Shown piece by piece: positions 1 to 64,000 of a stretch of 64,000 nt of DNA (within the stretch, counting starts at the first letter, position 1; every line of letters begins with the position of its first letter). The position numbers and the translations under genes are program-made. The DNA is taken from assembly GCA_002269645.1 (NCBI GenBank), contig NIVC01000374.1, positions 434,001 through 498,000 on the forward strand, read 5' to 3'. This stretch comes from Macrostomum lignano (Eukaryota). A model generated the notes under the pieces. It ran no database searches, had not been told where the DNA came from, and was given only the letters and a program-made list of their open reading frames with translations.

Positions 1-23
1 TGAACTCAATACTTTGAATACTT

Positions 24-612
24 TGGGTTGAGACAAATAGATACTCGAGGGTTGAGACTAATAGATACTCGAGGGTTAAGACTAATGGGAACTCAGGGGT
101 GAGACAAATAGATACTCGAGGGTTGAGACAAATAGATACTCGAGGGTTGAGACTAATAGATACTCGAGGGTTAAGACTAATGGGAACTCAGGGGTGAGAC
201 AAATAGATACTCGAGGGTTGAGACTAATAGATACTCGAGGGTTAAGACTAATGGGAACTCAGGGGTGAGACAAATAGATACTCGAGGGTTGAGACTAATA
301 GATACTCGAGGGTTAAGACTAATGGGAACTCAGGGGTGAGACAAATAGATACTCGAGGGTTGAGACTAATAGATACTCGAGGGTTAAGACTAATGGGAAC
401 TCAGGGTTGAGACTAATAGATACTCGAGGGTTAAGACTAATGGGAACTCAGGGGTGAGACAAATAGATACTCGAAGGTTGAGACTAATAGATACTCGAGG
501 GTTGAGACAAATAGATACTCGAGGGTTGAGACTAATAGATACTCGAGGGTGAGACTAATAGATACTCGAGGGTGAGACTAAAAGATACTCAGGGGAGAGA
601 CTAAAGATACTC
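24..612. repeat. Minisatellite, ~21-24-bp unit GAGACTAATAGATACTCGAGGGTT
   Basis: Tandem copies with two alternating variants; lies in the intron of the eh1 gene. Confidence 0.9.
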
Positions 613-646
613 GTGGGGTGAGATTTGAGTGCAGAATCGGACTCAC

Positions 647-1200
647 AGCGCCAGTGGGCTGCAGAGCATTCCAGTAGCTGTACATCATCAGCATTTGCTG
701 CTGCTGCTCACGATGCTGCCTCTCGTAATGCTTCCAAGCCAGCTCAACAGCAGTCGCGTTGGCACTGGTTGTCATGGCAACGCTGGCGTTGGGCGGCGAA
801 AACGACGAAACAGTCGAGCTGTTTTTGTCGCTATGGTGAGAAGCGTTCGAACCCAGGATGTTGCTGATGCCGAATTTCAACTGATTGCGCTGTTGCTGAT
901 GGAGGGTGGCGGCGTCTTCAAAGGCTGGTGACGTCCTGGAGGCTGCAGCGGTGTGTTAGAAAACTTGGGATTAGAAACATAGGAAGTAGCACTAGATCAT
1001 TGTCAGTGAGATTAGATCTTTGTCAAGGGAGACTAGATCCACTTTAAGGGAGATTAGCTCCCTGTCGAGTGAGATTAGATCATTTTCAGGTGAGATTAGA
1101 TCCCTGTCAAGGAAGATTAGTTTCTTATCGAATGAGATGAAATTGCAGTCTTACGAATGGTTGAGCTACCAAGGCTGTTGGGCGATGAGCACTGACTCAT
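647..1200 (-). CDS. 5' exons of an eh1-motif transcription factor, probably Hlx/Dbx-like homeobox (partial; the rest lies left of the window)
   Basis: Exon 1 is 1200-1155 (ATG..ATTC|GTAAGA). Exon 2 is 942-647 (ctaac..ctgcag|CC...GCT|GTGAGT). Phase 1 joins cleanly: MSQCSSPNSLGSSTIPSRTSPAFEDAATLHQQQRNQLKFGISNILG... LKFGISNIL resembles the Groucho-binding eh1 motif of Hlx (LKFGIDRIL) and Dbx (LKFGVNAIL). No homeodomain is visible in the window. Confidence 0.6.
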
Positions 1201-1767
1201 GGTCCTTCTGTTTGCTTATGTCAGCTTAAAAATTGGAAGTTTTAATTTAAAAAGAAGAGTTTTCTTTTTTTAACGGTAATTTCTTGTTTTAAAAAGAGAA
1301 TCATTGCTAACCTATTTATGGTAACCTGAGCATCATCTCGAATTGGCATTGTTCATAGGAGCGCAGAAATGACACAACCACCCCTCATTAAAGAAGCTCG
1401 ATTGGATGGCACAGACAATGCGCATTGTGATGCGGTGGGAGCTGCTAAAAGCAGTTGTTGGGCTCTGTGCCACCTGCAATAATGGTGAGATGCTTTCGAG
1501 CTCGACATTTTATTGAGCTGCACTGGCCTTAACTTTATGGCATGATGCTCAATATAGATGCATTTACGATTGTACCGATTTTGTTGGTGGATGGAGGAGG
1601 GCAGATTTTATTGGGACTCGGGGGCCACCGGGGGTCACCGGGGGTCAACGGGGGTCACCGGGGGTCACCGTTGACTCTAAGACTTTTATTTGGTAGTTTG
1701 AATTACGCGGATTTTGCTGACTTTGCCAAAGCTGCCGTTTCTGCTCTCAATTGGAACCCTGAGGCCC

Positions 1768-1966
<199 letters not shown>

Positions 1967-3133
1967 GTCTATCTACTATTCTACCACACATTGCTACGCC
2001 ACATTTTTAGTATGGTTTTTACCATAGAATAAAAGCATTGAATACCGCGGTCTGAGCGAATCAAAAACGTTTTAGACTTAAATATAGGTTTCGGCCATAG
2101 ACATAAGAACAGGAGGATCTCAACCGCTGTGCCATAGACTATGAATAGTGAGATAGGTAAAAAAAGCGGTGTCATGTAACTTCATTGCAGTGATTCAACA
2201 GATTTTACGAGCGATATTATAATAAAGCATTGTACAGCCGCCACAATTGGCTGGATTTTACAACCTTAGCTGGACCGACTCGATGCGTATTGAACCATGG
2301 TGACAGAGTTTGCGACCATCGACAAAATGGAGTTAAAACTGTCTCTTCTACTTGAAGTTAAAACCGAATAGAACTACTGATATCAGTAGAAAAAAACGAG
2401 CATGGTCGCTTTTTTATTCCCTGCTAACTCAAAAAGCATTTATGAGTACGTTAACCAATTGTCTCGTGGAAAATTCCTGACAGCTAAGTACCCTCGTACT
2501 ACAAGTTCGTTTGTTCTACCAGAATTCAGCCTTTGAAATCTGATTTTTTCCCTGCCCCAGGCCCATTGTGCTGGGGCTTTGAGTTTAGTAAAAGCCTGCA
2601 TGTTGTCATGGAATTGGTAACCAAGGGCGCCTATAGCTCAAACTGCAATGGACTCAGGTATAGCTCACCTGTGAGGAACTAATTCCTTCCCTACTCAACT
2701 CTTTCATTCTCCAGTCTGTACGTTGCACTGGCTGAGGTTATGGGGCTTGGCAGTCCCATTGTGCCACAATACACCCGTATGGTCCAAGGAGATCTACAGA
2801 ATATAAGGGTAGATTTAGGGTAGATTTAAAGCTCCATGGGCCGCCGCAGTCCATGGACACTTCTGTTGTGGAGGCCTCCTCCGACACTGCTGCGTTGCCA
2901 GTGACAACACAGGCCGGCTCTGCCCCATTCTGTAGGTCCCCCCTCCGGCCATCGCTCAGTCCCTCTCTTCCCTGCGAGTACACAGGGCTACAAGCGGGGG
3001 AAAGGCAGGGGAAAATGCAGTTATAATCCTTCCAAAAACTCCTCACAGACATCCCCCAGCCTCTCCAGTTATCGGAGCCAAAAAATCGCAGAGCCAGCAC
3101 AAAATAATTAACAGATCAGAATTGATTTCAGCT

Positions 3134-6100
3134 ATGAGTGTCGAACCAAGTGCACCGCCGCCAGAGGGGGTCCGCGTTGAGGAGACCAGCTACGGCACCT
3201 GCTACCTGCCGAACGCGGCCCCAAAGGAGGCCAGATCGGAGAAGAAGAAGCATCGAAACAGAGCGCCAGGGCAGGTGAAAAATTCTGGCGATGGTGCCAG
3301 TTCTTCGTCTAGCGACTCATCCGATGATGAAAGCGTACCAGGGCCGCCCGTCTATGAGAATCGTGAGTGAGACGGCCCTCTGTTGCTAGGGAGATTCGGT
3401 AGACGTCAAGGTGGAGTTCTGCCCATACACACGCTCACACGCTCACACGCCCCTGACTTTCTAATCCTGTCAGGCATGTGCACTCTCTGTGTAACTTAGA
3501 CAGGGGATTACAGATTCGCCTTTGACACAACAAGACTCCCCAACCCATTGCTTTCGACTCCGCAGCCACCCAGCAGCTGATTCAGCAGGTGCCGCAGAAG
3601 AACCCGACGCCGCCCCGGTTCATGATGCAGAGCACGCAGAGTCACGTGATGTCTGTGGAGTTCTACCCGATCTGCCAGCAGAAGGGCAACCAGAGGCTGG
3701 ACATATCGCCTAGATTTGAGTCTTTCTCGTGAGTTTAAACAACTGTTTGGGAGTTGAGGAAAAAAGATTGATAGCGATTGAGGTCGGGAGTGGTAGGAAG
3801 TGAGAGTTGAGAGGGGAAGTGAGAGAGGCGAGAGGGGAGGTGAGAGAGGAGAGACGGGAAGTGAGAGAGGAGAGAGGGGAAGTGAGAGAGGAGAGAGGGA
3901 AAGTGAGAGAGGAGAGAGGGAAGTAAGAGAGGAGAGAGGGGAGGTGAGAGAGGAGAGAGGGGAAGCGAGAGATGAGAGATGGGAAGTGAGAGAGGAGAGA
4001 GGGTAAGGGAGAGAGGAGAGAGGGGAAGTGAGAGAGGAGAGAGGGGAAGTGAGAGAGGAGAGAGGGGAAGTGAGAGAGGAGAGAGGGGAAGTGAGAGATG
4101 AGAGAGGGGAAGTGAGAGATGAGAGAGGGGAAGTGAGAGAGGAGAGAGGGGAAGTGAGAGAGGAGAGAGAGGGGAGTGAGAGAGGAGAGAGGGGAAGTGA
4201 GAGAGGAGAGAGAGGGGAGTACGAGAGGAGAGAGGGGAAGTGAGAGAGGAGAGAGGGGGAGTGAGAAAGGAGAGAGGGGAAGTGAGAGAGGAGAGAGGGG
4301 AAGTGAGAGAGGAGAGAGGGGGAGTGAGAAAGGAGAGAGGGGAAGTGAGAGAGGAGAGAGGGGAAGTGAGAGAGGAGAGAGGGGAGGTGAGAGAGTTGAG
4401 AGGGGAAGTGAGAGAGGCGAGAGGGGAGGTGAGAGAGGAGAGAGGGGAAGTGAGAGAGAAGAGAGGGGAAGTGAGAGAGGAGAGAGGGAAAGTGAGAGAG
4501 GAGAGAGGGAAGTAAGAGAGGAGAGAGGGGAGGTGAGAGAGGAGAGAGGGGAAGTGAGAGAGGAGAGAGGGGGAAGTGAGAGAGGAGAGAGGGGAGGTGA
4601 GAGAGGCGAGAGGGGAGGTGAGAGAGGAGAGAGGGGAAGTGAGAGAGGAGAGAGGGGGAAGTGAGAGAGGCGAGAGGGGAGGTGAGAGAGGAGAGAGGGG
4701 AAGTGAGAGAGGCGAGAGGGGGAGTGAGTGGAAGAGGGTGCATTAGAAAGGCACAGCAGATGCCGGTTGCAGAACAAACAACAAAAGAGATCACTTTATT
4801 TAAAGTGTGCAATACGAACTCACTGACACATCCTTACCCTCCCCAACTGCTCAGCACGCTGATGGCTCAGGCCAATCACTGGCTGTCAACTCATCCGGAC
4901 TTCCGGTGCATGCGCTGCGAGACCATCCCGCGGCCGGCTACGTTCGATGGCGTCATTGACTACGCGGGCACCCACACCAGGGGCTCGAAGTTCGGCTCGC
5001 TGGTCTTTGTTCGCGGTCTCAGGCAAGTCTGTCGCCTCAGAATAACAAAACAATAATTGCAGGAGGGCTGCGGGAAACCTGGCAGATACACAGTCGTACA
5101 GACGCTCACGCAGGGTGTACACAGCGGCCCTTTGACTTTCTAATCGTCAGGAATGTACAGTCTGTGCCTTGGCCGTTTTGGCCCAGCTCATGGCTGTGAA
5201 TCGCAAGGCACGCCCCCTATCTATGATCCCGACTCGCCCCCGATCTATGATCCCGACTCGCCCCCGATCTATGATCCCGACTCGCCCCCTATCTATGATC
5301 CCGACTCGCCCCCCTATCTATGATCCCGACTCGCCCCCTATCTATGATCCCGACTCGCCCCCGATCTATGATCCCGACTCGCCCCCGTATCTATGATCCC
5401 GACTCGCCCCCCTATCTATGATCCCGACTCGCCCCCGATCTATGATCCCGACTCGCCCCCGATCTATGATCCCGACTCGCCCCCCTATCTATGATCCCGA
5501 CTCGCCCCCCTATCTATGATCCCGACTCGCCCCCGATCTATGATCCCGACTCGCCCCCGATCTATGATCCCGACTCGCCCCCCTATCTATGATCCCGACT
5601 CGCCCCCTATCTATGATCCCGACTCGCCCCCCTATCTATGATCCCGACTCGCCCCCGATCTATGATCCTGACTCCCCCCCCTATCTATGATCCCGACTCG
5701 CCCCCCTATCTATGATCCCGACTCGCCCCCTATCTATGATCCCGACTCGCCCCCTATCTATGATCCCGACTCGCCCCCTATCTATGATCCCGACTCGCCC
5801 CCTATCTATGATCCCGACTCGCCCCCGATCTATGATCCCGACTCGCCCCCTATCTATGATCCCGACTCGCCCCCTATCTATGATCCCGACTCGCCCCCTA
5901 TCTATGATCCCGACTCGCCCCCTATCTATGATCCCGACTCGCCCCCCTATCTATGATCCCGACTCGCCCCCCTATCTATGATCCCGACTCGCCCCCCTAT
6001 CTATGATCCCGACTCGCCCCCCTATCTATGATCCCGACTCGCCCCCCCTATCTATGATCCCGACTCGCCCCCCTATCTATGATCCCGACTCCCCCCCGTA

Positions 6101-8848
6101 TCTATGATCCCGACTCGCCCCCCTATCTATGATCCCGACTCGCCCCCCCCCTATCTATGATCCCGACTCGCCCCCGATCTATGATTCCGCCCCCCTATCT
6201 ATGATCCCGACTCGCCCCCCCCCTATCTATGATCCCGACTCGCCCCCCCCCCCCTATCTATGATCCCGACTCGCCCCCCCCCTATCTATGATCCCGACTC
6301 GCCCCCCTAACCCGACTAACCTAAGCCTGTGGAAATGATTGCAGGATGTGGGTGACCCAGCGCAACGACATACCCATGCAGCAGCTGTGGTACATTAACG
6401 TTTTGCCGAAGCCGGCTCCGAAAACCGACAACAGTCTGTTTCCGGAATTCGAAGATCTCAAACAGACATGCGACGCGATGAACATGCAGTTCGGAGTCAA
6501 CCCGCTGCCGGGCACCATACTCAACATGGAGCAGATGGAGCTGTTGTTCCAACGCTGGGGCAATAAGCGCAATATTGATCTGGACAAGACTTACCAGCTA
6601 GTGCGCCAGGACAAGGGCAAGTTCTATCTGATCGGGCTGCGAATCTACTACATGGTGGGACCGCCGCTCAACGAGAAAATTGGTAAGCTATGCGTTGCCT
6701 AAGCCGACTGCAGTTCTGAAATTTTAGTATTGTGGAAGGAAGAAATAGTATTCAGCCCCTAGCAGGGCCTCCCAAAGTATGCAGCACTCCTACAAAACCA
6801 CAGACCCCTACCCAAAACCTCATAACCCCTTAGCCTCAAACACCCAACCCCCTTAGCCCCAAACACCCAATCCCCTTAGCCCCAAACACCCAACCCTTAG
6901 CCCAAACACCCAATCCCCTTAGCCCCAAACACCCAACCCATTTAGCCCCAAACACCCAATCCCCTTAGCCCCAAACACCCAACCCTCCTTAGCCCCAAAC
7001 ACCCAACCCCCTTAGCCCCAAACACCCAACCATCTTAGCCTCAAAATCTCATAGCCTAAACACCCTTCCATTAGCCACAAGCCCCCTTAGCCTTAAACAC
7101 CCAACCTCATAGCCCCAAACCCCAATAGCCCCACCCCCTTAGCCCAAACCTCAATTCCCTTAGCTCCAACTCCTCAGCCCCTGACCTCAATGCCGAACTT
7201 TTTAAAGCCCAGCGTACAATTCAGTTAAAACCCAATCGCTCGCTGTACCCCAGGCATTGTCAGCCTCCTACCCGAGGCCACGCACCGGTCCGGGATGCAG
7301 CGACCGAAATTCTCAGACTACACTTCGCTAGTTAACAAGGCTATTAAATGGATCGGACAAAATCACGCGGTGAGTGTTTTGGTCATAACTGTGACGACGC
7401 TTCACCTTTTAATAAGTGTACGATAAACTAATATTCTCCCCTATTTGTGCCACCCGCGCCAGAATGTCCGGGTCACCGATCTGCAATCGTTTCGTCTGTT
7501 CGTCAATATGGATGGCGGCGATTTGAGTAAGCGATTACTGTAAAATTATGTTTATTAGCGATAAATACGCAAACACACTAACCAGACGCTGAAAGTAGAG
7601 CATTGAGAATTTTTTCTGTAATTTTTCACAGGGTGGAAAGAATGGGCCGAAGTGGAGAATCCTTATCGAAGCCACTCTGTTGATCGGTCGAGCTCTGTGA
7701 CTTCGTTTATGCTCACTACACTCAGAGTGAGCCGTCAGTTATGGCGCTAATCACTTACAGCAAAATCTTCTTGAAAACATCACAAACATTTATCTTGGCT
7801 TTCAGATCATCTTCACGTATGGTGGGCCGCAGCTGCCACTGCTGCAGACTGGCTTACTGACTACTAAAGTCTTTGTGCCCTTCAAGACGGGAGATCAGAG
7901 CTACGAATCTGTGCAGATGACCTGCGGCAGAATTGCCAGCTGGATGAATGTCACCAGTGAGGATTTTGTGGATGATGGCTCATCTTTGTGCGTCTGTCAT
8001 TCCGGTCTAACCATGTCACTCCGGTCTTTAACCATCTGCCACTCCTGTCTTTAATTATCTGTCACTCCGGTCTTTAATTATCTGTCACTCCGGTCTTTAA
8101 CCATCTGTCACTCCGGTCTTTAACCATCTGTCACTCCGGTCTTTAACCATCTGTCACTCCGGTCTTTAACCATCTGTCACTCCGGTCTTTAACCATCTGT
8201 CACTCCGGTCTTAACCATCTGTCACTCCGGTCTTTAACCATCTGTCACTCCGGTCTTTAACCATCTGTCACTCCGGTCTTAACCATCTGTCACTCCGGTC
8301 TTTAACCATCTGTCACTCCGGTCTTTAACCATCTGTTTTAACCATCTGTCACTCCCGTCTTAACCATCTGTCACTCCGTTATTCAACCATCTGTCACTCC
8401 GGTCTTTAACCACCTGTCACTCCGATTTCATCCCAATGTCCTTCTGAAAGGCACCCGGAATTTCTAAACAATCATTTATTTATCAAAAGTTAAATTTCTA
8501 AATTAAAAGTGAAAAATCCTACCCAGAGCCCAGAATCGTGTCGGCCGAGACCATCCAAGTGTTTCACCCAGCCGAGGCTGACGAAGTGAAGCACGCAAAC
8601 TGTGACGTCATGCTGACCAAACTGACCAATCATAGCTATGTGACCTGCTTCAGGTGAGACCCTGACGGTTGAGAATCATGGCATGGCTGATCAGAAATCC
8701 GAAGTCGCGCAGAGATTCAAGATAAAAAATGGACCCAATTCAATTTTTCGACAGGTTCTTTATCGACGGTGTGGTCCCGGAGCCGACCCCGGACTTGCTG
8801 CCGCCGCCCCCGAGAAGGCAGACGTCGTCCTGCTGTGTTGTGCTCTGA
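3134..8848 (+). CDS. Uncharacterised ~514-aa protein with four internal repeats and C-terminal CaaX (CCVVL); 10 exons
   Basis: Exons 3134-3362, 3566-3728, 4855-5022, 6345-6682, 7254-7369, 7463-7526, 7632-7726, 7806-7956, 8527-8653, 8755-8848. All phases are compatible and the total is 1545 nt. Intron 3 uses a GC donor (AG|GCAAGT). The exon 2 acceptor is the least certain boundary. The protein ends [15 protein letters not shown]. Confidence 0.8.
3426..3489 (+). other. Dispersed hairpin element, copy A
   Basis: Core TGACTTTCTAATCCTGTCAGGCATGTGCACTCTCTG (3454-3489) is identical to 14979-15014. Confidence 0.7.
3805..4725. repeat. Purine-rich 21-bp minisatellite GAGAGAGGAGAGAGGGGAAGT
   Basis: About 44 copies in intron 2 of the plus-strand gene. 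Confidence 0.95.
5101..5204 (+). other. Dispersed hairpin element, copy B
   Basis: ACGCTCACGCAGGGTGTACA..TTGACTTTCTAATCGTCAGGAATGTACAGTCTG followed by ATGGCTGTGAATCGC. Confidence 0.65.
5213..6307. repeat. Minisatellite TATCTATGATCCCGACTCG(C)n, ~24-25 bp, variable poly-C
   Basis: About 44 copies in the GC-AG intron. Confidence 0.96.
6800..7170. repeat. Degenerate ~23-bp C-rich minisatellite CCCCTTAGCCCCAAACACCCAA
   Basis: Tandem copies in intron 4. Confidence 0.85.
8005..8425. repeat. 24-25-bp minisatellite AACCATCTGTCACTCCGGTCTTT
   Basis: About 17 copies in intron 8. Confidence 0.93.
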
Positions 8849-9256
8849 GCTCACTTTTTGCTCTGAGCTCACCTTTTGCTCTGAGCTCTCGACTGCTTGA
8901 ACAAGAAACCGAAATCGATTTCATTAAGTCTATTTTATTTCAAGTTGAAAGTGAGCAAATGGCTACAAATAAGGAATTCTTTCCATCCCTCTCGTTGGGA
9001 GTTGCGTCCTTTTTTCGTCCCGGCTACACTGCAAACAGAATCGGCCTCTGTACCTGAGAAACCTTTTGAATAAAACCATATCTAATGAGAGCTAAATTTA
9101 AACCTCTTATAATGCAATTTTTTCTGCCAAATAAACTGCTGCGGTGGAAATTCTGCGATTCTGTTTTTAAAATACACTCGTAGATAACTTTTGCGAGCAG
9201 CCATCTTTGTAAAGTCTTGATTTAAATTTTCTGAACTCAGCGCTTGGGCGCTAAAA

Positions 9257-9970
9257 GATTTGGCGCTGATAACAGCCAGCAGATTTAGCGCTAAAAGCAG
9301 CCAGTAGATTTGGCGCTAAAAGCAGCCAATAGATTTGGCGCTAATAACAGCCAATAGATTTGGCGCTAAAAGCAGCCAGTAGATTTGGCGCTAAAAGCAG
9401 CCAGTAGATTTGGCGCTAAAAGCAGCCAGTAGATTTGGCGCTAATAACAGCCAACAGATTTGGCGCTAAAAGCAGCCAGTAGATTTGGCGCTAAAAGCAG
9501 CCAATAGATTTGGCGCTAATAACAGCCAATAGATTTGGCGCTAATAACAGCCAATAGATTTGGCGCTAAAAGCAGCTAATAGATTTGGCGCTAATAACAG
9601 CCAATAGATTTGGCGCTAAAAGCAGCCAGTAGATTTGGCGCTAAAAGCAGCCAGTAGATTTGGCGCTAATAACAGCCAACAGATTTGGCGCTAAAAGCAG
9701 CCAGTAGATTTGGCGCTAAAAGCAGCCAATAGATTTGGCGCTAATAACAGCCAATAGATTTGGCGCTAATAACAGCCAATAGATTTGGCGCTAAAAGCAG
9801 CTAATAGATTTGGCGCTAATAACAGCCAATAGATTTGGCGCTAAAAGCAGCCAGTAGATTTGGCGCTAAAAGCAGCCAACAGATTTTGGCGCTAAAAGCA
9901 GCCAATAGATTTGGCGCTAAAAGCAGCCAATAGATTTGGCGCTAAAAGCAGCCAATAGATTTAGCGCCAA
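9257..9970. repeat. 25-bp minisatellite AGATTTGGCGCTAAAAGCAGCCA(A/G)T
   Basis: About 28 copies between the convergent 3' ends. Confidence 0.95.
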
Positions 9971-10446
9971 AAGAGAAAAAGGCAACTCATTGAATACACG
10001 AAACGATTTAGACTGCAACAGATATTTGAAAGCAATTTTATTCACAAACAAGTGACACGCCAGTTTATCCAGATGAAATTGCGGTCATCAAGTAGTTACA
10101 GAAGTTAAAGCGCACTCAACTAAGAGAAGTTGTTTAAAAGAGCAGACACTAAAGGCTACTACTAAATTTTTTTATAGGACAATTGAAATTTAACCGTACC
10201 AGTCACTTGGCTATATAAAATGCGAGGTCAACAATAACAGTAATAACAATAATTATAATTAATAATTGACTAACAGAGTAATTTTACAAAGAGTAAATTT
10301 ACATTTGAACTAAATTGTGAATAGTATAAAATGAAGCGAGTGAATGTTTGACAGCTAGCTTTCACAAGTGATCAAACTGCTTGCGACTCCTCAAGAAAAG
10401 GCCATACAAGTAAATAATGGGTGCAGAATCTCCTGAATCTCAGATT

Positions 10447-12590
10447 TCACGAACTCGACCGCCTTCGTCGCCCAGCTCGACCAGCCGGCGCAGGCCGCCT
10501 GCCGCCTCCGGCGTTGTTGTGCCTGGGCGGCTCCGGGTTCACTAGCCTGGCCTGTAAACAAGTGCAGTGGGATTCTGCTAGCCAATGTGCTTTTAAATAG
10601 CAAAATTAACACTGGCTGGGGTGGCGGAGAAGCTGATTGGCTCTCAATGGGGGAGTGGCGGAGACGCTGATTGGCTCTCAATGGGGGAGTGGCGGAGACG
10701 CTGATTGGCTCTCAATGGGGGAGTGGCGGAGACGCTGATTGGCTCTCAATGGGGGAGTGGCTTTGACGCTGATTGGCTCTCAATGGGGGAGTGGCGGAGA
10801 CGCTGATTGGCTCTCAATGGGGTAGTGGCGGAGATGCTGATTGGCTCTCAATGGGGGAGTGGCGGAGACGCTGATTGGCTCTCAATGGGGGAGTGGCTTT
10901 GACGCTGATTGGCTCTCAATGGGGGAGTGGCGAAGACGCTGATTGGCTCTCAATGGGGGAGTGGCGGAGACGCTGATTGGCTCTCAATGGGGGAGTGGCG
11001 GAGACGCTGATTGGCTCTCAATGGGGGAGTGGCGGAGACGCTGATTGGCTCTCAATGGGGGAGTGGCTGAGACGCTGATTGGCTCTCAATGGGGGAGTGG
11101 CGGAGACGCTGATTGGCTCTGAATGGGGGAGTGGTTGAGACGCTGATTGGCTCACAATTTCACCAATTGGCTCAATGTGGGATTTGCTGAGATGCCAAGG
11201 ACTAAAACTATTATTACTCCAGCAATGCAGCTCAGCTGTCGATGGTGAAACAACTTATCCCAATGTAACTAAGCAAGGGGATCGGGATTGGCAACCGATG
11301 GGAAATTTGCAGGGAGATTAACAGTCATTCATATCCTCACCTGAATCTCCTGACCATCGATCTGCCCGCCGTCCATGTGCCGACAGGCGTCTGCCGCTTC
11401 GCCCGGCGATTCAAACTCAATGATGGCGAAGCCGCGAGTCAGCTCCGGGTGCTGCCGGTCGGCGGGGATGTCGATGCGGCGCAGTGCACCGTACATGCCG
11501 AATATCTCCTCAAGGTGGGCGCGGGCCACGTTGCGGGTGAGGCGGGTGACGCGGATCTGCAGAGAATTAAGCATTTTTGAGGCGATTTTAAGCATCTCTG
11601 AACTGGAGATAAGATTACAGAATCTCATCCCTGGATTGGTATGAGATCTCAGAATCTCATAGCTGAATTGGAGATGAGATCTCAGAATCTCTCACCCCTG
11701 AATTGGAGATGAGATCTCAGAATCTCTCATCCCTGAATTGGAGATGAGATCTCAGAATCTCTCATCCCTGAATTGGAGATGAGATCTCAGAATCTCTCAT
11801 CCCTGAATTGGAGATGAGATCTCAGAATCTCTCATCCCTGAATTGGAGATTAGATCTCAGAATCTCTCATCCCTGAATTGGAGATGAGATCTCAGAATCT
11901 CTCATCCCTGAATTGGAGATGAGATCTCAGAATCTCTCATCCCTGAATTGGAGATGAGATCTCAGAATCTCTCATCCCTGAATTGGAGATGAGATCTCAG
12001 AATCTCTCATCCCTGAATTGGAGATGAGATCTCAGAATCTCTCATCCCTGAATTGGAGATGAGATCTCAGAATCTCTCATCCCTGAATTGGAGATGAGAT
12101 CTCAGAATCTCTGCACACAAAAATATTTAACAAAGTCGTCGCCAACCTTTGCCGGCCTGCTCGGTGACGTGGACGACGCCCGACGTCGACGTCGATTGTT
12201 GGACGGCGAGGCCGCCGTAGACGAAGGCGAAGCGCCGCGAGACCGGCGGGATGAACTGCTGCTGCTGCTGCTGGACGATGAAGAATCCGAGGACGACGAA
12301 CCGGAAGAGGACGAGCGAGCGGAAGAAGCCGACGAGGACCTCGACTTGCTTTTGCTTTTACTTTTGTTGCTGCGCTTGTTCTTTGCCGAGGCCTTGCTCG
12401 AATCCTTTGAGGAAGCTGCGGACGATGAGGAGCGGCGACGCTTCGGCGAGGAAGCGCCAGACGAAGATGACCTGCTTCGGGCTCGGTGGCCGGCGCCGCC
12501 ACCGGTTCCGGTTAAGGCGGAATTGCCGGTAGTGGCATTTCCGGTTTTGGCATTGTTTGCAGCGGACGGGGCTACGGCTGCGTCCGGCAT
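10447..12590 (-). CDS. RNPS1: RNA-binding protein with serine-rich domain 1 (exon junction complex/ASAP component)
   Basis: Exons 12590-12147 (Ser-rich), 11556-11341 and 10551-10447. The RRM IRVTRLTRNVARAHLEEIFGMYG...RGFAIIEFE...HMDGGQIDGQEI matches the RNPS1 signature RLTRNV...HMDGGQIDGQEI. About 254 aa. Confidence 0.92.
10632..11160. repeat. 34-bp minisatellite GCTGATTGGCTCTCAATGGGGGAGTGGCGGAGAC
   Basis: About 15 copies in RNPS1 intron 2. Confidence 0.95.
11620..12111. repeat. 35-bp minisatellite CTCAGAATCTCTCATCCCTGAATTGGAGATGAGAT
   Basis: About 14 copies in RNPS1 intron 1. Confidence 0.95.
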
Positions 12591-12613
12591 TGGCTGAAGT
12601 AGATTGCGCGAGA

Positions 12614-13261
12614 TTCTTAGGGTGGGTTAGGGGCGATTCTTAGGGTGGGTTAGGGGCGATTCTTAGGGTGGGTTAGGGGCGATTCTTAGGGTGGGTTAGG
12701 GGCGATTCTTAGGGTGGGTTAGGGGCGATTCTTAGGGTGGGTTAGGGGCGATTCTTACGATGGGTTAGGGGCGATTCTTAGGCTGAGTTAGGAGCGATTC
12801 TTAGGGTGGGTTAGGAGCAATTCTTAGGGTGGTTTATGGGCGATTCTTAGGCTGGTTTAGGGGCGATTCTTAGGCTGGTTTAGGGGCGATTCTTAGGCTG
12901 GTTTAGGAGCGTTTCTTAGGCTGGTTTAGGAGCGTTTCTTAGGGTTGTTTAGGGGCGATTCTTAGGCTGGTTTAGGAGCGTTTCTTAGGGTTGTTTAGGG
13001 GCGATTTTTAGGCTGGTTTAGGAGCGATTCTTAGGCTAGTTTAGGGGAGATTTTTAGGCTGGTTTAGGGGCGATTCTTAGGCTGGGTTAGGAGCGATTCT
13101 TAGGGTGGTTAAGGGGCGATTCTTAGGCTGGTTTAGGAGCGATTCTTAGGCTAGTTTAGGAGAGATTCATAGGGTGGGTTAGGGGCGATTCATAGGCTGG
13201 TTTAGGGGCGATTCTTAGGGTGGATTAGGGGCGATTCTTAAGCTGGTTTAGGGGCGATTCT
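12614..13261. repeat. 23-bp TTAGGG-containing minisatellite GGGCGATTCTTAGGGTGGGTTAG
   Basis: About 28 copies immediately upstream of the RNPS1 start exon. Confidence 0.95.
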
Positions 13262-14187
13262 AAAAGTGGTATAGAATCCTGTTCTAAGAAAGCTAAGGAA
13301 AATATTTTTATTCATTCTATAGCTTTTTACAAAATGTTAAAGCGCAATAGCGAACACAAGAATCAGTGCGTATTTGTGAAAGAAAATAATAGTCCCCAAA
13401 CACAGCGGATGCAATAAAAATAAGCTAAATAAGCCTGTCGAGCAAATGCCTCAAACTTGTATTTCACGCTTTTACCGACTTTAATTATGCACTATAAGTA
13501 CGCGGAAAGCCTGAAATGCTTTATGAATGGATACAAAGTTTAGAAAAATTGTTATAAAAAATAAAAAACGATTTACTATAATAGAGGAGCGTTATAGAAG
13601 CGCTAAGCAAGATGAATGATTAGAAAATTAACTTACATAACTAAATACTTATTTATTGCTGTTAAAATGCGTCGAAAAGAAGAACTTAAAACTTTCAGCA
13701 CCGTAACATACTACTAACGGGCCTAAAACTGTATGGAGTTAAAGCGTTTTTTGTTTAATGCAAAAATTTTATGAAAAAATAGCGGTTATAATTATATAAA
13801 TGCCAATTGTATATACAAATACATTAGCCGATATAGTAACCTTATCAATGAGCACAACGGCAATTGGCGAAAGCGTAAATATGAGGAAAAAGCGGACCAA
13901 CGATTGCTAGAAGAGAGTAGTATATAAAGTGAAATGACGAAAAATTATGAAAAGCGCGTAGAAATTCGGATTAACTAATCACATTGCAACATTTAGTAGA
14001 GCAGAAATGATACCTTTATTAGAAGTGTTGCTTAAATAAGTCAGCATTATGTACGAATTATCATTGGTCCATTGGTGCAGTCGGTCACAATGCGGACTGT
14101 TATAAGTCCCTTGAGTAGTCAGCTGGAATGGGTGGAATGAAATATTGATTGTGGCTGCTGCAAGAATTTGAATAACATCTCATCATT

Positions 14188-14400
14188 CATCTATCTATCT
14201 ATGTATCTATCTATCTATGTATCTATCTATCTATCTATCTATCTATCTGTGTATCTATCATCTACCTACCTATCTATCTATCATCTACCTATACATCTAC
14301 CCATCTAACTATCTATCCATCATCTATCTATCTATGTATCTATCTATGTATCTATCTATCTATGTATCTATCTATCTATCTATCTATCTAAATATCTATG

Positions 14401-14438
<38 letters not shown>

Positions 14439-14488
14439 AATATCTATCTATCTATGTATCTATCTATCTATCTATCTATCTATCTAAA

Positions 14489-14531
<43 letters not shown>

Positions 14532-14590
14532 GTATCTATCTATCTATCTATCTATCTAAATATCTATCTATCTATCTATCTAGCTATCTA
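14188..14590. repeat. (TATC)n microsatellite
   Basis: Direct reading; starts just downstream of the SCAI stop. Confidence 0.95.
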
Positions 14591-14614
14591 TGAGCATGCA
14601 TTCCCCATCATTAA

Positions 14615-17600
14615 CTAACCAGCCTCGCAGAACAGATCCCTGGCGTCGAACAGCTCCGCCAAGTCCAGCACCTTGGCCTGCACAGAATCAACGTCAAGCA
14701 GGTCGTCGGGCAACGCCGGGTGAGCAGTCGGATAGCAGCGCGGCGGCTGGAAGTCGCGGTGCAGTCGCAGGGCCAGGCAACAGAACAAGAAGCGAAGCAG
14801 CAGGGCGCGCAGGAAATCGTCGCGGAAGAAACATTGATAGGCCGGGTCTGGTGGAGGATTGTATTATTTCAAATATAAAAGCCAATGCACAGAGTACGAG
14901 TGTGTGGCTAATGATGAGAGCACCTGTACGCAGTCACGCACTCATGCACACGCTCTCACAGGGTGTACAGGGGCCGTTTGACTTTCTAATCCTGTCAGGC
15001 ATGTGCACTCTCTGAGCTGCCCGCCGTACTCACCGACTTCCTTGTGTTGCAGCAGCAGGCGGCCAGCCTCAGACAGACAGCCGTCCATTAGGATGAGGCC
15101 GCGCTCCCAGGCTGGCAGCTGGACTGTATTGGCGCCGCACAGACGGGCCATGCCAGACAGTGGGCAGTGCAGGAACAGCGTGAACAGGCTGCCGCTCTGG
15201 CGACCGTCTGCGAATAAGGATAGGGTAAGGAGCTCGCTTGAAGTCTGCCTCACTGCCTGCTTCTGTGTGTCTTGATGCCCGTATTGGTGTCTGTATTGAT
15301 GCCTGTCTTGGTGCCTGTCCTAGTGTCTGTCTTGGTGCCTGTCCTAGTGTCTGTCTTGGTGCCTGTCCTAGTGTCTGTCTTGGTGCCTGTCCTAGTGTCT
15401 GTCTTGGTGCCTGTCCTAGTGTCTGTCTTGGTGCCTGTCCTAGTGTCTGTCTTGGTGCCTGTCCTAGTGTCTGCCCTAGTGTCTGTCTTGGTGTCTGTCT
15501 TAGTGCCTGTCCTAATGTCTGTCTTAGTGCCTGTCCTAGTGCCTGCCCTAGTGTCTGTCTTGGTGTCTGTCTTGGTGCCTGTCCTAGTGTCTGTCTTAGT
15601 GCCTGTCTTGGTGCCTGTCTTGCTGCCTGTCCTAGTGTCTGTCTTGGTGCCTGTCCTAGTGTCTGTCTTGGTGCCTGTCCTAGTGTCTGTCTTAGTGCCT
15701 GTCCTAATGTCTGTCTTAGTGCCTGTCCTAGTGCCTGTCATAGTGTCTGTCTTAGTGCCTGTCCTAGTGTCTGTCTTAGTGTCTGTCTTAGTGTCTGTCT
15801 TGGTGCCTGTCCTAGTGTCTATAATCATGCAGCAGTCTTACCGGGACACACAGAACTAGGAATCTGTTCAGGAGACATCAGACAAACTAGCGGCTCGTTG
15901 AATAGATTTGGAAACTTCTGAAAAAGAATACATTATAGAAAACTATTAAGGTCTATCGTGTGCATATTGTACATTTAAATAAACTTGGGATAACTGTTAC
16001 TCTTACTCACCTTAAAAGCCGTACTGTTATCAGAATCCACAATGAGAAACACCGGCTTACGAGTGAAGCAGTACATATCGCCAGGATAGAAGCTGTGGAA
16101 TAATAGACAATATTGCCCGTATTACATAGTAGAAAAAAATATAAGCTGTTTCATGGCAAGACAATGCAAATGCAGTCAGTCTATGGTCAGACAATGCAGT
16201 CTATGGTCAGAGAATGCAGTCTATGGTCAGACAATACAGTTTATCGTCAGACAATGAATGCAGTCTATGGCCAGAAAATGCAGTCTGTGGTCAGAAAATG
16301 AATGCAGTCTATGGCCAGACAATGCAGTCTATAGTCAGACAATGAATGCAGTCTATGGCCAGACAATGCAGTCTATGGTCAGACAATGAATGCAGTCTAT
16401 GGCCAGACAATGCAGTCTATGGTCAGACAATGCAGTCTATGGTCAGACAATGCAGCCTATGGTCAGACAATGCAGTCTATGGTCAGACAATGAATGCAGT
16501 CTATGGTCAGACAATGCAGTCTATGGTCAGACAATGCAGTCTATGGCCAGACAATGCAGTCTATGGTCAGACAATGAATGCAGTCTATGGTCAGACAATG
16601 CAGTCTATGGTCAGACAATTCAGTCTATGGTCAGACAATGAATGCAGTCTATGGTCAGACAATGAATGCAGCCTATGGTCAGACAATGAATACAGTCTAT
16701 GGTCAGACAATGAATGCAGTCTATGGTCAGACAATGAATGCAGTCTATGGTCAGACAATGCAGTCTATGGCCAGACAATGCAGTCTATGGTCAGACAATG
16801 CAGTCTATGGTCAGACAATGCAGTCTATGGCCAGACAATGCAGTCTATGGTCAGACAATGCAGTCTATGGTCAGACAATGCAGTCTATGGCCAGACAATG
16901 CAGTCTATGGTCAGACAATGAATGCAGCCTATGGCCAGACAATGCAGTCTATGGTCAGACAATGAATGCAGCCTATGGCCAGACAATGCAGTCTATGGCC
17001 AGACAATGCAGTCTATGGTCAGACAATGAATGCAGTCTATGGTCAGACAATGCAGTCTATGGTCAGACAATGCAGTCTATGGCCAGACAATGCAGTCTAT
17101 GGCCAGACAATGAATGCAGTCTATGGTCAGACAATGCAGTCTATGGTCAGACAATGCAGTCTATGGCCAGACAATGCAGTCTATGGCCAGACAATGCAGT
17201 CTATGGTCAGACAATGCAGTCTGTGGTAAATCAATACTACTGAAGAGTGAATTAATGGTATGCAAGAGTGAAGTGTCTATGGCAAAAGCAATCCTGAGAA
17301 GAAAGGCAATTTCTATGTGAAGCAACAGCCAGAAAAAACATGAGCACATACACACAGGCACGCATTTATAGACACGCTCACACAGGGTGTACAAGTGTAC
17401 ACAGGATGGTCCTTATGGCTTGTGAATCGCGAGCCAACAACCTCCTCCCAATTCACGAAATATGCAGCACTCACCACCTGCTGTCTCTGATGACGCCGCC
17501 ACTGCCAGGCAGTCTGCGAGTCTCCGGCTTGCCGGGTTTGTCCGATTCGCGGCTCCTTTGAACTGCCAGACCGCCGTCTCTGTAGCCGCTGTAGGCTGCA

Positions 17601-20600
17601 AGTGGCAGAGTTGGCTGCACCATAAATAATATCAAACTGTATCAAACTGGCGCATGCACACAGTGTGAAGGGGAAGAGAGCGAGAGAGACCAGCAGTAGC
17701 TGTGCAAAATAAATACATGATTTATGAATTGGAATCAGGTTTCAAACAGTTTTTAGCCAACTTTTTAGAGTTGAAAATTTATTACTAACAATGCTGCCCG
17801 GTAACAATAGCCTTAACGTAGAAAAGTGGGAAATATTCGAATGTTCCCCTAAAAATCCATGTTTTACAGAATCAAAAAGTAAACATTTTCCATGAACCCA
17901 CAATTACTTGATAAACATATTAATAAACGCACGTTTTCTATCGATAGACAGATCCATAAACTCGCATTCCCTATCAATAAACAGATCGATAAACTCGTAT
18001 TCCCTATCAATAAACAGATCCATAAACTCGCATTCCCAATATATAAACATATCCATAAACTCGCATTCCCTATCAATAAACAGATCTATAAACTCGCATT
18101 CCCTATATAAAAATAGATCTATAAACTAACATTCCCTATATGTAAACAGATCTATAAGTACTCGCATTCCCTATATATAAATAGATCTATAAACTAACAT
18201 TCCCTATATATAAACAGATCGATAAACTCGCATTCCCTATATATAAATAGATCTATAAACTCATGTTTAATATTGATAAACAGATACTTAGTAAAAATGC
18301 TTTAATGGATTGCATTTTCCCCTAAAATTAAACAAATAAATTAATATAAACAATTAAACATTAAATTAACTCACAGTCCTCCTTCTTGCCGCGCTGCTGG
18401 CACCGTCTGCCGTCGGCGCTAAAGTACACCAGCACCACTCCGTCATCTGGTAAATCGTTAAATGTCGAATTCAACGAGAAGACAATCTCGGCCAGGCTCG
18501 GCCGGTACAGGAGGTACTTGTGCGGATTCTGCGACTCCGATAAGCCGCCGTCCGGACTCTGGGCACCCTGCAATGCGGGGTGAGGTCTCCCAGATGCCTC
18601 AATCCCCTAAGACATTTTCCCACTTTCTCAATTCCCTCAAACATTCTTCCCACTTTCTCAATCCCCTCGGACATTCTTCCCACTGCCTCAATCCCCTCGG
18701 ACACTCTTCCCATTGCCTCAATCCCCTCGGACATTCTTCCCACTGCCTCAATCCCCTCGGACATTCTTCCCACTGCCTCAATCCCCTCGGACACTCTTCC
18801 CATTGCCTCAATCCCCTCGGACATTCTTCCCACTGCCTCAATCCCCTCGGACATTCTTCCCACTGCCTCAATCCCCTCGGAAATTCTTCCCATTGCCTCA
18901 ATCCCCTCGGACATTCTTCCCACTACCTCAATCCCCTCGGACATTCTTCCCACTGCCTCAATCCCCTCGGACATTCTTCCCACTGCCTCAATCCCCTCGG
19001 ACATTCTTCCCACTGCCTCAATCCCCTCGGACACTCTTCCCATTGCCTCAATCCCCTCGGAAATTCTTCCCATTGCCTCAATCCCCTCGGACATTCTTCC
19101 CACTGCCTCAATCCCCTCGGAAATTCTTCCCATTGCCTCAATCCCCTCGGACATTCTTCCCACTACCTCAATCCCCTCGGACATTCTTCCCACTGCCTCA
19201 ATCCCCTCGGACATTCTTCCCACTGCCTCAATCCCCTCGGACATTCTTCCCACTGCCTCAATCCCCTCGGACATTCTTTCCACTGCCTCAATCCCCTCGG
19301 ACATTCTTCCCACTGCCTCAATCCTCTCGGACATTCTTCCCACTTTCTCAATCCCCTCGGACATTCTTCCCACTTTCTCAATCCCCTCGGACATTCTTCC
19401 CACTGCCTCAATCCTCTCGGACATTCTTCCCACTTTCTCAATCCCCTCGGACATTCTTTCCACTGCCTCAATCCTCTCGGACATTCTTCCCACTTTCTCA
19501 ATCCCCTCGGACATTCTTCCCACTGCCTCAATCCCCTCGGACATTCTTCAAACTGCCTCAATCCCCTCGGACACTCTTCCCATTGCCTCAATCCCCTCGG
19601 AAATTCTTCCCATTGCCTCAATCCCCTCGGACATTCTTCCCACTGCCTCAATCCCCTCGGAAATTCTTCCCATTGCCTCAATCCCCTCGGACATTCTTCC
19701 CACTACCTCAATCCCCTCGGACATTCTTCCCACTGCCTCAATCCCCTCGGACATTTTTCCCACTGCCTCAATCCCTCGGACATTCTTCCCACTGCCTCAA
19801 TCCCCTCGGACATTCTTTCCACTGCCTCAATCCCCTCGGACATTCTTCCCACTGCCTCAATCCTCTCGGACATTCTTCCCACTTTCTCAATCCCCTCGGA
19901 CATTCTTCCCACTTTCTCAATCCCCTCGGACATTCTTCCCACTGCCTCAATCCCCTCGGACATTCTTCCCACTGCCTCAATCCCCTCGGACATTCTTTCC
20001 ACTGCCTCAATCCTCTCGGAAATTCTTCCCACTTTCTCAATCCCCTCGGACATTCTTCCCACTTTTTCAATTCCCTCGGACACTCTTCCCACTTTCGCAA
20101 TCCCCTCGGACATCCTTCCCACTTTCTCAAATGCCGGTCTCGCACCTGTCTGGACCCCGGATTGTCGCCCAGTCCAGCCGGGCCACCGCCAGCACCAGCG
20201 GCCACAGGCGGTTGCTTCTCTAACGCCAGGGACATTCTCAGCATGTCAACTGACAGCTCGCTGAACTTGGCCTGATCAGCGCAGCCGCCAACAATCAAAG
20301 CGTCGGCCAGACGAAGCGGCAGCTGTGTCGTCCCGCCGGTCGGGGCGCGCAGAGCCGGAAAGTCAGTCAGCGGCGGGCTGGTCTCCGGCGATAGGCGCCG
20401 CTTTAAAAACAGCTGCCTTCCATCCGAGTCCAGCAGGCTGAGAGGCTGGGCGGCTCGCAGCATCGAGCGGATTTCGTCGGCCACTCGGAACCACCAGGCG
20501 GCGTCGAACGGCTGATAGGTGGCCTCGTAGTCGGCGATATCGCGGCTGAGGTCCTGCATCAGTTCGGCGGCCAGCTTGCCGTTTTCAAGCACCAGGCAGA

Positions 20601-23600
20601 CTAATATGAACCGGCACAGGTAGCGCAGCTTCTTCACCATGAAATCCGGACTGGTAGTCAGGGGGGACGGGTGAGTTGATGAAGCTGAGGTGAGTGAATT
20701 TTAAGTTTTCGGTGAAAAATGCACTGCTGCTTTTTTACTAAATTAAAGAGGCTGGGCGATGCTTCATCATCAGTTCAGGTAGGTTATAGTGGGAGGCTGG
20801 GCGATGCTTCATCACCAGTTCAGCTAGGACATAGTGGGGAGGCTGGGCGATGCTTCATCATCAGTTCAGCTAGGACATAGTGGGGAGGCTGGGCGATACT
20901 TCATCACCAGTTCAGCTAGGACATAGTGGGGAGGCTGGGCGATACTTCATCACTAGTTCAGCTAGGACATAGTGGGGAGGCTGGGCGATGCTTCATCATC
21001 AGTTCAGCTAGGACATAGTGGGGAGGCTGGGCGATGCTTCATCATCAGTTCAGCTAGGACATAGTGGGGAGGCTGGGCGATACTTCATCATCAGTTCAGC
21101 TAGGACATAGTGGGAAGGCTGGGCGATACTTCATCACCAGTTCAGCTAGGACATAGTGGGGAGGCTGGGCGATGCTTCATCACCAGTTCAGCTAGGACAT
21201 AGTGGGGAGGCTGGGCGATGCTTCATCATAAGTTCTGGTAGGTTACAGAGGGGAGACTGGGAGATGCTTCATCATCAGTTCTGGTAGGTTACAGAGGGGA
21301 GACTGGGCGATGCTTCATCATCAGTTCTGGTAGGTTACAGAGGGGAGACTGGGAGATGCTTCATCATAAGTTCTGGTAGGTTACAGAGGGGAGACTGGGA
21401 GATGCTTCATCATCAGTTCTGGTAGGTTACAGAGGGGAGACTGGGAGATGCTTCATCATCAGTTCTGGTAGGTTACAGAGGGGAGACTGGGAGATGCTTC
21501 ATCATCAGTTCTGGTAGGTTACAGAGGGGAGACTGGGAGATGCTTCATCATCAGTTCTGGTAGGTTACAGAGGGGAGACTGGGCGATGCTTCATCATCAG
21601 TTCTGGTAGGTTACAGAGGGGAGACTGGGAGATGCTTCATCATCAGTTCTGGTAGGTTACAGAGGGGAGACTGGGAGATGCTTCATCATCAGTTCTGGTA
21701 GGTTACAGAGGGGAGACTGGGAGATGCTTCATCATCAGTTCTGGTAGGTTACAGAGGGGAGACTGGGAGATGCTTCATCATCAGTTCTGGTAGGTTACAG
21801 AGGGGAGACTGGGAGATGCTTCATCATCAGTTCTGGTAGGTTACAGAGGGGAGACTGGGAGATGCTTCATCATCAGTTCTGGTAGGTTACAGAGGGGAGA
21901 CTGGGAGATGCTTCATCATCAGTTCTGGTAGGTTACAGAGGGGAGACTGGGAGATGCTTCATCATCAGTTCTGGTAGGTTACAGAGGGGAGACTGGGAGA
22001 TGCTTCATCATCAGTTCTGGTAGGTTACAGAGGGGAGACTGGGAGATGCTTCATCATCAGTTCTGGTAGGTTACAGAGGGGAGACTGGGAGATGCTTCAT
22101 CATCAGGTAAACCTACAAGCTAAAGCACGAGTTAAACAGGATAAGAAAAAACGCATATAAACAACAAACCGTTTCTCCGTCTTGGCGTTGTCATAGTAGC
22201 CTCTGCATCTAATAGCATAGTAGAAGCAGTAGGTCTCAGTCAGGTAGGCTGTATTGCTAGTCCTCAGATAGTACTGATAGTACAATTGGCCAATTTTTGA
22301 CGCAATCTCGCCGATGTGATGCCGTTTCAACACCTGCTGCTCGCTGAGCGACTCCCTGTACTGCTGCTGGAAGCGCCACAGTTCGGTGAACACGGCGAAA
22401 GCGCGATCAAAGTACGGCTGCCATTTGCGATAGCCACTGCGAGGTAGGTTCCTGTGTATTGTGGGAGTTTTTTAAAATTGTTAATGTTAGCTATTTTAGT
22501 ATTATGTAGCCATATATCAGATATGTTGTCATAGTTTTAATAAGTTTTCCTGCACTTGTAATTATCACTATACACTCATTTTACTAACATGTCTATAGGG
22601 GAATATGAGGAGAGGGAGCTAAAGTTATTATATATGTTTCCACTTTCAATGCAATGGGAGCTTTTAAGTAACTGGGGGTTGAGGACTCATGCAACAGAAA
22701 ATTTTGACACTACCTGCGTTGCATGGAGAGGAGAAAGGCGAGATAAGGGGGAGAATGAGATGGGAGAGGAGAGAGAGAAGAGAAACGAGAGAGAGAACAG
22801 TCAGAAAGGAGATCAAATTAATGGGCATTAGGAGCCACAGAATCACAGTTGCTTTCCTGCAGCTGTAACAGCCAGTAGCAAGAGGTCCCAATGCCCCATC
22901 TGTGAAATTATCAACTAGTATCACTGGCCAGTGGCACTTTACAACCATAGCAATGAAAGTTAAATGAGGTTACAGAAAACTTATTAGCTATTGAAAGTTA
23001 TAAAATTGATGAATTTATATGATTTTTTGCTTTTTTGGTAAATTGTATAACTGTGTCACATTTCTAAGTTCATAAGGCTAAGATAATTTCAGAGGTTGTG
23101 CATGTATATATTTAACTATATTTTAGTTAAATATAGGTTTTTATACAATACATGGGATTTTAAGGTTTGGTCTTAGATTCTTAACAATATGTTTGAGATT
23201 TTTAGTAAACTGAAATATTTTTACTATATGACACAAGACCTAATAATAGTTAACATACTTTAGACACTTAACCAAATATTTGTTAACTTTTGTATACTAT
23301 TTAATTGTATGAACAAATTGGCTATATATACTTTATAACAAAAACATTTAACAAATGATAAATACCCATAATTAAGGATTACAGTTCAATAAAACTCTTA
23401 GCCTTATTTCTACTAAAAGATTATATTTGCAACACTAACAGAGCAACCAAAGCTTTTATACCTTAGCCATTTCTGCCAACTCTACTGTCTGTGCCTCCAC
23501 ATTGGCTGCAGCTGCCACTATGCTAGCAGAACTGGAATGACAACAGCAGTCCCAACAAAAGAAGCAGCACTGGCATAAGATTAGACACAAGCAGAATAAT

Positions 23601-25850
23601 AACACTATTACAAGCATGCCTAGGGAAGAAAGACGCAACTATTTAGGCCTAACAGCTATTAGCCTTGTCCAAATAGTTCTATAATCAACATGCCAGATTG
23701 CTTAGTAGGTACCACATATTCTGCACAGTACTCATAATGATAATACTTGAATAGATAAAATTTTGGTTAAAAAATCACTGTACAACTATATAACTTTTTC
23801 TAGAAATTTTAACTACTGTGTTTACACACTTTAATTCTTTAACCTCTTTACTTTATTTTAACCTCTGCAATATAACATGATTTATTAGTTGTGCAATGCT
23901 TCATTCCTAAGCCTTTTCTTTAGCTCTCCATCCTAATTCTTACTAGACAACTATTTTATTGTCTTGCCTTTAGGAGTTAAAAATACCAATTGTTTAAACT
24001 GATGTTGCACTTTAACTGCTATCTACTTATATTGGTTTCTTTTTTCTTCCAATGTTCTTTTTGTATATATCACTCTATATAGTGGCATAGCTAGGAATTT
24101 CAATTGGGGGGGGGGCAGGTTAGCCTAGCTGGCCCTGCCTTATGCCATTGCCACTTTTGGCGCTGCAAGCATTTATTTTGGCATCGCAAGCACTCATTTT
24201 GGTACTGCAGGCACTCACTTTGGCGTCGCAAACATTCATTTTAGCATTGCAAGCACTCAATTGTCTCAAGGTTTTTGGTACTTGCCATGCTCAACCCCAT
24301 CCCCCAGGCAATTGGGAGGGGAAGCTGCAGTCCCCTGCCCCCCCCCCCTGGCTATACCATTGACGCTAAATATATATATATATATACAATTTTTTGCAAT
24401 AATTTAACAATTAATAGAATGTTTTAATTTCTTTTTTTGAAATTTTAACAATCTTAACTATATGTTATATTTTCAACATTTAGCTGCTTGAAAGGCCTTA
24501 CTTCCCTAAAAAATGAGCAAATAAAGTAAAACTAAAACATATTGACCTTAAAACAGTGAAAATTTCAATCTAGTTTAAATATATTTCCAATTAATAAAAT
24601 CATACTTAGCATGCTCCAGACTATGGGGAAAACCTTTAGATTTTATAAGACTATATAATAAGATTATTAACAAAAGTTAGAAGAATTTGCTACCTTAGTT
24701 ATTTGGCTCTTAAATCTAACAAAATATCATGATGATACAAATATCCTATTATTAATAAATATATTATTTGGTTATTTTGTTATCTTATATCATAAAAAAT
24801 GATTATTTAACTATCAACATACATGTCCAACACTTGTCCAATCTGTCCAGACTGGACAGGTGAAATGGCCACTAGCCAAGATAAGTTGAAAATTGTAAAT
24901 GCGAAAAAGGAAAAATTGGGAAAAGAAAAAAGGAGAGGAAGAGAAAAGGAAAAAAGGAAAGAAAAGAGAGAGAAGGGAAAGAGAAAGAGAAAGAGAAAGA
25001 AAAAGAGAAAAAAGTAAAAAGCAAAAAGTCATACAAAGTGAAAATTAAATTGCAATTGAGAGGAACTGGCAATCAGGAGAAACTAAGTCACAAAATCTAG
25101 ACAAAACTAAGTTGCACTGGACAAGTGAAATTTTAAGATTAGGCATGTATGACTATCAAGATAGGGCAATAGTGCAGTTTTGTTTGCAAAATTATTTTTC
25201 GTTTAAATTTGAAAGTTTGAAACCAGAAAACAATAACAATGATGTTTTAAACCATTCTAGCAACTGTGCTAGAGCTCACTGGTCACGGAACTTTAAAGCA
25301 AATGGGCGCTCTATTAATATACTTTTTTCATTAAATCTGTGCCACACTCGAATGCTACTTGAAACAAAATTTGTCTATGGAAAAAATAGTTTAAAAAATT
25401 GAAAGGGGCTCAAGTGAGGGGGGGCTTGAACTGCTTCCCTTTGGATTTTGGCGCCCTGAAGAAAAATTACTGATCATCACAACGAGCCACAATTGGTGGG
25501 GTGGGGGGGGGACAAAGCTTTGGCATGTCCCCCCCCACGTAGCTTTTAATGGGGGGGGGGGAGCATGTCCCCCCTGGTGGCGACGCGCCTGCTATAGTCT
25601 ACTACAATCCCATTGCATTAAAATCAATAAATCAATAATCAATTAATCAGACTTTTCAAATTGCCTCCAATTAAATCTAAGAGCTTTTAGCCTAATCAGG
25701 ACCTTAATTAGACTTTGTGCTGATTATAGAATTAGACTTAGAAGACAAAAGTGGGACAGTGCAGGCAATAACATACCCGATTTGTAGAAACTTCTCATTC
25801 GACTTCTCCTTTAGTCGAAAATACTCCTCAACAATTGTTTCATCGTCCAT
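14615..25850 (-). CDS. SCAI: Protein SCAI (suppressor of cancer cell invasion) homolog; 9 exons
   Basis: Exons 25850-25777, 22451-22170, 20650-20146, 18567-18375, 17595-17475, 16092-16011, 15917-15842, 15207-15034, 14847-14615. Phases are consistent, about 579 aa. SCAI-family motifs: IGEIASKIGQLYYQYYLRTS, VKKLRYLCRFILV, KFSELSVDMLRM, NPHKYLLYRP, FTRKPVFLIVDS, GSLFTLFL. Confidence 0.93.
14947..15014 (+). other. Dispersed hairpin element, copy C
   Basis: ACACGCTCTCACAGGGTGTACA..TTGACTTTCTAATCCTGTCAGGCATGTGCACTCTCTG. Confidence 0.7.
15258..15820. repeat. 24-bp (12-bp subunit) minisatellite GTGTCTGTCTTGGTGCCTGTCCTA
   Basis: SCAI intron 7. Confidence 0.95.
16157..17225. repeat. 20/24-bp minisatellite CAGACAAT(GAAT)GCAGTCTATGGT
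   Basis: About 50 copies in SCAI intron 5. Confidence 0.95.
17372..17430 (+). other. Dispersed hairpin element, copy D (internally deleted)
   Basis: ACACGCTCACACAGGGTGTACA followed by ATGGCTTGTGAATCGC; the TGAC..GTCA core is missing. Confidence 0.55.
17935..18262. repeat. 33-bp minisatellite CATAAACTCGCATTCCCTATCAATAAACAGATC
   Basis: About 10 copies in SCAI intron 4. Confidence 0.9.
18596..20130. repeat. 30-bp minisatellite CTCAATCCCCTCGGACATTCTTCCCACTGC
   Basis: About 51 copies in SCAI intron 3; source of the 300-600-aa pseudo-ORFs. Confidence 0.97.
20745..22105. repeat. 46-bp minisatellite with two sequential subtypes
   Basis: Type A GGGCGATGCTTCATCATCAGTTCAGCTAGGACATAGTGGGGAGGCT to about 21230, then type B GGGAGATGCTTCATCATCAGTTCTGGTAGGTTACAGAGGGGAGACT. 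SCAI intron 2. Confidence 0.96.
24080..24362. mobile_element. Decayed non-autonomous hAT-like MITE in SCAI intron 1
   Basis: 16-bp imperfect TIRs TAGTGGCATAGCTAGG / CCTGGCTATACCATTG; all 4 mismatches are transitions. Subterminal G and C runs. 8-bp flanks ACTCTATA / ACGCTAAA (6/8) look like a TSD. Confidence 0.6.
25404..25592. mobile_element. Possible MITE remnants (G-run/C-run subterminal pattern)
   Basis: GC-rich patch with G and C homopolymer runs and ends such as GGCGCCCTG and GACGCGCCTG inside AT-rich intron DNA. No clean TIR pair could be resolved. Confidence 0.3.
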
Positions 25851-26880
25851 GCTAAAGTCAGCTTAGGCAAGGTCTAGGACTCTTTAGTAATTTAAAAAAC
25901 AAAGATAAAATACTATACAGCACTTGTCCTTCCTTTGCTTAAAAACTACCCCGCCTACTGATTTCTGAAGCTCGGCGATTTTAAAATTTACGCATGCAAG
26001 CCACACAAATTTGTGCCAAAAAACTTTTCAAAGAAACTATTTTCGAGGTAAAAAATAAAACAACAGTTCAATAATAACGTATGCTAGAACTATGTTTAAA
26101 GCTAGCAAACTTTAGCCTCATAATAAACAATACAAATTTCAATTTGAATTTTTGCAGAGTTTTATCATATTTTTATATGCAATAAAATTACGGGTAGAAA
26201 TAAATGTATTTGCAAATGTCAGGCCAAATAGCTCTCTGGTTGCTATACTTAATGAGCGGTACTCGCACTACGTGTAAACGTGTACAGATTGTATGTCTAA
26301 GCTAGAACATGACCATAATTGGGATTTCTTGGAGATGCATATGCGACGTAATTAATTAAACTTCAAGTCTTCAAGAGCAAAATCATGCAAATGCACGTAT
26401 AAAAAACACAAAATACAAAATAAATCGCATGCTTTCAGTAAAAATGTAGTATTATTATACATGTACACTCAGTCCACTTGTAGTCCCTGAGTACATAATA
26501 ACAATATGCTATGCATCGTAGATTTACATGTACATGTAACTAAAAAGTACAGTGTACGAAAAAAATTGCTGCTATGTTATTTATTTAAACAGTTACCCGG
26601 TCACGTCAGTAAATAAAGATGCTGCGATACACTTAAAAATAACTGCTGCTGTTACATGTACGAATCTTTCTGAGAACAAATCTTGAACCCAGATAATTTA
26701 TGCCATTAAGAGTCAACGCGAGTCATACAAAATTAGCATATTTTTGTTAATATTCTTAATAATAGAAATAATATTTTCTAAATTGCATTAACAACTTAGC
26801 GTCAGTAAGTTTGTTTATTTGATTTCTAACAAATAACATAGAAAGCAAAGAGAAATGAAATGAACAATTGTTTTCCACAA

Positions 26881-30803
<3,923 letters not shown>

Positions 30804-31950
30804 CGTTGGCTATGAAAAGTAATTATTTGGCACTGGAAAACAATAGGGAATTGTTGCGTGGTGACAAGTCATTGGGTATATTCTATATTTGCTTAAATCT
30901 TATTTGAAAAAAAAATACAGCTATATTTTTACTATAAGTAGAGTACTTAGCAAAACCTAAATATTATTAATTTTTGCGTGCAATATTCTGTTATTTTTAC
31001 TGTTAGTAGAGTATAAAGAAAATGCAAGTTAAAACTAAATTGTATTTGGAGAATATTTTTATTCATCGCATTTTGTTAGTGACTATCAAAGCGACTTCCT
31101 CATGTTCAGACATGCTGTACACACATCATTAGTTAGCTTTAAAGGGGGTCGCCTATCTACAGAGTTCATTGTCCCTGTTACAAACCTAAAAAATTCAAGT
31201 GCTACAGAAAATATAACTCAAAATTAGGGGACTTCCATTTTATATTTATTTTCGGGAAAACAGTTATTTTCAAAGTTATTTTATCCCTTAGTATTATTAA
31301 TTTAGAAAAAAAGTTGTTTAAAAATGATTTAAGATAATAGAAAGTAACTTAAAGTTATCAAGGGCAAGTTGTTTCTATATTTAAATTATAAAAATCCAAT
31401 AAAACTTTATGAGTCTCAAGAGTCTAACAAAAAACAATGACCTAAGAATTCAAAAATCTTTCTTTTGATTGACATTACTACGAGTAATATATAGCATTTT
31501 CCAAGCTAATGGAGCCAGACAGCAAGCAGTTTAATCCTCAGCGGAAGTGTCAAGCTACCAAAGACTGGATTCTTATAGTCTATGGCCCAAACGAGGGTCT
31601 CCGCAGCTCAATTGGCTGGGAAGCTGCTATAGTTGGATTTAAAAACAATTTTTAGCAAGGAAGAAGATAAAAAAGGAAAACCTGCATTAAAAAACGGTTG
31701 CATGTAAGGTATTGTAGTAAAGTATAAGGAATTGACATGTCAAATTTAAAGAAACATTTACGATCAGAAATCAATAAAAATTATGAGAAAAGAAACACAT
31801 TAGTCTTACACTATATAAATAAAAGAAAATAAAATCATAAATGTAGGCTCACAATAATATCTACTAAATAATCTTTGCTAAAACTGTAGTATTGTACAAC
31901 TGCTTGTCAGAGTTATAAAATGTTAACAGTAAATATTGTTATTATTACTG

Positions 31951-33565
31951 TTATTGCTGCTCCTGCTCCTGTTGCTTCTGCTTCTTCAGATAAGCATCGT
32001 ACTGATTGACAGCCTTCTGCATCATGGACAGGAAGCCGGGCACGCCGGTCTTGGCGCCCCAATTAATCAGCATAGTGGGTATTGAGCCGCGAGGGTCGTC
32101 ATAGTACTGCATGTAAGCTGGAATTGTTTGTTTTAAACCATGATAGTTAAACCATGTCTACACCCAACTACTCAAACCTCATAGATCCGGAATCCATAAA
32201 TTGTAACATAATCTCAAATCTCAAATCCGAAATCCATAAATCTCAAATTCATAAATTCCGGATGCATATATTGTATCTTGAATCAATAAATTCCAAATCC
32301 ATAAATATCGAATCAATAAATTCCAAATCCATAAATTTCGAATTCATAAATCCCAAACTCATAAATCCCGAATCCGTAAATCCCAAATTAAAAAATCTCG
32401 AATTCATAAATCTCAAATTTATAAATCCCGAATCCATCAATCTTCAATTCATAAATCCCAAATCCATAAACTCCAAATTCATTTAAAATCTCAAATTCAT
32501 AAATCACGAATTAAACAATCCTGAAACTATAAATCCTGAATTCATAAATCCCGAATCCATAAATCCTGAATCCATAAATCCCGAATCCATAAAATCCCAA
32601 ATCCGAAAATCCCGAATTCATAAATCCCAAATCCACAAAACCCGAATCCATACTTCCCAAATCCATAATTAATCTCAAACCCATAAATCCCAAATCCATG
32701 AATTCTAAACTCACCCCTAGTGCCGCCCTGTCCATCGGAAGTCAGGGCGCAGGACTGCAAGTAGTCTATAACGCGTATAACGCCAGATTTCTCCGGTATC
32801 AAATTGAGCTCGTTGCAGGCTTTGGCCAGCACTACCCAGGCCTGATTGCCGGACTCTGTTTGCAAAATTTTCAACTGACGCTGGTAGACATAGTCTCTGT
32901 GCGACATTGGCCAGGGAAAGTTCACGTGCCAGTACACCACTTCTCGGTCGTCGCCCTCCTGTAGCAGCACTTTGAGCTCATTCACGTACGAGTCCCAGGT
33001 GCGGCGATAATCCAGATCGCGGTACACCTGCGGCAGTGCGGATATGCATAAGTTTTTGTTATAATCGATATGCTGGCCTGGCAACTGAGGATCTGAGAGG
33101 CTGGCTCAGCAAATGAGGATCTGGGTGGCTGGCTCAGCAACTGAGGATCTAAGAGGCTGGCTCAGCAACTGAGGATCTGAGAGGCTGGCTCAGCAACTGA
33201 GGATCTGAGAGGCTGGCCAAGAAACTGAGGATCTGGGATGCTGGCTCAGCAACTGAGGATCTGGGAGGCTGGCCCTACCATTGGGAATCTGGGAGGCTAG
33301 CGATGGCCCAGCAACTGGTGATCTGGGAGGCTGGCCCAGCAACTGAGGATCTGTAGAGTGCCCCACCAACCTGGGCGCAGAGCTCTGGCGTGGCCCCGTG
33401 CAGGAAGCCGTATATCTTGTACTTGTACAAGCCAGAAGTGGAATTGTACTGCCGGAAGATGCGCACATCGTGACTCTCGGTGAAAAACTCAAACCCATCC
33501 GTGTTTTCAACCTCCAATTGTTGGCAAGCGTCGACAAACTCCTGGTTAGGGAATGGCTGCAGCAT
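31951..33565 (-). CDS. PCTP: Phosphatidylcholine transfer protein (START domain, STARD2-like); 3 exons
   Basis: Exons 33565-33371, 33027-32715, 32117-31951, about 224 aa. Motifs: GLYKYKIYG, DLDYRRTWDSYV, VVYWHVNFPWPMSHRDYVY, SGVIRV, YYDDPRGSIPTMLINWGAKTGVP. Confidence 0.88.
32180..32705. repeat. Degenerate ~14-15-bp repeat ATAAATCCCGAATCC
   Basis: PCTP intron 2. Confidence 0.85.
33084..33350. repeat. 27-bp minisatellite CAGCAACTGAGGATCTGGGAGGCTGGC (family locus 1)
   Basis: About 10 copies in PCTP intron 1. Confidence 0.93.
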
Positions 33566-33639
33566 TTTGGAGTAATGCAGTCTGGTTGCTGGAATGCAAG
33601 TAACAAAGAATGCTTGCGACATTGAATTTCGATGACGAT

Positions 33640-34255
33640 GGGAATCTGGGATGCAGAGATGACTCAAGAAGATGAGAATCCGGGATGCAAAGATGACTGA
33701 AGATGAAGATCCGGGATGCAAAGATGACTCACGATGATGAGGATCCGGGATGCAAAGATGACTCAAAATTATGAGCATCGGGGATGCAAAGATAACTCAA
33801 GATGATGAGCATCCGGGATGCAAAGATGACTCAAGATGATGAGCATCCGGGATGCAAAGATGACTTAAGATGAGGATCCAGGATGCAAAGATGACTTAAG
33901 ATGAGGATCCAGGATGCAAAGATGACTCAAGAAGATGAGGATCCGGGATGCACATATGACTCAAAGAAGATGAGGATCCGGGATGCAAAGATGACTCAAG
34001 AAGATAAGGATCCAAGATGCAAAGATGACTCAAGAAGATGAGGATCCGGGATGCAGAGATGACTCAAGAAGATGAGGATCCAAGATGCAAAGATGACTCA
34101 AGATGAAGGATCCGGGATGCAAAGATGACTCAAGAAGATAAGGATCCGGGATGCAAAGATGACTCAAGAAGATGAGGATCCAAGATGCAAAGATGACTCA
34201 AGAAGATGAGGATCCGGGATGCAAAGATGACTGAAGATGATAAGGATCCGGGAGG
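33640..34255. repeat. 31-34-bp minisatellite GATGAGGATCCGGGATGCAAAGATGACTCAAGAA
   Basis: Upstream of the PCTP ATG. Confidence 0.92.
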
Positions 34256-34759
34256 CAAAGATCAAGAAATTCCCAGAAGTGCTCATCAATAAATAAAAGC
34301 GTGCCATCAGTTAATAACAAAACGAACATAATCCTTTTTTCTGCTTTGCAGCTTTTAGAAGGCAACCAATTCTCGTAGCCGAAGCAGAACCAAACCACAA
34401 GAAAAACATATGTAAAATTACAGCAATTTAAACAAAAACAAGAATCGGTATTTGCTTTGATTAATACATTTTACAAATCCATTACTATACATGCAATGTA
34501 CATGCAGGATATACTTGCACAGAAACATTTAGACTAAGCAATCTATAAAGAAATACTTCACCTTACCTCTGAAAGCAGTAGATTGATACAGGAATAATTT
34601 ATGAACAATAAGATTATAATAAACGTGTGCATAGAGCAGTCTGGTGTACTTAAACAAAGACTTGAATTGAGAAAAAGCAAATTGATAAGTAATAGCACAT
34701 GCTATTGTTGCAGCAACTAAGAAAATCTCTAATTCTCTGCTTTAAAATCGTCTCTACTT

Positions 34760-35455
34760 TGCTCACATTGTCACTCTGTACCTTACTCACATTGTCACTC
34801 TGTACCTACTCACATTGTCACTCTGTACCTTACATTGTTACTCTGTACCTACTCACATTGTCACTCTGTACCTTACTCACATTGTCACTCTGTACCTTAC
34901 TTACACTGTTACTCTGTGCCCTACTCACATTGTCACTCTGTGCCTACTTACATTGTCACTCTGTACCTACTCACATTGCCACTCTGTACCTTACTCACAT
35001 TGTCACTCTGTACCTTACTCACATTGTCACTCTGTACCCTACTCACATTGTCACTCTGTGCCCTACTCACATTGTCACTCTGTGCCTACTTACATTGTCA
35101 CTCTGTACCTACTCACATTGTCACTCTGTACCTTACTCACATTGTCACTCTGTACCTTACTCACATTGTCACTCTGTACCCTACTCACATTGTCACTCTG
35201 TGCCTTACTCACATTGTCACTCTGTACCTTACTCACATTGTCACTGTGCCTACTTACATTGTCACTCTGTACCTTACTCACATTGTCACTCTGTGCCTAC
35301 TTACATTGTCACTCTGTACCTTACTCACATTGTCACTCTGTACCTTACTCACATTGTCACTCTGTACCTTACTCACATTCACTCTACCTTTATCACTTTG
35401 TCACTCTGTACCTCATTCACTGTCACTCTCTACCATACTCAAATTGTCACTCTAC
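34760..35455. repeat. 24-bp minisatellite ACTCACATTGTCACTCTGTACCTT
   Basis: About 29 copies in the SH3BP5-PCTP spacer. Confidence 0.94.
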
Positions 35456-36077
35456 CTCACAGCCGTGCAAATTGAAAGATAAATCGAACGTACTATAACT
35501 GATAGTAGTATAATATTAGGTTTACTGCAAATTGAAACAAAAACGGTAAATATAAAAAACCATCAATCGCGCTTTTGCGCCTAGTTCAAGCAATTTTTCT
35601 GACTGTTGGAGTATTTAGCAATTTGTGAGAAGCAAAATTTATTATTGTAAGTACAACTAGAGTTACAATGAAATAAAAAAGTACAATTTGAAGCACAAGA
35701 ATTTCCACATCCCAATCAACATCTGATTTACATTCGAGAAAAATGATCAGGAATAAACATTAAACGAGATCGACAATAATTAAGTTGAGTCATACTGAGA
35801 TGTTTGAGAAGCACAGCACAGTGCATACAAAAAAGTAAATAAAATAATATTAACTCTAGATCAACAAGGATTAAAGCTCAACTCAATTCAACAGCTGTTA
35901 TTGCTTGCTTGAAAATCAACAATGAATATCAAATTTTGGAATTCGTTAAATTAAGCCTGAATTGAGCCAGCCATTGTTAGGAAAGTTCAATACGTACATT
36001 GCTTTGTTTTACTTGTCTGCATTTTATTCGGGTAATTTTGTTCGTGATTAAACCATAATCAAGCAAGCAGCATAGAT

Positions 36078-36485
36078 CATAGACACAAGGCTACACAAAG
36101 ACCGTAGACAAAATCTATATAGGCACAAATAATAGACAAAAAGACTATATAGACACAAAGATCATAGACACAAAGTCCATAGACACAAAGACAGACCATC
36201 AACACCAAGACCATAGACACAGACTGTAAACACAATGACAATAGAATTAGAAATAAAGTCTATAGTTATATAGACACAAAGACTATATAGACCCACAGAC
36301 TATAGACACAAAGACCATAGAATTCGAAATAAAGTCTATTTAGACATGAAGACCATAGACACAAAGTCTATTTAGACACGAAGACCATAGACACAGTCTA
36401 TTTAGACACGAAGACCATAGACACAGTCTATTTAGACACGAAGACCATAGACACAGTCTATTTAGACACACATAGACACTACATA
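36078..36485. repeat. Degenerate ATAGACACAAAGACC repeat
   Basis: Downstream of the SH3BP5 stop. Confidence 0.8.
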
Positions 36486-36587
36486 GACTCGTATGAAAAA
36501 TACTGGCTACTCGCCTACTTGCACTGCCCTAGAAATGAGTAGACGATATAGCGTACTTCACCGAAATTTATTTCAAGCAGTTAAATA

Positions 36588-37822
36588 TTAATCAGTCCGC
36601 TGCTGTTGCTCCTGTTGCTGTTGTTCGCTAGCATCTAAAGAGTGTAAAAATTTTCTTAACTCGGGAGCTAGCACAAGAGTTCTCTGATGCGTGTGCTGTT
36701 TCTGCTGTTGCTGTGGCAACGGACTCTGACTCCTAGTAGAAGTTGGCGTTCCCGCGGTCGACGCTGACGGATTGACAACAAACGAAGCTAGAACTTCGTC
36801 ATCTAATGACGAGGCTGTTGAATGATTTGACGGCGAACGGGGCAAGGACAAGGAGGCGGCAGTGCCGCTCTTCAGCTGGTGGTTCAGCCGATGCTGCTGC
36901 TCATACCGCATGGCGTCCTCCAGCAGGCTCATAATTGGCGTAGCAACGCTATTCCGAAGGCTCTTCCGACGCCGCGGCTTAGCAACCGGAGCGGCGGTTG
37001 CCGCAGAAGCAGACGCAGACGAAGAAGAAGCTGAATTAGCCGATGATGAAGATGACGGAGGCAGAGGCGGCTTAGCGGCCGAGAAAGACTCCAATTTACT
37101 TGGCGACTCTGGCGGGTCCTCAGCGCCGACACCTTGACCACGTTCGCCAAGCGCCTGCAATGCCGAATCTTCATCAGTTGACTGTTGCTGCTTTCCCAGT
37201 TTCAATTTCTGCTTTTTCACATTTTTCTCCTCGCGCCGTCTGGTGTGAATTGACTCGCTAATCGTTTCCAGAGTGCGCAACGCTTCGTCGTACAGTCGTT
37301 TACAAATTCGAACTTTCTCTTCGTAGACTTCAACGTGCTGTTTCTGTTCGATAAGCGCCTGCTGGTAGCGAGCGTTCGCTTCAAAATATGGCCGAGACTT
37401 TTTGATGGCGCTACGCAGGCTGGACTCCATTAGTCGGACTCGAGTCTGGGCACCGGCGAACATCTCGGTGAGGCGCGCGTGCTCGGCAGCGTGATGGCGA
37501 CGCTCGTCCTCGGCTTTGGCCACCTTCTCAGTGGCCTGATTGAGCATCATTGCCCAGGTTTCGTCAACCTGCGCGATAGGGTGGGCCAAAGGCGCATGGT
37601 ACAGTGCGATAGGGTACAGTGTAAGGATGGGCGAACTGGTTAGGGAAACGTAAGCGAGAGGTACCCTGGTATGTCTGTCTGCCTTAGTGTCCGTCCATCT
37701 GCTTGTGTACCTGCTTGCCTGTCTACTTACTTTTTATTTGTTTGGTTGTCTCTCTGTCCGTCTGTCTGTCCGTCTACCTACCTATCTATCTAGCTATCTA
37801 CCTATCTATCTTCTATCTATCT

Positions 37823-37858
<36 letters not shown>

Positions 37859-38597
37859 GCTATCTATCTATCATCTACCTATCTATCTTCTATTTATCTA
37901 CCTATCTATCTTTCTATCTACTTACCTACCTATCGATCTATCTATCTATCTATCTATCTACCTATCTACCCATCTAACTACCTATCTATTCTGTGTGTTT
38001 GTCTGTCTGCCTATCTGTTTGCCATAGTGCTTACCTATTAAAGCACACCTGTCTGCCTCAGCCTATCAATCTCACACGCACAAATATCCAGTCAAACAAT
38101 AAAAAACACCCTAAGTGCAGCAGCTTACTCACCTGACCACCCCGGCCGGTGGCGGGACAGGAGGCCTCGGCGGTGCGCACGAGGTCTTTGGCTGTGCCCA
38201 GCATCTCGCAGGAGCGCTCGTACCGCAGTGCAGCCGATTGAGTCTCCATCTGGAGCAGGCGGCACTGCCGTTTGGCCTCGTAGAATGGCCTGGCCTTCTC
38301 CACGCAGGCAACCCCGATGCCCGACTGTACAGCCTCCAGCTTAGCAGCAGTCTCGGCTAGCAATGAACGAAAATGATTTCTAGCCTGCTGTAGAGTAGTC
38401 TCAACTTCGTTCAATTGCAAAGCAACCATATTCATCTTTTCTAATTCGTCTTCAACTCGCGGATCAACCTCGGCGTCTTCGGGGAATTCGGGTTCGAACT
38501 CCGGATCCTCGTCATTATTAGCGGCATTGGTGTCTGCTGACAGGTCAGTAGTAGTAGTAGCAGCAGCCGCAGCAGCAGCTGCCCCGGATTCGGCCAT
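36588..38597 (-). CDS. SH3BP5: SH3 domain-binding protein 5 (Sab/parcas-like Rab11 GEF family); 2 exons
   Basis: Exons 38597-38133 and 37568-36588, about 481 aa. Motifs: VDPRVEDELEKMN...ARPFYEAK...AKDLVRTAE and WAMMLNQATEKV...AIKKSRPYF...YDEALRTLETISESIH. The C-terminal tail is low-complexity. Confidence 0.85.
37770..38010. repeat. (TATC)n microsatellite
   Basis: SH3BP5 intron. Confidence 0.9.
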
Positions 38598-38854
38598 AGA
38601 CAACTGAGCTGTCAATCAAATCCTTCTCGCGCTATCTACCCTCCTACTTACTACTAAATAGCAGTATCGCCAAAAGTTGATTAATCAGCTCGCTAATTCT
38701 GACGAGTTCTGGCGCCGAATTCGATTTGACTGGAAAGCGGATTAAGGTGCGATTAACTGATTTTATAAATATAATTGCGAGTCACAACTGCGGTAAGCAA
38801 CAGCCCGGCCTACCCTGACACAGAGTTACACTTGACCATAGACGCGAAGCTTTG

Positions 38855-38864
38855 ATGACGTCAT
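38855..38864. promoter_or_regulatory. Palindromic CRE/ATF site about 260 bp upstream of the SH3BP5 ATG
   Basis: ATGACGTCAT is a perfect palindrome matching the CREB/ATF consensus. Function is untested. Confidence 0.3.
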
Positions 38865-39159
38865 ACCTGACTTCTACAGCTGTATTTATGTATTATAAAG
38901 AGAGTCCATAAATAAAGACACAAAGGTATCTTCTGAAAACCAAGAAACGAACAAAAATTTTTCAACCCATATAGTTAATGGATGTACTTGATTTATAGAT
39001 TGACACACAGGTGCGCAACTAATTGAGTTTAACAATTTCAATTAAGCAAGTATAGGCATCAATATGAATAGAGCTATAAAATAGCATTACAGATGACTAA
39101 CAGTAAAGTGTAACGAAGTTCTGAAAAATAAAATGCGATTGGATTCGAGTTGGAGGAAT

Positions 39160-39660
39160 ATTTGGGGATTCTAATTGATGAGATATTTAAGGATTCTAAA
39201 TCTTGGGATATTTGGGGATTCTAATTGATGGGATACTTAAGGATTCTAAATCTTGGGATATTTGGGGATTCAAATTGATGGGATATTTAAGGATTCTAAA
39301 TCTTGGGATATTTGGGGATTCAAATTGATGGGATACTTAAGGATTCTAAATCTTGGGATATTTGGGGATTCAAATTGATGGGATATTTAAGGATTCTAAA
39401 TCTTGGGATATTTGGGGATTCAAATTGATGGGATACTGGAGGATTCTAATTGAAGGGATATTTCGGGGATTCTAAAATTAAATGGACATTTGGGGATTCA
39501 AATTAAAGCGATATTTGGAGATTCTACGAGGAATTGAAGGGATATTTGGGAATTCTAATTGAAGGGATATTTGGGAATTCTAATTGAAGGGATATTTCGG
39601 GGATTCGAATTGAAAGGATAAACGGGGATTCGAATTGAAGGGATATTTGGGGATACGAGT
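39160..39660. repeat. ~50-bp (2x25) GGGATA/GGATTC repeat
   Basis: RPC1-SH3BP5 spacer. Confidence 0.85.
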
Positions 39661-39891
39661 TAAAGGGACTCGAGATAAAGAGATACTTAGGAATTAGGTT
39701 TGGAGTGATAATTGAGGATTCTAGCTCGTAGCTATAAGCTATAATAATAAAAAATCTAGGATCCCCTTAAAATATATTAAAAGCCAAAAGACTAATCAAG
39801 CACATCAGGCATACAGTGGAACTGGATTGCGCTATCCATATTAAATACCTATCGATCATAAACTGCAAATAGAAGCAACAATGCCAAAGCA

Positions 39892-40790
39892 TCAAGCGGG
39901 ATAGGAGTCAAATATGACGGGTCTTCTAGGAGGCGTCAGCACTGCGGAATCCTGCTGCATGAGCAGCGAGAACAGGCCTGTGCCCAGCCTGGTAGGCTTG
40001 CCCAGTATGATTGACTCGGACACGCCGGACAGATCGTCCGTCTGTCCGTGATAGGCCGCCTCAAACAGGTGATCGGCAGTCTGCTCAAAGCTGGCCAACA
40101 TGAGCACGGACTCCTTCAGCTTGGCAATACCGTGCCGCTGGTTGCCCAACACTTCGCCCTGCTGAGTCATCAGATCCGCCAGCAGGTTCACGTGCCGTGT
40201 GTCCACTTCGACACCGTGGCCGGCCATAACGTCTAGCATCTCGCGGACTAGCGTGGCCCTGGCCGACTCGATTCCCAGCACGCTGGCCATCTCCAAGACG
40301 CTGTTGGACTGGGTTCGACAGCCGTCAACTCCGGGGATGCAGAGCACCGGAGCCAGCTGGCTGCCTTCAACGAACAGAGTGTAATCCGAGTCGCGATTAT
40401 CCCGGTGGATGATGGCCCGAGTGACGCTGGACAGGCCGCGGACGATCACCGATTCCAGGTTGGCGCGCAAGTGCCGGATTGTGGACACGTCCTCCGGGTA
40501 CACTGCCAGCTGGTCTGCGCCTACAGGGCAGGGATGGCGCTGGTAGTTAGGGGGGAGCTGGCTGTCTGTCTGTCTGCCTGTCTGTGACTGTCTGTCTGTG
40601 TCTGCCTGCTTTTGTATCATTCTGTTTGTCTGTGTCTGTCTGTCTGTCTGTCTGCCTGTCTGTGTCTGCCTGCCTTAGTATCATTCTGTCTGTCTGTGTC
40701 TGTCTATTTGTCTGTCTTAGAGTCTGACTGTCTGCCTGTCTGTGACTGTCTGTCTGTGTCTGCCTGCCTTAGTATCATTCTGTTTGTCTG

Positions 40791-40823
<33 letters not shown>

Positions 40824-40880
40824 GCCTGTCTGTGACTGTCTGTCTGTGTCTGCCTGCCTTAGTATCATTCTGTTTGTCTG

Positions 40881-40914
<34 letters not shown>

Positions 40915-43900
40915 CCTTGAGGTGTTTATCTACCTATCTGTCTGGCAATTGAGTGTTTGTCTACCATGTGCGTCAATTTGTGTTGATGTTTGCTCCTTTC
41001 TACCTGTCCGTCTGTCCGTCTGTCTGTGCGTCTCTAAAAATGCTAGCAACTCTTTAATGAGGTACTCACCGATCATATCAACGCCTTTAATTTTATACCC
41101 GCCCAGCTTGGCGGACACAATAGCAGCTCCAATAGCTTTAGGCGTAGTTCGCAGCTTCAATATAGCCAATCGTTGCAAGTCCAGCTTCAATCTAATGCTA
41201 ACCTCGTCCGGTTCGATGCACTCGCTAATGCTCAGACAGATCTCGGACAGCCTGGTAGGCTCTATACAAGCTTTTATTCGTCTAGCTTGGCCCTCGTCTC
41301 TAGCAGCCTCGGGCGTCAATCTGGCCGTTATAATTGGAGTAGAAATCGCTCTAATGGCATTAATCAGCTCGCGAATTCGTGGCACACCCTGGGTAATGTT
41401 CATACTAGCCACGCCGGCAAAGTGAAACGTTTTCAACGTCATCTGGGTGGCCGGCTCGCCGATGCTCTGAGCGCACAGGGCGCCAACCGGGGTCCCGGGT
41501 TCGATTAGGGCGCGCCGGTGCTTGGCGCGGCACAAATCTACGTAGATCTGATGCCAAGGCTTTTTGGCGAGACGGCGACGCTTAGCGCAAGCCTCCATGC
41601 CGGCTTTGTAAGCGGCTGAGAGTGGAGACAGATTCCTACTGCTACTATTGAGCTCAGCTTCTGTCTGCTGATCTGGCAACAGGGGGCAGCTGATGCCAGC
41701 GCTACTCATTGCGGAGCCGCTGCTTGTCTTGGCCAGATGCAAAGTACGAGCCAGATCGGCAAGACGATCGAAATCGACTGGATGGCTGAAATGCGAGGAG
41801 TGAGTTGAAGGATGAATTAGGCAAATTAGTAGCACGTATTACTGTGTTGGGGAGTGGCCGTGCAAGCCGAGAGGGGCGCAGAGGCAGAGAAGTATAGGGG
41901 AGATGTGGAAGAGGAGAGAAAAGAGAGGAAGAGAGGGGAAAGGAGAAGGGGAGAGGGAGAAGGGAGAGGAGAAAAGAGGGGAGGGTAGAGGGGAGAGGTA
42001 GACAGAAAAAGGGGAGAGGAGAGAGAAGAGAGTGAGAGGGGAGAAGAGAAGAGAGAGAGAGGGGGGAGAGGAGAAGAGGGAGAGGGGAGAGAGGGGAGAG
42101 GAGAAGAGAGAGAGGGGAGAGAAGAGAGGGAGAGGGGAGAGAGGGGTGAAGAGAAGAGAGAGAGAGGGGAGAGGAGAAGAGAGGGAGAGGGGAAAGGAGA
42201 AGAGAGGGAGAGGGGAAAGGAGAAGAGAGGGAGAGGGGAGAGAGGAGAAGAGAGAGAGAGGGGAGAGGAGAAGAGAGGGAGAGGGGAAAGGAGAAGAGAG
42301 GGAGAGGGGAGAAGAGAAGAGAGAGAGAGGGGGGAGAGGAGAAGAGGGAGAGGGGAGAGAGGGGAGAGGAGAAGAGAGAGAGGGGGGAGAGGAGAAGAGA
42401 GGGAGAGGGGAGAGAGGGGTGAAGAGAAGAGAGAGAGAGGGGAGAGGAGAAGAGAGGGAGAGGGGAAAGGAGAAGAGAGGGAGAGGGGAAAGGAGAAGAG
42501 AGGGAGAGGGGAAAGGAGAAGAGAGGGAGAGGGGAGAGAGGAGAAGAGAGAGAGGGGAGAGGAGAAGAGAGGGAGAGGGGAAAGGAGAAGAGAGGGAGAG
42601 GGGATAGAGGGGAGATGAGAAGAGAGTGAGAGGGGTGTAGAGAAGAGAGAGAGAGGGGGGAGAGGAGAAGAGGGAGAGGGTAGAGGAGAAGGGAGGGAGA
42701 GGGGAGAGGAGAAGAGAGGGAGAGGGAGAGAGGGGAGAGGAGAAGAGAGAGAGGGGAGAGGAGAAGAGAGAGAGAGGGGAGAGGAGAAGAGGGAGAGAGG
42801 GGAGAGGAGAAGAGGGAGAGAGGGGAGAGGAGAAGAGAGGGAGAGGGGAGAAAAGAAGAGAGGGAGAGGGGAGAGAGAGGAGAGGAGAAGAGAGGGAGAG
42901 GGGTGAAAAGAAGAGAAGGAGAGGGGAGAGAGGGGTGAAGAGAAGAGAGTGAGAGGGGAGAAGAGAAGCGGAGGGGAGAAGAGAAGACATTGGAGAGATG
43001 ATAGAGAAAGAAGGAGCTACAAACAGTGTGAATAAAAGAGAGAATAAGACAGATGCAAAGACCAGAAATAGACATTAGAAGCCAGAAAGACAGACAAGCA
43101 AAGGCCAATAAATCTCCGAGATAATAATTAGCACACAGCCAATAAATGAGGCATAGCAACGCACTGCTCCGCCCACCTCTTGGCCTCCATCTCCATGGGG
43201 TCGAAGCCGTCGCCGCCGTAGGCAAACTGGACAACCTCGCCGCGGGCGCCGCGCACCGTGCCATCGTAGTGACAGCACAGATCTTCCAGCGCTTTCATCA
43301 GGCGGCGCTGCATGTAGCCAGTGTCGGCAGTTTTCACCGCCGTGTCAACCAGGCCCTCCCGGCCGCTCATAGTGTGAAAGAAGAACTCAGTAGGACTCAA
43401 ACCGCTAAAGAAGCTATTCTCAACGAAGCCTTTCGCTTGCGGCAGCAGACTGCGCCGAGGAAAATGCGGCAACGAGCGGCCTTCGAAACCGTCCGGGGTT
43501 CGCTTGCCGCTGATGATCTGCTGGCCAACGCAGGCCACCATCTGGCTGACGTTGAGAAATGAGCCCTTGCTGCCGCAGTGGGCCATCACTAGTGGCGCGC
43601 TGGCCGGGTGCAGGTCGCGGCGGCAGGCCTACCGAGAGTGGGGGGAGGGATCAAGAGAAGATGACGAAATTTAAAGCTAAGGAAATTAATTAGCGAAACT
43701 GCCTACTAAAAGTAATAAAATAAAACTGAACACAGACACATACAGACACCGTAGACACATACAGACACCGTAGACACATACAGACACTGTAGAGACACAT
43801 ACAGACACTGTAGAGACACATACAGACACTGTAGAGACACATACAGACACTGTAGAGACACATACAGACACTGTAGAGACACATACAGACACTGTAGAGA

Positions 43901-43981
43901 GACATACAGACACAATAAAGACACGAAGACCGACAAACGTAAGGACATGCAGAATGGGCTCAGAAAGACAAAACAAAGGAC

Positions 43982-44028
<47 letters not shown>

Positions 44029-47000
44029 GGCCAGCCGCCACTCACCTTGCCAGCCTCGTCGCGAATGTCAGACAGCTGTTTGCTCACGGCATTCTCAAGC
44101 GTCTGCTGGCCAGAGCAGCCGGGCTGAGTTGGCAGAGTGCCAGCCTCGTACTGGCGGATCAGCTCGCGGCAACGATCGAAGCCGAAGCGAACCAGGCCGG
44201 CCTTGGCTTCGAGCAGTCGTGGGCCGGGCGTGACGTCGCCAAGGCCGATGCTGAAGCCGCGATGCGACAAGTAGGCGGGGATCAGTCTGGTCAGCCTAGC
44301 CAGAACCGTGGCGCAGGCATCGCCGCCGAAATCGCGCAGCAGCAGGTAGACCAGATTCTCCTTGCTGCCCGAGCCGATGATTTTCTTGTCAACTCGACCG
44401 GCGAGCAGTTCGCCGGAGCGGACCAGCACGTAGCCGTCGTTGGTGCAGAATTCTTCGCCGTCAGTGTAGATGGCTTTGGTTTTGGTGGCCAGGTTTATCG
44501 GGTACGGGTGCAGAATGCAGGAGAATATCTGCTTGCCGGACCACAGCTCCACTGGCTTGCAGATGGCTGGCGAGTGAGGTAGGAGGTGGATTCTGAGTCT
44601 GCACTTTTCGTCAGCTGGCGGAAGTTGACCCAGCAACTGCATGAGGATCTGGGAGAGCGGCCATGGCCCAGCAACTGAGGATCTGGGTGGCTGGCTCAGC
44701 AACTGAGGATCTGGGTGGCTGGCTCAGCAACTGAGGATCTGGGGATCTAGCAATTGAGGATCTGGATGGCTGGCTCAGCAACTGAGGATCTGGATGGCTG
44801 GCTCAGCAACTGAGGATCTGGGTGGCTGGCTCAGCAACTGAGGATCTGGGTGGCTGGCTCAGCAACTGAGGATCTGGGTGGCTGGCTCAGCAACTGATGA
44901 TCTGGGTGGCTGGCTCAGCAACTGAGGATCTGGGTGGCTGGCTCAGCAACTGAGGATCTGGGTGGCTGGCTCAGCAACTGAGGATCTGGATGGCTGGCTC
45001 AGCAACTGAGGATCTGGGGATCTAGCAACTGAGGATCTGGATGGCTGGCTCAGCAACTGATGATCTGGGCGGCTGGCTCAGCAACTGATGATCTGGGCGG
45101 CTGGCTCAGCAACTGATGATCTGGGTGGCTGGCTCAGCAACTGATGATCTGGGCGGCTGGCTCAGCAACTGAGGATCTGGGAGGCTGGCCCAGCAACTGA
45201 GGATCTGGGAGGCTGGCCCAGCAACTGAGGATCTGGGAGGCTGGCACAGCAACTGAGGATCTGGGAGGCTGACTCAGCAACTGAGGATCTGAGAGGCTGT
45301 CACAGCAACTGAGGATCTGGGAGGCTGGCCCAGCAACTGATGGTGCGTACCTGGCGGAGGCAGCCTAACAGACAGGTGCTTTTCCTGAGGCGGCCGGCTT
45401 TGAACAAGCAGCTGAGCAGCCCGGTCCCTGTTGAAGAACACATCCTTGCAGGTGATTAGGTAGGCTCCGGTGATGAAGTCCTGAATAGCGGCAATCAGCG
45501 GCTCTCCATTCCGAGGTGTGCTCATATTCTTAACTGAGGCCATGAGCTGCTTGGCCTCGGCGCGAGCCTCCTCAGTCTGCGGCACGTGCAAATTCATCTC
45601 GTCGCCGTCGAAATCGGCATTAAAAGGAGTGCAACAGCACTCGTTGAAGCGCAGGGTTCGGTAGGGCTTCACAGAGACTCTGAAGGCCTGGAGGTTATTT
45701 GGTAGAATGGGTGATTCTGTACGGGATTTTGAGGTAATTTAATGGCAATTCTCAATTCCAAGTTAATGCGCTGTGAGAGGGATTTCTTTGAGGGTTGTGA
45801 GGGCGATTCTGTAAGGATTGTGAGGGCGATTCTGTAAGGGTTGTGAGGGCAATTACTTAAGGATTGTGAGGGCGATTCTGTAAGGATTGTGAGGGCGATT
45901 CTGTAAGGATTGTGAGGGCGATTCTGTAAGGGTTGTGAGGGCAATTACTTAAGGATTGTGAGGGCGATTCTGTAAGGGTTGTGAGGGAGATTCTGTAAGG
46001 GTTGTGAGGGCGATTCTGTAAGGGTTGTTAGGGCGATTCTGTAAGGGTTGTGAGGGCGATTCTGTAAGGGTTGTGAGGGCGATTCCCTAAGGGTTGTGAG
46101 GGCGATTCCTTAAGGGTTTTGAGGGCGATTCTGAAAGGGTTGTGAGGGCGATTCTGTAAGGGTTGTGAGGGCGATTCTGTAAGGGTTGTGAGGGCGATTC
46201 CCTAAGGGTTTTGAGGGCGATTAGTCAGTTTAGAGTGATTCCTAAGCGCAGCACAGAAGAGGAGAGGAGGCCACCTAGCCCCAGCGCAATGACCCTCACC
46301 TGGATGCTGACTCGATGTAGCGATGGCTGCCTATTAAACAGCACTGTGTCCTCATCCATGAGATGCCTTTCAACTGTGTCACCGCAGCGTAGTTCGTTAG
46401 CAATTTTTGAGCGAAATTTCTCGTTCGAAAATTCCAGCATTCGTTTGGGAAATCGACCGTCGTGAGCTTCGACGTAGAGAGCGCCAGGGTGCTGGTGGGC
46501 ACCGTTGCGGATCAGTCGGCGAAGCTGTTCGATGTTGAAGCTGGTCACCCGGCTGGGGTAGGTCAGCTTTCTGGCCATGAACTCTGGGACACCGACCTGT
46601 TAATTAGGAAATTGGGATGTGCTTGATAGCTTAATTGGAAACCTCTGCTGCTCATAGGATGAGTCCAGTGTGCTCAGATGGCAGTTCTTAGATGTGTGCT
46701 CAGAGGGCAGTTCTTAGATGTGTGCTCAGATTGCAATTCTTAGATGTGTGCTCAGAGGGCAGTTCTTAGATGTGTGCTCAGATTGCAATTCTTAGATGTG
46801 TGCTCAGAGGGCAGTTCTTTGATGTGTGCTCAGATTGCAATTCTTAGATTTGTGCTCAGATTGCAGTTCTTAGATGTGTGCTCAGATTGCAATTCTTAGA
46901 TGTGTGCTCAGATTGCAATTCTTAGATGTGTGCTCAGATTGCAATTCTTAGATGTGTGCTCAGATTGCAATTCTTAGATGTGTGCTCAGATTGCAATTCT

Positions 47001-50000
47001 TAGATGTGTGCTCAGATTGCAATTCTTAGATGTGTGCTCAGATTGCAGTTCTTAGATGTGTGCTCAGATTGCAATTCTTAGATGTGTGCTCAGATTGCAA
47101 TTCTTAGATGTGTGCTCAGATTGCAATTCTTAGATGTGTGCTCAGATTGCAATTCTTAGATGTGTGCTCAGATTGCAATTCTTAGATGTGTGCTCAGATT
47201 GCAATTCTTAGATGTGTGCTCAGATTGCAATTCTTAGATGTGTGCTCAGATTGCAATTCTTAGATGTGTGCTCAGATTGCAATTCTTAGATGTGTGCTCA
47301 GATTGCAATTCTTAGATGTGTGCTCAGATTGCAATTCTTAGATGTGTGCTCAGATTGCAATTCTTAGATGTGTGCTCAGATTGCAATTCTTAGATGTGTG
47401 CTCAGATTGCAATTCTTAGATGTGTGCTCAGATTGCAATTCTTAGATGTGTGCTCAGATTGCAATTCTTAGATGTGTGCTCAGATTGCAATTCTTAGATG
47501 TGTGCTCAGATTGCAATTCTTAGATGTGTGCTCAGATTGCAATTCTTAGATGTGTGCTCAGATTGCAATTCTTAGATGTGTGCTCAGATTGCAATTCTTA
47601 GATGTGTGCTCAGATTGCAATTCTTAGATGTGTGCTCAGATTGCAATTCTTAGATGTGTGCTCAGAGGGCAGTTCTTAGATGTGTGCTCAGATTGCAATT
47701 CTTAGATGTGTGCTCAGATTGCAATTCTTAGATGTGTGCTCAGATTGCAATTCTTAGATGTGTGCTCAGAGGGCAGTTCTTAGATTTGTGCTCAGATTGC
47801 AATTCTTAGATGTGTGCTCAGATTGCAGTTCTTAGATGTGTGCTCAGATTGCAATTCTTAGATTTGTGCTCAGATTGCAATTCTTAGATGTGTGCTCAGA
47901 TTGCAATTCTTATATGTGTGCTCAGATTGCAATTCTTAGATGTGTGCTCAGAGGGCAGTTCTTAGATTTGTGCTCAGATTGCAATTCTTAGATGTGTGCT
48001 CAGATTGCAGTTCTTAGATGTGTGCTCAGATTGCAGTTCTTAGATGTGTGCTCAGATTGCAATTCTTAGATGTGTGCTCAGATTGCAGTTCTTAGATGTG
48101 TGCTCAGAGGGAAGTTCTTTGATGTGCTCAGATGGCAGTTCTTAGATGTGTGCTCAGATGACGATTCTTTAAATGTCCTCAGAGGGCACTTAAAATGGAG
48201 TGCTTAGAAAGGCGGTATAGTTTAATTTTTAAACAAAGATTGGATAGAGTGCTTTAGAAGGAGTGCTTAGTCGGGATATTCTCAGAATACTTAGTATCTA
48301 AGCTCCCGGGGCAATATGCCTGAATATACAGATTGTCTATAAAAAAATAGACAAGCGCACCCACCTGGTCGATACGCAGATTAGGATCTGGGCTGATAAC
48401 GGTTCTAGCAGTGAAATTGGCTCGCTTGCCAGACAGATGACCACGGAATCGGCCCTGCTTGCCTTTCAGGCGTTGTATATAGCCGCGTACAAATGATCTG
48501 CTGCCTAATAGCTGAGTAGGTATGCCGCTATTCTCCGAGTTGATCATCTGAGCAGTCACGTAGGTTAGAATGTCCCAGGCCTGTTGCAGAGCCACCATGT
48601 CGCGATTTGATGCGGCCTGCTTGTTAAGCACGTCCCGATTTAAGAAGGCGATGTCGCTCAGTTTTGCGGTGATGTCGTCTTCTGTGGTGCCGGCTCTCAC
48701 CTGGTTTATTGGGCAGGTGGTGGGGCGATTCTTCATCGCATGGAATGGCGATTCTTCATTATATGGGAGGGCGATTCTTTATGGGATGGAATGGCGATTC
48801 TTCATGGTATGGAAGGGCGATTCTTTATGGGAAGGAAAAGGCAGTTTATGGTATGGAAGGGCGATTCTTCATGGCATGGAAGGGCGATTCTTTATGGTAT
48901 GGAAAGGCGATTCTTTATGGTATGGAAAGGCGTTTCTTCATGGCATGGAAGGGCGATTCTTTATGGTATGGAAAGGCGATTCTTTATGGTATGGAAGGGC
49001 GATTCTTCATGGCATGGAAGGGCGATTCTTCATTATATAGGAGGGCGATTCTTCATGGCATGGAAGGGCGATTCTTCATGGCATGGAAGGGCGATTCTTC
49101 ATGGCATGGAAGGGCGATTCTTTATGGGATGGGAGATTGTTCATGGGATGGAAGGGCGATTCTTCATGAAATGGAAGGGCGATTCTTTATGGGATGGGAG
49201 ATTGTTCATGGGATGGAAGGGCGATTCTTCATGGCATGGAAGGGCGATTCTTTATGGCATGGAAGGGCGATTCTTTATGGGATGGAAGGGCGATTCTTTA
49301 TGGGATGGGAGATTGTTCATGGGATGGAAGGGCGATTCTTCATGAGATGGAAGGGCGATTCTTTATGGTATTGGAGATTGTTCATGGCATGGAAGGGCGA
49401 TTCTTTATGGTATGGGAGGGCGATTATTTATGGGATGGAAGGGCGATTCTTCATGGCATGGAAGGGCGATTCTTCATGGGATGGGAGATTGTTCATGGCA
49501 TGGAAGGGCGATTTTTCATGGCATGAAGGGCGATTCTTCATGGGATGGGAGATTGTTTATGGTGAGGAAGGGCGATTCTTCATGAGATGGAAGGGCGATT
49601 CTTCATGAGATGGAAGGGCGATTATTTATGGGATGGGAGATTGTTCATGGGATTGATCAGTTAAGTAAGTCTATATTATAATTTATTCCAGCTAAGTGTC
49701 GTGTACCCTGCCAGAAATGTTTACCTCGGACACTACCGACGGCCGTAAAGCATTAGGCGGCACTGGCACTCTAGTCAGGATCAGGTCGCGGGGATGGGCC
49801 CGATCGCTATGCATACACAGCAGCGGTATGTCTTCCAATGGAATAGCATTAAGCAGCTGCAACACCTGCAGAGCGCGCAAAGGTTCAATACCTTTGTCAA
49901 CTAGCGGCTTGAGCTCTGGCATCTTCTCAATCATATAGGCGAACTGTTCGGCGTGTTTAGCCAAAGCGTCGCCTTTAGAGAATCGGAATTTGTCGTGCAA

Positions 50001-50516
50001 AACGTAAGCTAATCCGCCTTTCTTTACAAATCCATTGACAGCGTTGCAGTGCGGACAATTGTGCACAGATTTAGCTAAGCTGTGTATCTTTTTACGCAGA
50101 GCTTTCTTAGCCAGGTAAGACAGATTCGGCCGGCGCAATACGTTCAAGTACTGATGGCGTTTTTCGCCAGATAGCAACACCCGAGAGCAAGATTTGCAGA
50201 TGCTCTGCAATATTTTCACAATGTGATTTAGGTAGCCGCAGTGGAACACCGGCAAGGCCAGGTCAACGTAACCGAAATGACCCATGCAGTCGTGAAAAGA
50301 GTCGCCGCATACGGCGCAGGATTCATTTTTTCGACAGGTGCCAAGACGGGGATCAAGGACGCCGCCGTCTGCCGGCTTGCGGTTCTCTAAATTGTACATG
50401 TCTTTAGTCGTGACGCGCATGTGACTTGCAGCGCGTATCTCGTCGGCGCTGAGCACAGTGAAAGTCACGTGACTGACCTTTTTTGTCACGTTCTGATTGT
50501 AGAATTGCTCTTTCAT
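39892..50516 (-). CDS. POLR3A: DNA-directed RNA polymerase III largest subunit RPC1; 8 exons
   Basis: Exons 50516-49725, 48700-48365, 46596-46300, 45687-45351, 44566-44046, 43628-43177, 41785-41070, 40520-39892; 4080 nt, about 1359 aa. It starts MKEQF (Pol III type) and has no CTD heptads. Motifs: [41 protein letters not shown] active site, [59 protein letters not shown]. Confidence 0.97.
40560..40915. repeat. GTCT-based compound repeat with a higher-order unit
   Basis: RPC1 intron 7. Confidence 0.9.
41890..43000. repeat. Polypurine (GA/GGGGA) minisatellite
   Basis: RPC1 intron 6; source of the Leu/Ser/Pro pseudo-ORFs. Confidence 0.95.
43730..44030. repeat. 21-bp CACATACAGACACTGTAGAGA repeat plus (GACA)n
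   Basis: RPC1 intron 5. Confidence 0.9.
44630..45340. repeat. 27-bp minisatellite CAGCAACTGAGGATCTGGG(T/A)GGCTGGC (family locus 2)
   Basis: About 26 copies filling RPC1 intron 4. Confidence 0.95.
45780..46222. repeat. 23-bp minisatellite GGGCGATTCTGTAAGGGTTGTGA
   Basis: About 19 copies in RPC1 intron 3. Confidence 0.94.
46670..48170. repeat. 26-bp homogeneous minisatellite TTCTTAGATGTGTGCTCAGATTGCAA
   Basis: About 57 copies in RPC1 intron 2. Confidence 0.97.
48722..49650. repeat. 23-bp minisatellite GGGCGATTCTTCATGGCATGGAA
   Basis: About 40 copies filling RPC1 intron 1. Confidence 0.95.
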
Positions 50517-50699
50517 TTTTCTTCAGCAGTCGTTGAATTAATAAACGGTTTTTAACACTACAAAACTAATCAAGAGGCATACTAATGACTGAATGCGAAG
50601 ACGGTGCTGTCTGAAAAAGGTAAAATCGCAAATAGTGCTAATAGTTAGGTCAGTTAAATCCAACTTACCTCCTAGTAAGTAAGAATAGATAAGAGGAAA

Positions 50700-51620
50700 G
50701 GAGAGAATAGAGATGAGAGAGAGAGAAGACGAGAGAGAATAGAGATGAGAGAGAGAAGACGAGAGAGAATAGAGATGAGAGAGAGAGAAGACGAGAGAGA
50801 ATAGAGATGAGAGTGAGAAGACGGGAGAGAATAGAGATGAGAGAGAGAGAAGACGAGAGAGAATAGAGATGAGAGTGAGAAGACGGGAGAGAATAGAGAT
50901 GAGAGAGAGAAGACGGGAGAGAATAGAGATGAGAGAGAGAAGACGGGAGAGAATAGAGATGAGAGAGAGAAGACGGGAGAGAATAGAGATGAGAGTGAGA
51001 AGACGGGAGAGAATAGAGATGAGAGAGAGAAGACGGGAGAGAATAGATATGAGAGTGAGAAGACGGGAGAGAATAGAGATGAGAGTGAGAAGACGGGAGA
51101 AAATAGAGATGAGAGAGAGAAGACGGGAGAGAATAGAGATGAGAGTGAGAAGACGAGAGAGAATAGAGATGAGAGAGAGAAGACGGGAGAGAATAGAGAT
51201 GAGAGTGAGAAGACGGGAGAGAATAGAGATGAGAGTGAGAAGACGGGAGAGAATAGAGATTAGAGAGAGAAGACGAGAGAGAATAGAGATGAGAGAGAGA
51301 AGACGTGAGAGAATAGAGATGAGAGTGAGAAGACGGGAGAGAATAGAGATGAGAGTGAGAAGACGAGAGAGAATAGAGATTAGAGAGAGAAGACGAGAGA
51401 GAATAGAGATGAGAGTGAGAAGACGAGAGAGAATAGAGATTAGAGAGAGAAGACGAGAGAGAATAGAGATGAGAGAGAGAAGACGTGAGAGAATAGAGAT
51501 GAGAGTGAGAAGACGGGAGAGAATAGAGATGAGAGTGAGAAGACGGGAGAGAATAGAGATGAGAGAGAGAAGACGGGAGAGAATAGAGATTAGAGAGAGA
51601 AGACGGGAGAGAATAGAGCG
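50700..51620. repeat. 30-bp purine-rich minisatellite GAGAGAATAGAGATGAGAGTGAGAAGACGG
   Basis: About 30 copies upstream of the RPC1 ATG. Confidence 0.96.
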
Positions 51621-52367
51621 GAGAAGGTGGAGAAAATGGAAGACAGAGACGAGAAGCGAAAATAGAAAATGAGAGGATAGAATAGAGAATAATGTCTAAA
51701 AGCTATGAAATATCTCTAAACTATTCAACCTGTGTACAAAGAAATAAATAGATTAAAACAATTTGGTATAAATAATTTTTTGGTTATTTTAAAAGTACGC
51801 ATTTTACAACTGATAGCGCTACAATTGTACCTATACAAAATTTCAATGATAAAGTTATAACCTAAAATGTAGAAATGATTCCACTATAAAAAGTGATTTG
51901 GCTAGCTAAATTAACACAGTAGAGAGAAGTTTAAGATCGGAACCTGCCGAACAAAAAATACACCTTAGTTTTAAAGCAATTAGTCTTTGTTCGAATGTAC
52001 ATTATACACAAAAACGTGCATAGCAATAAAGTTAGTTTTAATACGATTTACGAAAATCATTTTTTGATAAAGATATATTTTAGCCGCTTCTTCCTCTGGA
52101 AAAGGAACAAAAGAAGAAATTATGGAATGTTCGGACGGAAAATTGCAGTAAAGTGAATCGAAACGGTGACCAATATGCAGGCTCTTAAGAGTAAAGTCCG
52201 CATTTTTGTCTAATTGAAAGCTGCTTGTTAGGCAGCAAAGACGTCAAAATAGACCTGCATTTGACCTGAGCAACAACTGGCTGCTGAAGAATATACTTGT
52301 TAGAGTCGCAGTTCTGTAAAACTGTGTTTAAATGAACTTATTTGTTAAACACCTCGGAAAAAAAGAT

Positions 52368-53125
52368 TTCTGGGAGGCTGGCCCAGCAACTGAGGATCTG
52401 GGAGGCTGGGAGGCTGGCCCAGCAACTGAGGATCTGGGAGGCTGGCACAGCAACTGACACTCTGGGAGGCTGGCCCTGCAACTGAGGATCTGGGAGGCTG
52501 GCCCAGCAACTAAGGATCTTGGAGGCTGGCCCAGCAACTAAGGATCTGGGAGGCTGGCCCAGCAACTGAGGATCTGGGAGGCTGGATCAGCAACTGAGGA
52601 TCTGGGAAGCTGGCCCAGCAACTAAGGATCTGGGAGGCTGGCCCAGCAACTGAGGATCTGGGAAGCTGGCCCAGCAACTGAGGATCTGGGAGGCTGGGAG
52701 GCTGGCCCAGCAACTGAGGATCTGGGAGGCTGGCCCAGCAACTGAGGATCTGGGAGGCTGGCCCAGCAACTGAGGATCTGGGAGGCTGGCCCAGCAACTG
52801 ACACTCTGGGAGGCTGGCCCTGCAACTGAGGATCTGGGAGGCTGGCCCTGCAACTGAGGATCTGGGAGGCTGGATCAGCAACTGAGGATCTGGGAAGCTG
52901 GCCCAGCAACTAAGGATCTGGGAGGCTGGCACAGCAACTGAGGATCTGGGAGGCTGGCCCAGCAACTAAGGATCTGGGAGGCTGGCACAGCAACTGAGGA
53001 TCTGGGAGGCTGGCCCAGCAACTAAGGATCTGGGAGGCTGGCCTTGCAACTAAGGATCTGGGAGGCTGGCTCAGCAACTGAGGATCTGGGAAGCTGGCTC
53101 AGCAACTGAGGATCTGTGTGGCTGG
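52368..53125. repeat. 27-bp minisatellite CAGCAACTGAGGATCTGGGAGGCTGGC (family locus 3)
   Basis: About 28 copies just downstream of the SCLT1 stop. Confidence 0.95.
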
Positions 53126-53196
53126 CCAGCATATACAGTTTAAAGTTAGATCTTTAAGCCAAATACAGAACTAAAGTTAATACCGTCGCAGCCATA

Positions 53197-56100
53197 TTAC
53201 TCGGCCACCACAGCCGCAGGCGGTGACTGCGGCAGGTCGCCGCCACCGCCTCCAGCGCGCCGTTGCCGCCGCTGGCCAGCAGCCGCAGCCGACACCTGCA
53301 GCCGCTCCTCCAGCCGCTTGGCCGCCCGGTCCCTCTCGCGCAGAGCCGCCTCCGTTTCCTGCAGCTGCCGCTGGCTGTGCCGAAGCGCCCCGGCCAGCTC
53401 CTCCGCCCGCCTGTTAAGCCGCTCGGACTCGACACGTCGCTCGTCGAGCGCCCGTTCGAGCTTCTCCGCGAGGCCGTGAGCTTCGTCTTTCCAACGCTGG
53501 GCAAGCCGCTGCTGACCAGCTAAGAGGTTGCGAATTCCGCTGACTGTCTGGCGGCTGGTGTCCGCCTCGGCTGTGCGGCGAATCTCCAGCTGGTTGAATC
53601 GCATCTGCCAGTCGTGCTCGGCTTGTTGAAGTTCCGCTTTTAAGTGACGCTCGGCTGCTGCGCAATCGCGTTTGGCTGCGTTGCATCTGGCGATTGGATT
53701 GGGATTGAAGTACCTGATGTACTTTTTCTGTTCAAATACGAGTATTAAAATAGTCAACGTGTTGCTCAATATGTCGGTAAATGTGTCGCTAACCAAGTCG
53801 CTCAATATGTCAGTGAATGTGTCGCTAAACAAGTCGCTCAATATGTCAGTGAATGTGTCGCTAAACAAGTCGCTCAATATGTCAGTAAATGTGTCGCTAA
53901 TCTAGTCGCTCAATATGTCGGTAAATGTGTCGCTAATCAAGTCACTTATTATGTCGGTAATGTGTCGCTAATCAAGTCACTTATTATGTCGGTAAATGTG
54001 TCGTTAATCAAGTCACTTATTATGTCGGTAAATGTGTCGTTAATCAAGTCGCTTAATAAGTCGGTAACTGTGTCGCTAATCAAGTCGCTTATTATGTCGG
54101 TAAATATGTCGCTAGACTTTCCACCTATTGCATCGATTAAAAAAACAATCGCTAAAACACGACATCGACTTACTTATTCTCAGCCTCCTCAGCCCTGGCC
54201 ATAGCCGAGTCCCGCTCAGCAGTGCACCGTTCAAGCGAGGCGGCAACGCTAGCCGTGTGCTCCTTGGCGCTGGTCAGATCCGTAGCCAGCTGGGACCGCT
54301 CGCTGCGCCAGGCCAGCTCTTCGCGTCGGCGCTCCTGAGCCAGGCCGTCTAATCGAAGCTGGCAGGCGTCTCGTTCCCGTTCAGCGCTTAGCAATCGACG
54401 CTGAAGATCCTCCCTAGCCGAGGCGTCCTCCTTCGAGCGCAGCAAATTGTCGCGCGCCTGTCTGTCCAGTTCCGCTTCGGCTAAGCGTTTCTCTTTCACT
54501 GCGCGTTCAGTCGACGCGCGAGCTTCAGCGGCGGCGGTCTCGGCCTGGCTGAGCTGCTCAGTGAGGGATTCGATGCGAGAGTTGGCCTCCTGACGAACTG
54601 CGGACACCTCTTCGCGAGTGCGAGCTCCGGCATCGTCTACTAGCTGGTTTAGCGCGGCCTGGTTTAACAAATTTTGTATGGCGCATTATACACTACTGCC
54701 ATGCTAAGTAGTTTTAAGTCGTCTAATTGAGTTGTTAATTGTTAAAATTTGAAACAAAAGCTCGAGGATTTTATAGGTAGCTTGAGGATCTTATTGGGCT
54801 TGAGGATCCTATGGGAAGCTTGAGGATCTTATGGCAAGCTGGATGATCTTATGGGAATCTTGAGGATCTCATTGGGCTTGAGGATCTTATGGGAAGCTTG
54901 AAGACCTTATTGGGCTTGAGGATATTATGGGAAGCTTGAAGACCTTATTGGGCTTGAGGATCTTATGGGAAGCTTGAAGACCTTATTGGGCTTGAGGATA
55001 TTATGGGAAGCTTGAAGACCTTATTGGGCTTGAGGATCTTATGGGAAGCTTGAGGGTCTCATGGCAAGCTGGAGGATCCTATGGGAATCTTGAGTATATT
55101 ATTGGGCTTGAGGATCTTATGGAAAGCTTGAGGATATTATTGGGCTTAAGGATCCTATGGGAATCTTGAGTATATTTATTGGGCTTGAGGATCTTATGGG
55201 AAGCTTGGGGATCTTATGGGAATCTTGAGGATCTTATGGGAATCTTAAGGATCTTATTGGGCTTGAGGATCTTATGGGATGCTTGAGGATCTTATTGGGC
55301 TTGAGGATCTTATGGGATGCTTGAGGATCTTATTGGGCTTGAGGATCTTATTGGGCTTGAGGACCTTATTGGGCTTGAGGATCTTATGGGAATCTTGAGG
55401 ATCTTATTGGGCTTGAGGATCTTATGGGAATCTTGAGGATCTTATTGGGCTTGAGGATCTTATTGGGCTTGAGGATCCTATGGCAAGCTGAAAGATCTTA
55501 TGGGAATCTTGAGGGTCTCATGGCAAGCTGGGGGATCTTATGCAAATCTTGAGGAAGACTAACGATCCTATGAGAAGCCTGAACATCAGCTAAGAAACCT
55601 CCCAAAAGAAGTTTTGGGCATTTAAAGAAAGGAATTCTGGAGATCTCAGAGCTTGAAGGTGCAGTCTGTCAGGAAACGTCGTCTATAAATAGCGCATAGC
55701 ACTAATTAACTAGTCCAGAATATTACTAACTATTTTACCTGCAATCGCTCGCATTCGGCTCTGGTTGAGGCTAACTCAGTGACCACTTCGGATTTCTCGT
55801 GTACAGCGGCCTCGGCTGTTGAAACAGCGTCTCGAACCTGATTAGTGGCGTGCGATACAAACTATATAGATAAGGACTTTCTGCACTTTCACCACTATAT
55901 AGACAGAGACAGACAGACACTAAGACAGACAGACAGTATAAGACACTCGGACAGACACAGACTCGGACAGATACATACAGACAGGTGGTCAGACTGAGAC
56001 AGGCACACAGACAGGCGGTCAGACTGAGCCAGGCACACACAGAGACAGGTGGACAGACTGAGACAGACACATACAGAAAGGCGGTCCCACTGAGACATGC

Positions 56101-58787
56101 ACACACAGACAGGCGGACAGACACATCAGACAGGCGGACAGACTGAGACAGACACATCCAGACAGGCGGTCAGACTGGGACAGACACATACAGACAGGCG
56201 GACAGACTGAGACAGGCACACAGACAGGCGGTCAGACTGAGACAGGCACACAGACAGGTGGACAGACTGAGACAGACACATACAGACAGGCGGTCCCACT
56301 GAGACAGGCACACACAGACAGGCGGACAGACACATCAGACAGGCGGACAGACTGAGACAGACACATCCAGACAGGCGGTCAGACTGGGACAGAAACATAC
56401 AGACAGGCGGACAGACTGAGACAGGCACACAGACAGGTGGTCAGACTGAGACAGGCACACAGACAGGTGGACAGACTGAGACAGACACATACAGACAGGC
56501 GGTCAGACTGGGACAGGCACACAGACAGGCGGTCAGACTGAGACAGGCACACAGACAGGTGGACAGACTGAGACAGACACATACAGACAGGCGGTCAGAC
56601 TGGGACAGACACATACAGACAGGCGGACAGACTGAGACAGGCAGACACAGACAGGCGGTCAGATTGGGACAGACACACACAGACAGGTGGACAGGCTCAA
56701 ACAGAACACGCGGAGCCAGCCGACGAGTGCCCCTACTTGCTCAGCCGCCTGAGCGGCAGCCTCTTCGGCCTCCTGCAGCCGCTCCTGCAGCTCCAGCACG
56801 CGAGTCTCCAGCGAGCGCCTCTCAGCGCCGGCCCGCTCCTGGGCAGCCGCCAGGCGCTGCTCGGCGTCCGCTAGCGACTCGCGGAGTCGACGAATCTCTC
56901 CGCCGCCGACAGCACCGTTTGTAGCCGCGCTGGCAGATTCGGCAAGCTGTTCGCGAAGCTGACGGCAGGTTCGACTGGCCTGCAATTGCGAATAAGTGGT
57001 GAAAAAAGATTATTTTTTATTGCCTATTAACTCCATTACATCCTCATTACAGCGGTCCAGACCTTCTAAACGTCTAGCATACACACTCTGTGCTTTACTA
57101 ATTATCCCTCATGGAATTCCCTTTAGGCAAATCGTTCTTTGTCCACAAGCCCTAGATTTCTGCTAGTGGAATTTCCATGGAATTTCCACGGAATTCCCAC
57201 GCGCGGAATCGAGTCCGTGATCTTCGGCACGAGAGACAGACGTCTTGGTCTAGATATGACCTAGGCCAAGAGGCGTCCCATAGTCGCTGCAGGTAACACA
57301 GGTAAAATAAGAAAGAAGTAACTCTAGACGACTCTAGAACGGCTCTAAACGACGAGATTTCACGGTCTCAAAAATGTCGTCAAAGAGTCGCCCAAGAGTC
57401 GTATCTCTAAGGCATGCCAGAGTCGCTGTAGAATCACTGAGTTGCGTCTACGAGTAAAGCGCATCTGCGTCACTCAATGAATTAGAATCGCATTTCGCTT
57501 CTATAACAACTTTATTTAGTCTACTTGAGTTAGTAGGAAGTTAAGCGCTAACACACGGCTTTTAGACGACTTTTTCGCGACTGTTACGATTCTGCAGCTC
57601 ACGTGATGCATTCGTGACCCAACAGTCGCCTCTCCGTCACGTTGCAGTCGTTTTGAGTCGTTAAAATGTGTCACAAGAGCCGCCCCAGAGTCGCTAGAGT
57701 CACTACTGAATAAAAACATTTCACCTGAGCAGCTTCATCCCGACTGGCAGCCAGTTCGGAGCGCAGCCTGGCAACTTCGGCTTCGAGTTCGCCAACAACA
57801 GCGGCGTGAGACTCGACAGCTCGCTCCAGGCCGGTGCCGTTGCGCAAGGCTGCCACCTCGTCCGCGAGGCGTTCGAGCTCGGCTGAGGCCAGCCTGAGAG
57901 GCACAGTTGGGAAGAGTTTGGAGTTCATGAGGCGATTTTTAATGAAGTCATAGAGATGAGGTCAATGAGGTCAATGAGGTCAATGATCAATGAAGCCATC
58001 TGGTCAATGATCAATGAAGTCAATGAGGTCAATGATCAATGAAGCCAATAGTCAATGATCAATGAGGTCAATGATCAATGAAGCCATCTGGTCAATGATC
58101 AATGAAGTCAATAAGGTCAATGATCAATGAAGTCAATAAGGTCAATGATCAATGAAGCCATCTGGTCAATGATCAATGAAGTCAATGAGGTCAATGATCA
58201 ATGAAGTCAATAAGGTCAATGATCAATGAAGTCAATGAGGTCAATGATCAATGAAGTCAATAGTCAATTATCAATGGGGCCAATGATCAACGAGATCAAT
58301 GAGGTCAATGAGGCCATAGACCCAAATTCTAACGAGGTCATAGACTTATGTTGTTAATGAGGTCATAAACCCATATTATCAATTAGGTCATTACACAATG
58401 ACCCTACACTCACCTGTACAACTGCTGGCTCTGCTCCTTCTCTAGCAGAGCCTGAGCTAGTTGAGCATGCAGATTCTCCTCAACCTCGGATCTGTCAGCT
58501 AGCACCTGTCCATCAGCCGTTAGCTCTTCCAATGCCCGCCGCAGTTCAACAACTTTAGACCGTTCGCGTTCGTACTCAGCCAGTAGGGCCTCGTATTCGG
58601 TCAACAGCGGCGGCATGACTTGCCGGTGCTTGCGCAACAGCAGCTGGCTATCGCCGTCCAACGATTCGAAATAGTCGGCCATCTGTTCCATATTTTGGCG
58701 CCTGGCCAGCGCGGCATTTAATCGGCGAATCTCATCGTGGAGCTGCTGCTCCGTTGCGGCTCCGGCGCCACCGCCTCGTTCAGCCAT
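53197..58787 (-). CDS. SCLT1: Sodium channel and clathrin linker 1 (centriolar distal appendage coiled-coil protein); 6 exons
   Basis: Exons 58787-58414, 57893-57725, 56979-56737, 55837-55739, 54658-54174 and 53686 (or 53713)-53197, about 620 aa of coiled coil. Recalled SCLT1-like segments: PPLLTEYE, NLHAQL..A..EKEQ, LVDDAGARTREEV...IESLTEQL...ERAVKEKRLAEAEL, RNLLAGQQRLAQRWKDE. Confidence 0.75.
53755..54112. repeat. 36-bp minisatellite AATATGTCAGTGAATGTGTCGCTAAACAAGTCGCTC
   Basis: About 10 copies in SCLT1 intron 5. Confidence 0.9.
54775..55550. repeat. 18/21-bp minisatellite TTGAGGATCTTATTGGGC / TTGAGGATCTTATGGGAAGC
   Basis: SCLT1 intron 4. Confidence 0.92.
55900..56695. repeat. GACA-derived ~30-36-bp minisatellite CAGACAGGCGGTCAGACTGAGACAGGCACA
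   Basis: SCLT1 intron 3. Confidence 0.92.
57955..58310. repeat. TCAATGA-based repeat
   Basis: SCLT1 intron 1. Confidence 0.9.
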
Positions 58788-58909
58788 GCAATAAAGTGTT
58801 TTTAAAATGAGTTTGTGATGAATGCACTGCTGAATGCGCGGCTTTGGGACTGATTGTAAACTTAATTACGAGCGCATATAGTCACACAAACTGGTGCCCG
58901 ATGACACCA

Positions 58910-59146
58910 GTAGGACACTAGGACAGACAGACAGACACTAGGACAGACAGACAGACAGACACTAGGACACTAAGACACACAGACAGACACTAGGACACTA
59001 AGACAGACAGACAGACACTAGGACACTAAGACAGACAGACAGATACTAGGACACTAAGACAGACAGACACTAGGACACTAAGACAGACAGACAGACAGAC
59101 AGGCAGGCAGACAGACAGGCAGGCAGACAGACGGACAGACAGAAAA

Positions 59147-59179
<33 letters not shown>

Positions 59180-59275
59180 AAAACAGACAGACAGACAGAC
59201 AGAAAAACAGACAGACAGACAGACAGACAGAAAGAAAGACAGATACAGAGACACTAAGACAGGCAGACGGAAGCA
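58910..59275. repeat. GACA-based compound repeat
   Basis: VDAC-SCLT1 spacer. Confidence 0.88.
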
Positions 59276-60061
59276 TCAATCAAAAGACAGACAATGGTGG
59301 CCACATAAGTCCATACAGGCAGGTCAGTTATTTCTAAAGCAACACTGCTTAGACTACTATAACACATACAACCTATGCTCAAACGTGATATAGTAAATAA
59401 AATAAAATAACTCAAACTGAAAACTGAAAACAGTTACGGTTCTCTTGGTGTTAATTTATACTTCGGCCAATAGCAAAGAGGTGTTCATACTGTTTCCAAA
59501 TATTTTAATTCGCCAATAAAAAGCTTGTTATCAGTTGCTACGACCCAAGCATGGCAATTACCTTTCCCGCTACACTTTATAGTAAGCTATTAAGTATTAC
59601 GTAGGGTTAAAATGAACAGACAAAAAATGGGAGCCTAAAGATCAGTACGAGATGCAGCGAGACACAGTAGAGTGTAAAGAATAAATCCCCTAGTAAAAAA
59701 TCGGTTAATTATACTACTTATTACTTTGCATTTAACTTACTATAGTAGTAAATAATGAGGCTAAATGTGCAGCAATAAGATGTTAGATAGGAATATATAA
59801 TAATCTAGGAAAATAACAGAACATAAGATGCGTACGAAGAGTAAAAGGGATTTTTATATAACTTACTAAGTTAGAAAACTAAACATAAGCTAGTATGAGA
59901 GGGTTAACTTGCACACGCGTACTTTTGTTTTACTTTGTTAATCCAGTTTTGTTTATTAAGTAAGGGCGCCAATTTCGATTTAAACTAATTTCTGTTTTCA
60001 TTTCTTGCTAATTGAGTAGTTCTCAGACCAAAGAAACTTTATGGATTATTATTCATATTAG

Positions 60062-63000
60062 TTAAGAATCGAAGCTGAGCGCCAGACCAAGACGGTGGCC
60101 GCCGCCGTTAATGTTCTTGCCGTCAAAGTTGCCGCACAGAGTGACGCGAACGCCGTCGTTAACCTTGAAGCTGTAGGCCGAACCAATCATGCTGTTGTTG
60201 TCAACCTGTGGGGTGCATGCGGGTAGCATATAGGCACCGCTTCTGAGGCTTTTGTAGGGAAGCGGTTCTCAGACTATCGCAAGCTGCATCCAACATAACA
60301 CTCCACAGTTCTCTAATAACATCTTTTTAAATCACCCAGTACGGCTATGGACCCAGGTGTTTATCCCCCTGAATTCCCCAATCGATCTTCCTGAATTCCC
60401 CAATCTATCTCCCTGAATTCCCCAATCTGTCTCCCTGAAGCCCCCAATCTATCTTCCTGAACCCCCCAATCTATCTTCCTGAAGCCCCCAATCTATCTCC
60501 CTGAACCCCCCACCCAATCTATCCCCTGAAGCCCCCAATCTATCTCCCTGAAGCCCCCAATCTATCTCCCTGAAGCCCCCAATCTATCTCCCTGAAGCCC
60601 CCAATCTATCTCCCTGAAGCCCCCAATCTATCTCCCTGAAGCCCCCAATCTATCTTCCTGAAGCCCCCAATCTATCTCCCTGAACCCCCCACCCAATCTA
60701 TCCCCCTGAAGCCCCCAATCTATCTCCCTGAAGCCCCCAATCTATCTCCCTGAAGCCCCCAATCTATCTTCCTGAAGCCCCCAATCTATCTCCCTGAAGC
60801 CCCCAATCTATCTCCCTGAACCCCCACCCAATCTATCCCCTGAAGCCCCCAATCTATCTCCCTGAAACCCCCAATCTATCTTCCTGAAGCCCCAAATCTA
60901 TCTTCCTGAACCCCCCAATCTATCTCCCTGAAGCCCCCAATCTATCTCCCTGAAGCCCCCAATCTATGTCCCTGAAGCCCCCAATCTATCTCCCTGAAGC
61001 CCCCAATCTATCTTCCTGAACCCCCCAATCTATCTCCCTGAACCCCCCACCCAATCTATCCCCCTGAAGCCCCAAATCTATCTCCCTGAAGCCCCCAATC
61101 TATCTCCTTGAACCCCCCACCCAATCTATCCCCCTGAAGCCCCAAATCTATCTTCCTGAAGCCCCCAATCTATCTCCCTGAAGCCCCCAATCTATCTCCC
61201 TGAACCCCCCACCCAATCTATCCCCTGAAGCCCCCAATCTATCTCCCTGAAGCCCCCAATCTATCTCCCTGAAGCCCCAATCTATCTTCCTGAAGCCCCC
61301 AATCTATCTCCCTGAAGCCCCCAATCTATCTCCCTGAACCCCCCACCCAATCTATCCCCCTGAAGCCCCCAATCTATCTCCCTGAAACCCCCAATCTATC
61401 TTCCTGAAGCCCCAAATCTATCTTCCTGAACCCCCCAATCTATCTCCCTGAAGCCCCCAATCTATCTCCCTGAAGCCCCCAATCTATGTCCCTGAAGCCC
61501 CCAATCTATCTCCCTGAAGCCCCCAATCTATCTTCCTGAACCCCCAATCTATCTCCCTGAACCCCCCACCCAATCTATCCCCCTGAAGCCCCAAATCTAT
61601 CTCCCTGAAGCCCCCAATCTATCTCCTTGAACCCCCCACCCAATCTATCCCCCTGAAGCCCCAAATCTATCTCCCTGAAGCCCCAAATCTATCTTCCTGA
61701 AGCCCCAAATCTATCTTCCTGAACCCCCCAATCTATTTTCCTGAACCCCCCAATGTATCTTCCTGAACCCCCCAATCTATCTTCCTGAAGCCATTAGTCT
61801 ATCCCCCTGAAGCCCCCATTATATCCCTTTAAGTCCCTAATCTACCCTACTGAAGCCCTTAGCCAATTCCCTGAAGCCATCAGTCTATCTCCCAGATTTC
61901 GCAAGCTTTAACCCTTCCAAGTCTCTCATCTCCCTAGAAATCTAAACCCCTATAGGAAAAAGTTGTAAAACCGCGGACGGTGTCCGGCGCACTTTTGAAA
62001 TTTTTCTAAAGCGCAGCGCGCGCACAGGCGCAGCGCCTGCGCGCGCTGCCCTTTCTTACTGGCTGCTGCTCTAGCAAATACATATACATGGAAATGGGTA
62101 TAATACCTCTGTTGAAGGGGCTTATACACTCGTAATTTATTAAGCTTAGAGATGTTCCGAAAATTCAATTTCAATTTTCCAAAATTTGAAATTTTTTAGA
62201 GCGAATTTCAATTTCGAAATAAAATTTAGAAGTGAAAATTTTGGTAGTGTCTAAAAAGTCGCTAAAAATAAACTACTTTCTACTACATATACATGTATTA
62301 CTTTTTGCTTAAGCAGTAAATTGAAAGTAAAAAAGTGAGTGTTGATCATACTAAACTTTGTTTTTCTGAATTATGATTTCGGGAAATTTCAATTTTGATT
62401 TTGGAAAGTTAGCGAATTTTGATTTCGACGAAACTGCAGATCTTTCGGAACATCTCTAATAATCCTAAAGCGCGGTAAAATAGTTTGACTCTTTTCTAAA
62501 GCGCGCGTCCGCGGGTTTTTAACATTTATTCCAATAGGGATCTAAACCAAATCGAACCTTGAACTTGAAGAAGCTATCGCCCTCCAGCTTATACTTGGTG
62601 GCCACGCCAAAATCCGTAGCGTGACTGCTAGACGACCAGCCGAGTTTAACGCCAGTCTCCAACGATTCCGACAGTTTCTGGTAGACAGAGCCAGAAAAGT
62701 TGGTGCCATTCTCAACTCCGGCATAGAGACAGAAATCCTTAAGCTTATAGGCGACGCCATAGTTAAGCTTAGTAAGCTTCTGTCGCTCCGTGTCGTAGCC
62801 GACATTGACGCCGCCGAAGAAGTTCTGATAGCCGAACACGCCGCTACCAACCAGGGTTGGCAAGTTAGATTTGAACTCCAGGTCCAAGCCTAGATTAGCG
62901 TTGGAAGATTTGAATCCATTCTTCACCTTGGCGCTCTTCTTGCCAGTATTAGGCTCGAAATTGGCCTCGAGAGAATTCTTCAGACCCTTCACTAGCTTGT

Positions 63001-63262
63001 CCTCGATGGCCACCTCGGCGGTTACAACATTGCTAGTCTTCCACTTCTCAGTGAATGTGATTCCGTAGTCTTTGAACACGTATTTAGTCTCCAGGTCGCC
63101 GGCGGCACGACCAGTTTCCATATCGTGATTGCCGGTGGTTTTAAGTTCTACACCGGTTGAAGTCTTGGACTTGATCTCCGCTTTGACAGACCCAAATGTG
63201 TAGTCCCGGCTGAACAGGTCCGAGGCATCCTTGCCAAGATCGCCAAAGCTTGGTGGGGCCAT
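60062..63262 (-). CDS. VDAC: Voltage-dependent anion channel (mitochondrial porin); 2 exons
   Basis: Exons 63262-62558 and 60205-60062, 282 aa. It starts MAPPSFGDLGKDASDLFSRDY, contains ITFTEKWKT, and ends KVDNNSMIG..Y...GVRVTL...DGKNINGGGHRLGLAL. Confidence 0.96.
60360..61850. repeat. 22-bp minisatellite CCCCAATCTATCTCCCTGAAGC with higher-order duplication
   Basis: About 65 copies in the VDAC intron. Confidence 0.96.
61948..62539. mobile_element. Outer TIR element enclosing the hAT-like MITE (nested insertion)
   Basis: Imperfect ~32-34-bp inverted ends CCCTATAGGAAAAAGTTGTAAAACCGCGGACG / CGTCCGCGGGTTTTTAACATTTATTCCAATAGGG. Internal GC palindrome at 62013-62049. Confidence 0.55.
62147..62458. 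mobile_element. hAT-like MITE in the VDAC intron
   Basis: Perfect 16-bp TIR TAGAGATGTTCCGAAA / TTTCGGAACATCTCTA, an Ac-like TAG(A/G)GATG terminus. The interior is AT-rich. 8-bp flanks ATTAAGCT / ATAATCCT (5/8). Confidence 0.7.
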
Positions 63263-63844
63263 GTCTACTACGTGTTGCAGTGTAGTTTAGATCAGGGGAA
63301 AATATAATGAAGTGTCTTCTTTAAAGAGATTGCTGCCAAAGCTGAAGAGAAGTAGAGTGATTATCAAATACTATTGACTTTTGTGTGGCATAACACATCA
63401 ACCTGAATTTTAATAATGATTCCTGGAATATTAATACTTATACAAATTGTCAAATTTGAGTGATCTTTATTAATCACAGAAATATAGCTAGAAAGATAGC
63501 ATATTGAATTTAAAACCAAGAAGTAAATGGCATTTTAGAAGCTTCAGATAATTTTTAAAAAACCTAGCAGCTTGTACCTTTTCCTTGTATCTTTGCCACA
63601 TAACCAAAAGGTTCTCAAGCAATCAGTAAATACTATTTTAAAAGAAGTAGTATTATTAGGAACTTATAAGAACTTAGATACAGAAATTTTACATTTTCTG
63701 TCTTTAAAATCATATATTGGGCTTCTAACAAAAACTTATGTTTACAAAGCTATATTACAATCAGGTATATGCATTTTATTGCTTAAATTATAAACAGAAC
63801 AAATGAATTAGAACAAAAATAATTTGTGAGTTTTGAGGACCAAT

Positions 63845-64000
63845 TGACGTCAGACGTTTATGTCAGGCGTCACCTCCACAGGGCTCGACAGGGCTCATAT
63901 GGCTGACAATCAACGCCTTGACTGGTCGCAAGAAGAGAACGGTGCTAAACTTGACTGGCGACACGCCAGAAGCGCGCAGAAATGAGCTACGCGACTTCTT
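63845..64000. promoter_or_regulatory. CpG-rich patch with a CRE upstream of VDAC (candidate promoter at the head of the minus-strand cluster)
   Basis: TGACGTCA at 63845-63852. CpG-rich sequence begins abruptly after a CpG-free stretch. Confidence 0.3.

What the first reader, a model, noticed from the sequence alone, without database searches (positions are those of the whole stretch)
10447..63262. Eight co-oriented housekeeping genes with near-uniform spacers: candidate SL trans-spliced operon
Seen: VDAC, SCLT1, POLR3A, SH3BP5, PCTP, MTRF1L, SCAI and RNPS1 are consecutive on the minus strand across 53 kb. Stop-to-ATG gaps are about 1.27, 2.68, 1.29, 3.02, 1.15, 1.03 and 2.02 kb. After removing tandem arrays, all seven fall to roughly 0.8-1.3 kb of AT-rich, sense-U-rich DNA. 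Six of the eight starts lie 1-16 nt behind an acceptor-like AG with no obvious partner donor: tagacATG, ctcag|ttgtctATG, aaccag|..ATG, ttttcatag|ccaacgATG, gactttag|cATG, cttcag|ccaATG. Known: flatworms including Macrostomum use SL trans-splicing and have polycistronic units enriched in conserved genes. Inference: this is one long operon or two adjacent ones. Four members are mitochondria-associated in mammals (VDAC, SH3BP5/Sab, release factor, PCTP).
Basis: partly seen in the sequence, partly recalled or inferred. Interest (0 to 1): 0.7.

Follow-up and report, generated by a model that had tools for sequence, protein, structure and literature searches.

The report
Known flatworm trans-spliced gene cluster
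Eight same-direction housekeeping genes of the flatworm Macrostomum lignano, several of which demonstrably receive the spliced leader and four of which the published annotation already joins into one transcriptional unit; this is an ordinary example of that worm's known operons, not a new kind of system.

Summary
The window is Macrostomum lignano Mlig_3_7, scaffold NIVC01000374.1, bases 434,001-498,000. The eight co-oriented genes, the seven stop-to-ATG gaps and their collapse to 0.77-1.3 kb after removing tandem arrays are all real. The "AG 1-16 nt before the ATG" signal is not. 70% of all ATGs on that strand have one, and the real acceptors of VDAC (-79) and SH3BP5 (-132) lie elsewhere.

Trans-splicing itself is well supported. 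The assembly was polished with RNA-seq. In some of the three near-identical copies of this region, the spliced-leader (SL) tail was written into the reference just upstream of the VDAC, SCLT1-like and SH3BP5 acceptors. VDAC mRNAs of two related worms carry the SL.

GenBank locus tags place POLR3A, SH3BP5, PCTP and MTRF1L in one transcriptional unit, Mlig012706 (g1, g2, g4, g5). VDAC and the SCLT1-like gene have separate units. The tags for SCAI and RNPS1 could not be retrieved.

The central four genes are therefore an already annotated polycistronic unit. A single eight-gene operon is possible but unshown, at about 0.2. M. lignano operons of up to nine genes with repeat-inflated spacers are already published, so interest is low.

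The parts
60062..63343 (-). VDAC gene. Trans-splice acceptor AG at 63343-63342. Exon 1 is 63341-62558 (ATG 63262). The intron 62557-60206 is filled by a 22-bp array. Exon 2 is 60205-60062.
   Evidence: The spliced 282-aa product equals PAA84447 / BOX15_Mlig009193 and matches Porin_3. For the acceptor, copy L009 reads ..cttATTGCATG|CTTTGGCAGC where the window reads ..cttctcttcag|CTTTGGCAGC. Related-species mRNAs carry the SL tail plus a 77-78 nt UTR.
58785..58795 (-). SL 3' tail (TTTATTGCATG) sitting in the reference directly before the first SCLT1-like codon. It marks the trans-splice site at 58785|58784. It is probably written in by RNA-seq polishing, and it creates a genomic 'ATG'.
   Evidence: 11/11 match to the SL tail. 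The three copies read tttattgcATG (window), ttttctgcATG (L009) and ttttcatcAAG (L010) before GCTGAACG. Pilon was run with RNA-seq.
53197..58787 (-). SCLT1-like coiled-coil gene with 6 coding exons: 58787-58414, 57893-57725, 56979-56737, 55837-55739, 54658-54174 and 53686-53197.
   Evidence: The model minus its first two residues is exactly PAA84446, BOX15_Mlig004135g1, 5'-partial. No Pfam or PDB family was found.
39892..50612 (-). POLR3A (RPC1). ATG at 50516, stop ends at 39892. Predicted acceptor tttacctttttcag| with AG at 50612-50611.
   Evidence: P0001 = PAA84445, BOX15_Mlig012706g1. RPC1 match at 1477 bits. The acceptor is only a consensus match.
36588..38731 (-). SH3BP5. Acceptor AG at 38731-38730, exon starts at 38729, ATG at 38597, intron 38132-37569, stop ends at 36588.
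   Evidence: The 481-aa model equals PAA84444, BOX15_Mlig012706g2. For the acceptor, the window reads aatccgctttccag|TCAAATCG and L011 reads aatttgcttgcatg|TCAAATCG. All 5 changes are towards the SL.
31951..33588 (-). PCTP-like START gene. Exons 33565-33371, 33027-32715 and 32117-31951 (224 aa). Likely acceptor cattccag| with the exon starting at 33588.
   Evidence: START domain. The model agrees with the N-terminal 207 residues of A0A1I8II69. The GenBank model PAA84443, BOX15_Mlig012706g4, is 5'-partial and truncated. The copy L011 CDS begins 2 nt after that acceptor.
26881..30809 (-). Mitochondrial RF1-type release factor (MTRF1L-like). Acceptor ttttcatag| with the exon starting at 30809. 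ATG at 30803. Introns 30312-29715, 29527-29428, 29247-28190 and 27973-27181.
   Evidence: The model minus 'ML' equals PAA84442, BOX15_Mlig012706g5, 5'-partial. PCRF + RF-1 domains. The fusion model A0A1I8II69 joins ..SMMQKA to PTMLKAAT.., i.e. it splices onto this acceptor.
14615..25851 (-). SCAI. ATG at 25850, about 9 coding exons, last exon 14847-14615. An AG lies 1 nt before the ATG (tttag| here, ttcag| in the two other copies).
   Evidence: GenBank calls a 585-aa SCAI starting at 25850. My 579-aa model matches Pfam SCAI end to end. SCAI homologues were found. The acceptor is not tested.
10447..12593 (-). RNPS1. Consensus acceptor ctacttcag| with the exon starting at 12593. ATG at 12590. 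Introns 12146-11557 and 11340-10552. Stop ends at 10447.
   Evidence: Model of 254 aa. Its RRM is closest to human RNPS1, 4a8x, E=2e-26. It was not found as such in the protein collection. The acceptor is not tested.
58788..60061 (-). VDAC to SCLT1-like spacer: 1274 nt, 916 nt without the GACA-type array at 58911-59268.
   Evidence: It is about 99% identical among the three copies except for array length and the SL-tail cluster.
50517..53196 (-). SCLT1-like to POLR3A spacer: 2680 nt, 998 nt without the arrays at 52369-53131 and 50700-51618.
38598..39891 (-). POLR3A to SH3BP5 spacer: 1294 nt, 766 nt without the array at 39141-39668. It lies inside annotated unit Mlig012706.
33566..36587 (-). 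SH3BP5 to PCTP spacer: 3022 nt, 1315 nt without three arrays. It lies inside unit Mlig012706. The missing tag g3 presumably lies here.
   Evidence: The placement of g3 is an inference from the numbering g2 / g4.
30804..31950 (-). PCTP to MTRF1L spacer: 1147 nt with no arrays. It lies inside unit Mlig012706 and is bridged by an older chimeric gene model.
25851..26880 (-). MTRF1L to SCAI spacer: 1030 nt with no arrays.
12591..14614 (-). SCAI to RNPS1 spacer: 2024 nt, 971 nt without the arrays at 14189-14591 and 12612-13261.

Best explanation
This is a run of eight conserved, co-oriented, SL-trans-spliced genes of Macrostomum lignano. Its central part, POLR3A > SH3BP5 > PCTP > MTRF1L (window about 50.6 to 26.9 kb), is transcribed as one polycistronic precursor. 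That precursor is resolved by 3'-end cleavage and polyadenylation of each upstream gene, and by addition of the 35-nt spliced leader at an acceptor 6-132 nt before each downstream start codon. VDAC and the SCLT1-like gene upstream are also trans-spliced. For the SCLT1-like gene the leader's own AUG is the start codon. Both genes are most likely separate transcription units, or at least were never assembled with their neighbours. SCAI and RNPS1 downstream are unresolved. The kilobase spacers are 3'UTR plus short intercistronic sequence, inflated by neutral minisatellite arrays.

Shown: gene identities, orientation and spacing; trans-splicing of VDAC, the SCLT1-like gene and SH3BP5; and shared transcriptional-unit tags for the four central genes.

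Inferred: co-transcription from one promoter; the acceptors of POLR3A, SCAI and RNPS1; and all poly(A) sites.
For: (1) Organism and scaffold are identified exactly.

(2) Locus tags are Mlig012706 g1 (POLR3A), g2 (SH3BP5), g4 (PCTP) and g5 (MTRF1L) on this scaffold, in transcription order. The authors' rule is that TU 'MligNNNNNN.1' contains genes MligNNNNNN.g1, g2 and so on, cut at SL and poly(A) signals. Unrelated genes can share a prefix only through an assembled unit that spans them.

(3) On scaffold NIVC01000630.1 SH3BP5, PCTP and MTRF1L are again one unit, Mlig029240 g1-g3.

(4) There are SL-tail footprints at three acceptors. They comprise 19 substitutions between copies that are otherwise about 99% identical. 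All lie within 14 nt upstream of an acceptor, and all change towards the SL base. The assembly was polished with RNA-seq.

(5) VDAC mRNAs from two related worms (88% and 91% identical protein) start with ..TGCGAAGACTCAATTTATTGCATG plus a 77-78 nt UTR. This matches the window acceptor at -79.

(6) The GenBank CDSs of the SCLT1-like gene, PCTP and MTRF1L are 5'-partial and begin within a few nt of the start codon. That is expected if the mRNA 5' ends were set by SL-read peaks.

(7) The older model A0A1I8II69 fuses PCTP to MTRF1L through the acceptor catag|CCAACGATG. Such chimeras are treated as signatures of polycistronic pre-mRNA in flatworms (PMC12582326).

(8) Seven of the eight genes have a YTNCAG consensus acceptor within 160 nt upstream. 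The background chance per gene is 0.30-0.34, giving P about 0.001-0.003.

(9) All seven spacers are T>A on the sense strand. No opposite-strand gene, tRNA or Rfam RNA lies inside the run.
Against: - No RNA read was seen directly for this locus in M. lignano. The transcriptional unit is known only through locus tags.
- StringTie/TACO units can merge same-strand neighbours through read-through or multi-mapping among three 99%-identical copies. On the two other scaffolds POLR3A is a unit of its own (g6, g7).
- Stop-to-acceptor distances of 634-1292 nt after repeat removal are far above the roughly 100-bp mode of operonic distances (PMC8629364). They fit that mode only if the 3'UTRs are 0.5-1.2 kb, and no poly(A) site is known.
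- Promoters inside the spacers cannot be excluded with these tools.
Confidence: 0.6

Rival explanations
1. All eight genes, VDAC to RNPS1 (53 kb), are one operon transcribed from a single promoter upstream of VDAC. The separate unit names only reflect RNA-seq assemblies breaking in repeat-rich spacers.
For: Every spacer has the same build and the same sense-strand T bias. All seven stop-to-acceptor distances are at most 1292 nt after repeat removal. They would therefore pass the published rule of less than 1 kb between transcripts if the 3'UTRs are at least about 300 nt. VDAC 3'UTRs of 740-910 nt in related species would leave about 0-180 nt before the SCLT1-like acceptor. The authors themselves warn that units split in repeat-rich intergenic regions. 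Operons of up to nine genes are reported.
Against: VDAC and the SCLT1-like gene are single-gene units in all three copies. Arrays of similar size were nevertheless bridged between POLR3A, SH3BP5 and PCTP in this copy. The numbering g1-g5 then g6/g7 elsewhere implies that SCAI was not in unit Mlig012706. An abundant porin sharing a promoter with a centriolar-type coiled-coil gene is not what expression levels would suggest (general knowledge, not tested).
Confidence: 0.2
2. There is no true polycistron. Each gene has its own promoter in the spacer upstream and its own outron, and is trans-spliced as a monocistronic pre-mRNA. Unit Mlig012706 is a read-through or assembly merge, and co-orientation is a legacy of synteny or chance.
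For: About 60% of trans-spliced M. lignano genes are not in operons. Residual spacers of 0.77-1.3 kb leave room for promoters. The authors found that up to 2 kb upstream is enough for correct expression of other genes. POLR3A is separated from SH3BP5 in two of the three copies. A chimeric PCTP-MTRF1L model could be an ab initio artefact.
Against: Two independent unit assemblies join SH3BP5, PCTP and MTRF1L (Mlig012706 and Mlig029240). Eight of eight genes co-oriented has a chance of 1/128 under random orientation. The sense-strand T bias runs across whole spacers. The downstream genes are trans-spliced, as operon resolution requires.
Confidence: 0.2

Closest known systems
Macrostomum lignano transcriptional units / operons (Wudarski et al. 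2017, PMC5730564; Ustyantsev & Berezikov 2021, PMC8629364)
   Same: It is the same species and the same single 35-nt SL ending in AUG. The genes are conserved 'housekeeping' genes, co-oriented neighbours, with repeats inflating the intergenic distances. The YTNCAG acceptor motif is present. The units are cut into g1, g2 and so on. Four of the genes here carry such tags.
   Different: Nothing differs in kind. If all eight genes were one unit, it would sit at the top of the reported size range (maximum nine genes). The stop-to-acceptor distances are long, so membership by the 1-kb rule depends on unknown poly(A) sites.
Caenorhabditis elegans SL2-type operons
   Same: Co-oriented unrelated genes are made from one promoter. 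The precursor is resolved by 3'-end formation coupled to trans-splicing. Such operons are enriched in basic cellular and mitochondrial functions.
   Different: C. elegans uses a dedicated SL2 for downstream genes, with about 100-nt intercistronic regions. M. lignano has one SL, and here there are kilobase, satellite-filled spacers.
Polycistrons of parasitic flatworms recognised through chimeric gene models (PMC12582326)
   Same: A chimeric model (A0A1I8II69, PCTP fused to MTRF1L) uses the downstream gene's SL acceptor. That paper notes intergenic distances of up to several kb in such cases. The SL 3'-terminal AUG is used as initiator (Cheng et al. 2006, cited there), as inferred for the SCLT1-like gene.
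   Different: This is a free-living macrostomid. The 300-bp operon threshold used for the parasites would not be met.
Trypanosomatid polycistronic transcription units
   Same: They are long runs of co-oriented, functionally unrelated genes, all trans-spliced.
   Different: There, essentially every gene is in such a unit, tens to hundreds of genes long, and the genes lack cis-introns. Here the genes are intron-rich, and only about 15% of genes are in operons.

Membership tests
M. lignano SL operon (operational definition of PMC8629364) | Adjacent genes have the same orientation and are not interrupted by an opposite-strand transcript. | tested here: met
   GenBank calls only same-strand genes from VDAC to SCAI. 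Plus-strand ORFs in the run are antisense shadows or have no Pfam hit. No tRNA or Rfam RNA is present.
M. lignano SL operon (operational definition of PMC8629364) | The downstream gene of each pair is SL trans-spliced. | tested here: inconclusive
   Met for the SCLT1-like gene and SH3BP5 through SL-tail footprints. Indirectly supported for PCTP and MTRF1L by 5'-partial CDSs at the start codon and by a chimeric model using the acceptor. For POLR3A, SCAI and RNPS1 there are only consensus acceptors.
M. lignano SL operon (operational definition of PMC8629364) | The repeat-adjusted distance between the end of the upstream transcript and the start of the downstream transcript is below 1 kb. | tested here: inconclusive
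   Upper bounds (stop codon to acceptor, arrays removed) are 919, 904, 634, 1292, 1141, 1029 and 968 nt. True distances are shorter by the 3'UTR length. That length is unknown here, and is 740-910 nt for VDAC in related species.
M. lignano SL operon (operational definition of PMC8629364) | The genes are assembled within one transcriptional unit (precursor RNA) in Mlig_RNA_3_7. | tested here: inconclusive
   Met for POLR3A, SH3BP5, PCTP and MTRF1L, which share the prefix Mlig012706 (naming rule). Not met for VDAC (Mlig009193) or the SCLT1-like gene (Mlig004135). The tags of SCAI and RNPS1 were not retrievable.
Operon in the strict sense | A single promoter, with no internal transcription start sites. 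| not testable with these tools
   This needs RAMPAGE/CAGE, chromatin marks or reporter assays. The only promoter scanner on hand is for bacterial sigma-70.
C. elegans-type operon | A specialised downstream leader (SL2) and about 100-nt intercistronic regions. | tested here: not met
   M. lignano has a single SL (PMC8629364). The SL tails seen at the first gene (VDAC) and at downstream genes are the same sequence. The spacers are 1.0-3.0 kb.

The most novel reading that the evidence does not exclude
The whole 53-kb run, VDAC to RNPS1, is a single primary transcript. That would make it an eight-gene operon whose intercistronic regions have been expanded to kilobases by minisatellites. It would be among the largest flatworm operons, and it would show that operon processing tolerates kb-scale repeat insertions between the poly(A) site and the trans-splice site.
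Probability: 0.2. Interest if true: 0.4.

Novelty: already known. Interest (0 to 1): 0.2.

Why it matters
It matters little as a discovery. SL operons, their enrichment in conserved genes, sizes up to nine genes and repeat-inflated spacers are all published for M. lignano. The core of this locus is already a multi-gene unit in the public annotation.

Two practical points are useful:
- Proximity of an AG to an ATG is worthless as a trans-splicing predictor in this genome.
- The Mlig_3_7 reference carries SL-derived bases at trans-splice acceptors, probably from RNA-seq polishing. These can erase real acceptors and create false genomic start codons, as at the SCLT1-like gene. Conversely, they give a sequence-only marker of trans-splice sites when paralogous copies are compared.

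Tried and rejected
- Two chimeric protein queries, meant to fetch all eight M. lignano proteins at once, failed.
- The third search, with SCAI, found SCAI homologues but not the locus's own protein.
Ids from the listing of cluster members were accepted instead.
- Brute-force exon-chain enumeration timed out or gave many false models. Anchor-guided models with the GenBank product lengths worked for SH3BP5, the SCLT1-like gene and MTRF1L.
- The 585-aa GenBank SCAI and any RNPS1 product could not be reproduced exactly. The best SCAI model has 579 aa, and 9 guesses failed. Their unit tags therefore remain unknown.
- Phylogenetic footprinting of the spacers is powerless, because the three copies are about 99% identical.
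- 3'UTRs of the related species do not align to the window.
- AATAAA/ATTAAA hits are too few and ambiguous to place poly(A) sites.
- Loose SL-tail matches (up to 2 mismatches) occur at the chance rate of about 6 per strand. Only sites that differ between copies were counted.
- An 8-nt SL-tail match at 34490 is present in all copies and was treated as chance.
- No paper text mentions the unit ids. PMC8629364 has no held supplement listing operons.
- The idea that the arrays sit specifically just before the acceptors (18-126 nt in 4 of 7 spacers) was dropped. Arrays cover 43% of the window, so this is not significant.

Full report
**Where the window comes from.** One exon of the POLR3A gene matched a GenBank protein of Macrostomum lignano. 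The DNA around that protein, 30,625 bases of GCA_002269645.1 scaffold NIVC01000374.1, is identical to the reverse complement of window 60516-29892. From the record ranges, the window is bases 434,001-498,000 of that 600,066-bp scaffold of assembly Mlig_3_7. Two further scaffolds, NIVC01000630.1 (loci L009, L011) and NIVC01000725.1 (loci L010, L012), carry near-identical copies of the same gene run in the same order. This fits the known partial genome duplication of the sequenced line (PMC8629364).

**The observation: what holds.** All eight genes are real and lie on the minus strand.
- GenBank calls VDAC, a 617-aa coiled-coil protein, POLR3A, SH3BP5, a truncated PCTP model, an RF1-type release factor and SCAI. 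No opposite-strand gene lies between them.
- Pfam and PDB searches confirm Porin_3, RPC1 (7a6h_A, 1477 bits, clearly above Pol II and Pol I), SH3BP5, START, PCRF+RF-1 and SCAI. The RRM is closest to RNPS1 (4a8x, E=2e-26).
- The 'SCLT1' name could not be checked. The protein has no Pfam or PDB hit. A remembered N-terminal resemblance is only a lead.
- I rebuilt exon models. Those for VDAC, SH3BP5, the SCLT1-like gene and MTRF1L reproduce the GenBank proteins residue for residue.
- Stop-to-ATG gaps are 1274, 2680, 1294, 3022, 1147, 1030 and 2024 nt.
- Without tandem arrays the gaps are 916, 998, 766, 1315, 1147, 1030 and 971 nt. They are 64-71% A+T, with sense-strand T above A in all seven.
- Arrays make up 43% of the whole window and a similar share of the introns. 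They are a property of the genome, not of the spacers.

**The observation: what does not hold.** The 'acceptor-like AG 1-16 nt before the ATG' is at chance level. Of 817 ATGs on that strand, 70% have one, so six of eight is what chance gives. For two genes the listed site is also not the one used (see below).

**Direct traces of trans-splicing.** The published SL is CGGTCTCTTACTGCGAAGACTCAATTTATTGCATG (PMC8629364). Directly before the first SCLT1-like codon, window 58795-58785 reads TTTATTGCATG, the last 11 SL bases. The two other copies are about 99% identical over the whole spacer, but here they read ttttctgcATG and ttttcatcAAG. The last version is an ordinary pyrimidine-rich AG acceptor with no genomic ATG.

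The same pattern occurs at two more places.
- Copy L009 reads cttATTGCATG|CTTTGGCAGC where the window reads cttctcttcag|CTTTGGCAGC, 79 nt before the VDAC ATG.
- Copy L011 reads aatttgcttgcatg|TCAAATCG where the window reads aatccgctttccag|TCAAATCG, 132 nt before the SH3BP5 ATG.

Across these sites, 19 substitutions all lie within 14 nt upstream of an acceptor, and all change the base to the SL base. Loose SL-tail matches elsewhere occur at the chance rate. The assembly paper states that the Canu assembly was polished with Pilon using Illumina shotgun data and RNA-seq mapped by STAR (PMC5730564). The simplest reading is that SL-bearing reads overwrote the bases before the acceptor. These are therefore artefacts, but they record where the SL is joined:
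- VDAC at 63343-63342 | 63341.
- The SCLT1-like gene at 58785 | 58784.
- SH3BP5 at 38731-38730 | 38729.

For the SCLT1-like gene, the native copy has no ATG and the SL ends in AUG in frame with GCT GAA CGA. The leader therefore supplies the start codon, a use known from other flatworms (Cheng et al. 2006, cited in PMC12582326).

**Independent support for VDAC.** Logan assemblies of RNA-seq runs hold VDAC mRNAs that are 88% and 91% identical in protein to the window's VDAC. These presumably come from other Macrostomum species. All five contigs begin with ..TGCGAAGACTCAATTTATTGCATG followed by a 77-78 nt UTR. One UTR starts cttgcaaagcatcctc, against ctttggcagcaatctc in the window. Their 3'UTRs are at least 740-910 nt.

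**Is it an operon?** I could not see M. lignano RNA reads, but the public annotation encodes the answer for part of the run. In that annotation, assembled precursor transcripts are 'transcriptional units'. Units at least 95% identical share a prefix, and the mRNAs cut from a unit at SL and poly(A) signals are numbered g1, g2 and so on (PMC5730564). [quoted passage not shown]

Exact look-ups gave these tags on this scaffold:

| Gene | Tag |
|---|---|
| VDAC | Mlig009193 |
| SCLT1-like | Mlig004135g1 |
| POLR3A | Mlig012706g1 |
| SH3BP5 | Mlig012706g2 |
| PCTP | Mlig012706g4 |
| MTRF1L | Mlig012706g5 |

- Four unrelated neighbouring genes numbered in transcription order under one prefix means that an assembled unit spanned them.
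- The missing g3 probably lies in the 3-kb SH3BP5-PCTP spacer. It was probably dropped from GenBank as non-coding or repeat-overlapping. This is an inference.
- On NIVC01000630.1, SH3BP5, PCTP and MTRF1L again form one unit (Mlig029240 g1-g3), while POLR3A stands alone (g6).
- VDAC and the SCLT1-like gene are single-gene units in all three copies.
- The GenBank CDSs of the SCLT1-like gene, PCTP and MTRF1L are flagged partial. They begin within a few nucleotides of the start codon. This is what one expects if the mRNA 5' ends were set from SL-read peaks next to the ATG.
- An older UniProt model (A0A1I8II69, 664 aa) fuses PCTP (..SMMQKA) to PTMLKAAT.. of MTRF1L. It splices a donor in the last PCTP exon onto ttttcatag|CCAACGATG. 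A recent survey of flatworms treats such chimeras as signatures of polycistronic pre-mRNA, even with spacers of several kb (PMC12582326).

**How the spacers fit.** The published criterion for M. lignano operons has three parts. The neighbours are co-oriented, the downstream gene is trans-spliced, and the repeat-adjusted distance between transcripts is under 1 kb. The mode of that distance is near 100 bp, and the largest operons hold nine genes (PMC8629364). Using the supported or best consensus acceptors, stop-to-acceptor distances without arrays are 919, 904, 634, 1292, 1141, 1029 and 968 nt. These still include the upstream 3'UTRs. With UTRs like those of VDAC in related species, the VDAC to SCLT1-like distance would be about 0-180 nt. 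All seven junctions could therefore pass the rule, but no poly(A) site is known to me, so this stays open. Seven of the eight genes have a YTNCAG consensus acceptor within 160 nt upstream. The background chance is 0.30-0.34 per gene, giving P about 0.001-0.003.

**Verdict on mechanism.**
- Most likely (0.6): the central four genes are made as one precursor and resolved by polyadenylation plus SL addition. The flanking genes are trans-spliced but belong to other, or unresolved, units.
- A single eight-gene operon (0.2) is not excluded. The authors themselves say that units break in repeat-rich intergenic DNA.
- Independent promoters in every spacer, with the annotated unit being a read-through merge (0.2), is also not excluded. 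POLR3A is separate in two of the three copies, and the residual spacers leave room for promoters.

**Edges of the run.** Upstream of VDAC, starting about 575 nt before its ATG and on the opposite strand, lies a frameshifted reverse-transcriptase fragment (RVT_1). It is at window 63837 onwards and at L010 5405-6640. Downstream of RNPS1, in window 1-10,400, several ORFs on both strands gave no Pfam match. I could not tell what the next gene is.

**Novelty.** The kind of system, its enrichment in conserved genes, the role of repeats in the spacers and the size range are all published for this species. The core of this very locus is a multi-gene unit in GenBank. The 'mitochondrial' theme rests on mammalian localisations of SH3BP5 and PCTP and was not testable. 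I rate the finding as already known and of low interest. The SL-tail artefacts in the reference are the only thing here I had not expected.

Noticed in passing
window 58785-58795 (-); L009 6689-6698 and 9995-10000; L011 1616-1629: The last 6-14 bases of the spliced leader are written into the reference assembly just upstream of three trans-splice acceptors. This occurs in some but not all of three copies that are otherwise about 99% identical. All 19 differences change towards the SL base. The most likely cause is Pilon polishing with RNA-seq. In the window it erases the SCLT1-like acceptor and creates a false genomic ATG. A real cDNA-mediated conversion is not excluded (my estimate is under 0.15).
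   Followed up: partly
window 58784 (-), L010 9995-10001: In the apparently unpolished copy the SCLT1-like reading frame has no genomic start codon at its 5' end (..catcAAG|GCTGAACGA). The SL's terminal AUG is in frame and abuts the first codon, so the leader probably donates the initiator methionine.
   Followed up: partly
window 63837-64000 (+); L010 5405-6640 (-): A frameshifted reverse-transcriptase (Pfam RVT_1) fragment of a retroelement lies on the opposite strand. It starts about 500 nt upstream of the VDAC trans-splice acceptor and bounds the co-oriented run on that side.
   Followed up: partly
window 33081-33358, 44664-45340, 52369-53131: The same 28-bp minisatellite (TGGCTCAGCAACTGAGGATCTGGGTGGC-like) occurs three times: in a PCTP intron, in a POLR3A intron and in the SCLT1-like to POLR3A spacer. 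Overall 43% of the window is tandem arrays with periods of 4-46 bp. Array lengths differ between the three genomic copies.
   Followed up: partly
window 32717-33571 (-): The GenBank PCTP model PAA84443 (104 aa) ends in a frameshifted tail (..EVVRWTGRH). A 224-aa START-domain model (exons 33565-33371, 33027-32715, 32117-31951) agrees with the PCTP part of UniProt A0A1I8II69 and matches Pfam START.
   Followed up: yes
window 33566-36587 (-): The locus tags jump from Mlig012706g2 (SH3BP5) to g4 (PCTP). An unreleased 'g3' transcript, probably non-coding or repeat-overlapping, presumably lies in this 3-kb spacer. No convincing ORF was seen there.
   Followed up: no
window 25851-25855 (-) vs L011 14482-14486, L012 14562-14566: The AG 1 nt before the SCAI ATG is preceded by gacttT in the window but by gacttC in both other copies. 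The latter gives the consensus CTTCAG.
   Followed up: no
window 1-10400: Several non-repetitive ORFs of 80-145 aa lie on both strands (e.g. 6325-6699 +, 8644-9054 +, 581-955 -) and have no Pfam match. The gene that follows RNPS1, and its orientation, were not resolved.
   Followed up: partly
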